From Candidatus Nanohaloarchaea archaeon (lineage in GTDB: Archaea > Nanohalarchaeota > Nanosalinia > Nanosalinales > Nanosalinaceae): a DNA stretch of 38,987 nucleotides. Positions 1-38,987 of this stretch are shown piece after piece (the stretch's first letter is position 1; every line of letters begins with the position of its first letter). Location of the stretch: contig JBDGSH010000075.1 of NCBI GenBank assembly GCA_042217665.1, positions 1 to 38,987 of the forward strand, written 5' to 3'. The notes below the pieces were generated by a model. The model ran no database searches. It saw only the letters and a list, made by a program, of their open reading frames with translations, and had not been told where the DNA came from. Position numbers and translations under genes: made by a program.

Positions 1-33
1 GTTTTAAATCCGGAATTCTACAAATAACGATTG

Positions 34-1338
34 ATGAGTTCTGAAATCAGCAAGGAGAAGCTTGAGAAAGAGTTGAAGGGTATAGAGTCAGAGATAGACG
101 ATCTTGAGGAAAGAGTCAAGGAGATCGAAGACAGGGATATGATGGCGGAGCTTGAGTCTCTGTCGCTGAAAGACGAAGTACAGGAAGTTGAGGAAATGCT
201 GAACCATATGGATCAGGAAGAGCTGGAGAAACGGCTCAACATGGTCGAACAGATCAAGGAAGAGTACAAGGAGGGTAAAGTCCACGAAAAACTGGAGTAT
301 CTCTACGAACAGGTGAAGGAGCTTAAACAGCGTGACCTGCCGGAATCAAGCTCCCAGGAATCCAAGGTCGACGAAAAAGTAGAAGAGCTTGAGGACCGGA
401 TTGAAAAGCTTCAGTCAACCGGCGAAATACCTGAAAAATACAAGAAAGCAGTTAGATCGAACTACAATACTTTACAGGACGTTAAAGCCAGGATTGCCAA
501 GCTGGAAACCCTTAAAGAAGAACTAGATGAGCTTAAGCAACAGGAAAGCGACGAAAAAACAGTTGAAAAGGTAAAAACCGTTGAGACGGAGGATTCTGAT
601 CTTTCTCACATAGAGTTTGACTTGAAATCGATCAAGTCAAGACTGGAGAAGATAGAGGATAAAACGCCAGAGGAACGTGTTAAAGAAGTTGAAGAGCTTA
701 GAAAACGAGTTGAAGACCTTGAACGTGGCGATGACAACCAGTTAGAAGCGTTTAAGAATGATGTAGAGCAGAAGATTCGTGAGATAGATCGTAAGTCCGC
801 AGAGAAATCTGAGTTGGAGGATAAAGCAGCCTCGATAAGGAAGGACTTCAGGAGAAACCTTGAAAGCCTGGAGAAGGAGCTGAAAGCTGAAATTAATGCT
901 ATTGAACGGCATGAAGAGTTTGAAGAATCCCTGGAAGCCGTTGAAAGGCGTGTAGAGAATCAGGAAGAGGAGGTTGAAGAGAAGATAGAGAACCTTACAG
1001 ACATTATACTCGACAATCAGAGCTATATTGAGGCGTTAGAAGACGAGATAGACTATCTCCACGAGAAGCTTGCCGAGAGACAGGTTAAAGACGATGAGGA
1101 GAAGTCTGAACGCGTGAAAGAGCTTGAAGAGAAAGTTAAAGATTTACAGAGCGAAGGAACTTCAGAAGATCAAGAAAGTATTGAAGAAGAGGAAGTATCG
1201 AGCGACATTGAACAAAAGATCGATAACCTGGCTGAACACGTTATCAAGAACCAGGAGAAGATTCATGAGCTTCAGCAAAAGATCCAGACCAAGCAGGTTC
1301 CACGTTCGGAAGCTGAAGACGTAACAATTATCAGTTAA
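34..1338 (+). CDS. Acidic coiled-coil protein, function unknown
   Basis: 435-aa ORF (track start TTG 31; ATG at 34). It is E/K/D/L-rich with recurring blocks such as VEELEDRIEKLQSTGE, VKELEEKVKDLQSEGT and VEELRKRVEDLERGDD. No catalytic motif was seen. A TATA-like TTTTAAAT at 2-9 lies ~28 nt upstream of the ATG. Confidence 0.6.
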   Translation: MSSEISKEKLEKELKGIESEIDDLEERVKEIEDRDMMAELESLSLKDEVQEVEEMLNHMDQEELEKRLNMVEQIKEEYKEGKVHEKLEYLYEQVKELKQRDLPESSSQESKVDEKVEELEDRIEKLQSTGEIPEKYKKAVRSNYNTLQDVKARIAKLETLKEELDELKQQESDEKTVEKVKTVETEDSDLSHIEFDLKSIKSRLEKIEDKTPEERVKEVEELRKRVEDLERGDDNQLEAFKNDVEQKIREIDRKSAEKSELEDKAASIRKDFRRNLESLEKELKAEINAIERHEEFEESLEAVERRVENQEEEVEEKIENLTDIILDNQSYIEALEDEIDYLHEKLAERQVKDDEEKSERVKELEEKVKDLQSEGTSEDQESIEEEEVSSDIEQKIDNLAEHVIKNQEKIHELQQKIQTKQVPRSEAEDVTIIS

Positions 1339-2209
1339 ACAGGTAGAATAGTAGCAGGAACCCTGAAGTAAACTCTGTAATTAGAAACGCTATTAAAAAC
1401 ACCGGTACGAATCGAATTCCTTCTCTAATTTCTACTTCATCCTTATCTAGCTCTTTTATTTCCTCTTCTGTAATGCCTTTAATTTTACCTCCCAGTTCTT
1501 CCTCTTTACCCAGTACCTCGCCTCCTTCCAGCTCCTCTACAGCTACTTCCTCCACCATGACTTCTTCCTGGATAACCATCAGAAATCTGTAGACAATGAT
1601 CAATAGTAGAAACATTACAAAGGTTGAAGCTCCGACAACCGGGCTATGTATCATGTTAACCAGTGAAAAAGCCGATACAGCTGAAACCTCTACCAAAACC
1701 CGTTTTCTCTCTTCTTCAATTTTTTTAAGGGTCAGAGAAAACACTTCAGGGCGCCAGGCTGCTTTATAGACCGCAAATACCATCGTGTACAGGAAGCCTG
1801 CGAACACCATATTGAACAGGAACTCCATAGGATAGAGCAGTTGAACGCCTGAAACCGGGAAAGGCGCTCCAAAACCGATCATGGAAAGCAGAAACGCATC
1901 CGCACCACCCCACATGTTTGTAAAGTACATAGACCAGCCTATAATACTGAAGACAACTCCTACAACCAGGCTTAGCAGCAATGGATCTCCCAGAGCTTGA
2001 AAATAGGTTACAGGATTGGTCAATAAGGTTTGGATGCTGAAAAGAGTGTCTATATTGAGCTGCGGGAGAGACGCCATTAGATGAAGAACTATACCGCCTA
2101 CAATCCCTGCTGCTGGGAAGACATCCGGTACCTCAGTAGTCTTCAGGTCAAAGACGGACGCGATGAACAGAATGCTGAAAACCGTGATGTGGGAAAAAAG
2201 CAGATACAT
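1331..2209 (-). CDS. A24-family aspartic signal peptidase (archaeal prepilin/preflagellin peptidase type) with archaeal-type C-terminal extension
   Basis: Polytopic membrane protein. The first Asp box is SVFDLKTTEVPD and the second is NMWGGADAFLL (a GxGD-like motif), spaced as in the FlaK/PibD family. The C-terminal part (EGGEVLGKEE...ITEEEIKELDKDEVEIREGIRFVPVF) plus a final TM resembles the archaeal A24 C-terminal domain. Start is placed at Met29 of the track ORF (ATG 2209): a TATA-like TTTTTATT (complement of 2233-2240) lies ~27 nt upstream, and the longer ORF would run into the divergent gene start at 2292. Confidence 0.7.
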   Translation of the reverse strand: MYLLFSHITVFSILFIASVFDLKTTEVPDVFPAAGIVGGIVLHLMASLPQLNIDTLFSIQTLLTNPVTYFQALGDPLLLSLVVGVVFSIIGWSMYFTNMWGGADAFLLSMIGFGAPFPVSGVQLLYPMEFLFNMVFAGFLYTMVFAVYKAAWRPEVFSLTLKKIEEERKRVLVEVSAVSAFSLVNMIHSPVVGASTFVMFLLLIIVYRFLMVIQEEVMVEEVAVEELEGGEVLGKEEELGGKIKGITEEEIKELDKDEVEIREGIRFVPVFLIAFLITEFTSGFLLLFYLFN

Positions 2210-2232
2210 TAAACCAGAGTTACCGGCTGAAG

Positions 2233-2268
2233 AATAAAAAGCGAACCGAAAAAACCCTGATTTTATAT
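2233..2268. promoter_or_regulatory. Divergent TATA pair (complement of 2233-2240 for the peptidase; 2261-2268 for the PEP-enzyme-like gene)
   Basis: TTTTTATT (minus strand) is centred ~27 nt from ATG 2209. TTTTATAT (plus strand) is centred ~27 nt from ATG 2292. Confidence 0.45.
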
Positions 2269-2291
2269 TCCAGAACACTCTAACCAAATAC

Positions 2292-4379
2292 ATGGGCGGA
2301 TTGAAAACACTCGAAACAGCAAATACCGACCAGGAACTCGAAGAATTCCCTCAACTACAGCTTCTAAACCAACTCGAAAACGAAATACCGGTTTCAGAAA
2401 CACTGATCCTGGGACCAAGCTACTTCAAGCAGCTACTGGACCAAAACCGGCTTAAACCCAAGATAGAAGATCTGAAACGTAATATAAACGAAGAAAAAAC
2501 AGTAGCAATCGAATCAAGACTCAGACAGATACAAGCCCAGATACAGAACGCCAACCTGCCAAAAATACAGGAAATAATAGAAAAACTTGACGAAAACAGC
2601 GGTTTCTACACTTTAACACTTCACTCGCCGATTTCAGACAACAAGAAAAACTTTTCAGAAAGCTCAGCATCAGAAATCGAAGCAAAGATCAAACAAAGCT
2701 TCGCCGGATTCTTCAGCCGAGAAAACGTGTTAAAAGACGAGAAAGGAGAGAAAAACCTGTACCGAAACCTTCCAGCACTCACAATACAGAAAGTACCTGA
2801 AAAACCTGTATCAGGCAGCATAAACAAACTACAGGACAATATAATAGAGCTAGAAGCCGGAAAAGGCTTCAACCATCAGAAAAAGAATAAAATCAAGCTG
2901 GACAGGTATAGATTATTCGAAAAATCCGGACAACTACTGAATAGAAACATTAAGAAACAGAGATACAGGAACGTGTTCAAAGACGGAGAAACTGTACGGG
3001 AAGAAACTGAAGGAGGCGAGAGCACGTTGACAGACAACCAGGCACGAGAACTAGGCAACTACGCATCCAAAATCGGCGAACACATGGAAAGCTTTAGCGC
3101 CAACTGGATATACGATCCGAAAACAAAGAAGTTAAGCATCCAGGAGATAAAACAGGTTGATTTCAGTCAAAAACCCGAACTAGCGCTTCTAAACTCAGAT
3201 AAACCGATACTTGAAGGAAAAGCCCTAGGAAGCGGAGTAACAACAGGCAAAATAACTATTAGAAACAACAAATCACAGAAGAAACAAGTCTCAGAGATTT
3301 TAGTCGCGGACAACGCCTCACAGATCCGGAAAGACGATCTTGAAGATGTTTCCGCGGTTGTATTAAACCAGGAAGAGTCTCTGGAGCGGATGGAACCTTT
3401 ACTGGAGAAAAACGTTAAAATCATACACGGATCTGGCTCAGCGACCTCAAAGCTACATGAAAACCAGAAAGCAACGATCAAAATGATCGATGGAGAAGCT
3501 AAAATCTATAACCGGTGTGAAAAAACGGAGATAGACACCGGCTGGGTCGAGAAGTTTAAACCTTTGATAGATCTTGACAACGGAAAACTGGATACGGACG
3601 CTCTCAGCAGCTTCAACGGCTATCTAGAAAGCGTTAAAATCTCCGAGGAGGAAGCAAAGCAGGAAGCTGCCAGAATTTACCCTGAAAAGCTTTTGCTGGA
3701 GATGGAGGATGAAATCGATATTGAAACAGTGAAAGAATGCCGTGAGAAGGGGCTTGACAACGTTAAACCTGTTGTGCCTTCAACCAGTCTGGACAAGGCA
3801 GAGGAGCTTAAAGGCCTACTGAAACGTGAGGATCTGGCAGAAGAGGTCTACATGGCTGTATCGAAGCCTTCGAACGTTTTCTCTGCCTCAGTTCTCGGAG
3901 AACTTTTCGACGGCTTTATATTCGACCTGGACGGGTTCGCGGACAACCTGGAGGAAGAAAATTATAGCCAGGCCGTTACAACCGGTTTAAAACGATTTGT
4001 GGAGCGTGCCAGAGCCCAGAATAGTTCGGTAGCGGTGAAGATCGGACAGGAAGTACCTAAAACGGTTTTCGACTACCTTTACGAGCTGGAGGTTGAATCG
4101 GTTTCACTCAACGAGTATACTTCTGAGGCGCTCTCCGACTGGCAGCCTTCCGAGGAGCAGAACATGGAGCTTGATCTGGAGTCGATGATCGGCGCACCCG
4201 CCAATAGAGTAGAATCTGTCTTAGAGGATCACGGAGCGCTGACCGCGCAAAAAATGCTGGACCATCTGCCTTCCAAGATTGATGGAGGAAGCCTTCACCA
4301 GGCTCTGGGCTGGCTGGCTAAAGAAGGTAGAATAGAAACAAAAGTTAAGGAAGGAGAGGTTTTCTACACGCTGAACTAG
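2292..4379 (+). CDS. PEP-utilising-enzyme-like protein (PPDK_N/ATP-grasp-like N-terminus, swivel-domain-like middle lacking the phospho-His, C-terminal winged-helix-like domain)
   Basis: aa ~37-288 follow the PEP synthase/PPDK N-terminal pattern (KIKQSFAGFFSRENV; PALTIQKVPEKPVSGS; ELEAGKGFNHQ; ANWIYDPKTKKLSIQEIKQV, compare DIEWA...lQaRP). aa ~305-406 follow the mobile-domain pattern (GKALGSGVTTGKITI...EILVADNAS...VSAVVLNQEES...IKMIDGEAKIY), but the GGxTSHAAI phospho-His motif is replaced by NQEESLERMEP. The last ~60 aa (LTAQKMLDHLPSKIDGGSLHQALGWLAKEGRIETKVKEGEVFYTL) look like a wHTH. TATA TTTTATAT at 2261-2268. Confidence 0.45.
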   Translation: MGGLKTLETANTDQELEEFPQLQLLNQLENEIPVSETLILGPSYFKQLLDQNRLKPKIEDLKRNINEEKTVAIESRLRQIQAQIQNANLPKIQEIIEKLDENSGFYTLTLHSPISDNKKNFSESSASEIEAKIKQSFAGFFSRENVLKDEKGEKNLYRNLPALTIQKVPEKPVSGSINKLQDNIIELEAGKGFNHQKKNKIKLDRYRLFEKSGQLLNRNIKKQRYRNVFKDGETVREETEGGESTLTDNQARELGNYASKIGEHMESFSANWIYDPKTKKLSIQEIKQVDFSQKPELALLNSDKPILEGKALGSGVTTGKITIRNNKSQKKQVSEILVADNASQIRKDDLEDVSAVVLNQEESLERMEPLLEKNVKIIHGSGSATSKLHENQKATIKMIDGEAKIYNRCEKTEIDTGWVEKFKPLIDLDNGKLDTDALSSFNGYLESVKISEEEAKQEAARIYPEKLLLEMEDEIDIETVKECREKGLDNVKPVVPSTSLDKAEELKGLLKREDLAEEVYMAVSKPSNVFSASVLGELFDGFIFDLDGFADNLEEENYSQAVTTGLKRFVERARAQNSSVAVKIGQEVPKTVFDYLYELEVESVSLNEYTSEALSDWQPSEEQNMELDLESMIGAPANRVESVLEDHGALTAQKMLDHLPSKIDGGSLHQALGWLAKEGRIETKVKEGEVFYTLN

Positions 4380-4786
4380 GCTTCAACGTCGATAATCTGT
4401 TCTTCAACCTGTTTGCCGTCGTGCTTCAGCTGGACCTTGTATCTTCCAGGCTTCAAAGGCTGTGTCTCTGCGTCGTAAACTACTGACGCAACACAGTTAT
4501 TATAGAAGCTGTCGGGCTTCTCCGTCTCCTCTGCTTTGATGTTCAACGTGATTGTTGAACCTTTGCTGTACGAGAAGCTTAGATCCGAGCTAATCGTGTT
4601 TACCGGGAAGTTGCCTTTGAAGTGAAGCGAGTTGTCCTCAGCGAGCCTGAACTCTCCCTGCGGGTTTTTGTTGTATCTGCACTCTGTCTCTAGATCTTTG
4701 AAGTCGATACTGCTGGCTCCTGTAAACGCCAGTAAGCCTATTCCAGCCACGAGTACGAGAACCGCCAAACCAATTAACTTGTTCAT
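4376..4786 (-). CDS. Small secreted or membrane-anchored beta-rich protein, unknown function
   Basis: N-terminal hydrophobic signal/anchor MNKLIGLAVLVLVAGIGLLAFTGASS, followed by ~110 aa of beta-rich sequence with two Cys. The track start is GTG 4792; ATG 4786 is preferred because TATATAAA (complement of 4809-4816) lies ~26 nt upstream. Confidence 0.55.
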   Translation of the reverse strand: MNKLIGLAVLVLVAGIGLLAFTGASSIDFKDLETECRYNKNPQGEFRLAEDNSLHFKGNFPVNTISSDLSFSYSKGSTITLNIKAEETEKPDSFYNNCVASVVYDAETQPLKPGRYKVQLKHDGKQVEEQIIDVEA

Positions 4787-4808
4787 AACCACTAATAACT
4801 CACAAAAA

Positions 4809-4856
4809 TTTATATAGGTGTACGGTTCCAGCCGCCAGCGACGGTGTATTTATTAA
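4809..4856. promoter_or_regulatory. Divergent TATA pair (complement of 4809-4816 for the 4786 gene; 4847-4856 for the MinD-like gene)
   Basis: TATATAAA (minus strand) is centred ~26 nt from ATG 4786. TATTTATTAA (plus strand) is centred ~30 nt from ATG 4882. Confidence 0.4.
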
Positions 4857-4881
4857 CCGCGAGATTCTAAACTTTTGTAGA

Positions 4882-5661
4882 ATGAGCGAAGGACGAGTAA
4901 TCGGACTGGTATCCGGCAAAGGCGGCGTAGGAAAGACTAGCCTATCAGTCAACCTAGGAATCGCGCTAAGCGAATTCGGCAACGAAGTAACCATAATAGA
5001 CACAGACTTCTCCGCATCCAACCTGGGAGTACACCTCGGACGGTACGAACACCCTGTAAAAGTACAGGACGTACTAAAAGGCGACTCACACCCGGAGAAA
5101 GCTATATTCAGGCATCCAGCAGGGATAAAAGCCGCCGTATCCTCCAACGAGATCTCAGAGGTAGAACCGGATACAACAAACATCAGAAGAATGATGGAAG
5201 AAGCCAAGAAACGCTCAGACTACGTAATAGTCGACTCGCCGCCCGGACTCAACAGCAACGTCGAATCCATTATGCAGGCATGCGACGAACTGCTCATCAT
5301 CACGATGCCGACACAGACAGCGTCAATCAACGCCGCACAGATAATTGAACGGGCGAAACAGTTCCAGCAACCGGTTCTAGGCACCGTAGTCAACAAGGTA
5401 GAGGACGATCCCTCCAAAGAGCTGATAGAGCGGGAGATCGAGATGATGACAGAGTCACACATCATGGCGAAGATTCCTCACGACAACATAATGAAGGAGA
5501 GCCTGTTCGAAAACACGCCGCTGCTGCATTACGAACCGTTCGCAGAAGCCTCACTTCAGATAAAAGAGCTGGCGGCGGATCTGGACGGCAGACAGTTCGA
5601 AAGACCTAAACTGGCGCCTGTAAAACGGATAGTAAACGATTTGAAGAGAAAAATTGACTAA
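4882..5661 (+). CDS. MinD/ParA-family P-loop ATPase (archaeal MinD-like)
   Basis: Deviant Walker A with signature lysine (GLVSGKGGVGKTSLSVNLG), IIDTD (Walker A'), Walker B-like DYVIVDSPPG, and VVNKV. The basic amphipathic C-terminus (VKRIVNDLKRKI) is a possible membrane-targeting helix. Confidence 0.85.
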   Translation: MSEGRVIGLVSGKGGVGKTSLSVNLGIALSEFGNEVTIIDTDFSASNLGVHLGRYEHPVKVQDVLKGDSHPEKAIFRHPAGIKAAVSSNEISEVEPDTTNIRRMMEEAKKRSDYVIVDSPPGLNSNVESIMQACDELLIITMPTQTASINAAQIIERAKQFQQPVLGTVVNKVEDDPSKELIEREIEMMTESHIMAKIPHDNIMKESLFENTPLLHYEPFAEASLQIKELAADLDGRQFERPKLAPVKRIVNDLKRKID

Positions 5662-5673
5662 AATTGCTTTCAG

Positions 5674-5684
5674 ATAATTTTTTA
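5674..5684 (+). terminator. Oligo-T run (T6 at 5678-5683) in the 20-nt gap between convergent genes
   Basis: The sequence aattttttag follows the MinD-like stop (5659-5661) directly. Archaeal termination commonly uses oligo-T tracts. The run overlaps the stop codon of the convergent minus-strand gene. Confidence 0.3.
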
Positions 5685-8342
5685 GTGTGAGTTCTGTTTG
5701 TGGATTCTTAATGCTGCGGAGGAGTCGAAGCTTTCGCCGCATTCCCCGCAGACATTTTCTTCGCCGCTGCCCTGCTGTTTCTCTTCTTCACTGACTGTAT
5801 TCGTTGACGAGCTCTCTGAATCAAGAGCCGGACCTGAATTTTTTGGCTCTACATCGATTACTCCTGAAGAAGTTCTGCCTCTTGAACCGCCTCTTCCGCC
5901 GCTTCTGTAGCTGTCTCTGCCTCTTCCTCCTCTGCCGTCTCCTTTCTTCTTTTTGATGGCTGTCGCCAGTACAAGTATAAACACGGTCAGGATTCCGATC
6001 ACCAGGTTGAAGTCGCTCTGTTCCTTGATGAAGTCGCCGGATGGAAGGCTGTCCGCCAGCGAGCCTCCCGAGTCCTGTTTTTTGGAGCTGGATTTCTTTT
6101 GTGCGGGTTTATCTTTCATTATCTGGGCCTGAAGCGAGACCAGGTCGTTTACTTTTCCTCCTGCCTGACCTGTGACCTCCAGCTTCACTGTCTTGTACTT
6201 GTTACAGCTGTTGCTGCAGTAGTCGGAGGGGAGCTCAACGTTTAACACTGATTTCTTGGCTTCTCCAGGCTTTAGTTTATCCCAGCTCTGTCTGGTGAAG
6301 TTGTACCAGTTGTTGTTGAAGCCGTTAACCGATAGCTTGACGTCTTTGATCGTTGCCTGACCTGAGTTGAGTACTGTTAGCTCGGATCTGGAGACGTCTC
6401 CTACGTAGAACTGTGTGGTGTCCGGTGCTTGAAGTGTTAGTTCTTTGGATGTGTAGGTCTGGAACGTTGTCTTAAGTTTTTTCTCGTATCGGGAGTACGG
6501 TTTTTTCTCCGCGATTACCTTGAAACTGTATACTCCTGTTTTTTGGGGAGCGGTTATCGAGCCTGAGAACAGTCCGTTGCCGTTGGTGACGAAGTCTTTT
6601 GATTTTACCGGTTTGTTTTTGCTGTTCAGGATTTTCACTGTTACCTTGGCGTTGGCGACTTCCTGTTCTGACGGTGTCGTGATTTTTCCCTGTATGTTCA
6701 GGTTTCCTCCTTTCTCCACCCTGTCGCTTGAGAGTTCGAAGCTGTTAAGCGTGAGAGGGGTCATCTTGACAACCATATAACCGTTCATCAGGATGGGGGA
6801 GCCTGTGGCGTTGTATTTTGAGACAGGGAAAGTGACTCTTCCCACTGTAGGATGTATATCTGAGTTCTGGAGCTCTACCTGTTTCCATTTGCTGCCCGAG
6901 TAACAGCTGACGCCGTTAATGTTCCAGCCCACGCATTCGTAGACCTCCAGCCGGGAAGGGTTAACTTTGCTTGTGTCGTATTCCAGCGACATTCTTCCTT
7001 CTTCAAACGGGTAGCCGAACCAGACAGCTACAGCGTTCGCAACAGTTACTCCTTCCATGGATTTTGATACTTCTCCTATAGGTATTTCATCGTAGCGGAT
7101 GTTTCCGACCGCCACACCGTTTTGAACCGTGTTCTTGGATTCTTTGAGCGTCACTCCTTTCAGTGAGAGCCTGGCTTCCGGAAAGCTGATGCTGAAGTTG
7201 TATGAACCGGGTAATAGATTGGCGGAGTACTTTCCTCCTTTCACGTCTACTCTGCGTGAGAATCCTTCTTTGTCGAACGTTATCTGGCCGTCCACCGATT
7301 TCCCTGCTGCGTCAGTTATCGCTCCTTCGAAAAGTATGTATTTTGAGACCTGGAACTCCGTTATGTTGACACCGCCGTTCTTGTTCAGGCCTATGATGAA
7401 CTTGTAACGTCCTAGCGGCAGCTCCGGTATCTTGTTCAGCTTTAGGCCGTAAGTTCCTGGTCCCAGATACGTTGAGCCTACGACCTTGTTGTTCATGTAT
7501 TTCTCTATAACAGTGTTGTTCTCCGTCTCCATGTCCTTTATCTTGAGGTAGAAGTCTTCAGGCAGCAGATCATTCTGTTTTTCTCCTTTTCTGGTGATCA
7601 ATGCCTCTACGTAGAGTTTTTTTAGGTTCTGGTAGGCTATCTCTCCGTTCTCCGGTGTCTTGTTTACTATTTTGCGCTGCCAGGTCGGTTTGATATCCAG
7701 CATCAGCGGTGTCTCCGTGTTGACCGTGAAACCTCCTGGCTTGTACTTAATACCGGTGAAGATCGATTTCTGGCCTGAAACACCTTCTTCCGGTATGGTT
7801 GCGTCTACTCTCAAGAGTTTTTTGTCGTTTGTCGGACTGCTTTGAAGTTTTTCTCCTGTCCTGAACTCTGTTTTTAGCTCTACTTCGCCTGGCGAGAGAT
7901 CTACGGTTTCTCCGTTTATCAGTGCTTTTAGATAGAAGGTTACGTCGCTTCCTTTGTATGCTTTGACCTCTGCCGGCGTGTCTACTCTTTTGAGCTGGAA
8001 GTGGTTGACCTTGAAGCTTTCGTTTTCCTGGTTTCCGCAGCTTAGTCTGGCCTTGTAATCGCCTGTGTTTTCTTTCAGAAGGTCTGTGCCGATTTCGTAG
8101 CTGAAGCTATCTCCTGAAACTGTTTTTCCTCCTTTAAGTGGTTCTCCGTTATGTATTAGACTGATGGTTGGGTCTGTGCTGTTGCAGTTGAAGTTTCCCG
8201 TTATGGCTACTTCGTCGCCCACATCTTTGTGGATCCAGATCGTGTGTTTGTCCAGGCTTAGGGAGGCTGCGGCTGCTGTGGCAGCGAAGAGTGCCGTGAT
8301 TGTTAGAAGTGTGAAGAATCTTTGGAGGGTTTTGGAAGCCAT
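5682..8342 (-). CDS. Type-I membrane surface protein: signal peptide, multi-beta-sandwich ectodomain, TM, cytoplasmic RGG-rich tail with C-terminal C2H2 zinc finger
   Basis: Signal peptide MASKTLQRFFTLLTITALFAATAAAAS. One segment is carboxypeptidase-regulatory-like (GAITDAAGKSVDGQITFDKEGFSRRVDVKGGKYSANLLPGSYNFSI). A membrane-proximal segment is CARDB/NEW3-like (ELTVLNSGQATIKDVKLSV...LKPGEAKKSVLNVELP). TM FNLVIGILTVFILVLATAI is followed by KKKKGDGRGGRGR...CGECGESFDSSAALRIHKQNSH. The ATG overlaps the upstream stop by 1 nt (TAATG on the minus strand at 8340-8344). Confidence 0.8.
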   Translation of the reverse strand: MASKTLQRFFTLLTITALFAATAAAASLSLDKHTIWIHKDVGDEVAITGNFNCNSTDPTISLIHNGEPLKGGKTVSGDSFSYEIGTDLLKENTGDYKARLSCGNQENESFKVNHFQLKRVDTPAEVKAYKGSDVTFYLKALINGETVDLSPGEVELKTEFRTGEKLQSSPTNDKKLLRVDATIPEEGVSGQKSIFTGIKYKPGGFTVNTETPLMLDIKPTWQRKIVNKTPENGEIAYQNLKKLYVEALITRKGEKQNDLLPEDFYLKIKDMETENNTVIEKYMNNKVVGSTYLGPGTYGLKLNKIPELPLGRYKFIIGLNKNGGVNITEFQVSKYILFEGAITDAAGKSVDGQITFDKEGFSRRVDVKGGKYSANLLPGSYNFSISFPEARLSLKGVTLKESKNTVQNGVAVGNIRYDEIPIGEVSKSMEGVTVANAVAVWFGYPFEEGRMSLEYDTSKVNPSRLEVYECVGWNINGVSCYSGSKWKQVELQNSDIHPTVGRVTFPVSKYNATGSPILMNGYMVVKMTPLTLNSFELSSDRVEKGGNLNIQGKITTPSEQEVANAKVTVKILNSKNKPVKSKDFVTNGNGLFSGSITAPQKTGVYSFKVIAEKKPYSRYEKKLKTTFQTYTSKELTLQAPDTTQFYVGDVSRSELTVLNSGQATIKDVKLSVNGFNNNWYNFTRQSWDKLKPGEAKKSVLNVELPSDYCSNSCNKYKTVKLEVTGQAGGKVNDLVSLQAQIMKDKPAQKKSSSKKQDSGGSLADSLPSGDFIKEQSDFNLVIGILTVFILVLATAIKKKKGDGRGGRGRDSYRSGGRGGSRGRTSSGVIDVEPKNSGPALDSESSSTNTVSEEEKQQGSGEENVCGECGESFDSSAALRIHKQNSH
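5685..5750 (-). other. Classical C2H2 zinc-finger motif (last 22 aa of the 886-aa protein)
   Basis: I translated the reverse complement of 5685-5750 directly: CGECGESFDSSAALRIHKQNSH. This matches C-x2-C-x3-F-x5-L-x2-H-x4-H, the canonical C2H2 consensus including the conserved F and L. Confidence 0.75.
5874..5942 (-). other. RGG/RG-rich low-complexity segment in the cytoplasmic tail
   Basis: GDGRGGRGRDSYRSGGRGGSRGR lies immediately after the TM helix and the KKKK stop-transfer signal. Confidence 0.7.
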
Positions 8343-9163
8343 TATTTATGTATGGGGAGTTCCTTCTCTTTAAAGGTTTCAACTATTCGATCCTTAAACC
8401 CCATAATTTTCAGCAGAAGCAAACCGTTCAACAGTAACGACGCCAGCAACAGGATCTTCCACTTGTTCCTGAATGCTTTCTGGAGGATGCCGGGTTCGTA
8501 ATTTAGGCTGATAGAGGTTTTTCCCACCACAGTCCTGTTCTCGTCGAGTATATAGTATTCTAGCGTTCTCTTCTCGTTGAATAATGTCGGCTCGTATTCC
8601 AGTTCCGCTTCACCGTTCCTGATTCTGACCGTTGAGACCTTCCATTTAGCGGGTTTATCCTTCGGCACCATTAAGCCTTTTTCCACGCCTGTCTTGATCC
8701 TTGAGCTTTCCTTTTCAACCTTCAGTAGCTGCGTCTCTACGTTTTTCTGTGTGGAAATGTTTTTCCTTGCTTTAAACGTAAAGTTTGACAGCCTGGTTGT
8801 CTCTCCGCAGTAAGCCAGGCTTAACCGTGTTGAAACATTACCAGTGTAGTTGTATGGTACGTATTGAAGATCCAAAACAGCGGTTTCTCCCGGCCAGAGA
8901 GCTTTGGGTGCTGACCACTGCGTATCAGTAGTATTCTTGTAGTTAAAATCCGCTTTAAGCCTGTAATTGCAGCCAATCGAACCAGTGTTTTCCACAATCG
9001 CTGTAATATTCTGAATTGTTCCTACGTTCTCTGTATAATTGTATTTAACGGTGTTCTGACCGGTCAGTCCTGTGATATCTACTTCAAACTGTATAGCTGT
9101 CGCTGTTCCCAGTAAGAATAAGAAAGAAAGGGTTAAAACGGTTAAGCGGTTAGGTCTAGCCAT
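8342..9163 (-). CDS. Secreted beta-sandwich protein with C-terminal TM anchor
   Basis: Signal peptide MARPNRLTVLTLSFLFLLGTATA. CARDB-like strand pattern (ITAIVENTGSIGCNYRLKADF...LWPGETAVLDLQY). C-terminal TM WKILLLASLLLNGLLLLKIMGF with a short basic tail. Several N-X-S/T sequons. It overlaps the upstream gene by 22 nt. Confidence 0.7.
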   Translation of the reverse strand: MARPNRLTVLTLSFLFLLGTATAIQFEVDITGLTGQNTVKYNYTENVGTIQNITAIVENTGSIGCNYRLKADFNYKNTTDTQWSAPKALWPGETAVLDLQYVPYNYTGNVSTRLSLAYCGETTRLSNFTFKARKNISTQKNVETQLLKVEKESSRIKTGVEKGLMVPKDKPAKWKVSTVRIRNGEAELEYEPTLFNEKRTLEYYILDENRTVVGKTSISLNYEPGILQKAFRNKWKILLLASLLLNGLLLLKIMGFKDRIVETFKEKELPIHK

Positions 9164-9597
9164 ACCTGTCCTATTGCGTTGGTAGGTGTCCGGATTTTCA
9201 TCTTGACCTTTCCTTCGTAAGTTCCTGCTTCTGTGGCGTTGAATCCGATCTCAAGTTCCTGTGAGCCTTTGACTCTGAGTTTTTCGTCAAACTCCAGGGC
9301 TTCTGAAATGTTTCCTGTTGATCTAAGCGTGACTACTGACTCTTTTGTCGAGTTTACCTGCAGGAACTTTATTGATTCAGACTTGACCGGTATTCTACCG
9401 AACTTGAGTTGAGAGTTGGTTACTATGCCGATGTCCTTGGTCCGATTGTCTGTTGTGTCGATTGCTGTTCCTTGAGCGTTGAAAACCCGTGTCTGCGTGT
9501 TGACGGTTAGTGCCGAGATCAGAAGCGGTATGGCTACGAGAACAATCACAGCCCCTACTACGGCGGCTGCAGCTTTGTTCTTTTCTATTTTTTCCAA
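9142..9597 (-). CDS. Small N-terminally anchored beta-sandwich protein (possible class-III/pilin-like signal)
   Basis: TTG start. The N-terminus is MEKIEKNKAAAAVVGAVIVLVAIPLLISAL: a charged head followed directly by a ~22-aa hydrophobic helix with no obvious AxA cleavage site. The rest is beta-rich (ELEIGFNATEAGTYEGKVKMKI). Confidence 0.55.
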   Translation of the reverse strand: MEKIEKNKAAAAVVGAVIVLVAIPLLISALTVNTQTRVFNAQGTAIDTTDNRTKDIGIVTNSQLKFGRIPVKSESIKFLQVNSTKESVVTLRSTGNISEALEFDEKLRVKGSQELEIGFNATEAGTYEGKVKMKIRTPTNAIGQVWLDLTA

Positions 9598-9618
9598 GCC
9601 TAAGTTTTCTAGATCGAT

Positions 9619-10704
9619 CTATATCCACCTATAAAATATGTAGCCAACTACCAGTATTAAAAGTATCCCTGAAAGCAGGTCTGGAAGCTCTGTCAACAGT
9701 ATCAGCGATACCGCTGTCAGGAACCCGACCACTCCCAGGATTGTCACCGGGTTGATCTCGAAGTAGTACATTACCGACGCCAGCAGAAGCAGCGCTACAA
9801 CGATGACCCAGTACGGAACCTGGCCCTCCTCTTCGGGCGATGTCTGCGTGATCTGGATCTCCTCCGGTATCTTTATCGAACTGTCAATATACGCCTGACC
9901 GGTTATGTAGTCCATGTTTCCTTCGACACGGTACTTCCCTGTCTCTATGTTCTGTTCGGTCCAGAAAGTCTTCACGATCCTTGTCTCGTCGGGCGCCAGG
10001 TATCCTCCGCCTACCAGAACTTCGCCTGTCTTGTTACCCATCTGGTTGTAAATAGTGGTTTCAGCGGCCTGTATACCGGTTGTAACAGTACCATTATTCT
10101 TCATTAAGAAATCGATACGGGCTTTACCGGGTCCTGCGCGTTTACCGTTCACACCCAGAATTTTAAGGTCTCTCTCGGCTTTTCCAGGTACTTTGAAGAC
10201 AAAAACGAACTGTGTCAGGCCTACAGTCTGTACAGAGGTCGTCCCTGTTCCTCCGCCGCCGAAGTCCGGGTTCAGGTTGATCGCGCCGGCGTGGTAGCCT
10301 GGCTCAGCGTTTTGAGGGACTGAAACGGTGAACTCGACGGTTTTACTTGAACGGGCAGTTCCGCCTCCCGCCAGGTTGATAGTTCTTGTATTGTCAGGAT
10401 CTACCTGGTAGGTTTCCTGGCTGAAAGAGATCCAGTCGCTTATATCTTCCTCAGAAGCCTTGGAAGGAACGTAGTCGTACCGCTTTCTAGGACCTCCCTT
10501 CAGTATATTGTTATTGGGGCGTTCATATGTCGGCCTTATCAGGAACGGACTGTTACGGTCTGTAAGTATGTAGAATTTGGCTTCGTACGATTTACCTCTC
10601 TCCAGCGTCCCTAAATCCATTACTCCGGGAGCTGTTCCTACATATCCTGTTGAAAGGGTTGTCGCTGCCAGTACTGCCAGTGTTAGGAATAGAATTTTCT
10701 TCAT
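9619..10704 (-). CDS. Secreted two-domain beta-sandwich protein with C-terminal multi-TM anchor (first gene of the operon)
   Basis: Signal peptide MKKILFLTLAVLAATTLST. Two Ig-like segments (GVMDLGTLERGKSYEAKFYI...; KILGVNGKRAGPGKARIDFLMKNNGTVT...). About three C-terminal TM helices. Shine-Dalgarno AAGGAG (complement of 10713-10718) lies 8 nt upstream of the ATG. Confidence 0.7.
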   Translation of the reverse strand: MKKILFLTLAVLAATTLSTGYVGTAPGVMDLGTLERGKSYEAKFYILTDRNSPFLIRPTYERPNNNILKGGPRKRYDYVPSKASEEDISDWISFSQETYQVDPDNTRTINLAGGGTARSSKTVEFTVSVPQNAEPGYHAGAINLNPDFGGGGTGTTSVQTVGLTQFVFVFKVPGKAERDLKILGVNGKRAGPGKARIDFLMKNNGTVTTGIQAAETTIYNQMGNKTGEVLVGGGYLAPDETRIVKTFWTEQNIETGKYRVEGNMDYITGQAYIDSSIKIPEEIQITQTSPEEEGQVPYWVIVVALLLLASVMYYFEINPVTILGVVGFLTAVSLILLTELPDLLSGILLILVVGYIFYRWI

Positions 10705-10758
10705 TCAGGTATCTCCTTGGTCTGAACTTCCTCCCCTACCTAGTTTTTGTGAAAGGGG

Positions 10759-10765
10759 TTTTAAA
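10759..10765 (-). promoter_or_regulatory. TATA-like box for the 10704->5682 operon
   Basis: TTTAAAA on the minus strand lies ~55 nt upstream of the ATG at 10704. This is consistent with a short SD-containing leader. Confidence 0.35.
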
Positions 10766-10831
10766 GTGGTTTCTGCCGCTGCTCTCACGCACGCGCATCA
10801 GTATTAACTTGACAGGTTAAGAGACGGCATC

Positions 10832-10839
10832 TTTTTAAA
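10832..10839 (+). promoter_or_regulatory. TATA-like box for the plus-strand paralog pair
   Basis: TTTTTAAA in the divergent intergenic region. The predicted transcription start near 10863 lies downstream of the track TTG start at 10854, which argues for ATG 10911 or 10926. Confidence 0.4.
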
Positions 10840-10910
10840 CAAGCTCCGCCTATTTGAGAATAAGCGAAGGGGAATCTGGAGGGGGAGCCCAGAACAACAG
10901 CTTCGCAACC

Positions 10911-11990
10911 ATGGTCAAACCAAATATGAAAGAATACTTACACCGGAAAAACACTGTTAAAGCCCTCCTCGCAACCCTATCACTGCTATTTCTAATTTCA
11001 ACAGTCTCGGCTCAAGACACACAGAACAATTTACAGGTCAGTGTGAACATTTCCTCGCGGACAATCGTAGACATTCAGCCCCAGACATTTGCGTGGGGAA
11101 CCGGATCGTCAATGGTGGAACCCGGAAGCCTGGCCGGTCCACAGGAAGAGCAGAACGGATATGGTCGAATCCAGATCGAGAACCTGGGATCGGTAGACAT
11201 AACCGACGTATGGTTCAATACAACAGCACCGGATCAAAGACCTTTCGGAACAGGCTCAGCCTCAGCATACGACTCAGGCAACTTCATCGCGCTGGACAGG
11301 AACTCAACCTCTACAGACAGAAACGCCTTCGTTGAACGTAAAGAGTTCGGACTCGACCAGGTCGCAGGAAGAAACGACAAAGACATAATCTACCTAAGTA
11401 CTCCTGACGGCTGGGACTACGGCCGATTCAGAAACACTTCAAAAGAATACTTCTGGACTGTGAACGATACAGGAACAGACCTGACTTCCGCAACCTTCAG
11501 AATAGGAATCAACCATCACAACTCCACGCAGACAGGATCCACAAACCTGGACAGTGCATGTGTTGGAGGAACTACTGCAACAGGAACCGCAAACTGTAAC
11601 GGCTACACCTTGAACCAGGTTACAGATGCCAACGGAAACACCTGGGGCGTAGCCGGAATAGAAGTAGGTGTGGAAGACGCCAACACAGGTCCAAATGATG
11701 GAGGAACCGAGTACTGTGTAGCAATCAACGAATCAGCAGCAGTCTCCGATTCCACCCCGCCTACAGCCACTTTCATCAAATGGAATCCTGGCCACCCGGC
11801 TGTACAGGCCGCAGGAAGCGGATCAAGTTGTATGAACGCAGTAAACTACACGATCGGAGGAAGCGCTCCCAAAAGCAGTCTTGTTCCAGGAGACTGGACA
11901 ACGATGAACATTCGAGCCAAGATACCTTACGGCGTTGTTTCAGGATCGCTTCCGACAGGAAACCTTGTTGTTTTAGCTAACAGCAACTAA
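10911..11990 (+). CDS. Secreted protein, paralog 1 of an uncharacterised family (candidate major surface or fibre subunit)
   Basis: Sec signal KNTVKALLATLSLLFLISTVSA|QD. Motifs shared with the next gene: QVSVNISSRTIVDIQP, IQIENLGSVDITDVWFNTT, RPFGTGS..YDSGNFIALD, FVERKEFG, DGWDYGRFR, EYFWTVNDTG, FRIGINHHNSTQTGS. ATG 10926 is an alternative start. Confidence 0.7.
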   Translation: MVKPNMKEYLHRKNTVKALLATLSLLFLISTVSAQDTQNNLQVSVNISSRTIVDIQPQTFAWGTGSSMVEPGSLAGPQEEQNGYGRIQIENLGSVDITDVWFNTTAPDQRPFGTGSASAYDSGNFIALDRNSTSTDRNAFVERKEFGLDQVAGRNDKDIIYLSTPDGWDYGRFRNTSKEYFWTVNDTGTDLTSATFRIGINHHNSTQTGSTNLDSACVGGTTATGTANCNGYTLNQVTDANGNTWGVAGIEVGVEDANTGPNDGGTEYCVAINESAAVSDSTPPTATFIKWNPGHPAVQAAGSGSSCMNAVNYTIGGSAPKSSLVPGDWTTMNIRAKIPYGVVSGSLPTGNLVVLANSN

Positions 11991-12051
11991 CACTTTTACT
12001 CGTCTCAAAACCGCGAAAAACAAAAACCAGATTAAAAGGAGGTGAACAAAA

Positions 12052-13011
12052 ATCAAAAACACAAGCAAAGCACTCTTAGTCTTTCTAGCAGCAGCTCTCT
12101 TCACAGTTACAGCTGCAGCCCAGTCACCAGCAACAGACGACTCACAGGTAACAGTGAACGTGTCACAGCGGACAGCGATCGACATTTCTCCATCAACACT
12201 CGCTTACCAAGGAGTAGCACCTGGAGAAATGCTTAGCGAAGCGACAGCCAGTGAAGAAAACTTCACACACGTCGAGCTGGAGAACATAGGGTCAACCAAC
12301 ATTACCCAGGTATGGATGAACGCTTCAGTACCTCAAAGTAATCCGTTCGGTACAGGAGTTACAGGAAACTACGACGCAGGAAACTTCATCCAGATCAAAC
12401 CCGAGTCCGATCCGGAGCTACAGGTCAATAGCAACGGCGACTTCACGTTCGTAAACAGAAAGGAGTTCAACGAGACCGACGAACTCAGCTACATCTTCAC
12501 ACCTAGCGACTCCTGGGACTACGGAAGATTCAGACTCGGTGAACAGGAAGTCTTCTGGGCAATCAACACTTCAGGAAGCAGCTGTCAGACAGGTTCAGGA
12601 CAGTTCAGAGTAGGTGTCAACCCACACAACCAGACAGCGACAGGATCCAACGACTTCAGAACAGTAAACGGAGAGTACACAAGTTACAGCCCTGTATCAG
12701 TGCCGGGCGGAGTAGTAGCTCAGGATGTGTGGATCAACACGTCAAGCACCACGAGACAGTACGACGTCAAGCTTGAATGTGGCGGAGCTTCAACCACAGC
12801 GATCAGGAGTAGGTACAATCCTGGTGTCATCAACGACACAGCGGAAAGCGCAGTCACGCCTATAGTGGCTCAATCAGGAAACATAGCTTCAGAAGCAGCT
12901 ATGCAGCCTGGTGAGAACTTCGCTGTGAACGTTTCAGTTAACGTTCCGCAGGGAGTTGCTCGGGGTCAAGTGGATCAAGGTACTTTGAGAGTGCTGGCTT
13001 CCACACAGTAG
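12052..13011 (+). CDS. Secreted protein, paralog 2 of the same family; the start is probably non-canonical (AUC) or masked by a frameshift
   Basis: The track ORF begins at GTG 12154. The same frame stays open back to the TGA at 12043-12045 and encodes a clear signal peptide (KIKNTSKALLVFLAAALFTVTAAA|QS) that aligns with paralog 1. There is no ATG, GTG or TTG in 12046-12153. GGAGGTGA at 12038-12045 lies 6 nt upstream of ATC 12052. Confidence 0.6.
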   Translation: MKNTSKALLVFLAAALFTVTAAAQSPATDDSQVTVNVSQRTAIDISPSTLAYQGVAPGEMLSEATASEENFTHVELENIGSTNITQVWMNASVPQSNPFGTGVTGNYDAGNFIQIKPESDPELQVNSNGDFTFVNRKEFNETDELSYIFTPSDSWDYGRFRLGEQEVFWAINTSGSSCQTGSGQFRVGVNPHNQTATGSNDFRTVNGEYTSYSPVSVPGGVVAQDVWINTSSTTRQYDVKLECGGASTTAIRSRYNPGVINDTAESAVTPIVAQSGNIASEAAMQPGENFAVNVSVNVPQGVARGQVDQGTLRVLASTQ

Positions 13012-13050
13012 GGGAAACTTCCCTCTTTTTCTCTTCTCTTTCTATTCTAG
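13012..13050 (+). terminator. T-rich tract after paralog 2 (candidate archaeal oligo-T terminator)
   Basis: The sequence is ggggaaacttccctctttttctcttctctttctattc, with a T5 run at 13026-13030. It is pyrimidine-rich and followed by a new TATA box. Confidence 0.35.
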
Positions 13051-13055
13051 GATTC

Positions 13056-13064
13056 TTTTTTATT
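13056..13064 (+). promoter_or_regulatory. TATA-like box for the MoxR operon
   Basis: TTTTTTATT is centred 28 nt upstream of ATG 13088 and only 19 nt upstream of ATG 13079. Confidence 0.4.
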
Positions 13065-13087
13065 GAACCGTTTCGTATATGTTCTGT

Positions 13088-14095
13088 ATGAAGGATTTCT
13101 CCCAGCTTTCACGTGAGGAACTGGATGAGCAAACGGATTTCTACGGTGAGAAGCTTCAGAAGCTGGGTGAGGAGATTCAGAAAACTATTATCGGTCAGGA
13201 GGAAGCGGTTGACTCTGTTTTAACGTGTCTGGTGGCTGACGGTAACGCGTTGCTTGAAGGAGTTCCGGGTCTCGGGAAAAGCTTGTTGGTTGAGACTTTA
13301 GGTAGGATCGTTGAGGACTCCGGCTTCAACCGTATACAGTTCACGCCTGATCTTTTGCCTGCGGATATTGTAGGTATTGAGGCGTACGATGAGGATAAAG
13401 GGTTTTATACTGAGAAAGGTCCGATCTTTTCCAACTTTATCCTGGCGGACGAGATTAACAGGGCGCCGCCGAAAGTTCAATCCGCGATGCTTGAAGCTAT
13501 GCAGGAGAACAAGGTGACTATCGGCGACGAGGACTATCAGCTGCCGAAGCCGTTCTTTGTGTTGGCGACCCAGAACCCTGTGGAGCAGGAGGGTACGTAC
13601 CCGCTTCCGGAGGCTCAGGTTGACAGGTTTCTATTCAAGATCGTGATGGATTATCCGAAGCGGAAGAACGAGTTTGAGATTATTGATGTGAACGCTGAGC
13701 GGATGGATATGAATGAGTACGGCCTCAACCAGGTTATAACCAGTGAGGAGCTTATCGAGGCTCAGGAACTGTCGAAAGAGATTATTGTCAGCGACGAGAT
13801 CAAGAAGTATATCCTTGACCTCGTTGAGGCTACCAGAAACCCTGAGGAGTTCGACCTGGAGTATGGAGACTTGATTGATTACGGTGGTTCTCCGAGAGCT
13901 TCTATTAACCTGGCGCTGGCGGCTCGAGCCAATGCTTTGATCAACAAACGGTTTTTTGTGAAGCCTGACGATGTAAGAGAAGTCGTGCATGAAGTCTTCC
14001 GCCACAGAATCATCCTTAACTACGAGGGCCAGGCCCGTGATATTTCAAAAGAGGAGATTATCGACGATATCGTTGATCGTGTGCCGGTGAGATAA
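13088..14095 (+). CDS. moxR: MoxR-family AAA+ ATPase
   Basis: Walker A LLEGVPGLGKSLL, Walker B FILADEINRAPPKVQSAMLEAMQE, and VLATQNPVEQEGTYPLPEAQVDRF (sensor 1 / Arg finger region). The C-terminal lid has GGSPRASINL. The track start is ATG 13079; 13088 fits the TATA spacing better. Confidence 0.9.
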   Translation: MKDFSQLSREELDEQTDFYGEKLQKLGEEIQKTIIGQEEAVDSVLTCLVADGNALLEGVPGLGKSLLVETLGRIVEDSGFNRIQFTPDLLPADIVGIEAYDEDKGFYTEKGPIFSNFILADEINRAPPKVQSAMLEAMQENKVTIGDEDYQLPKPFFVLATQNPVEQEGTYPLPEAQVDRFLFKIVMDYPKRKNEFEIIDVNAERMDMNEYGLNQVITSEELIEAQELSKEIIVSDEIKKYILDLVEATRNPEEFDLEYGDLIDYGGSPRASINLALAARANALINKRFFVKPDDVREVVHEVFRHRIILNYEGQARDISKEEIIDDIVDRVPVR

Positions 14096-14976
14096 TGCCT
14101 GACAAACCTTTCGACCTTAATCTTAAAGAAGAAGTTGATTCAGAGGTCAAGGAGATCAACGAGGTCTTCAGGTTTGTTTTGAAGTACCTGGAGGAGTTTC
14201 AGCCTTCAGGAGTGGAGTTCTCGGAGCTCAGAAAGTACAGAAGCGGGGACGACGCCTCACGCATCGACTGGAAGTCTTCCAACCGGTTGAACGATATCTA
14301 TGTTAAGGAGTTCGACGAGATCAGGGATCTGGATGTGTTTATTGTACTGGATGCTTCCAGCACTATGACGTTCGGCACCTCAGATAAACTGAAGAGCGAG
14401 TATGCGGCGGTTCTGGCGGCGGCGATGAGTTATGCTTCCGCTGACAACGGTTTGAAGGTTGGCATCGGGATTTTTGGCGGTGAGGAAACGTTTATCACGC
14501 CTTCCTCGGGTTTGAAGCAGTACAGGAAGATTTTGAACGAGGTCAGCGATCCCGGGAACTATGGAGGAAGCTTTGATCTTAAGTCCGCGATTGATAAAAC
14601 TGTTAACAACATCAAGTCGAAGAGCTATCTCTTCGTCCTTTCTGACTTTATTGAGACCGGCGAGGGCTGGTCTGACAGGGTTAAGATGGCTTCCAGCAAG
14701 TTTGAAAACGTTCTCTGTATCATGGTCCGCGACCTGAGGGATTACAAGCTTCCTGACGCTGGCAACGTCCGGCTTGGGTCGCCTAACTCCTCCGGTCAAC
14801 AGGTGGTAAACACTTCCAGAATAAGAGAAGATTTTGAGGAAAGGGTTGAGAAACAGGAGGAGAAGGTTAGGAAAAAGGTTATCGGGGCGGGAGCCGACTT
14901 TCTGAAGATTGATACCAGGGAGTCGCCTGGAGCCGCATTACTTAGTTTCTTCGATGAGAGAGGTGCGTTGCAGTGA
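14095..14976 (+). CDS. DUF58-family protein (MoxR partner, VWA-like fold)
   Basis: DUF58 signature ELRKYRSGDDASRIDWKSSNRLNDIYVKEFDE, followed by FIVLDASSTM. The ATG overlaps the moxR stop (TAATG at 14093-14097). Confidence 0.85.
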   Translation: MPDKPFDLNLKEEVDSEVKEINEVFRFVLKYLEEFQPSGVEFSELRKYRSGDDASRIDWKSSNRLNDIYVKEFDEIRDLDVFIVLDASSTMTFGTSDKLKSEYAAVLAAAMSYASADNGLKVGIGIFGGEETFITPSSGLKQYRKILNEVSDPGNYGGSFDLKSAIDKTVNNIKSKSYLFVLSDFIETGEGWSDRVKMASSKFENVLCIMVRDLRDYKLPDAGNVRLGSPNSSGQQVVNTSRIREDFEERVEKQEEKVRKKVIGAGADFLKIDTRESPGAALLSFFDERGALQ

Positions 14977-15914
14977 AGATTGTGTTTACGGATCAGTACG
15001 CCAATCTGTTCCTGATTCTGAACGGTTTAGTTGTGATCTTTTATTTTGCGGCTGTTCAGCAGAAGAAGCAGCGCGCTTTGAAGTTTGGCAACTATGAGAC
15101 GCTTCAGAAAGTGGTCGGCGGCTCGTTTATCAAGTCCTCCAACTTTGTGCTTTTGTTGCGGTTACTAGGCATTTCGCTGCTTTTGATCGGTATTTCGAAC
15201 CCTGTGATTGTCAGGGAGGCGCCTTCCACTGATTCGGATTATGTTGTGGCGTTGGACTCTTCTTCTTCGATGCTTTCCAGTGATTTCCAGCCTAACCGGT
15301 TTTCTGCCGCCAAGGATTTGACTAAAAGTTTTATTGAGAAGCTTCCGCCGAAAACTTCCGTGGGAATTGTTTCTTTCGCCGGTTCTGCCAGTGTTGAACG
15401 TAAGCTTCTGCCTAAAAACTCTTCAGTTGATAGGGTTGTGGAGAATATTTCCATCGGTGATGAAGCAGGTACAGCTATTGGCGACGCTATTTTTACCGGT
15501 TCTTCACTGCTTTCATCCTCCAATCAAAGCCGTAAACTTCTTCTGATTACCGATGGCCGAAATAACGTGGGTCGTTCAATTCAAAAAGCGCTAGGGTTCG
15601 CTGTAACAAACAACGTTACCATTAATGCGATCGGTATCGGTGCTTCTAACCGTTCCATTGATACTAACAGATTTTTAAATGGTACTTACAGAGGATTCCC
15701 TAATCTGGATACTGAAGAGCTTAAGAATATAAGTGAAGCGACAGAAGGTAGTTTTAAAGCAGTTTCTTCCCGCAGCGAGCTGGACGTTGCGTTAGACGAG
15801 TTTTCTACCTCGACTGTTCGAAACGATATTTCGGACGAGTTTGTCCTTTTGGCGGCTCTGCTGCTGCTTATCGAGTGGGTTCTGGCATCTTCAAAGTTCA
15901 GTGTAATTCCTTAA
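14973..15914 (+). CDS. Membrane-anchored von Willebrand factor A (VWA) protein, BatA-like
   Basis: N-terminal TM (LFLILNGLVVIFYFAAV) plus a second TM. MIDAS motif YVVALDSSSSM, then VGIVSFAGSA, GTAIGDAI and LLLITDGRNNVG. C-terminal TM (FVLLAALLLLIEWVLA). The GTG start overlaps the upstream stop (GTGA at 14973-14976). Confidence 0.85.
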   Translation: MKIVFTDQYANLFLILNGLVVIFYFAAVQQKKQRALKFGNYETLQKVVGGSFIKSSNFVLLLRLLGISLLLIGISNPVIVREAPSTDSDYVVALDSSSSMLSSDFQPNRFSAAKDLTKSFIEKLPPKTSVGIVSFAGSASVERKLLPKNSSVDRVVENISIGDEAGTAIGDAIFTGSSLLSSSNQSRKLLLITDGRNNVGRSIQKALGFAVTNNVTINAIGIGASNRSIDTNRFLNGTYRGFPNLDTEELKNISEATEGSFKAVSSRSELDVALDEFSTSTVRNDISDEFVLLAALLLLIEWVLASSKFSVIP

Positions 15915-15917
15915 ACC

Positions 15918-15926
15918 TTTATTTAA
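15918..15926 (+). promoter_or_regulatory. TATA-like box upstream of the acidic repeat protein gene
   Basis: TTTATTTAA lies ~30 nt upstream of ATG 15953 in the 38-nt gap after the VWA gene. Confidence 0.35.
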
Positions 15927-15952
15927 CCGGAGAGAAACTAGTGCTGTAACTT

Positions 15953-17314
15953 ATGTCTGAAGAAATCAGTGAAGAAAAAGTCGTAGAGCTTGTCTCAGGA
16001 GATGTAGAAGGGTTCAAAAATTTTGTAGAGGAACGTGATCTTTCAGAGGAGCAGCTTGAAAGACTTCTGAAAGACGAGAAAAAATCAAAGAACCGTTCAA
16101 CCGCTAAAAAACTTTTAAAACAAGAGAAAAAAAGTTTAGAGCTTGGAAAAAGACTTGAAAATTCAAAGGACGAGATTGACGACATCAAGAAAACTTTAAG
16201 ACGCATCAAAAAAGATTTCCAGCTCTCTCTTGACCAGGATTCAGAGGAAGAAATCGACCAGATGCAGGTGATCGAGCTAATCGAGGGCGATGCAGAAGAG
16301 TTCATAAGTTTTCTTAAAAAACATCATCTTTCTACAGAGCAGCTGGAAAACCTTTTAGAGTCGGAGAAACGGGCGAAGAACAGAAAAACTGTTAAAAACC
16401 ATCTTAGAAGCTTGAAGAAAAGAAAAAAGCTGGTTGACGACATTCAAAACGCTCTAGATCATCTGGAAGCTACAGGTTCCAGCATCGATGACATAAAAGA
16501 GGATTCTAACTTTATAGTTCCTGAAAACGAAGAGAACGAACCCTTAAACGAGGAAACCGGTGAAAAAACTGAAGAAAAGTCCGAGGAAGAAGAGACAGAT
16601 TCTAGCGAGGAACTACCTGAGCAACCGGGAGACAGTGAAAAAGACAGAGAGCGTTCTCAGGAAAATATAGAAAAACAACCCTCTAGAGACTCCAGAGATG
16701 TAGAAAAGGTTGAAGCCGACGAGAGACAGGAGATACTTGATTTTCTGGCGAAACACGGGGTTGACATCTCCGAGCTCCAGAATTCCTCTTTAGAAGATCT
16801 GAAAAAGCTGAAAAAGGAATTTGAAGACGACGAACAAAAGAAATCACGGCAGGAGATTGAGGAAGAAGCTGAAGAAGACCTAGAAGTTATAACCGGAGCG
16901 GTAAGAGATAAGAAGGAAGACGAAGAATCGGGAGCCGGTCAGAAAATTGAAGAATTCAAGGAGAGACTCCACGAACTGGTTGAAACCCCTGAAAGCCTCA
17001 AATCCAGTAAAAAATTCGACAAGCAGCAAACCCTGAAGATACTGGAGAACTACAGATCCCTAGACAACAGAGAAAAAGCTGTTAAGACTGCTCACCTGAT
17101 GAAAGGCTTCCTAGAATACCAATTCGGGATTCAAAGAGAGCTTACCTATTCTGAACTAGCTGAAGAGATTGAAGGAACAGAAAACGAAGATTTAAAGAAG
17201 CTTGAAAGTTTTTTCCAGGTAATGAGCCAGCACCAGTACCTTGAAAACGTAAAAGTCGAAAACGTTGACGACGTGATCGATCTATCGGAGAGAGTAGTTC
17301 GAGAGCTAGGCTGA
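15953..17314 (+). CDS. Acidic protein with internal ~48-aa duplication; the C-terminus is possibly DUF4129-like
   Basis: Repeat 1 (aa 9-56) is KVVELVSGDVEGFKNFVEERDLSEEQLERLLKDEKKSKNRSTAKKLLK. Repeat 2 (aa 105-152) is QVIELIEGDAEEFISFLKKHHLSTEQLENLLESEKRAKNRKTVKNHLR. A long E/D/K-rich linker follows. The C-terminal segment RELTYSELAEEIEGTENEDLKKLESFFQVMSQHQYLEN resembles the DUF4129-type ending often found beside MoxR/DUF58; this match is weak and from memory. Confidence 0.55.
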   Translation: MSEEISEEKVVELVSGDVEGFKNFVEERDLSEEQLERLLKDEKKSKNRSTAKKLLKQEKKSLELGKRLENSKDEIDDIKKTLRRIKKDFQLSLDQDSEEEIDQMQVIELIEGDAEEFISFLKKHHLSTEQLENLLESEKRAKNRKTVKNHLRSLKKRKKLVDDIQNALDHLEATGSSIDDIKEDSNFIVPENEENEPLNEETGEKTEEKSEEEETDSSEELPEQPGDSEKDRERSQENIEKQPSRDSRDVEKVEADERQEILDFLAKHGVDISELQNSSLEDLKKLKKEFEDDEQKKSRQEIEEEAEEDLEVITGAVRDKKEDEESGAGQKIEEFKERLHELVETPESLKSSKKFDKQQTLKILENYRSLDNREKAVKTAHLMKGFLEYQFGIQRELTYSELAEEIEGTENEDLKKLESFFQVMSQHQYLENVKVENVDDVIDLSERVVRELG

Positions 17315-17324
17315 GGCCGAAAAA

Positions 17325-17840
17325 ATGTTGCCTGAAAAACACCTAGACGATCTGGAACAGTCCGTCAAGAAGAAAAAACTCTATTCCCTAGCCGGCCACA
17401 CATTACTGTTCGCAGCCTCCTACCTTTTCATAGCGCCTCTAATCCACGAAACCGTACATATAATCGTCTTGGCAGTCTCAAACTGTTTTTACGAAACCAA
17501 CTGGAGCTTCAACATTATAAACGGTTTAAGAGCAACCGTCCAACCTCACTGCTCATTAAACAAGCTTAACCAGCTGATCTTCTACCTCTCAGGATACCTG
17601 ACAACCCTCGGATCAGCCGTAGCTATCCTAGCCGGCTCCAAGAAACTTGAGAGATATGGAAAACCCGGTTTCGCTGTTGCCTCCGGGTTGCTTCTATCGC
17701 TTGTCGGCAATATATCGCTTAGAGGCGATTTGAAAAACCTGAGGCTTCTACTGGATGCGCCGGTGTTCTTCACCTGGTTAATCTACCTAGGGATACTGGC
17801 AGCATGCTTTCTGCTTATATTCGAGCTTTACGAAGCCTAG
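17325..17840 (+). CDS. Small polytopic membrane protein with HExxH motif (putative membrane zincin, DUF3267-like)
   Basis: HETVH (17445-17459) sits at the end of the first TM (FIAPLIHETVHIIVLAV). There are 3-4 predicted TM helices. SD-like GAGG lies 9 nt upstream of the ATG. Confidence 0.5.
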   Translation: MLPEKHLDDLEQSVKKKKLYSLAGHTLLFAASYLFIAPLIHETVHIIVLAVSNCFYETNWSFNIINGLRATVQPHCSLNKLNQLIFYLSGYLTTLGSAVAILAGSKKLERYGKPGFAVASGLLLSLVGNISLRGDLKNLRLLLDAPVFFTWLIYLGILAACFLLIFELYEA

Positions 17841-20353
17841 AACGGTAAAACAGCCGACAACGGCAGAATTCCTGCTGTCTGAAGCGCGTACAACAGTATA
17901 ACGGTTTCTCCCAGCAACAGGATTATGAAAGGTATCTTCACCGACAGGTAATCCAGCTCGTACTTCTTGGTTATCAAACCGTAAACAATCAAAGCTGCAG
18001 TCCAGAGAATCGCTACAAGCGGCATCCTGTGTTTGGGAGGTATCAAGCCTTCCTGCGGAGTAATATCGATCTCTATATCGGAGAATGCGTAGGCGCCGTC
18101 GTTCGAGGAAACCACTAAAGTAGCTTCACAGCTAGCGGTGTCGTTATAGGCTTCAAACTCCATCTGAATCGATTTTGAGCCGTTTACACTGATCCTGTCT
18201 ATTGTTCCGGCCGAGAAATCTACGCAGTCCTCAGCGTTTTGAAGCCGTGCCTCGATCCCTTCCACCGGTCTCTTACCTGCGTTGGAGATAAGCACAGGTA
18301 TATCGGTTTCCTCAGTTTTCTGGATCTCTAAGGAACCTGGAGCTTCCTGTATCTCTATTTTTGGAACGTAGCTAGCTTTTTTAACCTCCAGTGTGAAGTA
18401 GTCAAGGTCTAACTGTCTTCCCTCGTAGTAACCTGAGACAGGAACCACGTAGGTTCCAGGATCCGTGTTTCTGGCCGGTCTTACGAATACTTCGCGTGTC
18501 ACGGTTTCGCCTACAGACAGGTTTCCTATCCGGGCGTTTCTGACCTCCCAGCTTTCTCTGAACTTGTCTATCATGGCTCTCAGTTCTATTCCCTGTAGCG
18601 AGGTATTTCCTACGTTGGTTACCTCTATCTCTGCGGCTTTGAAAACGCCTTGACGTGTTGTGTACTTGTCTTTTACAGGTTGAATGTTTATGCTTATCTC
18701 TGGTTCTGGCTTGGGTTCTGGCTTGGGTTCTGGTTCGGGTTCAGGTCTCGGCGTTGATCCTCTTGATGCGTTGTCTCCGGGTATTGACCTGTTGGATGTG
18801 AGGTTGCCTGAGCGGTTGGCTCCGCCTATTGAGTGGACGATTTCGAAGTTTCCGTAGAAGCTGAACTGTTCTATGAAGTCGTAGCTGTAGTTGCAGAGGA
18901 ATGTTTTGTTGCCAGTGTCTGCGCATCTGAGCGTGGTGTTGACGTAGTCCTTGTTGATTTTGAGCTGTGCGTATGTAGCGTTTTCTCCCGTGTCTTCGAT
19001 GTTTTGAATCTTAATTTTCTTGTCCTGTATTATGCTTCCTTCGTAGCCGCATTTCTCCGGTTTAAGCACGGAGTTCTCGGAGACGCAGGAGTAGTCGTAG
19101 TTTTTGGTTGAGGTAGCGTTAAAGAGGTATGCTGTGTACTCGGTGTCGTTAAGAGTTATCTCCGAACTGTAAGCTGTAGTACCGTTTCTCTGATTGTTTA
19201 TTGTTACGTTTGCGGTTTCTGTGAAGTTGGCCGTGGTTGTCTGCGCAGCTACGTAGTCCTGGCTGATCACAGTTTTGTTATGACAGAATAGGTCGGACTT
19301 GTTAGTGTCTCTGGTGCATTTGTAGCTGCTGTTCAACTCCTGAAGTTTTTTGCGTTTGTTCCTGACGCCTCCTGCCTCACAGGACGTGGATATACGGCTT
19401 CTACCGGTGTAGTTACCTATCTGGTACGTAGCTTTGAACAGCTCGAAGTAAGTTACTGCTTCACGGATTCTTACGTTTGGAAACTTTTCGCCTGGATAGC
19501 TCTGTATTACTTTTCCGATTTCTTCTCCTCTGCTCCAGGGATTGTCGCCTTCAAACGTTACGTCGAGGTAGTCGATGGTTATATTGGATTCTACGTTTCC
19601 TGAGTTCGATAAAATTTCCACGAATACTCCTGTCTTGTTTTGAACTATTTTTCCGTTTCCTGGAAGCAGGAAGTAGTCTAGCGTAGTGGAGCAGCTGGGC
19701 GCTACCTCTACCGTTACCTGAGTCGGATCTCTGACGTTGTATACCTGGAAGCTATGGTTTTCAAAATCCTTAAAGCCGTTGGAGTCTCTTGCTGTCACGT
19801 TGAAGCGGTATTCTGTTTTTTTCTCGGGTTTGAACTTTTTTTCAAATACTTGGAGGTTGTCCCTCTGTCTAACCTGTGAGGCTGTGAAGCTCTGGTTGCC
19901 TGACTCGTTGAGCGTTACTGTTTCTACGTTTTCCTGCGCGTCCAGGACTCTGATCTGTACTGTTACGTTTGAATTGATGTATGCCAGCAGAGGATGATTT
20001 ACTACGGATATTATACGTGGCTTGTCGCTTGCGATGTAAAAACTGCCGTCTAACAAACCATTTTGCTGGTTGAAGAGCGCGTAGCTGTATCTGCCCGGAT
20101 CTTGGATGTTTTGGAACTTGAAACTGATGTTTTGCTCTGCTTCTCTGGTCTGTCGAAATACAACGTCTTCTGTAGAGTTTTCTACCCGTAGCGTTACGTT
20201 TTCGGTTCCTGACAGGTTGGCTTTGAAGCTGAGGGTGTCGCCTGTCTCGAAGTATTTTTTCTGGTTGTCCTGGTTTGTAACCGTTATGTTTGATAGTGCG
20301 GCAGTGTTAGCCAGGAAGAAAAGCAGTGAGAGCGCTAGAACTGTTTTTTTCAT
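17837..20353 (-). CDS. Secreted Cys-containing multi-domain surface protein with PE/PK linker, CARDB/NEW3-like domains and two C-terminal TM helices
   Basis: Signal peptide MKKTVLALSLLFFLANTAA. Many N-X-S/T sequons. Linker PRPEPEPEPKPEPKPEPE. CARDB/NEW3-like segments (EIEVTNVGNTSLQGIELRA...LSVGETVTREVFV; IPVLISNAGKRPVEGIEARL). C-terminal TMs (PLVAILWTAALIVYGLI; IPFIILLLGETVILLYAL). The ATG directly abuts the upstream stop (TAAATG). Confidence 0.75.
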   Translation of the reverse strand: MKKTVLALSLLFFLANTAALSNITVTNQDNQKKYFETGDTLSFKANLSGTENVTLRVENSTEDVVFRQTREAEQNISFKFQNIQDPGRYSYALFNQQNGLLDGSFYIASDKPRIISVVNHPLLAYINSNVTVQIRVLDAQENVETVTLNESGNQSFTASQVRQRDNLQVFEKKFKPEKKTEYRFNVTARDSNGFKDFENHSFQVYNVRDPTQVTVEVAPSCSTTLDYFLLPGNGKIVQNKTGVFVEILSNSGNVESNITIDYLDVTFEGDNPWSRGEEIGKVIQSYPGEKFPNVRIREAVTYFELFKATYQIGNYTGRSRISTSCEAGGVRNKRKKLQELNSSYKCTRDTNKSDLFCHNKTVISQDYVAAQTTTANFTETANVTINNQRNGTTAYSSEITLNDTEYTAYLFNATSTKNYDYSCVSENSVLKPEKCGYEGSIIQDKKIKIQNIEDTGENATYAQLKINKDYVNTTLRCADTGNKTFLCNYSYDFIEQFSFYGNFEIVHSIGGANRSGNLTSNRSIPGDNASRGSTPRPEPEPEPKPEPKPEPEISINIQPVKDKYTTRQGVFKAAEIEVTNVGNTSLQGIELRAMIDKFRESWEVRNARIGNLSVGETVTREVFVRPARNTDPGTYVVPVSGYYEGRQLDLDYFTLEVKKASYVPKIEIQEAPGSLEIQKTEETDIPVLISNAGKRPVEGIEARLQNAEDCVDFSAGTIDRISVNGSKSIQMEFEAYNDTASCEATLVVSSNDGAYAFSDIEIDITPQEGLIPPKHRMPLVAILWTAALIVYGLITKKYELDYLSVKIPFIILLLGETVILLYALQTAGILPLSAVLPF
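18702..18749 (-). repeat. Four tandem copies of a 12-nt unit encoding the PE/PK linker
   Basis: Plus-strand units are ggttctggcttg, ggttctggcttg, ggttctggttcg, ggttcaggtctc. The first two are identical and the last two are degenerate. Confidence 0.8.
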
Positions 20354-21214
20354 TTAGATCACTCTCCAGAGGTAGATGACTGATGCCAGGAATATCAGAA
20401 GCATTACAAGAGTTTGTGGTCCTGGGAGAGCGGTGAAGTCGCCTGTTATGTTGTTGTCCGAGTTGTTGTTTGGTGTTTCCAGCTGTTGCGTGCCTCTGTC
20501 CTGGTTTTCTGCCGGTGCTCGCTGTTTTTCTTCTTTTTGCTGTTGTTCTACTGTTACGTTCGGGGTTCCTACTTCTGTATCGGTTTCTGCCGTAGCTTTT
20601 CCTCCGCCTCCTCCTGACGGCGCTATAGTGTTGACTGCTCCTCCGAACGCGTCTCTGACTGTTTCGGCAAAGTTTCCGACGGTTCCTGTGGCTTGGTCGA
20701 CGAAGGATTGGCTTGGTTGTTTTCCGAAGCTGAAGCCGTATGTTCTGACCTGTACTACGTCTTGGCGTGGGTCTACGTTTTCTGCGGAGTTGTTTTCCGG
20801 TGTTACTTGTTGTGCTTTGACTTTGACTCTGAAGTTCATGTTTTGAATGTCTTTGCTGCGTTCTGCTCTTATTTTTATTCTTGCTGTTTCTGTGTATTTT
20901 CCGTTTCCTCTGTAGAGCCAGTTTGTGTCTTCTTCAGGGTTTCTTGTTGTTTTTGATGGCGGCAGGATGAAGCTTTGGAAGCCTGAGCTGTATTCTTCCG
21001 GTATTTTGTATCTTACTGTTTCGCCTTGTTCTGTTTCCAGTGTCTGTAGCTCTATTTCGAGGTTTTCGTTGCCTGTGTTGATCATGTCGATGTAGAAGTT
21101 GGCTGTGCGGGAGTCGGTGGTTTTTGTTTTTTCGGAGGGCATGGTTCCGAATGATACGGCTGTGGCTCCTGTTATGAAGAGTACGAGTATTGCTGCTGTT
21201 GCCGTCTTCTTCAT
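20354..21214 (-). CDS. Secreted beta-sandwich protein with low-complexity stalk and extreme C-terminal TM anchor
   Basis: Signal peptide MKKTATAAILVLFITGATAVS. A beta-rich domain is followed by a G/Q/E/T-rich stalk (SGGGGGKATAETDTE...QQQKEEKQ...) and the C-terminal LPGPQTLVMLLIFLASVIYLWRVI. Confidence 0.7.
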   Translation of the reverse strand: MKKTATAAILVLFITGATAVSFGTMPSEKTKTTDSRTANFYIDMINTGNENLEIELQTLETEQGETVRYKIPEEYSSGFQSFILPPSKTTRNPEEDTNWLYRGNGKYTETARIKIRAERSKDIQNMNFRVKVKAQQVTPENNSAENVDPRQDVVQVRTYGFSFGKQPSQSFVDQATGTVGNFAETVRDAFGGAVNTIAPSGGGGGKATAETDTEVGTPNVTVEQQQKEEKQRAPAENQDRGTQQLETPNNNSDNNITGDFTALPGPQTLVMLLIFLASVIYLWRVI

Positions 21215-21221
21215 TTTGTAT

Positions 21222-24200
21222 CTAATTGGTGGTGTTCACCTTTATTGTTAAGGTTCCTGTGTAGGTGCCGTTGTAGTGGCCGAACGGTATTTCCTGCCAG
21301 AAGCACTGGTTGACGGTTTCTCCTGCCTGGAAGTTTTGGTCTATCTGTTCGAAGCTTCCTGTGAACTTGTTGCTGCCGCTGTAGCTGCATGTGGATCTGT
21401 AGCTCCATGACGTGTTTTCCGGTTCTATTATCTGGTTTGGCTGGTCTGTTCCGCCGACAAGTGAGAGTTTTGACATGTTCATCCATAGGCTTCCTGCGTT
21501 GGAGTCTTCGTCGAGTGAGACCGTGTATCCTTCGCTGTTTTTGGGCGCGCTAACTGTTTCGCCAGGGTAGCCCTGCGGGAAGTCTATTGCGGAGTAGTTT
21601 GTGTTTAAAAGCAGCAGTACGTCGATCGTGATTTTTCTGTTTACTGTGTGGTTCTTTTTGGCGTTTGTGCTGTTGGCTTTTACGTCGATCACGTGTTTTG
21701 AGTGTTCTGCTCCGGATGCGTTGACTTTCCACTGTACTGTGCAGTTTTCTCCCTGGTTGAGGCTGCATGTTTTCTTGTTTGTGTTAACCGTGTGTAGCGG
21801 GTTGCCTGTTTCGGGTACGAGGGTTTCTGGCGTGGTTCCTGTCCGGTTGTACCGCAGGTAGGTGTTTGCTGTGCCGCAGTCGGATTCAAGGCATTTTACT
21901 GTTGCGTTGGCTTTGAATGTCTTGTTCTGAGCTACTTTTGTGTCTGCTGCAGGGTTTTGAAGTGTGACGTTGAGTTTTCCTTTCGTTAAAAGCTTTATTG
22001 AGGTGTTTGCTTCTGTTTTTTCTGGCTGGATCTGTCTTGTGGTGTTGGCTGTGATGCTGCATGAGGCGGTGTAGTTGCCTTTTTGGTAGCTGTCTGTGTT
22101 CCATGTTAGTTGGGCTTCGCCTGTTTTATCTGTCTGGTTTTGGCCGAGGTAGAAGGTCTGTGTGGAGTTTTTGAGCCGGAATTCTACGTTGTAGTTTTTG
22201 ACGGGGTCGTTGTCCAGTGTTTTGTTGACGCTGCATCTGGTTGTTGCCTGTGCTCCTGAGATTTCTCCTGTCGGCGCGGTTATTGTTATGTTGGCTTTTT
22301 CCCAGATTTCCAGTGTCTGTGTTGTGGTGGTGTTGGTGTTGCCGTAGCTGTCGTTTGCGTGTATTTTCCAGCCTAGCGTCTGGTTTTGGTTGTCGCCTAT
22401 TGATGCTGTGAACTTGGAGACGTGCTGTGATCCTTCCAGGTTTTGTGGTGGTGCTAGCGACGAGTTTTGGAATGTTCCTGTCTGGTTTGTTGCCAGTTCT
22501 GCGGTTCCCAGCGTGTTCTGGTCTGTCCAGTTGGCTGATAGATTGATTTTTCCGCCTGTGTAGATTCTGTCGGTTTCCGAGCTGTTTCTTGTGGCGGTCA
22601 GGTTGTTCCAGTTTGGCGGGTTGGCGTCGATGTAGTATTCCAGTGTTGTGGTGTTGAGGTTTCCGGCTGTGTCGTTGGCGTATATTTTGACGGTGTGTGT
22701 TCCCGGTGTCCAGTTTGTCGTGTTGATTTTGAACGGTGAGGTCTGGGTCTGGTTGGTTCCGCTGTCGACGCTGTATTTGAGTGTGTCGAAGTGGTTTTCG
22801 GGGTCGTTTACGGCGAATGTTATGTTTTCTCCCTGTCCTATGTAGGATTTGTTGGCGGGTTTGAGGTTGTTGATTTTTGGTGGCTGGTTGTCTAGAGGTA
22901 TTACTACGTCGTCCTGGTCCCCGTAGCCTGAGGTCTGTTCTACCGTGGTGCTGCCGCCGTTGTATTCTATGAGTCCTCTGACTGTTGTGTTTCCTGTGCC
23001 TGTTAGCTGGAACCGGGTTGTGAAGGTTTGGAAGCCTCCTGCGGGACAGGTCTGGGAGCTGGCGACGTTCCAGTTAGGGTTTTCAGGTGTCTCTGTATAG
23101 ATGATGTTTACTGTGTCGTCGCTTGGCGTGGTTTCCCAGCAGTGTGCTTTTACCGATACCTCTACGGTGTGGTTTTGGGAGAATGTGGAGGCGTTCAGGT
23201 CTGTTATGTTGATTGCTTCGATTGATTCTGCTGAGTTGTAGGTTCCTGAGGTGCCGTCGCTGGCGGAGTCGACCGTGTTCGGGGAGTTGGGTTCGTTGGT
23301 TCCTATGTTGTCTTTTGAGATGATGAATGTTTCGTTGATGCGGCACGGCGATCTTCCTTCTGTGCATATCGGTGTGGTCCAGTAAGTGGAGTATTTTTCT
23401 GCGGGTGTTACCGCTGTGAACTTCCGGGTTTTTGAGTTCCAGTTGCCGTACCGGTCCTGGCAGGAGAACTTGATCGTGTGTTGGCGGTATTCGATGTTGT
23501 GGAGCTGGGTGGTGAAGCTGGTGTTGGTCTGTTTGGTCATGGAGACGTTTTCCCCATTGTCTAGACTGTAGCGGCATGCCTGTGTTTTCTCGTCGAGTGC
23601 GACTTTGGCTTGTATGTCGTTGGTCTGGTAGGTTCTGTTTTCCGGCGACTGTATGGTTATCTGCGGCCCTATACTGTCGACGAAGAAGTATTCTGTCTCT
23701 GAGTCCAGGTTTCCGGCTTCGTCTTCGGCGTAGAGTGTCAGGTGGTTGTCGCCCTGTCCGACGCTTATTGTGGTGTTTTCTGTTATGGTGATGTTTTTGT
23801 AGTTCTTGGTGGAGAAGAACGTCTTGTTGAGGTTGGGTTCGTCTACGGTGTAGTTGATCGGTATATTGTTGGTTGTGTAGGTTTTGTTCTCCGGTTTTGT
23901 GAGGTTGAGCCGTGGTTTTGTTTCGTCGACTATGAAACTGTATTTTTTGGTGTTGGAGTTGCCCTGTGTGTCGTTGGCGTAAATCTGTACTTCTATGGGT
24001 TCCTCCTGGCTGTGTGACAGGTTGATGTCGTAGCTTCCAATAAAGTCTGTGCTGTTCTGGTTTCCGTTGATGCTGTAGCTGACGTAATCAAGCTCCGGGT
24101 CTTTGACTGTGAAGTTGAGCGTCGTGTTACTTCTTACTGCGGTGTTGTTTTCCGGTCTGTCGAGTGTTATCAGTGGTGGTTTGTCGTCGACGATGTCGAA

Positions 24201-27200
24201 TCGGTAGGTTTTTGAGGTGGTTTCGCCCAGTGTGTCGTTGGCGTAGAGTTTGACGGTGTTGGTGCCGAGCGTCCATGCTGAAGTGTTTATGTCGTAGCTT
24301 CCGATGAAGTCTGTGGTGTTGGCGTTGCCGTTGTGGCTGTACTTGACCGTGTCAAGGTTGAGGTCGGTGACTGTGTAGTTGAGTACAGTGCCTCTCTCCA
24401 CCTGTGTGGCGTTGCCAGGTGTGTCAAGCGTTAGTTGGGGGGGCTGGGTGTCTACCTGGAACTTGACTGTAGAGGTGTTGGTGTTTCCGTGGAGATCTTC
24501 TGAGAAGATTTTGAGAGTGTTGTTGCCTTCCGCTGCCTGTATTTTTTCTCTGCTTCTGTAGATGTTCCTGCGTTCCGGCTGGAGAGAGTAGCCTAGTTTC
24601 AGGTTTGCTGCTTTCCTGTTTCCTATCTCTTCGTGTTCCATGTCAGTCCGGTTTCCGGCGTCCCAGTCCAGCGCGTTACCTATGTAGATTATGTTTGACT
24701 GTTTGAGTCTGAGCTCTTTTATCACCGGTGAACGGGAGATGCTTGGCGAGCTGGCGTTGATCCTTAGTTTGAATCTTCTCGAATCTGTTGATAGGCCGTT
24801 GACTGCGTAGCTTCCTGAGCCGTCGAGCTGAATTGTGTTGCTTGTTTCTTCCGTCTTCAAGTCGTTGTCCGGGTCGGAGAGAACGGTTACGTTGACTTCT
24901 CCTGCGTTCAATGCTACGTCCGTCTCCAACTGGAGGTTTGAAACATTTCTGTCGCTTGTGAATGCTTCCCAGTAGGTTTTCATGTTTCCTGAGGTTTTTT
25001 CCGACAGTTGCTGGATTTCTGTCTGTGTTAGTGCGGAGCTGTAGAACTGTACTTCGTCTATTTTTCCGTTGAAGAAGTCTGAGGTTCCGCTGCTGTCGTA
25101 TTCTTGGCCTATGCTGATTATATCCCGGGGCTGAATCTCGGTCGTGGTTGTAGCCGGGAAGTCGCCGCCTGTGTCTTCTCGGCCGTTTACATAAGCTCTT
25201 AAAGTGTTGGAGGATGCGTTGAGGGTGATTGCTACGTGTGTCCATGTGTTGTCGGGTATTGAAAGCGATCCTTCTAATCCTCCGGCGTTGGCGTCGTTTA
25301 CGTAGATGTGGTTGTCGGTGGCGGAGTTGTTGAGTGTGTAGAGGATTAGGCGGTTGCTGTAGTCGTCTTGGTTGGCTCCTATTACCGTGCCGGTGTTTTC
25401 TGTGTTTATCCATGCTGTCCATGTGAAGCTGGATTCGTTGATTTTTTCTGAAACGTTTTTTCCGAGGTTTATGTAGTCGTTGGCGCCGTCAAAGCTGTAG
25501 GCGGAGCTGTTGAGTATTCCATCTGTTTTGCGTGTTACGTTGCCGTTGGGCTGTGCTGTCAGGTTTTGAACAGCTTCTTGTGTATAGTTCTTATCGGTAT
25601 CAAGTGTGTAGTATGCTTGGAGTGAGGGCCATGGTTTTTGGGCGGGTTTTTTCTGGTAGAGTGTTTCTGTGTCTCCGTTGAGTGTGTACTTGACTGTTTT
25701 CAGGAACTGGTCGCCGACTGTCAGGTTTCTCCAGATGGTCTGGCTGTGGTAGAGCCGGTTTTGTGGCGATGTGGTGTTTTGGAAGGGTTGGGTGACTTCC
25801 CAGTAGAATTCTCTGGTTGACCTGTTTTTGGCGCCTACTATGTCTTCTGCGTAGACTGTTACATTGTGTTTGCCTTCCTGGGCTACCGGTATTGAGGTGT
25901 TGGGGCTGAATCGGTACTTGCTTCTTCCGTCTACCTGGAAGAACCATTTTTCGATCGCGTCGGTTGATGAGACGTTGAGGTAGGTGGGGTGGTTGGTGCG
26001 TTTTTCCGGCGCTGCAAAGTAGATTGGTGGCGGTGCTTCGTCTTCGTTGGCGGCTTTGAATGTTTTTACCTTGGTTGCGTTGCACTGGTTTTTGGAGTCG
26101 CAGAAGTAGATTTTCCACGCAACTGTTTCTCCGTTGACTGACTTGTTCTGCCATGTGAAGTTGGTCCGGTTCCAGGTTCCTGCTGAACCGATTTTTCTGG
26201 GTGAGCCGTAGCGTGGTGTATGGTTCTGCCAGGATCCGGTTTCGTTGGTGGCTAGTACGGCTTTTGTCAGGTTTAGCTGGTCGAATCCTTCTGCTGAGAG
26301 TTCTATGCTTCCGGCTGCCGCGACAAGGTCTTTTGACTGTTGCTGGTTTCTCCATTTCGGCGGTCTGTCGGTTTCGAAGACCTTGATCGTTCTGTTGTCA
26401 GGTGCGAAGCTGCTGACGCCGTCATGGTCGGTTACTTTGATGTTCCATTTCAGGGTTGACGGCAGGTTGATGTCGGTGAAGTCGAGGTTTATACTGTTTT
26501 CTGTGTTGTTTTGAATGTTTGTCGTTTGTTTTACGCGGCGCCAGTTGGATTCAGGGTCTTTGTATGTTATGTTGAGCTGTTTGAGAAGCGGTGTCTCGGT
26601 TCTGTTGCCTTTGAAGTCTGCTCTTATTTTGAGGGCTTTGGATTTCGGTAGCTGTGTTATTTTGTCGGCGTAGTTCCATGTTCCGGAACTGTTTTCTGCG
26701 TAGCTTATGTTTAAGTCTGTTTTGTCTGGCTCTGTAATTTCTGTGTTTGTTTTGTTCCAGTAGACTGTTTCTCCCAGGTTGATTGTTTTTTCGTAGCGTC
26801 CTTCTGTCAGGTACTGTTGTTGGAACTGTTCTACGCCGGCTTTGAATGTTTTCACCGGGTTTCTGATTCTTCTGGCGGCGTCTGTGACGTTGGCGATTTC
26901 AGGGTTTTGAGAGCTCTGGAGATGGTATTTGATGTTGAAGCTTTGAGAGGTTATCTTTGGCGTTGTTCCGTTGTATCCTATTTCCATTCCTACTGTTGAT
27001 GGTGCTGTGAACCTTATTGCGTCGGCTTTTGTAGCGTTCCATGCTGCTGCGAACACAGGTTTTGATGCGTTGTTGTAGAACCCTATGTAGCCTATTTCTT
27101 CTATCAGTCCGTCGTCCAGAACCTGTTCTCCGCCTGATGTGTAGTTTACAAGTTTTTTCCAGAGGTAGGGTCCGCCTCTTGTTCCTATCCAGTCTCCTAC

Positions 27201-29807
27201 GTGGTCTCCGGTTTTCCCGGCTCCTCCTGGCTTTATAAAGGTTCTGAGGAAGTAGGCGCTGTATGCTCCGTCTTTTATTCTTGTTGACTGGTTGATGAGG
27301 CCTGTTGAATGGTAGAATGTGTAGTTGGTTTCTGCTATCGTGTTTTCGCAGTTTACCAGGGTTTTTACCGGTCCTTGTTCTGTTATGGTGCATGTGGTTG
27401 CGGGAGCTGCTGGTTGTTCGGATTCGCGGTTGAATCCTTGTATTACTTCGCCTGTTTCGGAGCCGTTTACCAGTGTTCCCAATGGGGCGCCTTTTATGGG
27501 TTCTGGCTGGCTGTTGTCTAGGTCTGGTTCTATTCCCCAGACCTGTGTTCCGTTGTAGTAGACGGTGATGTTTTTCCATTGGATGAAGCTGTCGGTTGGG
27601 TCGTATGACCAGTCGTTGGTCTGGTTGTATGAGTTCCAGTCGGAGTCGTGTATCCTGTGCTGGAGTTCTTCGTAGTTACCTGGACTGACAGAGGCTGAGG
27701 GCAGGTCGACTTCCAGGTATGTGTTTCCGTTTGAGTCGTTGGTGAAGGATGTGGTTCCGCAGCTTCCTATGGTTGAGGAGTCGCATTCGAAGACATTGTT
27801 TTTGTTGCCGTCCTCTGTGAACCAGTACCTGTAACTGACCTTGCCGTAGTCTACTGTTTTGGTTCCTTGGTTGTGTATCCGGACGTAAGATTTCAGGGTG
27901 CCTGTGCTTTCAGGGTCATAGGTCCCGCTGTGGTATGTTACTGACAGGTTTACAGGGTTTTCTCTCTCTTTTCCGTATGGCTTGATCAGGTTTTCTCCGT
28001 TTCTGAGTTTGAGTGAGTCGATGGCTCCTATGGACCTGTTTAGGTCCAGGCTGTAGACCGTGTTGTTGACGTGTATGTTGTCTGTGGAGGTTTTTACGTC
28101 GAGTTGTGTGGTGTAGCTTGGAGGGTTTATTGAGGTGTTGGTGCTGAAGTAGATGTGGTAGGTTCTGTTGGTGTCTGCGGCGGTTTCTCTGTTCATTATC
28201 CATGTCAGGGTTCCTGCTGCGTTGGTTGCCGTGTCGTAGTTTGAAGCTTTTTTGAACCGGAAGGGTACTTCTTCGAGCGAGCTGCCTTCTGCTTCGATTA
28301 CTCTGATTGAGTCAGTGTTTAAATCGGTGTTTGAGGCTCCTGCGTTTTGGAGTGCTTCTGTAAAGTTTACCTGTGTTTTTACCACGGCTTCTTTTCGTTT
28401 ATAGTTGCCTGTGGAGACGTTTATTTTTTTCCTGTAGCCCCAGTCTCTGTTCCACCAGTTTGATTCTGTTTGAAGCCTTACAGATCCTGATGCGGCTGTT
28501 GTGTTCTGGAAGCTGCCCGGCGTCCAGTCTGTGGTGTCGTCCAGGTTTATCTGTCGGGTTACGTTGCCTGAGACGTTCATCCATAGCGCTGCTGTGTCGC
28601 AGGTTGATTCGAAGCACTGCGGTGTGAAGTTGAATTTTACCGGTTTCAGGTGTCTTGAGCCGGTTTCAGGTTTTTTTAGCTGTACTTCTGGCGGTTTCTC
28701 TTTGTAGATTTTTAGTGAGTTTATTATAGGGGTGAAAGTAGCTAGGGAGGATTCCAAAACTGTTTTGAGGGTTATGTCGCTTCCGTCAGGTTTTATGTTG
28801 ACCGAGTAGTTTTTGGTTGTGGCTCCAGAGTCGAGTTGTATGTTCTGTGTGTTTCCTGCGTTGTTTGAAAGTTTTAGGTAGGCGTCTGAGGAGCCGTTAA
28901 GGTTTTCAGAGCTGACCTGGATTTTTTGGACGGTTTGATGCGGTTCCAGTGTTTCTGTAAGTGTGTGTTGTGCCTGGTACGGTGTTCCGTGGATGAACTG
29001 TTGTTTTATCTGGCTCTGGGTTAGTGCTGTGCTGTATACTTTTGGTTCGTCTATTTTTCCTATGTATTGGTCTCCTCCGCCCGGGTTTTCTCCTATGCTT
29101 AGACCTGAGGTTCCGAATCCTGAGATGGATCCTGATGTGGTGGTTTGAGCTGCGGTTTTTCCGTTTATGTAGAGTTTTTGTGCGGAGCCGTCGTATGTTC
29201 CTGTTACAAGCGACCATTCTCCTTCTGGTAGGGTGGCGCCGGGGGTGTTTGAGCTCGTGCCTCCCGTGTTCAGGTGGAATCTTATGTCCGTGCTGCTTCC
29301 TTGTACGTACTGGAAGCCGTAGGCTTGTCCTGAGTACATGATCGGGTGGACGTTGTAGTTATCCTGTGGTCCTTCCGGTTTCATCCATGCTGAAAGGGTT
29401 ATCTGGCTGGTCGGTTCCAGTGAGGTGGAGGCCGGTATAAGGACGTTGTCTCTCCAGTCGCCGTCGAATCTGAAGGAGTTGGTGGAGAAGACGCCCTGGA
29501 CTCCTGTGGCTGTGGGCTGGTTTCCTGAGGTTGTGGAGCCGTTGTTTCCGTTTCCTGAGTAGTCTACTACTGTTCCTCCGTTGCCTGAAACCGGTCGGTC
29601 GAAACGCCAGTATCCTGCCAGATTGTCGGTTCTTGTACCGTTTCTGTAGCCTATCCGCAGGTTTCCGCTGTTTGTACCTGTTTCTGCGGTTGTCACATTG
29701 AATGTTCCCTGGTTCCAGTCTGTTGCTGTATTAACGACTGTTACTGCTGTGGCTGCGGCAATTAAAATTCCTACAGCGGCTATTATCAGGGTTTTACTGT
29801 GTTTCAT
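21222..29807 (-). CDS. Giant secreted surface protein (2861 aa): LamG x2, DUF2341-like, CBM3-like, Ig-like repeat arrays, four-Cys C-terminal module
   Basis: A single uninterrupted ORF. N-terminal signal/anchor MKHSKTLIIAAVGILIAAATAVTVV. Domain motifs are listed as sub-features. N-X-S/T sequons are very dense. The ATG lies inside the last codons of the upstream giant gene (14-nt overlap). Confidence 0.9.
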   Translation of the reverse strand: MKHSKTLIIAAVGILIAAATAVTVVNTATDWNQGTFNVTTAETGTNSGNLRIGYRNGTRTDNLAGYWRFDRPVSGNGGTVVDYSGNGNNGSTTSGNQPTATGVQGVFSTNSFRFDGDWRDNVLIPASTSLEPTSQITLSAWMKPEGPQDNYNVHPIMYSGQAYGFQYVQGSSTDIRFHLNTGGTSSNTPGATLPEGEWSLVTGTYDGSAQKLYINGKTAAQTTTSGSISGFGTSGLSIGENPGGGDQYIGKIDEPKVYSTALTQSQIKQQFIHGTPYQAQHTLTETLEPHQTVQKIQVSSENLNGSSDAYLKLSNNAGNTQNIQLDSGATTKNYSVNIKPDGSDITLKTVLESSLATFTPIINSLKIYKEKPPEVQLKKPETGSRHLKPVKFNFTPQCFESTCDTAALWMNVSGNVTRQINLDDTTDWTPGSFQNTTAASGSVRLQTESNWWNRDWGYRKKINVSTGNYKRKEAVVKTQVNFTEALQNAGASNTDLNTDSIRVIEAEGSSLEEVPFRFKKASNYDTATNAAGTLTWIMNRETAADTNRTYHIYFSTNTSINPPSYTTQLDVKTSTDNIHVNNTVYSLDLNRSIGAIDSLKLRNGENLIKPYGKERENPVNLSVTYHSGTYDPESTGTLKSYVRIHNQGTKTVDYGKVSYRYWFTEDGNKNNVFECDSSTIGSCGTTSFTNDSNGNTYLEVDLPSASVSPGNYEELQHRIHDSDWNSYNQTNDWSYDPTDSFIQWKNITVYYNGTQVWGIEPDLDNSQPEPIKGAPLGTLVNGSETGEVIQGFNRESEQPAAPATTCTITEQGPVKTLVNCENTIAETNYTFYHSTGLINQSTRIKDGAYSAYFLRTFIKPGGAGKTGDHVGDWIGTRGGPYLWKKLVNYTSGGEQVLDDGLIEEIGYIGFYNNASKPVFAAAWNATKADAIRFTAPSTVGMEIGYNGTTPKITSQSFNIKYHLQSSQNPEIANVTDAARRIRNPVKTFKAGVEQFQQQYLTEGRYEKTINLGETVYWNKTNTEITEPDKTDLNISYAENSSGTWNYADKITQLPKSKALKIRADFKGNRTETPLLKQLNITYKDPESNWRRVKQTTNIQNNTENSINLDFTDINLPSTLKWNIKVTDHDGVSSFAPDNRTIKVFETDRPPKWRNQQQSKDLVAAAGSIELSAEGFDQLNLTKAVLATNETGSWQNHTPRYGSPRKIGSAGTWNRTNFTWQNKSVNGETVAWKIYFCDSKNQCNATKVKTFKAANEDEAPPPIYFAAPEKRTNHPTYLNVSSTDAIEKWFFQVDGRSKYRFSPNTSIPVAQEGKHNVTVYAEDIVGAKNRSTREFYWEVTQPFQNTTSPQNRLYHSQTIWRNLTVGDQFLKTVKYTLNGDTETLYQKKPAQKPWPSLQAYYTLDTDKNYTQEAVQNLTAQPNGNVTRKTDGILNSSAYSFDGANDYINLGKNVSEKINESSFTWTAWINTENTGTVIGANQDDYSNRLILYTLNNSATDNHIYVNDANAGGLEGSLSIPDNTWTHVAITLNASSNTLRAYVNGREDTGGDFPATTTTEIQPRDIISIGQEYDSSGTSDFFNGKIDEVQFYSSALTQTEIQQLSEKTSGNMKTYWEAFTSDRNVSNLQLETDVALNAGEVNVTVLSDPDNDLKTEETSNTIQLDGSGSYAVNGLSTDSRRFKLRINASSPSISRSPVIKELRLKQSNIIYIGNALDWDAGNRTDMEHEEIGNRKAANLKLGYSLQPERRNIYRSREKIQAAEGNNTLKIFSEDLHGNTNTSTVKFQVDTQPPQLTLDTPGNATQVERGTVLNYTVTDLNLDTVKYSHNGNANTTDFIGSYDINTSAWTLGTNTVKLYANDTLGETTSKTYRFDIVDDKPPLITLDRPENNTAVRSNTTLNFTVKDPELDYVSYSINGNQNSTDFIGSYDINLSHSQEEPIEVQIYANDTQGNSNTKKYSFIVDETKPRLNLTKPENKTYTTNNIPINYTVDEPNLNKTFFSTKNYKNITITENTTISVGQGDNHLTLYAEDEAGNLDSETEYFFVDSIGPQITIQSPENRTYQTNDIQAKVALDEKTQACRYSLDNGENVSMTKQTNTSFTTQLHNIEYRQHTIKFSCQDRYGNWNSKTRKFTAVTPAEKYSTYWTTPICTEGRSPCRINETFIISKDNIGTNEPNSPNTVDSASDGTSGTYNSAESIEAINITDLNASTFSQNHTVEVSVKAHCWETTPSDDTVNIIYTETPENPNWNVASSQTCPAGGFQTFTTRFQLTGTGNTTVRGLIEYNGGSTTVEQTSGYGDQDDVVIPLDNQPPKINNLKPANKSYIGQGENITFAVNDPENHFDTLKYSVDSGTNQTQTSPFKINTTNWTPGTHTVKIYANDTAGNLNTTTLEYYIDANPPNWNNLTATRNSSETDRIYTGGKINLSANWTDQNTLGTAELATNQTGTFQNSSLAPPQNLEGSQHVSKFTASIGDNQNQTLGWKIHANDSYGNTNTTTTQTLEIWEKANITITAPTGEISGAQATTRCSVNKTLDNDPVKNYNVEFRLKNSTQTFYLGQNQTDKTGEAQLTWNTDSYQKGNYTASCSITANTTRQIQPEKTEANTSIKLLTKGKLNVTLQNPAADTKVAQNKTFKANATVKCLESDCGTANTYLRYNRTGTTPETLVPETGNPLHTVNTNKKTCSLNQGENCTVQWKVNASGAEHSKHVIDVKANSTNAKKNHTVNRKITIDVLLLLNTNYSAIDFPQGYPGETVSAPKNSEGYTVSLDEDSNAGSLWMNMSKLSLVGGTDQPNQIIEPENTSWSYRSTCSYSGSNKFTGSFEQIDQNFQAGETVNQCFWQEIPFGHYNGTYTGTLTIKVNTTN
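21225..21983 (-). other. C-terminal module shared with the 2413-aa protein (four conserved Cys plus terminal beta-sandwich)
   Basis: In the 2861-aa protein: FKANATVKCLESDCGTANTYLRYNRTG..ETLVPE.GNPLH...KKTCSLNQGENCTVQWKVNASG.EHSKHVIDVKANS...NRKITID. In the 2413-aa protein: FTANATIQCREGVCGETNATIRYNETG..DTLIPEGSGTPFH...LKTCGALTSENCTKTWQVNATADLGTEHLIDVNTSS...DRKITVN. Confidence 0.7.
23412..24449 (-). repeat. Array of four tandem ~85-90-aa Ig-like repeats (Cys-free type), aa ~1787-2132
   Basis: Each unit begins with PP(Q/L)(L/I)T(L/I)(D/Q)xPxN and continues as ..LNYTV.D.NLD.V.YS.NG..N.T.F.GSYDIN......V.(L/I)YANDT.G(E/N). For example, PPQLTLDTPGNATQVERGTVLNYTVTDLNLDTVKYSHNGNANTTDFIGSYDIN is followed by PPLITLDRPENNTAVRSNTTLNFTVKDPELDYVSYSINGNQNSTDFIGSYDIN. 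Additional isolated copies lie at aa ~1262-1340 and ~2306-2395. Confidence 0.75.
25005..25619 (-). other. LamG / concanavalin-A-like lectin domain 2 (aa ~1397-1601)
   Basis: QAYYTLD...AYSFDGANDYINLG...FTWTAWINTE...TWTHVAITLNASSNTLRAYVNGRE...FFNGKIDEVQFYSSALTQTEIQQL. Confidence 0.8.
27525..27956 (-). other. CBM3-like carbohydrate-binding module (aa ~618-761)
   Basis: NLSVTYHSG...YVRIHNQGTKTVDYGKVSYRYWFTEDGNKNNVFECD...TYLEVDL...VSPGNYEELQHRIHDSDWNSYNQTNDWSYDPTDSFIQWKNITVYYNGTQVWGIEP aligns block by block with the clostridial scaffoldin CBM3a as I remember it: NLKVEFYNS...[35 protein letters not shown]...TYLEISF...LEPGAHVQIQGRFAKNDWSNYTQSNDYSF...FVEWDQVTAYLNGVLVWGKEP. Confidence 0.8.
28140..28463 (-). 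other. DUF2341-like domain (aa ~449-556)
   Basis: SNWWNRDWGYRKKINVS...DSIRVIEAEGSSLEEVPFRF...TLTWIM...RTYHIYFS. This matches the remembered W..W.yR..i.i ... iR..d..g..l.ye ... iY.YY pattern. Confidence 0.6.
28992..29624 (-). other. LamG / concanavalin-A-like lectin domain 1 (aa ~62-272)
   Basis: Matches the Laminin_G_3 pattern: LAGYWRFD...DYSGNGNNG...FRFDG...ITLSAWMKPEG...EWSLVTGTYDGSAQKLYINGK...YIGKIDEPKVYSTALTQSQIKQ. Confidence 0.75.
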
Positions 29808-32800
29808 TGGCTTTGAAGTAGAGTTTTCCTTGGTAGTTTGCGGATTTTAGGCCTTCGGGGATGTCGATCCAGTAGTATGTGGTTACGTTGGTTCCTGAGG
29901 GAATGTTTGATGCGAGCCGGCTGTAACTGTTTAGAAGTGTGTTTTCCTGGTTTAAGCTGTTTTGTTTGGCGTAGCTGATGTTTTGTGCGGGGATTGTGTA
30001 GTTGCCCCAGCCGCCGGTTGTGAGGTTGGTGCCTCTTATGTAGAGCCGGTCTACTGTGACGCTGTTCTCCGGTACTGTGATGTTGTAGAGGGATTGGTTG
30101 TTTCCTTTTGCGGACTTGTTTTGCTGGCCGGGTGCCAAGGTGCCGAAGCTTACCTTATTGAACCCTAGGTCGATCATCATGGCCTGGTTGACGGTTATTT
30201 TTCTGTCCGGCGAGTCTGATGGCTTGGCCCGAGTGGAGGAGGTGTTTACATCGATCAGGTGTTCTGTTCCCAGGTCTGCGGTGGCGTTGACCTGCCAGGT
30301 CTTGGTACAGTTTTCGGATGTGAGCGCGCCGCAAGTCTTTAAATTGGTTTCGTTGAGGTGGAACGGTGTTCCTGAGCCTTCAGGTATCAGTGTGTCGGCT
30401 TCTCCGGTTTCGTTGTATCTTATAGTGGCGTTTGTTTCTCCGCAGACCCCTTCCCGGCATTGAATGGTTGCGTTGGCGGTGAAGACCTCTCCTTTTGGAA
30501 CCACGGTGTTTTCCGGCGGTTCGTTTATCTTGATATCTATGAAACCGGTTTTTGAGATGTTTAGTTTATGTTGGTCGGTGGAGCCTGAGTTCTGTGAGCT
30601 GTCTTCGACTCTGAACTTTAGATCCAGTTGCTGTTTTATGTTGACTGTCGTATTTACTATGTAGCGGGCTGTCATTGTTGAACCGGTTGTTAGTTCGCCG
30701 CCTAGGCTTGTGTTCCATGTAATGTTTTTGTTTTGGAGCGTTCCTCCTTCTCTGATTATTCCTGAGATGTTGTACCAGATTTTTTCTACGTTCCAGGTCT
30801 TGTTGAGTCCTGAGTGTTTTAGAATGTCTTCTGATTGGATCTGCCAGGCTGTGTCGCCGTCGTTTCTGATTTGGAACTCTAACCTGTATTCTGCATTTTC
30901 TTTCTGTTGGCGGATGTTGTAGGTTTTGTTGAGTCCGGAGGCTATGAGTGTTCCTCCTGTCTCCTGTTTTTGCTGGGAGAGATCGGTGACGTTGTAGATT
31001 TCTATATCGGTGATGTTGGGTACCGGTGTTCCTTCTGAGAGGCCGTATGCATCGAATTTTGTGACGTTGAAGGTGAAGTGTGTTGAGTTTTCGCGGTGTG
31101 GGTAGGCTGAGGTCTTGTTTTTCTGCCAGTTGGAGCATTTTCTGGTCGTGTAGTTCCAGTCCGTGCAGTGTAAAATAATGTTAGGGCTTATTCCCATTTT
31201 TGGCAGCTTGAGCTGCGCTTTTCCGAAGTTTAGACCTGTCTCATTGAGTGCGTAAACTGTTTCGATGGTTTCAACGTTTTCCAGGTTTTTTGCGTTGTAG
31301 TTTTGAACTAGCTGTTGTTGGATGTTTGTTGTTTGCTGTGTTGAGAAATTGTAGAGTGTGAAGGCTGCTTTCTTGCTTCCTACCTGGGCTTCCGTGGTGA
31401 TACTGTAGTTTCTGTTCTGTGGGAGCTGTATGCTTTTCTGTTGGCTGATTTTGTAGTTGTAGATTGTTTTTCCGTTGGCTTTGATTGTTACGTTGCTGTC
31501 TTTGAGCGTTTCTCCTGTTTCCTGTGTCAGGTTTACTTTTAGATCGTTGCCTTTTACGACTTCGAATTCTCCGGTTTTTGTTACGTTGGTGTTGGCTGAG
31601 GAGTCTTTGACCCACACTCTCCACGCCACTGTTGTTCCTTCCGAGATTGATTTGTTTTTCCAGTTGAAGCTGATGTTCAGGGGTTCTGTGGCGTCTAGGT
31701 TTTTGGGAGAGCTGTAGCTTGTCTTGTTTTGCCAGGAGCCGGTTTCGTTGGTGGCTAACGTTGCTTCTTTTAGTCTTACGTTGTCTTCTGCTTCAAGCTG
31801 TAGTTCTGCGCCTTTTTGTTGAAGTACGTAGGTTTTTCCGTTCTGTGTATATCCGGAGGCTTTTGGAACGGTATCTGTGTTGGTTATTATTGGCGGTTGG
31901 GTGTCTTCTGTGATTTTGAATGTGTCGTGGCTGGTTGAGGATTTGAAACGGGGAGAGGAGGCTACTGAGACAGTTGAGTAGTTGCCTGGACTGTATTTTC
32001 TGGTGTCGAACGTTAGGTTTGTTTTTTGGGTGTCTGTGACGACGGTTTTGGTTGTTTTGAGGGTCTGTGTTTTTCCTGTTTCTGTGTTGGTGTTTTCGGG
32101 GTAGGAGACGTTTACTGCGGTCCAGAACAGGTTGACGAAGCCGTCTTCCCCGTATCCGGTTTCGTCGTAGTAGCCCTGGAGCTTGGTCTGGTCGATGTTG
32201 TTCCATGTCAGCTCCGGGTATTCGTTTGTGATGTTGATCCATGGGCTGGAGGTTTTCTGGACGTTTGAGCTGCCCTGGATATCTGTAGTGTATCCGTTGC
32301 CTGTGCTGTGGCGGAGCATGTAGTTGGCTTCCCAGCCGGCGAAGTTGGTGACAGAGTACCTGTAGCGGATCCAGGCACCTTGGATTTTACCGGTGTCGAA
32401 GTTTGAGACGAAGTTTTGGCCGTGAGCCGCTCCATCGATCGGGCTTCCTCCCTGTGAGTTCCCTATTGCGGTTGCGTTGGTGTCGTCGCGGCCTATCAAC
32501 GCGTTTAAGTCGCTGACAACTCCTGTGTCTTTGACTGCGTCTCCTGCGTAGAAGACATGGGTTTCAGGTATGTTGAGACTATAGCCGGGTTTTGCTGCGG
32601 ACGGATTATCGTAGTATGCCATGAAACGTGTGTCTTTTGTTGTTCCTTTGTTAGTATCGACCAGGAAGCTGGCCTGGCACCATGTTGCGTTGTTGCCTGA
32701 GTCTATCTGGCTTGGTACTTCTGTTGTGGAGGCGTTGACTGTTTTTACTATTCTTATTTCTCTGCATGTATCTATCTGGTTGTTTAGACCTGTTATGTTG

Positions 32801-35800
32801 ACGCGTGTGACCAGGTTTGAGGTGTTGGAGCTTTCAGGTTTGTTTATTGTGACCGGTTTTCTGTTGCGCCATTCTGTGTTCCACCAGGGCTTGGAGGTGT
32901 TGCCTTGGATCAGGCTTGTCTCTACTGATGCGTCTCTATGGTTTCCGTACTTGTCTCTGGTTCTCAACACTGTTTTAACTTTTTCTCCGTATTTGTAGCT
33001 TTCTCTGGATATATTGGTGTTTGAAACTATCTTTGTGATCTCTCTGGCTGTTACACTGTACTGGAGAGTTGTATTTTTGTTTCCAGCTGCGTCGCTGCAT
33101 TTGATATTGAAGTTGTACTGGTCTCTGGAGAGGCTTGGCGTAAAGCTCTGTGTGTTTGTTTTTAAAACTGTGTTGTCGATTTCTGTGATGCTTCCGTTGA
33201 GGTAGAGGGAGCATCTGTCGATTCCGGATGCGTCGCTTACTTCGTAGCTGATGGTTGGCTCCAGACTGACTATTGACCGGTTTTCAGGTGCTGTTACCTG
33301 GATTGAGGGCGGTGTTGTATCGTTTACCTGTAGCTGGAGCGTCTTCGATGCTGAGGTGTAGTTTCTGTTTCCGGGTATTTTCGCCTTTACTTCATAGTTT
33401 CCGGGCGTCTTTATTTCTCTGATCTGTTCTAGATGCGCTGTGCCTGAGGCTATTTCTCTGCTGTCAAGGTAAAGTTGGATGGTGCCTTGGTCAGGGACTT
33501 CTGCTTCAGCTGTTATATTGATTTTATTGTCTTCGTTCATTGAGTAGCTGGTTGAAGAGCCGTTGATCAACAGGTTGAGCTGTGCCTGTCTTTTTTCCAC
33601 CGTGTATGTTTTCCAGGAGGTCGAGTTCTGGTTGCCTTCATTGTCTTCTGCGTGCCAACGGTACCTGTACGTTCCCGCCGGCAAGTCTTGAACGCTGAAG
33701 CTGTAGGTATCTGTTAGAGAAGTTATGGAAGTGTTTTCCATGTTTCCTGTGAAGTTGGATTCGAACTTGACTGTTTCAACATTGTAATTGTCTTTCCAGG
33801 TTGCGTTGAAGCTGTATCGGCGTCCTGACCGGTATGTAACCGGGGAAACCGGTTTCTCTGATTTCTGGGTCCAGTAGGGCGGTTGAGTGTCGACTTTGAT
33901 CGTGTAGTTTTTGTCGTTGAATGCTTTGTTGCCGGAAAGATCCTGACACTGTATGTTCCACGTGTAGACTCCATCCTGAACTGTTTTCGTAAAACTGTTA
34001 GTCTGATGTGTTCGCGGCTGTTGATCGGTTTCGCTTTGTGTGAAGCTGCCGGAGAAGTTTCCGTAGAGTGAGCAGGTGTCCAGGTTTCGGTCCTGTGGCG
34101 TGTATTGGAAGTTTAGCTGGCTGGAGCTGAGTGAGGCTTCGTCTCTCGGTGTTTCCAGGCTGATCCGGGGTTTTGTGGTGTCTACTGTGAAGTTGGCGGT
34201 TGTGGAGTTGCCTGTGTTGGTTTGAGTGCTGTTGTCGGTGCATGATACGCTCCAGCTGGTTTTACCTTCCGGAACGGTTGTTTGGAACGTGTTAGGCTCC
34301 AGGTTTTGTACGTTGTTGTCGGTCTGGTTTTGTGTTCCGTTGAGACGGAGGCTGCAGCTTTGGATTCCTGTTGCGTCGCTTGGCGTATAGTTGAATTCTA
34401 CGTTTCTCTGTGAGAGGTATTTGTTGACCGGCGAGTTTAGTTCTACAAGTGGAGGGTCCTCATCGTCCGCTTGAACATCCAGGTGGTAGGTCTTTGAGGT
34501 GTTTGTGTATCCGTTGATGTCCTGGCAGCTGAAGCTCCATGTGTGGTTGCCGTCCTGAACGAGTGAGGTGAACTGGAAGGAGCTCTGACCGGTGACTTGT
34601 TTCGTGTCCCTTTTTTGACCATCTAGGTAGAGGCTGCAGGTATCTACTTTCGATATTTTGTCGGAGGCAGTGCCGTAGAAGTCTATATTGTTTGTATTGG
34701 CGTAGAAGCTTTCGTTGGGAGGTCCGTAGATCTGTACTGACGGCTTGGACAGGTCTACTCCGGTCGAGTAATTTTTTTGTGGTTTGAAAGTGTTTCCAGC
34801 AGTGTCTTCACATTGAATGTTCCAAACGTAGTTGCCTTCAGGCGCTGTCTGCTGGAAGCTGTTTTCTCCGTTAGTTACTGTTCCCTCAATCATTTCCTGT
34901 TCATAGCTTCCTGAAAAGTTGGTGTAAAGCGTGCAGCTTTGCAGATGTGGATCATTTACCGTATAGTTGAAGGTTATGGAGGTCTTTGTGAAGTAGGAGT
35001 TGTTTTCGGGCGATTGAATTGATAAATCGGGTGCTGCGTTGTCGGTGGTGTATCTGTAGGTTGGTGTGGATGTTTTTGCTCCGAATCTGTCGTATGCTGT
35101 TATTTTCCAGAAGTATTGTTGGTTTTCTTTCAGCAGCTGAGTGATTTCCTTATCCGTGTCGCTGATAGACGTGGTTTTGAAGCGTTGAGGTGTTGGAAAG
35201 CTTTTTTGCTGGTCGAAAAGTATCGTGTAGTTCTTGAAATGCGGTTCCACGGTTTCAGTCCATACAATAGTAGGTGTTACGTCCTGTGAAACTGTTTGAT
35301 TTGATGGAACCATCAATGAGAACTGTTGAGGCGGTGATTTAGTGACGTTGAAGCTTAACGCTGGATCTTCAACCCTTGTGTTGTTGTACTGGTCCGTGGC
35401 GGCGATCTGTGTGATGTTGTAGATGCCTGTCTGAAGCGTGTCGTCGAATGCCAGTCTGTAGCCGGATTCTGTTGTTTTTTCCAGTTTGAAGCTTTTTTTG
35501 GTTCCGTTCGGATATTTTACCGTGGTGTTAACGTTTTTTACAGTGTTTTCGTCGTTTACTGTTACGTTCAGCTTAACTGTTTCTGTGTGGTTGATTTCTG
35601 TAGTGTTCAGCTGCGGGTTCTGGATTTCTGGCTTTCTTCCGATGTCGAGACAGCTTCCTTCGCTGTAGTAACCGGACTCGGATGTTCCATCGGAGGCTTT
35701 GGCTCTTAGCTGGACACATTCCTGTTCTTCAAGGTTTTGAACGTTCCATGTAATGTCCCCTCCTTCGCTGTGAGATCCTGCTGAAACCCATTTTTCGCCG

Positions 35801-37035
35801 TCTATATTGAGTTTTAGCTGTGAAATGTTGATTCTATCTATGCCTCCGACGTCTCCATCAAAGTTAACCCCTTTCAGCCTTATTTTCTGGTTTTCAGCGT
35901 TTTTCCATGCGTCCAGGATGCCTGAATTGTTGATTTTTAGTTTGGAGGTTTTCTGATCGGTGCTTCTGATGTTTTCGCCGTATTTCTGTGGCAGGGAGAG
36001 GTTTCCCAGCTTCTGCCAGTCTACTCCGTTCCAGGCTTCAATCTTTATTGACGGTGGCGCGGTCTCTGTACCTGAACCTAGAGAGCTGTATTCATTGATT
36101 GTTGCATTGAGCTTTGCTTCATCGATACGTGTGTAGTCTGACTCTGTGAAGTTGTAGTAGGTGTAGCTTGTTTCTTTGTTTTCTACAGGCTGTGGTGCGT
36201 CGTATTTTACTTCCATTTCCGCCCAGTGTAGGTACACGTGGCCTTCTGCACTCCAGCTTGACTCATCGTACATAGCCTGGAGCTTTGTGTTGTTTAAACT
36301 GTTCCAGCTCAGTGAGGAGTACTCTGAGGTGATGTTAAACCATTTGGATGTTGTTAGGGGGATTGAGGTCTGTCCGTAAGGCGTTGATCCTGAGATGTCT
36401 TCGGTGTATCCGCTGCCTGTTGAGTGTCTGAATCGGTATGCTCCCTCCCAGTCCCGTATTTCTCCAACTGAGTACCTGTAACGGATTCTAACTGACTTAA
36501 TGTTTGAGCCGCTGATCGAGGAAGGTATAAATCCTGTTGCATGGGCTGCATCGACCTGTGCTGCGTTTCCGTTATCGTTTCCTGTATCTGCTTTGGTTGA
36601 GTCGTCTTTTCCTAGCATTCCCTGAAGATTTACTGCGTTGCCCTGGTCTAGAACTGCTTCTCTGGCGTGGAAGGATTCTGTTACCTCTCTCTCGTTTAAA
36701 TGAACTGTTTTGGATATTTCTGTGTTGTTGGTGTATGTAGAGTTTTTTTCCAGCGATGTTTCCAGGTGGTATGTTATTGGATCGTTTTCCGGGTCTGTTG
36801 CTCCGGATGCTTCTAACGTAACGTTATTTGAAACTGTTTTTTGGCAGATACCGTTGTCGCAGTCGATGTTAGTTGGTATGCTTGGCGGGGATCCTGCTGC
36901 AATTGTTAGTAGGGTTGTTGAGACAGCTATAATCAGGAAAGCGGTGAGACGGGAGGCTTTAGGCGGATTTGCCTGGTTTATCTGGTTTTGCTTTTGTCTC
37001 TTTTTTTCCGTCATCTTTTTTGTTCGACCTCTCAC
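29794..37035 (-). CDS. Giant secreted surface protein (2413 aa): duplicated novel module, FN3/Ig-like domains, Cys-pair Ig-like repeat array, DUF2341-like, shared C-terminal module
   Basis: A single uninterrupted ORF. The basic N-terminus is followed by anchor/signal LTAFLIIAVSTTLLTIAAGS. The track start is GTG 37035, with GGAG 6 nt upstream; ATG 37014 is an alternative. Domain motifs are listed as sub-features. Confidence 0.9.
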   Translation of the reverse strand: MRGRTKKMTEKKRQKQNQINQANPPKASRLTAFLIIAVSTTLLTIAAGSPPSIPTNIDCDNGICQKTVSNNVTLEASGATDPENDPITYHLETSLEKNSTYTNNTEISKTVHLNEREVTESFHAREAVLDQGNAVNLQGMLGKDDSTKADTGNDNGNAAQVDAAHATGFIPSSISGSNIKSVRIRYRYSVGEIRDWEGAYRFRHSTGSGYTEDISGSTPYGQTSIPLTTSKWFNITSEYSSLSWNSLNNTKLQAMYDESSWSAEGHVYLHWAEMEVKYDAPQPVENKETSYTYYNFTESDYTRIDEAKLNATINEYSSLGSGTETAPPSIKIEAWNGVDWQKLGNLSLPQKYGENIRSTDQKTSKLKINNSGILDAWKNAENQKIRLKGVNFDGDVGGIDRINISQLKLNIDGEKWVSAGSHSEGGDITWNVQNLEEQECVQLRAKASDGTSESGYYSEGSCLDIGRKPEIQNPQLNTTEINHTETVKLNVTVNDENTVKNVNTTVKYPNGTKKSFKLEKTTESGYRLAFDDTLQTGIYNITQIAATDQYNNTRVEDPALSFNVTKSPPQQFSLMVPSNQTVSQDVTPTIVWTETVEPHFKNYTILFDQQKSFPTPQRFKTTSISDTDKEITQLLKENQQYFWKITAYDRFGAKTSTPTYRYTTDNAAPDLSIQSPENNSYFTKTSITFNYTVNDPHLQSCTLYTNFSGSYEQEMIEGTVTNGENSFQQTAPEGNYVWNIQCEDTAGNTFKPQKNYSTGVDLSKPSVQIYGPPNESFYANTNNIDFYGTASDKISKVDTCSLYLDGQKRDTKQVTGQSSFQFTSLVQDGNHTWSFSCQDINGYTNTSKTYHLDVQADDEDPPLVELNSPVNKYLSQRNVEFNYTPSDATGIQSCSLRLNGTQNQTDNNVQNLEPNTFQTTVPEGKTSWSVSCTDNSTQTNTGNSTTANFTVDTTKPRISLETPRDEASLSSSQLNFQYTPQDRNLDTCSLYGNFSGSFTQSETDQQPRTHQTNSFTKTVQDGVYTWNIQCQDLSGNKAFNDKNYTIKVDTQPPYWTQKSEKPVSPVTYRSGRRYSFNATWKDNYNVETVKFESNFTGNMENTSITSLTDTYSFSVQDLPAGTYRYRWHAEDNEGNQNSTSWKTYTVEKRQAQLNLLINGSSTSYSMNEDNKINITAEAEVPDQGTIQLYLDSREIASGTAHLEQIREIKTPGNYEVKAKIPGNRNYTSASKTLQLQVNDTTPPSIQVTAPENRSIVSLEPTISYEVSDASGIDRCSLYLNGSITEIDNTVLKTNTQSFTPSLSRDQYNFNIKCSDAAGNKNTTLQYSVTAREITKIVSNTNISRESYKYGEKVKTVLRTRDKYGNHRDASVETSLIQGNTSKPWWNTEWRNRKPVTINKPESSNTSNLVTRVNITGLNNQIDTCREIRIVKTVNASTTEVPSQIDSGNNATWCQASFLVDTNKGTTKDTRFMAYYDNPSAAKPGYSLNIPETHVFYAGDAVKDTGVVSDLNALIGRDDTNATAIGNSQGGSPIDGAAHGQNFVSNFDTGKIQGAWIRYRYSVTNFAGWEANYMLRHSTGNGYTTDIQGSSNVQKTSSPWINITNEYPELTWNNIDQTKLQGYYDETGYGEDGFVNLFWTAVNVSYPENTNTETGKTQTLKTTKTVVTDTQKTNLTFDTRKYSPGNYSTVSVASSPRFKSSTSHDTFKITEDTQPPIITNTDTVPKASGYTQNGKTYVLQQKGAELQLEAEDNVRLKEATLATNETGSWQNKTSYSSPKNLDATEPLNISFNWKNKSISEGTTVAWRVWVKDSSANTNVTKTGEFEVVKGNDLKVNLTQETGETLKDSNVTIKANGKTIYNYKISQQKSIQLPQNRNYSITTEAQVGSKKAAFTLYNFSTQQTTNIQQQLVQNYNAKNLENVETIETVYALNETGLNFGKAQLKLPKMGISPNIILHCTDWNYTTRKCSNWQKNKTSAYPHRENSTHFTFNVTKFDAYGLSEGTPVPNITDIEIYNVTDLSQQKQETGGTLIASGLNKTYNIRQQKENAEYRLEFQIRNDGDTAWQIQSEDILKHSGLNKTWNVEKIWYNISGIIREGGTLQNKNITWNTSLGGELTTGSTMTARYIVNTTVNIKQQLDLKFRVEDSSQNSGSTDQHKLNISKTGFIDIKINEPPENTVVPKGEVFTANATIQCREGVCGETNATIRYNETGEADTLIPEGSGTPFHLNETNLKTCGALTSENCTKTWQVNATADLGTEHLIDVNTSSTRAKPSDSPDRKITVNQAMMIDLGFNKVSFGTLAPGQQNKSAKGNNQSLYNITVPENSVTVDRLYIRGTNLTTGGWGNYTIPAQNISYAKQNSLNQENTLLNSYSRLASNIPSGTNVTTYYWIDIPEGLKSANYQGKLYFKANETQ
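29797..30549 (-). other. C-terminal module shared with the 2861-aa protein
   Basis: See the alignment given for 21225-21983. The four Cys and the RYN, W(Q/K)VNA and H(L/V)IDV blocks are conserved. Both proteins end in a Y-G-(K/T)-L-x-(F/I)-K-(A/V)-N beta strand. Confidence 0.7.
32098..32556 (-). other. Unrecognised ~155-aa module, copy 2 (aa ~1494-1646)
   Basis: ...LNALIGRDDTNATAIGN...IDGAAHGQNF...IQGAWIRYRYSVTNFAGWEANYMLRHSTGNGYTTDIQGS...TSSPWINITNEYPELTWNNIDQTKLQGYYDET...GFVNLFWTAVNVSY. Checked by translating 32310-32380 directly. Confidence 0.6.
32596..32892 (-). other. DUF2341-like domain (aa ~1382-1480)
   Basis: KPWWNTEWRNRKPVTINKPE...LVTRVNITGL...CREIRIVKTVNASTTEVPSQID...WCQASFLVDT...DTRFMAYYDNPSA. 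Confidence 0.6.
33880..35037 (-). repeat. Array of four tandem ~95-aa Ig-like repeats, each with a conserved Cys pair (aa ~667-1052); a fifth copy lies at aa ~1241-1330 (33046-33315)
   Basis: Each unit reads (K/A)P.(L/V/I)S(I/L)..P.N......(I/V/L).F.YT..D...(Q/D).C(T/S)L(Y/R).N.....Q........N.F......(D/E)G...W.(I/V).C.D..GN. Examples of the Cys pairs: SCTLY...WNIQCEDTAGN, TCSLYLDG...WSFSCQDINGY, SCSLRLNG...WSVSCTDNS, TCSLYGNF...WNIQCQDLSGN, RCSLYLNG...FNIKCSDAAGN. Confidence 0.75.
36199..36672 (-). other. Unrecognised ~155-aa module, copy 1 (aa ~122-279)
   Basis: ...LQGMLGKDDSTKA..GN...VDAAHATGF...IKSVRIRYRYSVGEIRDWEGAYRFRHSTGSGYTEDISGS...TSKWFNITSEYSSLSWNSLNNTKLQAMYDES...GHVYLHWAEMEVKY. Confidence 0.6.
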
Positions 37036-37129
37036 GCCGTCTCCGTTTTGAAGCCTCTTTAAGGGCTTAAATCGGTTGAGAACTGTATAGATATGCGGTT
37101 TATAGGTTTAAGAAGGTTGTGAACCGTCT

Positions 37130-37558
37130 CTACTTTAGGATTTCCGGGTCGTGGAGGATTGTGGCGCCGGCGACGATTCCGAGGATTGAGAGAAGGGTTA
37201 TCCATTGATAGATTTTTGAGCCAGATCTGAGGCCCTCTTCCACTTCTTCTAGATTTTCTGTGGCGTTCTGTGCTGTTCTGAATGCCTCCGCCGCTGTTAG
37301 GTAACGTGGCGCCAGGTTTGTGCCTTCTACGCTTTCCAGTGCTTCTAGACTTTCCTGGAAGTCTTGGCCTTGTATTATTGTCGATGCTTTGTTGAGTTCT
37401 GTGTTTGCAGCGTCTAGTTCTTTGGCTGCTGACTGTAGTTCGAGTACTGTGGGAACTGTTACCGCTAGAATTGCTGCTGATGCGACTAGAAGTGTTTTGC
37501 CCAGTTCTTTTCTGTCGATTCCGTACTGTTTCTCCAGTTTCTGTAGTAAGCGTTTCAC
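37130..37558 (-). CDS. Small membrane protein (two TM helices flanking a helical loop), unknown function
   Basis: Only the C-terminal 142 codons of track ORF 37130..37978 look coding (VKRLLQKLEKQYGIDRKELGKTLLVASAAILAVTVPTVL...KIYQWITLLSILGIVAGATIL). The start is GTG 37558. AGAAAG-TTTAAA (BRE-like plus TATA, complement of 37581-37592) lies ~25 nt upstream. The longer N-terminus is antisense to a better plus-strand gene. Confidence 0.55.
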   Translation of the reverse strand: MKRLLQKLEKQYGIDRKELGKTLLVASAAILAVTVPTVLELQSAAKELDAANTELNKASTIIQGQDFQESLEALESVEGTNLAPRYLTAAEAFRTAQNATENLEEVEEGLRSGSKIYQWITLLSILGIVAGATILHDPEILK

Positions 37559-37580
37559 ACCGGTGTTTTTGGCTTGGTGG

Positions 37581-37586
37581 TTTAAA
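37581..37586 (-). promoter_or_regulatory. TATA box (with purine-rich BRE-like AGAAAG) for the 37558 gene
   Basis: TTTAAA is centred ~25 nt upstream of GTG 37558. It is part of a direct repeat, GTGGTTTAAA, at 37577-37586 and 37603-37612. Confidence 0.45.
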
Positions 37587-37606
37587 CTTTCTCGGTGTAT
37601 AAGTGG

Positions 37607-37613
37607 TTTAAAA
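37607..37613 (+). promoter_or_regulatory. TATA box for the 37637 gene (leaderless spacing)
   Basis: TTTAAAA ends 24 nt upstream of ATG 37637. Confidence 0.45.
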
Positions 37614-37636
37614 GTTTCACAGCCTAAGTTTTTGGC

Positions 37637-38041
37637 ATGGTTAAGATCTGGATGGTTTTCGAAGCTGTCGGACCCGACAAGAAAGGAGTAGAAAAGTCGA
37701 TGGAAGATCACGTTGAGTCCATTGAAGCTAAGGATGGATGTGAAATTCTTGAAAGAGAGAGCGGAGAGCTTGAAGAGATGGAGGATCCACATCCAGGACT
37801 TGATAAAGGGTTTTCTCAGGTTTTGGAGCTTGAGATCGAGTTTAAGGACTTTTACCAGGCTATCGAGACCGTTATTAATTACGGGCCGACGTATGTCCAG
37901 TTTGAGGAGCCTGATTCGTATGATCTGGAGTTGAAGGAGGCTCAGGACGTGCTTCAGCGTGTTACGAATATGATGCATCAGTATGCGCAGATGGGTGCTG
38001 GCGGCGTCCTGGTTTCTCGGAGCGGTTCCGAGGAATCTTAA
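37637..38041 (+). CDS. Small acidic cytoplasmic protein, unknown function
   Basis: 134-aa ORF with the acidic, mixed alpha/beta-looking composition typical of this window's cytosolic proteins (KIWMVFEAVGPDKKGVEKSMEDHVESIEAKDG...FYQAIETVINYGPTYVQFEEPD). It has an ATG start at leaderless spacing from a TATA box. No family was recognised. Confidence 0.6.
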   Translation: MVKIWMVFEAVGPDKKGVEKSMEDHVESIEAKDGCEILERESGELEEMEDPHPGLDKGFSQVLELEIEFKDFYQAIETVINYGPTYVQFEEPDSYDLELKEAQDVLQRVTNMMHQYAQMGAGGVLVSRSGSEES

Positions 38042-38043
38042 AG

Positions 38044-38050
38044 TATTTAT
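38044..38050 (+). promoter_or_regulatory. TATA-like box for the membrane wHTH regulator gene
   Basis: TATTTAT is centred 27 nt upstream of ATG 38074, which argues against the track GTG start at 38065. Confidence 0.4.
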
Positions 38051-38073
38051 GGATAGCTTTTCCAGTGATTACC

Positions 38074-38961
38074 ATGAGAAAGCTGGCTTTGACAGTTTCA
38101 GTCTTCTTGTTTCTAGGTCTGGCCAGCGCTACGACTATCTCCCAACAAGAAGTCAAGATCAACCTTGAGAAACAGACTGTCTCCATTGAGGTTAAAGTTA
38201 AGGAGCTGACAACCGAGTCATTCACATACCTCTCCTCTTATCCGGTCAAAGACTCAAGGATCAGGATAGGAGGCAAAAAGAAAAACTGTAGGGTGGAAAG
38301 TGTGGAGTCAGGCTACGAGATCAGCTGCCCGACAGATCTGAAAAAGAACTTTACAGTGAAAATAAGCTTCGAAACCTCAGAATTAACCACCAGCAAACAG
38401 AATCTCAGAATTTTTCAATACTCCAAAACTTTTTACCGGCCTACAGAGAGCTACCGGCTTAAAACAGTTCTGCCTCCGGGAACTGCGCTCTTATCCAGCA
38501 ACAATTATACGATGCCTATTGTATCGCCCGCTGACTACGAGACAGGCAGCGACGGCAGAAATATTTTCATTGAATGGAGTATAAAGCCTCAGGTCGGGGA
38601 AACTGCTTCGTTCACCGCTGCTTACGAGCGTGTGGCCGATTCCACAAACTACTGGAACTACCTGGCGATTTTCCTGGGATTAATAATTTTCTCAGGTGGT
38701 TCATACTTCGGCTACCGTTACTTGACCCGCGAGAGCATTGATTCACTGTATGACAGCCTTGATGACGACGAGGTCCGTGTCTTGAAGCTGCTTGTGGAGA
38801 ACAACGGCGGTATGTTGCAGAAAGATATTGTAGACGAGCTTGAGTACTCTAAAGCGAAGGTTTCGGAGGTTATATCCGGTCTAGTCGACGAAGACATCCT
38901 TGCGAAGGAGAAAGAGGGTAGAAGCAACAAGTTGAAGATTTCACGCAAATACAGTTACTGA
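38074..38961 (+). CDS. Membrane-anchored transcriptional regulator: signal/anchor, extracytoplasmic domain, TM, cytoplasmic winged-helix (MarR/ArsR-like; COG2512-type architecture)
   Basis: N-terminal signal MRKLALTVSVFLFLGLASA. A ~190-aa beta-rich extracytoplasmic domain. TM YLAIFLGLIIFSGGSYFGYRY. C-terminal wHTH DEVRVLKLLVENNGGMLQKDIVDELEYSKAKVSEVISGLVDEDILAKEKEGRSNKLKI. Confidence 0.7.
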   Translation: MRKLALTVSVFLFLGLASATTISQQEVKINLEKQTVSIEVKVKELTTESFTYLSSYPVKDSRIRIGGKKKNCRVESVESGYEISCPTDLKKNFTVKISFETSELTTSKQNLRIFQYSKTFYRPTESYRLKTVLPPGTALLSSNNYTMPIVSPADYETGSDGRNIFIEWSIKPQVGETASFTAAYERVADSTNYWNYLAIFLGLIIFSGGSYFGYRYLTRESIDSLYDSLDDDEVRVLKLLVENNGGMLQKDIVDELEYSKAKVSEVISGLVDEDILAKEKEGRSNKLKISRKYSY

Positions 38962-38987
38962 CTTATTCTGATCGGAAAAATTCTTTC

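Follow-up and report, generated by a model that had tools for sequence, protein, structure and literature searches.

A conserved six-family gene core accompanies giant adhesins in DPANN archaea and may form a surface-display platform

WxL (Csc) clusters bring together three kinds of protein: a small one that consists of a module alone, a large one with that module at its C-terminus, and a transmembrane (TM)-anchored partner with two Ig-like domains (PMC10599100). In Lactobacillales and Bacillales these are the small WxL protein, the large WxL protein and WxLIP (DUF916, DUF3324 and one TM helix). The locus described here, on a 38,987-nt contig of Candidatus Nanohaloarchaea archaeon (the window; Table 1), follows the same logic: a small secreted protein (F) appears to be essentially the module alone, large adhesins vary in their N-terminal binding domains and carry a module at the C-terminus, and a nearby gene encodes a partner (A) that is anchored in the membrane and has two Ig-like domains. 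By analogy we infer, with a probability of about 0.5, that the locus is a non-covalent surface-display and attachment platform for F proteins and variable LamG/CBM/Ig adhesins. In contrast to WxL/Csc, however, Pfam searches of A, F and the giants returned no WxL, DUF916 or DUF3324 match, the F fold matched no WxL chains in Foldseek, A has three TM helices rather than one, and the locus has additional conserved members (B, C, D and MinD). Nor can the module bind peptidoglycan, which the archaeon does not have.

The ‘strain-specific’ LamG/PKD proteins of Ca. Nanohalobium, Nanohalococcus and Nanohalovita are likewise large, secreted and operon-arranged with LamG/Ig domains, and they are viewed as host-recognition factors. 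Operons of such surface proteins are therefore not new, but the two reports on cultured nanohaloarchaea cited here describe neither a shared C-terminal module nor linkage to A–D, MinD and F (PMC10266531, PMC7443923). As in Bat-type MoxR(MRP)-DUF58-VWA operons, translational coupling links the genes for MoxR (AAA_3), DUF58 and a BatA-like TM-VWA protein; unlike those operons, the locus has a single VWA protein and no BatB/C/D/E equivalents, and the set is embedded among surface-protein genes and followed by nanohaloarchaea-specific acidic repeat and HExxH membrane proteins. Donor-strand fibres (TasA, bundling pili, Sulfolobus threads, tafi and chaperone-usher pili) also have small secreted beta-sandwich subunits with paralogues; the predicted fold of A recalls the PapD-like tandem-Ig chaperones of chaperone-usher pili, and an adhesin with a C-terminal subunit-like domain, as in FimH, would be the parallel of the giants. 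In contrast to these fibres, the island contains no SipW/TafD-type dedicated signal peptidase in domain searches and no usher, F has no significant structural match to any fibre subunit, and MinD and D have no counterpart in the fibre systems (PMC9715654, PMC11821415).

An initial annotation had described positions 5682–37035 as three operons of secreted proteins around a MoxR-DUF58-VWA module. An ORF check of the window returned all of its coordinates and junctions: overlaps of 1 nt (D/C), 22 nt (C/B), 4 nt (DUF58/VWA, GTGA) and 14 nt (the two giant genes), one shared nucleotide between MoxR and DUF58 (TAATG), and gaps of 7 nt (2861-aa/286-aa genes) and 0 nt (286-aa/838-aa genes). The HExxH and 838-aa genes are convergent with a 4-nt overlap. 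Its domain calls were recovered as well (AAA_3 MoxR, 2e-58; DUF58, 7e-43; VWA with BatA; Laminin_G_3, 2e-48; CBM_3, 2e-10; Big_7/Big_13/PKD), as were the paralogy of F1 and F2 (32% identity, E 1e-37) and the HExxH motif, which is kept in four orthologues of a protein that had no match in a Pfam search. The statement that almost every protein has an N-terminal signal or anchor corresponds to hydrophobic N-termini in 12 of the 15 island proteins, the exceptions being MoxR, DUF58 and the acidic protein. The boundaries proved too narrow: the flanking MinD gene and a small two-TM gene belong to the conserved locus as well, and so, probably, does the DUF7343 regulator gene. A T-rich stretch 3' of F2 (13012–13078) suggests that the plus-strand ‘operon’ may comprise more than one transcription unit.

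Table 1 Coordinates of the features of the locus in the window
Feature	Position	Strand	Properties
MinD/ParA-like ATPase (core)	4882..5661	+	259 aa; Pfam AAA_31/ParA/CbiA; NCBIfam minD_arch 4e-50; beyond the initially annotated range
D (core)	5682..8342	-	886 aa; signal peptide, CarboxypepD_reg/NPCBM_assoc-type beta-sandwich domains, one TM
C (core)	8342..9163	-	273 aa; signal peptide, beta-rich ectodomain, C-terminal TM
B (core)	9142..9597	-	151 aa; N-terminal TM anchor, one Ig-like domain
A (core)	9619..10704	-	361 aa; signal peptide, two tandem Ig-like domains, three C-terminal TM helices
F1, secreted anchorless paralogue	10911..11990	+	359 aa from ATG; nine N-glycosylation sequons
F2, second paralogue	12052..13011	+	signal peptide encoded only with translation from ATC 12052
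MoxR-type AAA+ ATPase	13079..14095	+	AAA_3, AAA_lid_2
DUF58 protein, coupled to MoxR	14095..14976	+	Pfam DUF58
BatA-like VWA membrane protein	14973..15914	+	3 TM; seven N-glycosylation sequons
Acidic cytoplasmic protein	15953..17314	+	28% D+E, internal duplication; nanohaloarchaea only
HExxH membrane protein	17325..17840	+	four TM, conserved HExxH (putative zincin); nanohaloarchaea only
838-aa surface protein	17837..20353	-	signal peptide, 33 N-glycosylation sequons, PEPEPK linker, NPCBM_assoc-like, two C-terminal TM helices
286-aa membrane-anchored Ig-like protein	20354..21214	-	directly downstream of giants
2861-aa giant	21222..29807	-	signal peptide, two LamG_3, CBM_3, PKD/Big, 123 N-glycosylation sequons
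C-terminal module of 2861-aa giant	21225-21950	-	terminal subdomain about 21225-21617
2413-aa giant	29794..37035	-	Glucodextran_B/Big_7/Big_13 Ig-like domains
C-terminal module of 2413-aa giant	29797-30519	-	same module as in 2861-aa giant; terminal subdomain about 29797-30189
Small two-TM protein	37130..37560	-	~143 aa; immediately upstream of giants; probable GTG start at 37560
DUF7343 winged-helix regulator	38065..38961	+	membrane-associated; Pfam 6e-19; divergent from giant operon

The conserved heart of the locus is a six-family core common to many DPANN archaea, rather than MoxR–DUF58–VWA. This core consists of the membrane-anchored, Ig/CARDB-like proteins A, B, C and D, the MinD/ParA ATPase and one to four secreted F paralogues that have no anchor and many potential glycosylation sites. 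The locus is fully collinear with four other nanohaloarchaeal contigs (protein identity 30–72%), and this strong synteny supports a conserved cell-surface locus in the Nanohaloarchaeota, whose members live attached to hosts. In five further loci (L083–L086 and L090) the core is kept while gene order varies. A has 168 confirmed metagenomic relatives; in 30 metagenomic loci that were anchored on it and span at least 9 kb, B was present in 28, C in 25, D and F in 24 each, and MinD in 23. The families thus stay together despite repeated rearrangement, at only 21–36% protein identity between lineages and locus GC of 37–62%. The MinD gene adjoins D in every core-bearing locus, overlapping it by 4 nt in L090 and lying 1–17 nt away in L083–L086; D orthologues occur in all core loci, and C orthologues in other core loci. 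D ends in an RGG-rich cytoplasmic tail with a terminal C2H2 zinc finger, and the Ig-like domain of B gives weak ASH/choice-of-anchor-D signals (weak Cep192_D4/CFAP65 Ig matches in the L083 orthologue).

Of the idea of one integrated adhesion apparatus with its own assembly ATPase, the conserved, syntenic cell-surface locus is supported and the MoxR-centred part is not. Within the 30 loci, MoxR was found in 3 and DUF58 in 2; each of the three, VWA included, was found in only 2–3. MoxR adjoins the core only in nanohaloarchaeal loci and L086, and elsewhere among the DPANN lineages the cassette is incomplete or missing: L084 and L085 have only VWA (adjoining D without MoxR), L086 has only MoxR and L083 has none of the three. 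MoxR–DUF58–VWA is an ordinary Bat-like cassette and a lineage-specific add-on. Since the universally linked ATPase is MinD/ParA and MoxR is only sporadic, MoxR is counted as keeping unrelated company elsewhere, which is not the case for the surface-protein genes. The seven N-glycosylation sequons of the VWA protein suggest that its VWA domain is extracellular.

A belongs to no family in Pfam or NCBIfam. Its AF2 model (pLDDT 79) predicts an ectodomain of WxLIP/PapD-like fold, with an enterococcal WxLIP bound to a long WxL protein (9i25_C) as the top Foldseek match by TM-score (0.41/0.54, E 2e-9) and the pilus chaperones CsuC, CfaA and CupB2 next. This resemblance could be generic, given 575 tandem-Ig matches and a TM-score of only 0.41/0.54. 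F1 is predicted to be all-beta (AF2, pLDDT 86.6) and had no sequence match in Pfam, NCBIfam or PDB; an alternative TTG start lies at 10854. The signal peptide of F2 lacks a canonical start codon: a Shine-Dalgarno sequence (GGAGGTGA) precedes an in-frame ATC at 12052, and the longest canonical ORF, from 12154, would exclude the signal peptide.

Both giants have cleavable-looking signal peptides without a membrane anchor and share a C-terminal module of ~240 aa that has no Pfam match. It was found in 331 protein clusters (proteins of 210–7373 aa), many of whose members have a typical cleavable signal peptide and no other anchor. All 127 of 127 near-full modules end within 12 aa of the C-terminus; subdomain 2, the last ~130 aa, is single-copy in 134 of 134 proteins and terminal in 133 of 134, and subdomain 1 repeats up to 12 times. 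Many of the short ‘module-only’ database entries are gene fragments. The search begun from this module led back to the same core. Module-bearing giants adjoin the core or an F array in the window, L001, L085, L086 and L090, and homologous giants adjoin F arrays in L084 and L085 (that of L084 leaves its contig before the C-terminus). Among the A-anchored loci of at least 9 kb, 14 of 30 encode the module, in ORFs of about 200 to >2251 aa.

Beyond adjacency, the three units of the locus are linked by a relationship between the giants' terminal domain and F, and by the recurrence of giants, 286/838-aa partners and core together in distant lineages. When an HMM of the giants' C-terminus was compared with 180 proteins, only the F family matched (about 35 with E<0.05, best 2.6e-5, in constant register). 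Deep profile–profile comparison aligned the two families collinearly in two places (E 6.7e-4 in the N-terminal part; E 8e-4 in the C-terminal part, where the alignment reaches the C-terminus of both proteins), with an hhalign probability of 24–27% that is below usual confidence thresholds. This sub-threshold evidence points to a resemblance of the module's last ~130 aa to a shortened F domain. The 286-aa protein is possibly an A-like partner, as its family resembles the first domain of A (hhalign probability 49%, E 1.8e-4, 151 columns). This family lies downstream of module-bearing genes in L001, L086, L088 and L091 and beside an 838-like gene in L087; orthologues of the 838-aa protein occur in L001, L081, L082, L087 and L088.

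Taken together, the gene set common to many DPANN symbionts probably builds a membrane platform that holds secreted proteins and interchangeable giant adhesins. F proteins and giants would be exported by the Sec pathway and, on a wall-less cell, retained by protein–protein docking of an F-like terminal domain onto A, and onto A-like proteins (for instance the 286-aa protein), at their tandem-Ig ectodomains. Docking would likely occur by beta-strand augmentation, as proposed for WxLIP–WxL and as in pilus chaperone–subunit complexes. D, C and B would form the membrane scaffold, and MinD may act on the cytoplasmic tail of D to set where the assembly sits in the membrane, such as the point of contact with the host. 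Binding specificity could be altered by swapping the N-terminal parts of module-bearing proteins. In nanohaloarchaea the Bat-like set, acidic protein and HExxH protein would probably aid maturation or turnover, outside the universal machine. The long N-terminal hydrophobic segments of the giants might instead be uncleaved anchors, which would place the module at the distal tip and not at the cell.

Three other explanations were weighed. F paralogues could be lattice-forming S-layer glycoproteins of DPANN, with A–D as membrane stalks or anchors, as SlaB for SlaA, and giants inserted through their F-like terminal domain; this overlaps with the display platform, with F as a housekeeping two-dimensional lattice. 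Such a role would suit secreted, anchorless, sequon-rich proteins whose coding region lies between a strong Shine-Dalgarno sequence and a T-rich terminator-like tract, a core near-universal in small DPANN genomes of many habitats, and the regular S-layer-like surface observed on Ca. Nanohalobium (PMC7443923). We nonetheless consider it unlikely: archaeal S-layer proteins are usually larger than F with its roughly 300 aa, a locus may have anywhere from 0 to 4 F copies, and cultured nanohaloarchaea have other genes with an S-layer annotation (PMC10266531). F also matches no S-layer family in Pfam, NCBIfam and PDB sequence searches, in line with the wider result that no secreted protein of the island matches a characterised S-layer or envelope family and no island protein belongs by sequence to any characterised surface system.

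Polymerisation of F into a thin pilus or fibre, with A as a membrane-tethered PapD-like chaperone and the giants as tip adhesins whose F-like terminal domain plugs into the fibre as FimH does, appears distinctly unlikely. The top PDB match of the F model is indeed the TasA fibre, but it is not significant (E 0.028, TM 0.22/0.31, rmsd 13.5 Å). The chaperone matches of A would fit, the multiple F paralogues of a locus could serve as major and minor subunits, and the taf locus, too, encodes a membrane HTH regulator and a 3-TM protein whose ectodomain resembles a subunit (PMC11821415). Against this stand the missing signal peptidase, the lack of any demonstrated self-complementing or donor strand, and archaeal threads and bundling pili that seemingly manage without such a large membrane set (PMC9715654). 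Very unlikely, in our view, is that there is no integrated machine, and that genomic inertia in small genomes keeps together envelope genes that are independent of one another, a Bat-like MoxR operon with a housekeeping role and a MinD for cell division. Most core loci do lack MoxR, DUF58 and VWA, and bacterial loci with a ~45% identical MoxR have a DUF58 gene immediately after it, while no surface gene of the island was detected in them; the functional links, moreover, are all ones that we infer. The persistence of the core through rearrangement and divergence, the close spacing of MinD and D, and the return of the module-based search to the same core all argue against it.

The giants of the window lack, in a Pfam domain search, the VirB4/TraG-like ATPase that defines SPEARE-type giants. 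The 282-aa ORF call for the small two-TM protein is too long, as 138/139-aa orthologues (L088, L091) align to its C-terminal half only. The DUF7343 protein is a candidate regulator of the locus; it has a matching relative position in L088, and small HTH genes precede the giants in L085, L086 and L090.

Four nanohaloarchaeal contigs (L001, L081, L082 and L088) are collinear with the window at protein identities of 30-72%. They share the order PPDK-like gene, MinD, D-C-B-A (genes of membrane-anchored Ig-like proteins), two paralogues of the anchorless secreted family F, MoxR-DUF58-VWA, acidic protein, HExxH protein, and the 838-aa and 286-aa proteins, followed in contigs that are long enough by the giant proteins, a small 2-TM gene and a DUF7343 regulator. 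The initial annotation had treated 5682-37035 as a single surface-protein island; its homologues are collinear rather than scattered, and the island is real. Our ORF map reproduced all coordinates and junctions claimed for it, with gaps and overlaps recomputed, and a hydropathy scan placed N-terminal signals or anchors, asserted for almost every protein, on 12 of 15, the exceptions being MoxR, DUF58 and the acidic protein. The number of N-glycosylation sequons is 4-123 in the proteins predicted to be extracellular, except for A with 2, and 0-2 in the cytoplasmic ones. The two secreted proteins described as paralogues, F1 and F2, share 32% identity (E 1e-37), and the HExxH motif is present and kept in four orthologues. 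Pfam also agrees with the LamG, CBM3 and Ig-like domains assigned to the giants (Laminin_G_3 at 2e-48, CBM_3 at 2e-10 and PKD/Big_7 in the 2861-aa protein; Big_13, Big_7 and Glucodextran_B in the 2413-aa protein), and finds NPCBM_assoc/CarboxypepD_reg-type domains in D and the 838-aa protein.

Coordinates of features in the window and in homologous loci (L-numbers)
Feature	Position	Strand	Remark
Acidic protein at window edge	31-1338	+	435 aa
Polytopic membrane protein	1331-2293	-	320 aa
PPDK-like protein	2292-4379	+	695 aa
ORF antisense to MinD gene start	4800-5207	-	135 aa
MinD/ParA	4882-5661	+	
D	5682-8342	-	886 aa
D cytoplasmic tail	5682-5760	-	RGG-rich
C			273 aa
B			151 aa
A	9619-10704	-	361 aa
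F1	10911-11990	+	
F2	12052-13011	+	ATC start at 12052
F2 signal-peptide region	12038-12154		
T-rich tract between F2 and MoxR	13012-13078		
838-aa protein	17837-20353	-	
286-aa protein	20354-21214	-	
2861-aa giant	21222-29807	-	
2413-aa giant	29794-37035	-	
Region of strand bias	21000-37000		giant genes
Small 2-TM gene, ORF call	37130-37978	-	282 aa
Small 2-TM gene, true extent	~37130-37560	-	likely GTG start at 37560
Gene upstream of VWA	L085:1973-3259		~426 aa
Reduced giant gene	L088:9553-10879		nanohaloarchaeal MAG
Winged-helix HTH gene	L085:14080-14319		directly upstream of giant
Winged-helix HTH gene	L086:11074-11313		in F array
Winged-helix HTH gene	L087:9655-9912		upstream of F array
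Winged-helix HTH gene	L090:9795-9998		directly upstream of giant

Named F homologues come from Nanohaloarchaea and Aenigmatarchaeota. In the distant loci L083-L086 and L090, F is accompanied, in several gene orders, by relatives of A, B, C, D and MinD/ParA; the rearranged L087 holds A, three F copies and 838-like and 286-like genes only. MinD mostly points the same way as D, with a 4-nt overlap in L090 and a distance of 1-17 nt in L083-L086; in the window the two genes are convergent with a 20-nt gap. The island as originally delimited left this core-linked MinD gene outside, and its boundary should be moved accordingly. Scanning metagenomes with the A profile yielded 168 relatives that were confirmed; they come from brine, sediment, hydrothermal and freshwater material. 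Among 30 retrieved A-anchored loci, each at least 9 kb, B was present in 28, C in 25, D and F in 24 each, MinD in 23 and the terminal module of the giants in 14. Separately, four loci outside nanohaloarchaea contain small winged-helix HTH genes of 67-85 aa (see table), in place of which nanohaloarchaea have a membrane-bound DUF7343 wHTH gene at the far end of the locus. PqqD-like small genes recur in L087 and L090.

The identities reported for MoxR, DUF58 and VWA hold (Pfam AAA_3 at 2e-58 with AAA_lid_2; DUF58 at 7e-43; a BatA-type VWA protein with VWA_2 at 3e-17 and a BatA N-terminal domain at 2e-4). An AAA_3 MoxR, a DUF58 protein and a BatA-type TM VWA protein, with overlaps of 1 and 4 nt, make up a Bat-like operon. 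No further Bat component (second VWA BatB, TPR BatC, BatD/E) lies downstream of VWA, where the acidic repeat protein and then an HExxH membrane protein with no Pfam match follow. The closest relative of the window MoxR (70% identity) is on the Candidatus Nanohaloarchaea MAG contig L001; the remaining matches are bacterial at ~45%, with a DUF58 gene immediately downstream, and an exact look-up of the protein found no record. Outside nanohaloarchaea the set occurs piecemeal, with VWA alone beside D (L084/L085), MoxR alone beside D (L086) or none of it (L083), and in the metagenomic loci MoxR appears in 3 of 30 and DUF58 and VWA in 2 of 30 each. The MoxR set is not the organising centre of the locus, which corrects the tempting view of MoxR as the engine of the system. 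Together with the bacterial DUF58 context, this patchy and rare occurrence indicates that MoxR-DUF58-VWA is a known Bat-like cassette, taken into the locus in one lineage. That its pieces keep recurring is a hint of a functional link. With seven sequons, against 0-2 in cytoplasmic proteins, the VWA domain probably lies outside the cell and could contact surface proteins via its MIDAS site.

The conserved core consists of A-D, MinD and F. Neither F, annotated as hypothetical only, nor A has a Pfam, NCBIfam or PDB sequence match, PDB-profile matches of A to ETV6 fusion constructs being spurious. The structural model of A (pLDDT 79) comprises a signal helix, two beta-sandwich domains and three TM helices, and gave 575 tandem-Ig structural matches. 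The highest TM-scores were to WxLIP of Enterococcus faecium, among them a structure in complex with a long WxL protein (9i25_C; 0.41/0.54, E 2e-9), followed by the chaperone-usher chaperones CsuC, CfaA and CupB2 and then by RbmA and ASH/SPD-2 domains. B has weak ASH and choice-of-anchor-D signals, and the 286-aa family aligns with the first domain of A along 151 columns (E 1.8e-4, probability 49%). When the profiles of A, B, C, D and F were compared with one another, the matches were weak only (F-C 57%, C-D 28%, others below 10%), and we do not claim homology among them beyond common CARDB-like motifs. Against PDB sequences, the D profile matched zinc fingers only. The RGG-rich cytoplasmic tail of D ends in a classical C2H2 finger (CGECGESF...HKQNSH) that is retained in the D-family consensus and matches Sal-like zinc fingers; a eukaryote-type finger on the inner side of a surface protein is unusual. 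The gene upstream of VWA in L085, and probably its counterpart in L084, also begins with a C2H2 finger.

The ~240 C-terminal residues are common to both window giants and the L001 giant. Searched for exhaustively with HMMER, this module turned up in 331 representative clusters (193 at E<=1e-10), its carriers measuring 210-7373 aa. Each of the 127 near-full-length copies stops no more than 12 residues from the C-terminus. No Pfam family matched the module in the window giants or in the short module proteins scanned. Its first part is a Cys-containing Ig-like subdomain that can be repeated (267 copies in 152 proteins, up to 12 per protein). The last subdomain, of ~130 aa, is single-copy in 134 of 134 proteins and terminal in 133 of 134. 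Among carriers, an ordinary signal peptide of the cleavable type with no further anchor is common. Fragments account for many of the short entries, and genuine proteins made of a signal peptide and the module also occur (e.g., P0112 and P0185). Short matches were checked because one candidate module-only protein, P0090 (292 aa), had turned out to be a remnant of a degraded giant gene and was rejected. In that nanohaloarchaeal MAG (L088) the giant gene is cut down to a fragment of 88 aa and a C-terminal one of 292 aa, the latter without a signal peptide, through either a large deletion, pseudogenisation or assembly collapse; these remains show that the adhesin slot is unstable.

Module-bearing proteins adjoin the core in L085, L086 and L090. 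The last of these loci came to light solely through the search for the module, and it has F, A, B, C, MinD and D. In the 14 metagenomic loci with the module, the ORFs bearing it range from about 200 to >2251 aa. Members of the 286-aa family come after genes with the module in the window, L001, L086, L088 and L091, and one adjoins an 838-like gene in L087.

The module also appears to be related to F. When an HMM of the giants' C-terminus was run against the 180 proteins of all loci, the matches after the giants were F-family members only (about 35 at E<0.05, the best at 2.6e-5), and 0 of roughly 95 non-F proteins scored. The register was constant, with the start of the terminal subdomain falling at the mature F N-terminus and its end at the F C-terminus. 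A profile of 129 module sequences gave two collinear local matches to the F profile, one N-terminal (E 6.7e-4, probability 27%) and one C-terminal (E 8e-4, probability 24%), which ends at the last residue of both families; a three-sequence profile gave no significant match between the giant C-terminus and F (probability 3%). The terminal subdomain is thus probably homologous to F and would correspond to an F domain without a central ~170-residue insertion.

Four island proteins (F1, F2 and both giants) are secreted and anchorless, and six (A, B, C, D and the 286-aa and 838-aa proteins) are membrane-anchored and Ig-like. Since the organism has no cell wall, retention of the anchorless proteins must rest on protein-protein contacts. 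The reading we favour from this analysis is that the locus encodes a non-covalent surface-display platform. It draws on a logic like that of WxL/Csc clusters, with a small module-only protein, module-ended adhesins and a TM partner with two Ig domains. In those clusters a WxLIP hairpin is predicted to insert into the WxL domain (PMC10599100). The likeness has limits: the Pfam WxL domain with its dual Trp-x-Leu motif is absent from F1, F2, both giants and the short module proteins, and WxLIP consists of DUF916, DUF3324 and a C-terminal TM helix, whereas A lacks Pfam and NCBIfam matches and resembles it in structure as two Ig domains with TM helices. WxL/Csc systems pair small module-only with large C-terminal-module proteins; the small partner here would be F, for which the two matches to the module stay below threshold (E about 7e-4 each, probability 24-27%). 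Nanohaloarchaea have no peptidoglycan and the WxL module binds it, so at most the architecture is analogous.

F might instead form a fibre of the TasA or thread-like kind, or a lattice, as an S-layer reading would have it. The F model is all-beta (pLDDT 86.6, pTM 0.82) and its top Foldseek match is a TasA fibre (8aur_A), at values that are not significant (E 0.028, probability 0.54, TM 0.22/0.31), and no SipW/TafD-type (S26) signal peptidase domain occurs in the island or flanking proteins. Searches of Pfam, NCBIfam and PDB sequences matched F, A, B and C to no known S-layer family and D to generic beta-sandwich domains only. The likeness of A to CsuC, CfaA and CupB2 reaches only TM 0.25-0.41, Pfam detected nothing resembling an usher, and an outer membrane is absent from the organism. 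Type IV pili and archaella combine class III signal peptides with a PilB/FlaI ATPase and a PilC/FlaJ platform; that reading was prompted by the Peptidase_A24-like gene and rejected, the window having no PilB/PilC-type genes. SPEARE giants have a C-terminal TM helix and then a cytoplasmic VirB4/TraG-like ATPase, whereas the window giants end in a beta-rich module without either, and for lack of the ATPase are not SPEARE-type. No island protein could be assigned to a known S-layer family or to the WxL/Csc, TasA/tafi, chaperone-usher, type IV pilus or SPEARE systems. Work on cultured nanohaloarchaea has already described operons of LamG/PKD surface proteins as strain-specific factors of host recognition (PMC10266531, PMC7443923). 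These operons and the MoxR cassette are already known; a limited literature search brought up nothing that describes the A-D/MinD/F core, the terminal module or a link between them.

On the display-platform reading, A-type proteins would dock the F-like terminal domain, D, C and B would serve as scaffold, MinD would position assembly, possibly via the cytoplasmic tail of D, and the N-terminal LamG, CBM3 and Ig-like parts of the giants would provide exchangeable binding specificity. In its full form, to which we give a tentative probability of about 0.35, DPANN archaea from hypersaline to freshwater and hydrothermal settings would share an undescribed non-covalent display machine, in which a MinD-positioned tandem-Ig platform captures a dedicated terminal docking domain and mounts interchangeable giant adhesins for host attachment, independent of and convergent on Firmicute WxL/Csc. 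A central open question is how DPANN stay attached to their hosts, and so far only isolated, strain-specific adhesins have been pointed to. If true, a conserved platform with a terminal docking domain (331 clusters) would offer a sequence signature by which all adhesins of any DPANN genome could be found. It would also narrow localisation, cryo-ET and interaction work in the few cultivable systems to a handful of conserved targets (A-D, MinD and F), and possibly add a new mode of anchoring on archaeal cells without a wall to the known TM helices and archaeosortase lipid anchors.

Several gene models in the window merit comment. The F2 signal peptide is in frame after a GGAGGTGA Shine-Dalgarno, its region contains no ATG, GTG or TTG start, and the canonical ORF begins at 12154, within the mature protein; the sole plausible start, ATC, is either a codon that rarely serves as a start or an ATG misread in sequencing. 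The T-rich tract that follows F2 (CCCTCTTTTTCTCTTCTCTTTCTATTC...TTTTTTATTG) resembles an archaeal oligo-T terminator and then an A/T-rich promoter-like element, which suggests that F1-F2 and MoxR-DUF58-VWA are separate transcripts. The small 2-TM gene, which precedes the module genes and 286-aa family in the window, L088 and L091, is over-called: its orthologues in L088 and L091 have 138-139 aa and align with the C-terminal half of the ORF only.

Upstream of the island, the protein at the window edge is extremely acidic (31% D+E), coiled-coil-like and without a family match, and the polytopic membrane protein, 3 kb from the island, combines a Peptidase_A24 (prepilin peptidase) domain with a long acidic insertion. 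The PPDK-like protein has PPDK_N and DUF2582 with PEP-utilizers and PEP-utilizers_C domains not detected; its L081 and L082 orthologues (~840 aa) have both, and the window copy may be truncated or divergent. The ORF antisense to MinD is 66% conserved in L001, mirroring MinD conservation, and is almost certainly not a gene. The window contains no RNA genes or tRNAs. Across the giant genes the strand bias is very strong (plus-strand AT skew about -0.45, GC skew about +0.22), which follows from the Thr/Asn/Ser-rich composition of the giants and their A-rich coding strand.

Follow-up and report, generated by a model that had tools for sequence, protein, structure and literature searches.

Classical C2H2 zinc fingers are usually regarded as eukaryotic nucleic-acid readers. 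The only characterised archaeal example is AFV1p06, a DNA-binding protein in which a His to Glu substitution among the ligands is tolerated (PMC3541406), and together with the zinc-finger micro-proteins of haloarchaea (PMC6562870, PMC11241148) it represents the eukaryote-type finger in Archaea by small, soluble proteins. A zinc module acting as a protein adaptor at the membrane has a haloarchaeal precedent in Haloferax volcanii CdpC, the membrane anchor of FtsZ1 (bioRxiv 10.64898/2026.07.16.738847). Archaeal MinD proteins, MinD4 and MinD2 among them, position envelope machinery (bioRxiv 10.1101/2020.04.03.021790; PMC11588486). In these systems, as in bacterial MinD-MinE and FlhG-FliM/FliY and as at the locus described here, the cargo genes are accompanied by the gene for a MinD-type ATPase whose Walker A motif is deviant and whose C-terminus forms an amphipathic helix.

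In a 38,987-nt stretch of DNA from a Candidatus Nanohaloarchaea archaeon (GCA_042217665.1, JBDGSH010000075.1:1-38987), hereafter the window, we found an archaeal envelope protein with a C2H2 finger at its cytoplasmic end, an arrangement kept in about 60 sequence clusters. It belongs to no Pfam or NCBIfam family and is uncharacterised. The gene is the ORF at 5682..8342 on the minus strand, encoding 886 aa plus a stop, and the protein runs from a signal peptide through an all-beta ectodomain, one transmembrane (TM) helix, KKKK and a disordered tail to CGECGESFDSSAALRIHKQNSH at its very end. Much of this order (signal peptide, beta-sandwich ectodomain, single TM helix, cytoplasmic tail with terminal C2H2 finger) had been proposed in an earlier note on the sequence, and the ORF translation together with an AF2 model bears it out. 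The ORF ends in tgc ggg gaa tgc ggc gaa ... cag aac tca cac TAA, therefore the finger occupies 5685..5750 and the stop codon 5682..5684; 5685..5954 corresponds to residues 797-886, from KKKK to the final His. From 10704 down to 5682 four genes overlap or are closely packed, which fits an operon with the target gene last, as the same note had held. The features of the locus are as follows.

4882..5661, plus strand: MinD/ParA-type ATPase of 259 aa, with the deviant Walker A motif SGKGGVGKT and a C-terminal amphipathic helix, PVKRIVNDLKRKID (domain search, locus comparison).
5682..8342, minus strand: whole target gene, a type-I envelope protein, last gene of the four-gene operon (sequence, homologues).
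5685..5750, minus strand: terminal classical C2H2 zinc finger, residues 865-886, CGECGESFDSSAALRIHKQNSH (sequence, Pfam, PDB profile, AF2, conservation).
5751..5873, minus strand: Ser/acid-rich disordered linker, residues 824-864 (AF2 pLDDT below 50).
5874..5954, minus strand: KKKK stop-transfer and RG/RGG-rich basic juxtamembrane segment, residues 797-823 (sequence, relatives).
5955..6011, minus strand: TM helix, residues 778-796, FNLVIGILTVFILVLATAI (hydrophobicity, AF2, conservation).
6030..6047, minus strand: pre-TM motif LPSGDF, residues 766-771 (alignment of the family).
6093..8267, minus strand: ectodomain, residues 26-750, a chain of beta-sandwich domains of MG / CarboxypepD_reg / NEW3-like type (sub-threshold Pfam, AF2, Foldseek).
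8268..8342, minus strand: signal peptide, residues 1-25, MASKTLQRFFTLLTITALFAATAAA (sequence; hydrophobic window 9-30; AF2 helix 7-20).
8342..9163, minus strand: operon gene 3 (g3), 273 aa, with signal peptide, beta-rich domain and C-terminal TM helix (homologous to g3 of loci L005 and L006).
9142..9597, minus strand: operon gene 2 (g2), 151 aa, with N-terminal TM helix and Ig-like domain (weak matches to Cep192_D4 and choice-of-anchor D).
9619..10704, minus strand: operon gene 1 (g1), 361 aa, with signal peptide, beta-rich domain and C-terminal TM helices (35% identity to g1 of L006).
15953..17314, plus strand: acidic coiled-coil cytoplasmic protein at the end of a MoxR-DUF58-VWA module, an alternative candidate partner (locus comparison).

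The signal peptide is of the Sec type. The AF2 model, built on an 85-sequence alignment (mean pLDDT 85.6), has an all-beta ectodomain at about residues 26-745 (pLDDT above 90), a disordered stalk (751-779), the TM helix (778-795) and a disordered tail (797-859). About 720 aa of beta-sandwich domains carry eight N-x-S/T sequons and two Cys pairs, 470/480 being invariant in the 85-sequence alignment and 709/713 among the nine close homologues. Pfam returned sub-threshold matches only (CarboxypepD_reg, MG2, NPCBM_assoc and TRAP_beta), and Foldseek matches were limited to multi-MG/Ig arrays with a TM-score of about 0.1. The NEW3/TRAP-beta-like beta-sandwiches, signal peptide and C-terminal TM helix resemble those of BatD-like proteins from Bat-type MoxR-DUF58-VWA(BatA) operons; MoxR, DUF58 and BatA-like VWA genes lie nearby in the window, and at locus L004 a family member directly follows MoxR-DUF58. 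However, the BatD/oxygen-tolerance domain (PF13584) has no match in the target at E<0.1, and we know of no description of Bat operons that includes a finger tail or MinD linkage.

The TM helix and the finger are the best-conserved regions of the protein, with 56% pairwise identity against 27% for the ectodomain. Over the 15 aa that follow the TM helix Lys and Arg average 6.0, as compared with 0.6-0.7 before it, the excess lies on the C-terminal side in 131/131 relatives, and all sequons of the target are located in the ectodomain. By the positive-inside rule the tail is cytoplasmic, in agreement with its earlier placement inside the cell. The RG-rich stretch GDGRGGRGRDSYRSGGRGGSRGR covers residues 801-823, and the tail of the target holds two RGG and nine RG/GR dipeptides beside the membrane. 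Among 78 relatives at least one RGG occurs in 20 and two or more in only three, while the median net charge of the segment is only +1; what is conserved is a Gly/Ser/Arg-rich, weakly basic segment. The RGG box, previously taken as a functional element, is thus peculiar to the target protein, and a conserved RGG/RG box was discarded as a candidate. The following linker varies among homologues in length and sequence, with a net charge of -6 to -22.

At the end of this linker stands an exact match to C-x2-C-x3-F-x5-L-x2-H-x4-H whose last ligand is the last residue of the protein, as DNA and translation both confirm for the motif claimed before, and none of the window's six reading frames contains another C2H2-type match. 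The ligands, C865-x2-C868-x12-H881-x4-H886, fall within the C-x2-4-C-x12-H-x3-5-H pattern, and we infer that they bind zinc as a Cys2His2 site. The search with zf-C2H2 models suggested in the earlier note matched PF00096 to the tail alone (E=6.5e-4), although at 20.5 bits, and 16.9 bits for the full protein, the score stays below the gathering score of 25.2. A PDB profile search matched only eukaryotic C2H2 fingers, such as those of SALL4 and ZNF proteins. AF2 predicts a beta-hairpin and helix at residues 860-886 (strands 863-864 and 871-872, helix 875-885; pLDDT 86-93), so that a beta-beta-alpha fold is the predicted one. The ligands, together with the G, E, F, D and A of the finger, are invariant in 9/9 close homologues at 39-48% identity, and C-x2-C-x12-H-x4-H is kept in 62/62 finger-bearing cluster representatives, 46 of which end exactly at the last His. 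Since the spacing is kept throughout and so many of these proteins end on that residue, the finger is not a chance match; the question raised earlier, whether orthologues keep the tail and its Cys/His ligands, is answered positively.

Several traits place this finger apart from the known ones. Its pattern, [FYV]-x-C-x2-C-x3-F-x8-H-x4-H, and its predicted beta-hairpin and helix agree with PF00096 fingers of the TFIIIA/Zif268 type. Unlike those, it is single and lies at the extreme C-terminus of a membrane protein; it has neither a TGEKP linker nor a tandem array, its Pfam score is under threshold, and it is acidic, with surface residues that are invariant rather than variable. The aromatic residue four positions after the second Cys is Phe in 61/62 representatives, and helix position +6 is L, I or M in 61/62, whereas position +4, canonically Leu and so in the target, is Leu in only 24/62 (R in 19, V in 10, K in 6). 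Its CxxCG knuckle is typical of haloarchaeal zinc proteins. In contrast to the small AFV1p06 and haloarchaeal micro-proteins, it terminates an envelope protein of about 886 aa by way of a TM helix and a disordered linker, and it differs from CdpC, a peripheral protein bound through an amphipathic helix, with C3H and C4 zinc ribbons, no ectodomain and no sequence relationship to the target. Among positions that are not ligands, the 62 representatives keep G5 in 61, E6 in 60, F8 in 61, D9 in 55, T/S10 in 59, E11 in 47 and S12 in 44, a conservation that, judged from the alignment, is well above what the fold requires.

In an orthologous subclade at the same syntenic position, Cys4 is replaced by Thr and His22 by Gly or Asp, an echo of the ligand substitution tolerated in AFV1p06, yet [FY]VCEETGExFDTKxAL is retained, including GExFDT and the hydrophobic core, and AF2 still predicts beta-beta-alpha for this zinc-less version with low confidence. 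The conserved trait therefore appears to be the surface rather than the metal. The non-halophilic relatives, probably DPANN-like archaea, have no finger and carry instead a basic helix motif in the tail, [STN]x-phi-xx-[IVL]-[KR]-xx-phi, present in 28/60 tails against 0.9 expected from shuffles. From this motif it follows that a conserved cytoplasmic contact is a family-wide property.

A conserved MinD/ParA ATPase in the gene module, absent from the earlier note, is the convergent neighbour of the target, the two stop codons lying 20 nt apart. Its gene stands beside or together with the target homologue in 9/11 independent contexts. In 4/4 non-halophilic loci (L005, L006, L011 and L012) it belongs to the operon and overlaps the start of the target homologue, and in the window, L001, L002, L007 and L009 it is a convergent neighbour; no MinD gene lies near the target homologue in L004 and L013, which hold two divergent finger-bearing members. 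The ATPases of the loci are orthologous (33-36% identity, with MinD-like C-terminal amphipathic helices), and g1-g3 are likewise homologous across the compared loci. Given this linkage, the cytoplasmic partner of the finger is probably the MinD-like ATPase encoded alongside, although its adjacency may instead reflect positioning of the complex through another subunit, such as the g3 tail or the g1 loops. The short conserved cytoplasmic element of the non-halophilic relatives, with its invariant basic residue, is a likeness to ParA/MinD cargo positioning. The adaptors known to us in ParA/MinD systems are short peptides or helices and not zinc fingers, and here, unlike there, the interaction with the ATPase is inferred from gene linkage only.

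Our main reading, to which we give a probability of about 0.5, is that the finger, carried on a flexible tether, serves to dock a protein and not to read nucleic acid, and that it links a conserved five-gene envelope module to a cytoplasmic partner, most likely the MinD/ParA-type ATPase. The module consists of three small membrane-anchored beta-sandwich proteins, the target and the MinD-like ATPase. At the end of its flexible acidic linker the finger would dock a cytoplasmic protein; if this is the membrane-binding ATPase, the latter would position or organise the surface complex, a role proposed by analogy because MinD-family ATPases act so for other archaeal envelope machines.

The earlier note had the protein couple the envelope to a nucleic-acid or protein partner, possibly as a one-component signalling device. 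The protein half of this coupling fits the evidence; the other half, in which the RGG-rich segment and the finger bind DNA or RNA and make the protein a nucleic-acid tether to the envelope or a membrane-bound one-component regulator, we consider improbable. C2H2 is classically a DNA- or RNA-binding fold, and even a lone finger can bind DNA when basic regions lie beside it, GAGA factor and Ros/MucR being examples. The target does carry its RGG and RG/GR repeats beside the membrane; in Archaea, AFV1p06 binds DNA (PMC3541406). However, the RGG clusters are not a family trait, the juxtamembrane charge is low across the relatives, and the basic segment sits at the membrane, split from the finger by the acidic linker. 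The net charge of the finger is -1 in the target and between -3 and -6 in close homologues. Apart from the ligands, the residues that it conserves are either acidic or small (E6, D9, T10, E11, S12, G/A13), and helix positions -1, +2, +3 and +6, where bases would be contacted, are T/S, S/A, G/A and L/I/M in the representatives, small or hydrophobic and invariant instead of diversified. Because salt-in halophiles normally have acidic protein surfaces, charge by itself does not suffice to exclude nucleic-acid binding; taken with the conserved acidic or small residues at the contact positions, it makes such binding unlikely on sequence grounds. The motif also persists in the zinc-less subclade, and the finger is wholly absent from the non-halophilic relatives. 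A ToxR/CadC-like membrane-bound regulator or a factor released by RIP was rejected on the same charge (-1 to -6) and on the conserved, not variable, contact positions, and one-component signalling is unsupported because neither an effector nor a DNA-binding surface is present. It is very doubtful that the finger has no specific partner at all and serves as a zinc-stabilised structural cap, a self-association module clustering the tails, or a site for sensing or storing zinc in the cytoplasm. C2H2 fingers can homodimerise, as the C-terminal ones of the Ikaros family do, and fingers of the target's flavour occur in two small halophile proteins unrelated to this family, P0168 and P0169; against this, the solvent-exposed GExFDTES is strongly conserved across lineages of under 50% identity, which suggests a specific interface, and the loss of zinc ligands with retention of the surface speaks against zinc sensing.

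Two further alternatives keep a protein-level role for the tail and change its partner or its fate. Instead of MinD, the docking site of the finger could be a product of the neighbouring MoxR-DUF58-VWA module, either its acidic coiled-coil scaffold or its VWA/MIDAS proteins, which would tie the envelope to an AAA+ remodelling system; we regard this account as possible though not favoured, while as a candidate partner the coiled-coil protein has a claim as good as that of MinD. At L004, MoxR, DUF58 and a 957-aa protein are directly followed by a family member whose terminal finger is intact; the 957-aa protein is homologous to the coiled-coil protein of the window (E 4e-22 for the N-terminal conserved region, 2e-18 for the C-terminal one). 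Every nanohaloarchaeal locus has a MoxR-DUF58-VWA-coiled-coil module within some 5-10 kb. The coiled-coil orthologues of L001 and L002 carry at their N-termini a pair of C2H2 fingers that share the target's CxxCGxxFD[ST]E...H flavour, a hint of a shared finger-based interaction network, but these N-terminal fingers are missing in the window and L007. In the window the coiled-coil gene is about 8 kb from the target gene, and the class-C loci (L005, L006, L011, L012) show no MoxR module in the flanks seen and have MinD in the operon. The other alternative starts from the pre-TM motif, whose family consensus is P-x-TG-x-F, about 7-15 aa upstream of the TM helix, with G769 conserved in more than 90% of 85 sequences, and which may be a sorting or anchor signal. 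Other secreted proteins also end in this motif and a TM helix, behind which only 4-8 aa remain (20354..21214 in the window, NNITGDF...WRVI; 4251..4877 in L005), which gives it the appearance of a shared sorting signal. If it were cleaved like PGF-CTERM or LPXTG, the ectodomain would be released or re-anchored, and TM helix, tail and finger would stay behind in the membrane as a peptide of their own, which might act as a handle for biogenesis or quality control or as a released signal; the finger would then provide no outside-inside coupling in the mature protein. The Ser/Lys-rich stalk resembles the stalks of S-layer glycoproteins. The sorting signals of this type known to us all stand at the very end of the protein and close with a short basic tail, whereas 80-170 further residues, including the conserved finger, follow the TM helix and KKKK here; a tripartite signal at the extreme C-terminus was rejected for the target. 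No sortase or archaeosortase gene was seen in the 39-kb window or the loci, which are contig fragments, and the high conservation of TM helix and finger suggests a lasting function, so we think cleavage unlikely.

Returning to docking on the MinD-like ATPase, a wider and more tentative proposal, on which we would not insist, is that the terminal finger is a new kind of MinD/ParA cargo adaptor, the basic tail helix playing the same role in the non-halophilic relatives, and that this adaptor serves to place or activate the five-gene module at one particular site of the cell surface. On this view a eukaryote-type finger would have been taken over by Nanohaloarchaeota to recognise a protein at the membrane, and in one subclade it would later have lost its dependence on zinc. 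Nanohaloarchaea and their relatives live attached to host cells, and the module adjoins giant adhesin-like genes; it may be part of the host-attachment apparatus of these episymbionts. The module spans nanohaloarchaea and the non-halophilic, probably DPANN-like archaea, and setting the tail or finger against MinD or the coiled-coil scaffold would give a concrete handle on how host-attached archaea organise their contact site. With a finger whose surface has the marks of protein recognition, and with a zinc-less form of it occurring in nature, the family is also a compact system for how a zinc finger becomes a zinc-independent fold.

The protein studied here is an envelope protein of type I. 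At its cytoplasmic end, a disordered leash bears a classical C2H2 finger that is conserved and predicted to fold, and the protein is part of a five-gene module with a MinD-like ATPase (window 4882..5661, forward strand). The four genes running from 10704 to 5682, three small envelope-protein genes (g1, g2 and g3) and the target, overlap or lie 21 nt apart. This spacing agrees with an operon ending in the target, as the earlier note had proposed. Read from the DNA, the target ends in ...NVCGECGESFDSSAALRIHKQNSH followed by TAA, and its finger is the sole C2H2-type motif found by a six-frame scan of the 39-kb window.

5682..8342, minus strand: target ORF, 886 aa
5955..6011, minus strand: transmembrane (TM) helix FNLVIGILTVFILVLATAI, residues 778-796
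5685..5954, minus strand: interval of the earlier note, residues 797-886, from KKKK through the final His
within that interval: RG-rich stretch GDGRGGRGRDSYRSGGRGGSRGR, residues 801-823
5685..5750, minus strand: C2H2 finger at the end of the target, read from the DNA

An AF2 model of the target, built on an 85-sequence alignment (mean pLDDT 85.6), is confidently all-beta at about residues 26-745, followed by a disordered stalk (751-779), the TM helix (778-795), a disordered tail with pLDDT below 50 (797-859), and finally two short strands and a helix at 875-885 (860-886, pLDDT 86-93), an element predicted to adopt the classical beta-beta-alpha fold. In a search of PDB sequences with the family profile, the only matches were weak ones to eukaryotic C2H2 fingers (SALL4, ZNF484), located on the finger, and the ectodomain had none. 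The zf-C2H2 comparison suggested by the earlier note came out divided: the isolated tail matches the Pfam model (E=6.5e-4) in what appears, on sequence alone, to be a good hit, but its 20.5 bits stay below the gathering score of 25.2. The finger is of the classical C2H2 kind in spacing and predicted fold; it misses the Pfam gathering score, and the canonical +4 Leu varies. Foldseek comparison of the model with the PDB returned multi-domain MG/Ig arrays alone (alpha2-macroglobulin, complement C3/C5, titin; TM about 0.1) and no functional lead. Because these are generic arrays, we regard the ectodomain as a generic beta-sandwich chain, in agreement with its sub-threshold Pfam matches to CarboxypepD_reg, MG2 and NPCBM_assoc. 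We found no family for the target in NCBIfam or Pfam, and an NCBIfam scan of the operon proteins gave nothing at threshold. We also considered whether the target is a paralogue of the window's other large NEW3 protein at the surface (17837..20353); BLASTP gave no significant match.

Lys and Arg average 6.0 per 15 residues after the TM helix versus 0.6-0.7 before it, with the same direction in 131/131 family members, and all eight N-x-S/T sequons of the target fall in the ectodomain. By the positive-inside rule the tail is thus predicted to be cytoplasmic, in line with the earlier note.

The first homology search yielded eight relatives of the target (39-48% identity, two labelled Candidatus Nanohaloarchaea). 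In their alignment with the target, C865, C868, G869, E870, F872, D873, A877, H881 and H886 are invariant, and the linker preceding the finger varies in length and sequence. A family profile search of 1.84 billion cluster representatives matched 397 clusters with E<=1e-3, of which 162 reached E<=1e-30, and tails were compared among the best 150 matches together with the first homologue set. In this set an intact terminal finger, exactly C-x2-C-x12-H-x4-H, is present in 62 proteins; the last His is the final residue in 46 of them, most others having 1-3 extra residues and one having 11. Counting C865 as position 1, the finger retains G5 (61/62), E6 (60/62), F8 (61/62), D9 (55/62), T/S10 (59/62), E11 (47/62), S12 (44/62), G/A13 (61/62), L/I/M16 (61/62) and A20 (44/62), so that conservation extends well past the ligands and core. 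The tail and its Cys/His ligands, whose conservation in orthologues the earlier note had left to be checked, are kept, the ligands being invariant in close relatives and the spacing in 62/62. Mean pairwise identity is 56% for the finger and 56% for the TM helix, compared with 27% for the ectodomain and 29% for the linker, so that finger and TM helix rank as the two most constrained regions of the target. For a simple anchor, such conservation of the TM helix (consensus N-x-ALGLI-x-VF-x-LVLA-x-AVKKKK), equal to that of the finger, is unusual and suggests intramembrane helix-helix contacts, perhaps involving TM helices in g1 or g3.

The earlier note had also described an RGG box in the tail and proposed nucleic-acid binding. 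Among 78 relatives with a finger or degenerate finger, the 45 residues after the TM helix contain at least one RGG in 20 and at least two in 3, so the RGG box is a peculiarity of the target protein and not a family feature. What is conserved in this juxtamembrane segment is flexibility and weak basicity (median net charge +1; Gly+Ser 28%). The segment often includes a further linear motif, R-[VI]-Q-[KR]-P-[DNQ]-[VI]-[SAG], within an otherwise variable linker; it lies about 25-40 aa after the TM helix in tails of both finger-bearing (class A) and degenerate (class B) relatives such as P0037, P0050 and P0081 (e.g., GRVQKPDVSP, MRKSKPDVS), whereas the target (SGVIDVEPK) has it in weak form or not at all. 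Net charge is -6 to -22 in the linker, and in the finger -1 in the target and -3 to -6 in close homologues. In DNA-binding fingers of the Zif268 type, helix positions -1, +2, +3 and +6 read the bases. Here these positions are T/S, S/A, G/A and L/I/M, conserved instead of diversified, and with an acidic finger this makes nucleic-acid binding by the finger a less likely reading.

Tails of the family fall into three classes. Class A comprises acidic, halophile-type proteins with an intact finger. Class B (16 representatives) ends in [FY]VCEETGExFDTKxALx[LM][HY][KR]x[IM]N[GD][IL]x, where Cys4 is replaced by Thr in 15/16, His22 by Gly/Asp in 16/16 and His17 by Tyr/Phe in 6/16, and G5, E6, F8, D9, T10 and L14 are retained. 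Since the class-B gene P0027 is syntenic with class A, these are orthologues with a lost or remodelled metal site. AF2 on a class-B-only alignment again gave beta-beta-alpha, at a pLDDT of just 48-64. The archaeal C2H2 finger of AFV1p06 illustrates that ligands can be replaced (PMC3541406), and residual metal binding by class B is therefore possible. Class C proteins, about 800 aa long, are more distantly related, non-acidic and without the finger; to judge by gene content, they are probably 'DPANN-like'. Their tails are basic, 25-97 aa long, and feature a helix-like motif, [STN]-x-phi-x-x-[IVL]-[KR]-x-x-phi (SSLNKIKSEI, NLLLDIKREI), observed in 28/60 tails versus 0.9 expected from shuffles, with looser forms in nearly all. 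Given this motif and the finger in class A, a conserved cytoplasmic tail element is a family-wide trait, of which the finger is the nanohaloarchaeal form. MAFFT gave no consistent alignment of the finger helix (S-G-L-K-L-H-K-Q-A-L) with the class-C helix (S-S-L-N-K-I-K-S-E-I), and homology of the two is thus unproven.

Two gene arrangements are seen at the loci (contigs, L-numbers) that carry relatives of the target.

Window, L001, L002, L007/L008, L009/L010 (nanohaloarchaeal group): g1 (~360 aa), g2 (~150 aa), g3 (~265 aa), target, convergent MinD/ParA ATPase
L005, L006, L011, L012 (class C group): ATPase gene in the operon, between g3 and target, overlapping the target start
L006, L011 (class C extra copy): second copy after the target

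At nanohaloarchaeal loci the ATPase stop codon lies 20 nt from that of the target. Proteins g1-g3 are homologous between the groups (e.g., 35% identity for g1; for g3, E 2e-18 against a small database). The ATPases are orthologous (33-36% identity); all have SGKGGVGKT as a deviant Walker A and end in an amphipathic helix resembling a MinD membrane-targeting sequence. Overall, MinD adjoins the target gene in 9/11 independent contexts.

We infer that the finger is a protein-recognition module, because its exposed acidic and small residues are invariant, its surface is retained after loss of the zinc site, its position is strictly C-terminal, and relatives have an equivalent conserved tail element. 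It would dock a cytoplasmic partner, for which the MinD-like ATPase is the most likely candidate, as this is the sole cytoplasmic protein encoded in the conserved module and the envelope proteins reach the cytoplasm by their tails and TM regions alone. In archaea, MinD4 and MinD2 are responsible for positioning envelope machines (10.1101/2020.04.03.021790; PMC11588486). Haloarchaeal CdpC, in which a membrane anchor and a disordered linker lead to a C-terminal Zn module for binding a cytoskeletal protein (10.64898/2026.07.16.738847), is a precedent for the layout proposed here.

A serious alternative places the partner in the coiled-coil/MoxR module. The divergent finger-bearing members at L004 and L013 have no adjoining MinD, and at L004 the relative comes after MoxR, DUF58 and a CheW-domain protein of 957 aa, which is homologous to the acidic coiled-coil protein of the window (15953..17314, forward strand), itself encoded by the last gene of a MoxR-DUF58-VWA module. 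Two C2H2 fingers like that of the target in flavour, CEICGKAFDSERGLHIHESQVH and CKDCGKEFDSERGLNIHRSQVH, occur in the coiled-coil proteins of L001 and L002, and are not present in those of the window or L007. A structural role of the finger, without a partner, is less likely, as is cleavage of the target at its sorting-signal-like TG-x-F motif. Docking of the MinD-like ATPase remains our preferred reading.

An X-padded 42-aa finger profile, run against a 5.8-billion-protein set, gave 86 candidates and returned three small proteins. As the flavour also occurs in small halophile proteins and in the coiled-coil scaffold protein encoded nearby, the module is typical of the lineage, not a one-off. 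A pattern scan of GTDB species genomes with two over-strict peptide patterns matched one genome (that of L001) and is no measure of phyletic distribution. In a non-exhaustive literature search, we found no description of a membrane-tethered archaeal C2H2 finger or of this gene module; the finger fold is known, and what is undescribed is its placement, likely use and surrounding genes.

Several further features of these loci were recorded. In the coiled-coil orthologues of L001 (549..2420, minus strand) and L002 (614..2371, minus strand), the fingers form an N-terminal tandem pair (CxxCGxxFDSERGLxIHxSQVH). The MoxR (AAA_3)-DUF58-VWA (BatA-like) module of the window (13079..15914, forward strand) resembles a Bat-type operon, and its synteny extends to L001, L002 and L007. 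Ahead of it are genes for two secreted proteins of ~350 aa that have no assigned family. A 286-aa secreted protein (20354..21214, minus strand) ends in NNITGDFTALPGPQTLVMLLIFLASVIYLWRVI, containing the TG-x-F motif that precedes the TM helix of the target, then a TM helix with just 4 residues beyond it; in L005, a protein of 208 aa (4251..4877, forward strand) has the same type of C-terminus. This ending, with a faint NCBIfam PEP-CTERM-type match (E 0.087), appears to be a C-terminal signal for sorting or anchoring that is specific to the lineage and common to several surface proteins.

The giant ORFs at 21222..29807 (2861 aa) and 29794..37035 (2413 aa), both on the minus strand, overlap and contain Laminin_G_3, CBM_3, PKD and Big_13/Big_7 domains; the strand composition of this region is extreme (AT skew about -0.45, GC skew about +0.2). 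In L006 and L005, too, the module is followed by giant ORFs (2313 aa and more than 3342 aa, respectively). All these ORFs probably encode adhesin-like proteins on the surface of episymbiotic archaea. P0067 (MFB6241385.1), a 3078-aa DUF2341/NEW3 protein from a Candidatus Nanosalina sp. MAG, bears the C-terminal ~350 residues of the family, with TM helix, tail and intact terminal finger (CSVCGEEFDTESGRDLHEEAIH). A different, much larger ectodomain can thus be combined with the membrane-proximal domains, TM helix, tail and finger. The 695-aa protein at 2292..4379 (forward strand) has PPDK_N and DUF2582 (wHTH) as its sole detected domains, and its 840-aa counterparts in L001 and L007 also carry PEP-utilizers and PEP-utilizers_C; the shorter form may reflect domain loss or divergence in the window genome. 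The 320-aa product of 1331..2293 (minus strand), near the surface operon, is a type IV prepilin-like peptidase (Peptidase_A24), and in L005 T2SSF (FlaJ/TadC-like) genes are found upstream of the module.

Follow-up and report, generated by a model that had tools for sequence, protein, structure and literature searches.

What are the two giant, overlapping genes that lie in tandem on the minus strand of a 38,987-nucleotide stretch of DNA from a Candidatus Nanohaloarchaea archaeon (contig JBDGSH010000075.1; hereafter the window), where does the pair come from, and what may its products do? A preliminary description of this DNA took the genes, here called A and B, for mosaic paralogs, produced by duplication and subsequent domain shuffling and encoding two complementary adhesin-like proteins made in fixed stoichiometry. 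The features on which we base our answer are collected in Table 1.

Table 1. Features of genes A and B and of their surroundings in the window; residue ranges refer to proteins A and B.
Feature	Position	Strand	Basis or remark
Gene A	29794..37035	-	2413 aa from GTG 37035, or 2406 aa from ATG 37014; secreted modular surface protein, A-type CTD
A N-terminus	36886..37035	-	basic n-region and 19-aa hydrophobic stretch (signal peptide or signal anchor), read from translation
NM1, novel module copy 1 (A 100-279)	36199..36738	-	40-46% identical to NM2
Four Cys-pair Big_7/Big_13 Ig-like repeats (A 665-1050)	33886..35043	-	Pfam, internal BLAST
Fifth Big_7/Big_13 Cys-pair repeat of A	33046-33333	-	
DUF2341-like module of A (1385-1480)	32596..32883	-	hhalign, without direct Pfam match
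NM2, novel module copy 2 (A 1477-1646)	32098..32607	-	internal duplicate of NM1
ATNETGSWQN Ig-like module of A (1705-1827)	31555..31923	-	BLAST, motif
Conserved core of A (1996-2413)	29797..31050	-	orthologous to whole mature 451-aa Ca. Nha. antarcticus protein
A-type CTD	29797..30546	-	two tandem β-sandwiches, 4 invariant Cys, ends K-A-N-E-T-Q
A stop (TAA) / B start (ATG) overlap	29794..29807	-	14 nt, ATGaaacacagTAA
Gene B	21222..29807	-	2861 aa, ATG start; secreted modular surface protein, B-type CTD
LamG (Laminin_G_3) 1 of B (120-268)	29004..29450	-	Pfam E 2e-48, 2 stretches; internal BLAST
DUF2341-like module of B (450-570)	28098..28460	-	hhalign against A-type module
CBM_3 carbohydrate-binding module of B (633-700)	27708..27911	-	Pfam E 2e-10
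ATNETGSWQN Ig-like module of B (1140-1253)	26049..26390	-	BLAST, motif
LamG 2 of B	about 25008-25490	-	Pfam, internal BLAST
Four Ig-like repeats of B (1760-2130)	23418..24530	-	mutually up to 47% identical
Diverged second ATNETG copy of B	22308-22646	-	ATNQTGTFQN
B-type CTD	21225..21980	-	6 Cys: 4 invariant and an extra pair
286-aa co-operonic protein	20354..21214	-	signal peptide, β domain, polar linker, C-terminal TM anchor; starts 7 nt past B stop
838-aa co-operonic surface protein	17837..20353	-	NPCBM_assoc/CARDB-like domains, PEPK linker, C-terminal TM helices
MoxR AAA+ / DUF58 / VWA trio	13079..15914	+	opposite end of syntenic block
About 140-aa two-TM protein upstream of A	37130..37558	-	real part of over-extended 282-aa ORF
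MJ0538-like gene, divergent	37637-38041	+	borders conserved locus
Membrane-bound DUF7343 winged-helix regulator	38065-38961	+	borders conserved locus

Both genes are uninterrupted in the ORF listing, and the peptides previously quoted from them are found in their translations; an independent protein-database gene call gives the same length for B and the shorter, ATG-initiated form of A. The start codon of B does lie within the last codons of A, the two being read in different frames across the junction (ccaATGaaacacagTAAaac). The overlap is conserved: the same 14-nt ATG...stop arrangement, on the same Asn codon of the conserved C-terminal K-A-N-x-T motif, is found in a divergent contig from an independent assembly (L018); at other A/B-like junctions the genes are about 4 nt apart (L020) or the start is uncertain (TTG, in L019). 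Collapse of the assembly across repeats is unlikely, since the 15.8 kb occupied by A and B hold no DNA repeat longer than 99 nt or above 79% identity. Protein A itself is not on record in an exact look-up, and no identical independent assembly is known.

The adjacency of A and B and their overlap in different frames could also mean that they are the halves of one gene of about 5270 aa, which a frameshift from sequencing or assembly, or else a pseudogenising mutation, has divided, the more so as single giant genes of such size are known in nanohaloarchaea (PMC6642349, PMC10266531). We regard this as scarcely credible: A ends in a complete C-terminal domain (CTD), which is C-terminal in 150 of 150 homologues, B opens at the junction with a charged n-region and hydrophobic signal sequence of its own (read from its translation), and in three independent assemblies two genes are likewise arranged, the stop following K-A-N-x-T.

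A Shine-Dalgarno motif was looked for upstream of the B start and is absent, and this same-strand pair with overlapping stop and start thus has the sequence hallmarks of translational coupling, which, for want of such a motif, would operate by termination-reinitiation. Ribosomes terminating on A would then re-initiate 14 nt upstream on B, tying the synthesis of B to that of A, but such a mechanism alone would not ensure that the two proteins are made 1:1. Termination-reinitiation coupling at overlapping archaeal gene pairs, known from work on Haloferax volcanii, mostly involves overlaps of 1 or 4 nt; A and B resemble these pairs in strand, in stop/start overlap and in the missing Shine-Dalgarno motif, and differ in the 14-nt extent of the overlap.

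Orthologues of A carry canonical AXA signal peptides. A type IV pilin or class III signal peptide was rejected on inspection of the N-termini, which show no G/A cleavage motif and whose relatives have AXA-type Sec signals. The two proteins are rich in N-x-S/T sequons (95 in A and 123 in B), contain 22 Cys each and are built almost wholly of β-sandwich modules. As first described, their central regions differ. That of B holds two LamG domains (Laminin_G_3, PF13385; 164.8 bits against a gathering cutoff of 27.6) and a CBM_3 module (PF00942; 41.4 bits against a cutoff of 22.4, and 43.8 bits on a sub-fragment), while that of A, which has no Laminin_G_3 match in Pfam, holds the Cys-pair repeats and a duplicated novel module (NM1 and NM2, matching each other at an iE of 1e-35). 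For this module we found no relatives in Pfam, in the PDB or in metagenomes, where none of 250 pattern matches was confirmed; a PDB sequence search with the DUF2341-like and NM region returned nothing useful, and an AlphaFold model of A 1385-1650 (DUF2341-like module and NM2), built from a 2-sequence alignment, was unusable at a pLDDT of 41.5. A Pfam search at E≤10 with five unannotated segments of A and B recovered CBM_3 only, and neither Pfam nor NCBIfam revealed a catalytic domain, including glycoside hydrolases, or a known anchoring motif in either protein. The model for the Tat-fimbrial protein TafC (NF052521) matches B at 72 bits, against an equivalog cutoff of 410, and in the LamG region only.

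Despite these different centres, A and B are true mosaic paralogs, sharing several modules that stand in the same order. In pairwise BLAST, the four-Cys C-terminal module is 32% identical between them (A 2164-2412 and B 2610-2860, E 3e-33), the ATNETGSWQN-containing Ig-like module 38% (E 5e-15), and an Ig-repeat region is also common to both (E 2e-9). This similarity exceeds what composition alone would give, as the three best A-vs-B segments score 130, 69.7 and 51.2 bits against a maximum of 32 bits for 400 composition-preserving shuffles of B scored against A. The shared DUF2341-like module fared less evenly. The relation between its A and B versions is supported only in profile-profile comparison (hhalign probability 95.7, E 1e-8); it is barely above the shuffle maximum in pairwise BLAST (33.9 bits, E 4e-4), and the DUF2341 model itself (PF10102) matches neither protein even at E≤10. 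The A-type module aligns with true DUF2341 at a probability of 96.6 (E 5e-10) and the B-type at 0.2, from a profile of 2 sequences only; profile-profile comparison thus suggests that the WNTxWxxRK module of A is a distant DUF2341 relative.

The module that runs to the last residue of both proteins (...GKLYFKANETQ in A, ...GTLTIKVNTTN in B) defines a large family of secreted DPANN proteins. Counted over the 50%-identity representatives of the library, a profile of the CTD recovers at least 609 clusters at E≤1e-3 and 165 at E≤1e-30, from proteins of 222-7373 aa, with A and B scoring 464 and 475 bits. Its four Cys are invariant across the family, it ends within 9 residues of the C-terminus in all of 150 near-full CTDs, and its second subdomain is terminal in 157 of 158 cases. 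Stand-alone proteins consisting of signal peptide and CTD exist, and A, B and their relatives, as read from translations, begin with a signal sequence and lack a TM helix at the C-terminus; a PGF-CTERM/archaeosortase-type or other C-terminal TM sorting signal was discarded, there being no hydrophobic stretch and no NCBIfam match. No Pfam model matches the CTD of any protein examined, a PDB sequence search returned nothing useful, and tblastn against phage genomes gave no match. A structure model (pLDDT 89.9) comprises two β-sandwiches, for which Foldseek searches of the PDB and BFVD return generic tandem Ig-like matches only (TM ≤ 0.39), topped in the PDB by the biofilm matrix protein RbmA. 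With fold matches this generic, the CTD may be either an anchor or a distal tip; it would be the distal tip if the hydrophobic segments at the N-termini of A and B stayed uncleaved and served as signal anchors. Two tandem secreted proteins, w378 and w285, resemble CTD subdomain 2 in their starts and G-x-L-x-V-x-A-x-x C-termini; as candidate homologues they were rejected (hhalign probability 1%, E 0.023).

The CTD also bears on the age of the pair. A recent origin in this genome, by tandem duplication with later domain shuffling into two complementary adhesins of fixed stoichiometry, would fit the common module order, the ATNETGSWQN string identical in A and B, the overlap of the genes and a DNA match between them of 75 nt at 72% identity. 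The CTDs, on the other hand, fall into two types, with 4 Cys in A and an extra Cys pair in B, which are 25-36% identical between and 38-50% within types and form separate orthologous groups across four genomes. For the CTD of A, 118 other proteins are nearer than B, whose CTD ranks only 119th of 149, and the CTD of A ranks 61st for that of B. The ATNETG module of B, too, is nearer to that of P0003 (48%) than to that of A (38%), and the string itself, present in 24 of 207 proteins examined, is a family-wide signature and no mark of recent duplication. By these comparisons the paralogy is old, and because the CTDs belong to two old orthologous groups a recent event in this genome is highly unlikely.

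The surroundings of the pair are conserved. Over 14 genes the window is syntenic with contig Ga0309993_1030, identified as Ca. Nanohaloarchaeum antarcticus (PMC6642349), where the position of A and B is taken by a single 451-aa protein, encoded at about 235.35-236.71 kb; the last 418 aa of A are its orthologue (43% identity, E 5e-113), and A is the positional orthologue of this single gene of ~450 aa. A genome scan with a narrow CTD alignment found synteny with one Nanohaloarchaea MAG as well, and a second metagenome scan with the CTD yielded only further Ca. Nha. antarcticus contigs and weak subdomain-1 matches. Three other nanohaloarchaeon-type contigs (L018, L019 and L020) encode a tandem pair of an A-like and a B-like protein. 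Across these loci conservation of the A- and B-like proteins is limited to the C-terminal 400-600 aa, the N-terminal parts differing in length and module content. Synteny and protein identities of 30-70% place the window in a nanohaloarchaeon-like DPANN archaeon; it contains no marker genes, and its proteins are less acidic than those of Ca. Nha. antarcticus.

A and B lie in a tight co-directional run, in the order small 2-TM protein, A, B, 286-aa C-terminally anchored protein and 838-aa CARDB-like membrane protein, where the start of the last gene abuts the stop of the gene before it. Gene-by-gene BLAST against four loci (L003, L018, L019 and L020), and ORF order in a fifth (L006), recover the same succession: DUF7343, MJ0538, 2-TM, CTD gene(s), a protein of about 250 aa with an anchor, CARDB-like and, further on, VWA-DUF58-MoxR. 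The 286-aa partner is kept in all five and the 838-aa protein is 37-43% identical to its orthologues; at all loci examined, those of Aenigmatarchaeota among them, the next gene after the CTD gene is a small one with signal peptide and C-terminal TM helix.

We favour, with a probability of roughly 60%, a reading in which a conserved cell-envelope operon carries A and B as its two variable "cargo" genes, their N-terminal modules setting attachment specificity and their CTDs holding them at the envelope. The proteins would leave the cell by Sec, carry dense N-glycosylation and disulfide bonds, and form long fibrils. The CTD may keep them at the envelope via the S-layer or via the co-encoded membrane-anchored partners; alternatively, it may mediate the assembly of A with B. 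The lectin-like modules of the N-terminal regions, which evolve fast (two LamG, CBM3, DUF2341-like and two NM), would bind host-cell glycans or polysaccharide and so set the specificity of attachment; the probable role of A and B is attachment of the cell to a host or to polysaccharide.

The envelope setting also suits another role, in which A and B are not host adhesins but structural proteins (S-layer-associated, matrix or sheath) or secreted nutritional proteins that capture polysaccharide. The locus is conserved together with envelope-type genes (CARDB/NPCBM_assoc membrane proteins, MoxR-DUF58-VWA), CBM_3 is a cellulose/chitin-type module, cultivated nanohaloarchaea live in polysaccharide-degrading consortia (PMC7443923, PMC10266531), and the closest PDB fold of the CTD, generic as the match is, belongs to a biofilm matrix protein. 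Yet envelope structural proteins are usually conserved in length, whereas the N-terminal 500-2400 aa vary here even among relatives, a variation that better fits determinants of interaction specificity, and Pfam and NCBIfam show no catalytic domain, glycoside hydrolases included; we hold this role to be rather unlikely. As a possible, still doubtful extension of the cargo-gene reading, the CTD could be a domain, undescribed so far, that docks or sorts proteins at the envelope of cluster-2 DPANN archaea, an archaeal counterpart of the T9SS-type CTD, within an operon that forms an attachment apparatus in which A- and B-type CTDs co-assemble; insertions would then be free to enter between signal peptide and CTD, turning a 450-aa core into host-specific adhesins of several thousand residues.

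DPANN archaea, nanohaloarchaea included, depend on physical attachment to a host, and the locus offers a handle on the molecules that set host specificity, with a variable part (450 aa in Ca. Nha. antarcticus, pairs of 1100-3900 aa elsewhere) between an invariant signal peptide and an invariant CTD. The CTD, with at least 609 clusters and no Pfam model, is potentially a useful marker for cataloguing DPANN surface proteomes, and since Ca. Nha. antarcticus is in culture and proteomic data exist for it, direct localisation of the small orthologue and of the neighbouring proteins would be feasible there.

Among known systems, the T9SS CTD of Bacteroidota offers a functional analogy only, being likewise a β-sandwich at the extreme C-terminus of secreted proteins that vary in size and domains, a distribution that marks modules for sorting or attachment. 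T9SS CTDs are bacterial, about 80-100 aa long, and cleaved, with a lipid anchor put in their place; the CTD of A and B is archaeal, 250 aa long and two-lobed with 4 Cys, and we identified neither homology nor processing machinery. The best full-length database matches of B are LamG/DUF2341 proteins, of the type of the giant DUF2341 and LamG proteins of Patescibacteria/CPR, but these cover only 5-13% of it. DUF2341 proteins are also encoded in methanococcal type IV pilus loci (PMC4858521), but A and B have no pilus ATPase or platform genes as neighbours, the only related gene in the window being a distant prepilin-peptidase-like one at 1331-2293; the type IV pilus and coiled-coil loci of Ca. 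Nha. antarcticus (PMC11291902) are different loci.

Closer parallels come from the same phylum. The SPEARE or giant membrane-anchored proteins of nanohaloarchaea (NAR1_1133, SVXNc_0300; PMC6642349, PMC10266531), proposed host-interaction devices, are like A and B giant, Ig-rich, LamG-containing and mostly extracytoplasmic, but they end in a C-terminal TM helix and a cytoplasmic VirB4/TraG-like ATPase domain, earlier read as "restriction". A and B have neither; without any ATPase or "restriction" match in Pfam or NCBIfam, and with the extracellular β-sandwich CTD at their C-termini, they do not belong to this giant VirB4-type class. Two further reports (PMC7443923, PMC10266531) describe organism-specific, large, heavily N-glycosylated LamG/PKD surface proteins of nanohaloarchaea, some in operons, with a predicted role in host attachment. 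Those of Ca. Nanohalobium constans LC1Nh and Ca. Nanohalococcus occultus (SVXNc_0801-0831) share with A and B large size, Sec signal, many sequons, LamG with Ig/PKD-type modules, organism-specific sequence, operon clustering and, by synteny, lineage; the CTD, the A-/B-type pairing, the 14-nt overlap and the 450-aa core do not appear in the passages of these descriptions that we consulted. Because large, strain-specific, N-glycosylated LamG/Ig operon proteins have been described in nanohaloarchaea, A and B belong to an already recognised kind of protein, and a giant Ig/LamG surface gene pair is what one would expect in such an organism.

The protein family of A and B, the two giant overlapping minus-strand surface-protein genes of the window, is defined by a 250-aa C-terminal domain (CTD). 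We searched a profile built from the CTDs of both proteins against 1.84 billion representative proteins and matched 609 clusters at E≤1e-3, of which 165 reached E≤1e-30, with proteins of 222-7373 aa. The domain is broadly distributed and obligately C-terminal, ending at most 9 residues from the C-terminus in all 150 near-full matches, 29 of them in proteins of at least 2000 aa. It has two halves: one, Ig-like with 4 Cys, can also be repeated internally (41/195 instances), and the second lies at the terminus in 157 of 158 cases; in proteins such as P0107 and P0163, a signal peptide and the CTD are all there is. No Pfam family is assigned to any CTD protein returned with precomputed annotation. 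The AlphaFold model (pLDDT 89.9) has two tandem β-sandwiches, and fold searches of PDB and BFVD gave only generic tandem Ig-like matches (TM ≤ 0.39). The conserved end, Y-x-G-x-L-x-F/I-K-A/V-N-x-T-x, includes an N-x-T sequon, which falls in the final five residues of nearly every CTD (KANET, KVNTT, KANST, among others; 29797-29811 in A and 21225-21239 in B). At another locus, L007 12529-20909 (JGI 3300010232, Ga0136447_1000018), there is a gene with a called length of 10,823 aa, starting 1.6 kb downstream of the gene for a 302-aa protein with signal peptide and CTD.

Both genes are intact. Independent gene calls in the protein database give 2406 aa for A (ATG at 37014) and 2861 aa for B. The ATG of B lies 14 nt within the 3′ end of A (ccaATGaaacacagTAAaac) and is a sensible start, since it is the earliest possible one and K-H-S-K plus 20 hydrophobic residues come directly after it. 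Repeat collapse is unlikely, as the 15.8 kb of A and B hold no DNA repeat longer than 99 nt and none more than 79% identical. Both proteins are T/N/S-rich, with 95 (A) and 123 (B) N-x-S/T sequons and 22 Cys each. Over 21000-37000, the plus strand has an AT skew of ∼-0.45 and a GC skew of ∼+0.2, the coding strand being A- and C-rich; this asymmetry exceeds that elsewhere in the window and probably reflects T/N/S/K/Q-rich codon usage.

Coordinates of A and B and the mosaic layout of their products, from segment-wise BLAST and Pfam
Protein	Feature	Position (nt for ORFs, otherwise residues)	Remarks
A	ORF	29794..37035, minus	2413 aa, GTG start
A	Signal	N-terminus	before NM1
A	NM1 (novel module, first copy)	100-279	
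A	Ig domains		between NM1 and Cys-pair repeats
A	Big_7/Big_13 Cys-pair repeats	665-1050; 1235-1330	four; fifth
A	WNTEW..RK module	1385-1480	DUF2341-like
A	NM2 (second copy)	1477-1646	
A	ATNETG Ig module	1705-1827	
A	Conserved pre-CTD region		between ATNETG module and CTD
A	CTD	2164-2413	
B	ORF	21222..29807, minus	2861 aa, ATG start
B	Signal	N-terminus	before LamG
B	LamG	120-268; about 1440-1600	first; second
B	WWNRDW..RK module	about 450-570	DUF2341-like
B	CBM_3	633-700	
B	ATNETG Ig module	1140-1253	
B	Ig repeats	1760-2130	four
B	Second Ig module	2388-2500	ATNQTG
B	CTD	2610-2861	

The similarity between A and B goes beyond composition: BLASTP gives three clearly significant HSPs, one over the 250 C-terminal residues (32% identity, E 3e-33), one over the Ig-like module with ATNETGSWQN (38%, E 5e-15) and one in which Ig repeats align over a long stretch (E 2e-9), whereas the best of 400 shuffles of B against A (half of them global, half within 50-aa blocks, 200 each) reached only 32 bits. 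The weakest part of the observation is the label of the shared DUF2341-like module, on which Pfam is silent even at E≤10 in both proteins and for which pairwise BLAST is marginal (33.9 bits); the module itself is linked at the profile-profile level, the A-type to that of B (Prob 95.7, E 1e-8) and to true PF10102 regions (Prob 96.6, E 5e-10).

That A and B are mosaic paralogs is borne out, but the CTD comparisons speak against placing the proposed duplication in this genome. Among the 150 CTDs, that of B ranks only 119th of 149 in similarity to that of A, and that of A 61st for B, whose closest CTDs are those of other giant proteins sharing an extra Cys pair found in only 5-6% of CTDs. The nearest of these proteins, P0048, is encoded in a Ca. 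Nanohaloarchaea MAG, at a locus (L018) that shows synteny with the window (MoxR 70% identical). There, an A-like gene of 1096 aa precedes a B-like gene of 2548 aa, with the identical 14-nt overlap (gcaaATGcaacgacaTAG in L018, gccaATGaaacacagTAA in the window). In either case, the AT of the downstream ATG comes from the Asn codon of the terminal K-A-N-x-T motif. Two further assemblies carry the pair, L019 (A-like, 1968 aa; B-like, 3917 aa, containing two LamG domains) and L020 (A-like, at least 810 aa, cut by the contig end; B-like, 3560 aa), with tight junctions not identical to that of the window. In an identity matrix of 12 CTDs, A-type (4 Cys) and B-type (6 Cys) domains form separate orthologous groups, with 38-48% identity among the former, likewise to single-copy 450-aa proteins, 40-50% among the latter and 25-36% between the two. 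Across genomes, alignment is limited to the final 400-600 aa of each protein, and length and module content vary in the rest; the ATNETG motif occurs in 24 of the 207 proteins in hand, and the module of B is closer to that of protein P0003 (48%) than to that of A. Sequence comparison thus points to an old split between A and B, after which individual lineages expanded their copies. The pairs in the related genomes also supply the check by independent assemblies proposed in the preliminary description.

A minimal version of the locus is found in Ca. Nanohaloarchaeum antarcticus, where a 451-aa CTD protein (P0197) is encoded on JGI contig Ga0309993_1030, identified by Hamm et al. as the Nha-Ce genome of this organism (PMC6642349). 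Fourteen genes there are collinear with the window, among them (window genes named by length in aa) a DUF7343 regulator (w298, 41% identity), an MJ0538-like protein (w134, 57%), a 2-TM protein of about 140 aa, the CTD gene, a 246-aa anchored protein (w286), a 529-aa NPCBM_assoc protein (w838, 43%), a 181-aa protein (w171), a 512-aa acidic protein (w453), VWA (49%), DUF58 (49%), MoxR (62%), and proteins of 348 (w285/w378) and 362 aa (w361). Judged from synteny, the window most likely stems from a DPANN archaeon of nanohaloarchaeon type; its proteins are less acidic than those of Ca. Nanohaloarchaeum antarcticus. In the 451-aa protein, residues 30-451 align with A 1996-2413 at 43% identity (E 5e-113); for B, the CTD alone aligns. 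A Nanohaloarchaea MAG (L006) has the same gene order with a single 448-aa CTD gene. By position, A is thus the orthologue of a small conserved protein, with some 1950 aa inserted between signal peptide and conserved core. The 282-aa minus-strand ORF at 37130-37978 extends too far: similarity to the conserved 2-TM protein is confined to its final 140 aa or so (from GTG 37558), and its 5′ half overlaps the real MJ0538-like gene (37637-38041, plus strand).

The window looks like a cell-envelope gene island common to cluster-2 DPANN, judging from the surroundings of the CTD gene at other loci. In L004 and in Aenigmatarchaeota (L005, L008), a gene for a small protein with signal peptide and C-terminal TM helix again follows the CTD gene, and the neighbours are a ParA/MinD-type ATPase and an MG2/CarboxypepD_reg protein of about 800 aa, both with homologues in the window (w259 and w886). 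In the two Aenigmatarchaeota loci, homologues of w259 (ParA/MinD-like ATPase), the 886-aa MG2 protein, w361 and w285/w378 (window 4882-10704) cluster around the CTD gene, which suggests a multi-gene envelope module common to DPANN phyla. The 886-aa MG2/CarboxypepD_reg/NPCBM_assoc surface protein (5682-8342, minus strand) continues past its C-terminal TM helix into an RGG-rich stretch and a terminal C2H2 zinc finger (VCGECGESFDSSAALRIHKQNSH; about 5685-5760); an unrelated-looking 525-aa NPCBM_assoc protein (L004 561-2138) has the same TM and C2H2 tail, and such a zinc finger on a surface protein would be cytoplasmic. The tandem paralogous secreted proteins of 378 aa (10854-11990) and 285 aa (12154-13011), both on the plus strand, are kept at every syntenic locus; in their starts and in the G-x-L-x-V-L-A-x-x at their C-termini they look like CTD subdomain 2, a kinship that hhalign does not support (Prob only 1%, E 0.023). 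A Peptidase_A24 (prepilin/preflagellin peptidase-like) gene lies at 1331-2293 (minus strand); neither A and B nor the proteins encoded beside them show a recognisable pilin-type signal peptide.

A and B would be exported by Sec, N-glycosylated and fibrillar, with LamG, CBM3, the DUF2341-like module and NM as candidates for lectin-type binding, and the CTD may act with the co-operonic membrane proteins in envelope docking or assembly. As no Shine-Dalgarno motif precedes B, its translation may be coupled to that of A by termination-reinitiation. Polarity is the main uncertainty: if the N-terminal hydrophobic segments stay uncleaved, the CTD would be the distal tip and not the anchor.

The pair is confirmed, and its earlier interpretation is partly supported. 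Database relatives are distant, the best match of B covering 12% of it and that of A having 35% identity over 50%. The closest full-length relative of A, ACFL1B_02385 (4114 aa; L001 4648-16992, Nanoarchaeota MAG GCA_042569805.1), is without CTD, carries two tandem copies of the block that matches A 569-1499 by homology and likewise lies within a run of overlapping large surface-protein genes. In the accessible text of the nanohaloarchaeal studies considered here, we found no description of the CTD, the A/B pairing or this conserved locus. Lacking a C-terminal TM helix and an ATPase, A and B are not SPEARE-type proteins. They match published descriptions of nanohaloarchaeal LamG proteins: according to La Cono et al. 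(PMC7443923), every nanohaloarchaeon has large, organism-specific, N-glycosylated ones, predicted to form a host-specific attachment system, and a 2023 study (PMC10266531) describes operons of LamG, PKD and adhesin-like genes making up about 6% of the genome. A and B are thus without close relatives, yet belong to an already known kind of surface protein, to which an unannotated, obligately C-terminal domain, a conserved overlapping pair and a cultivable organism with a minimal version of the locus add modest interest.
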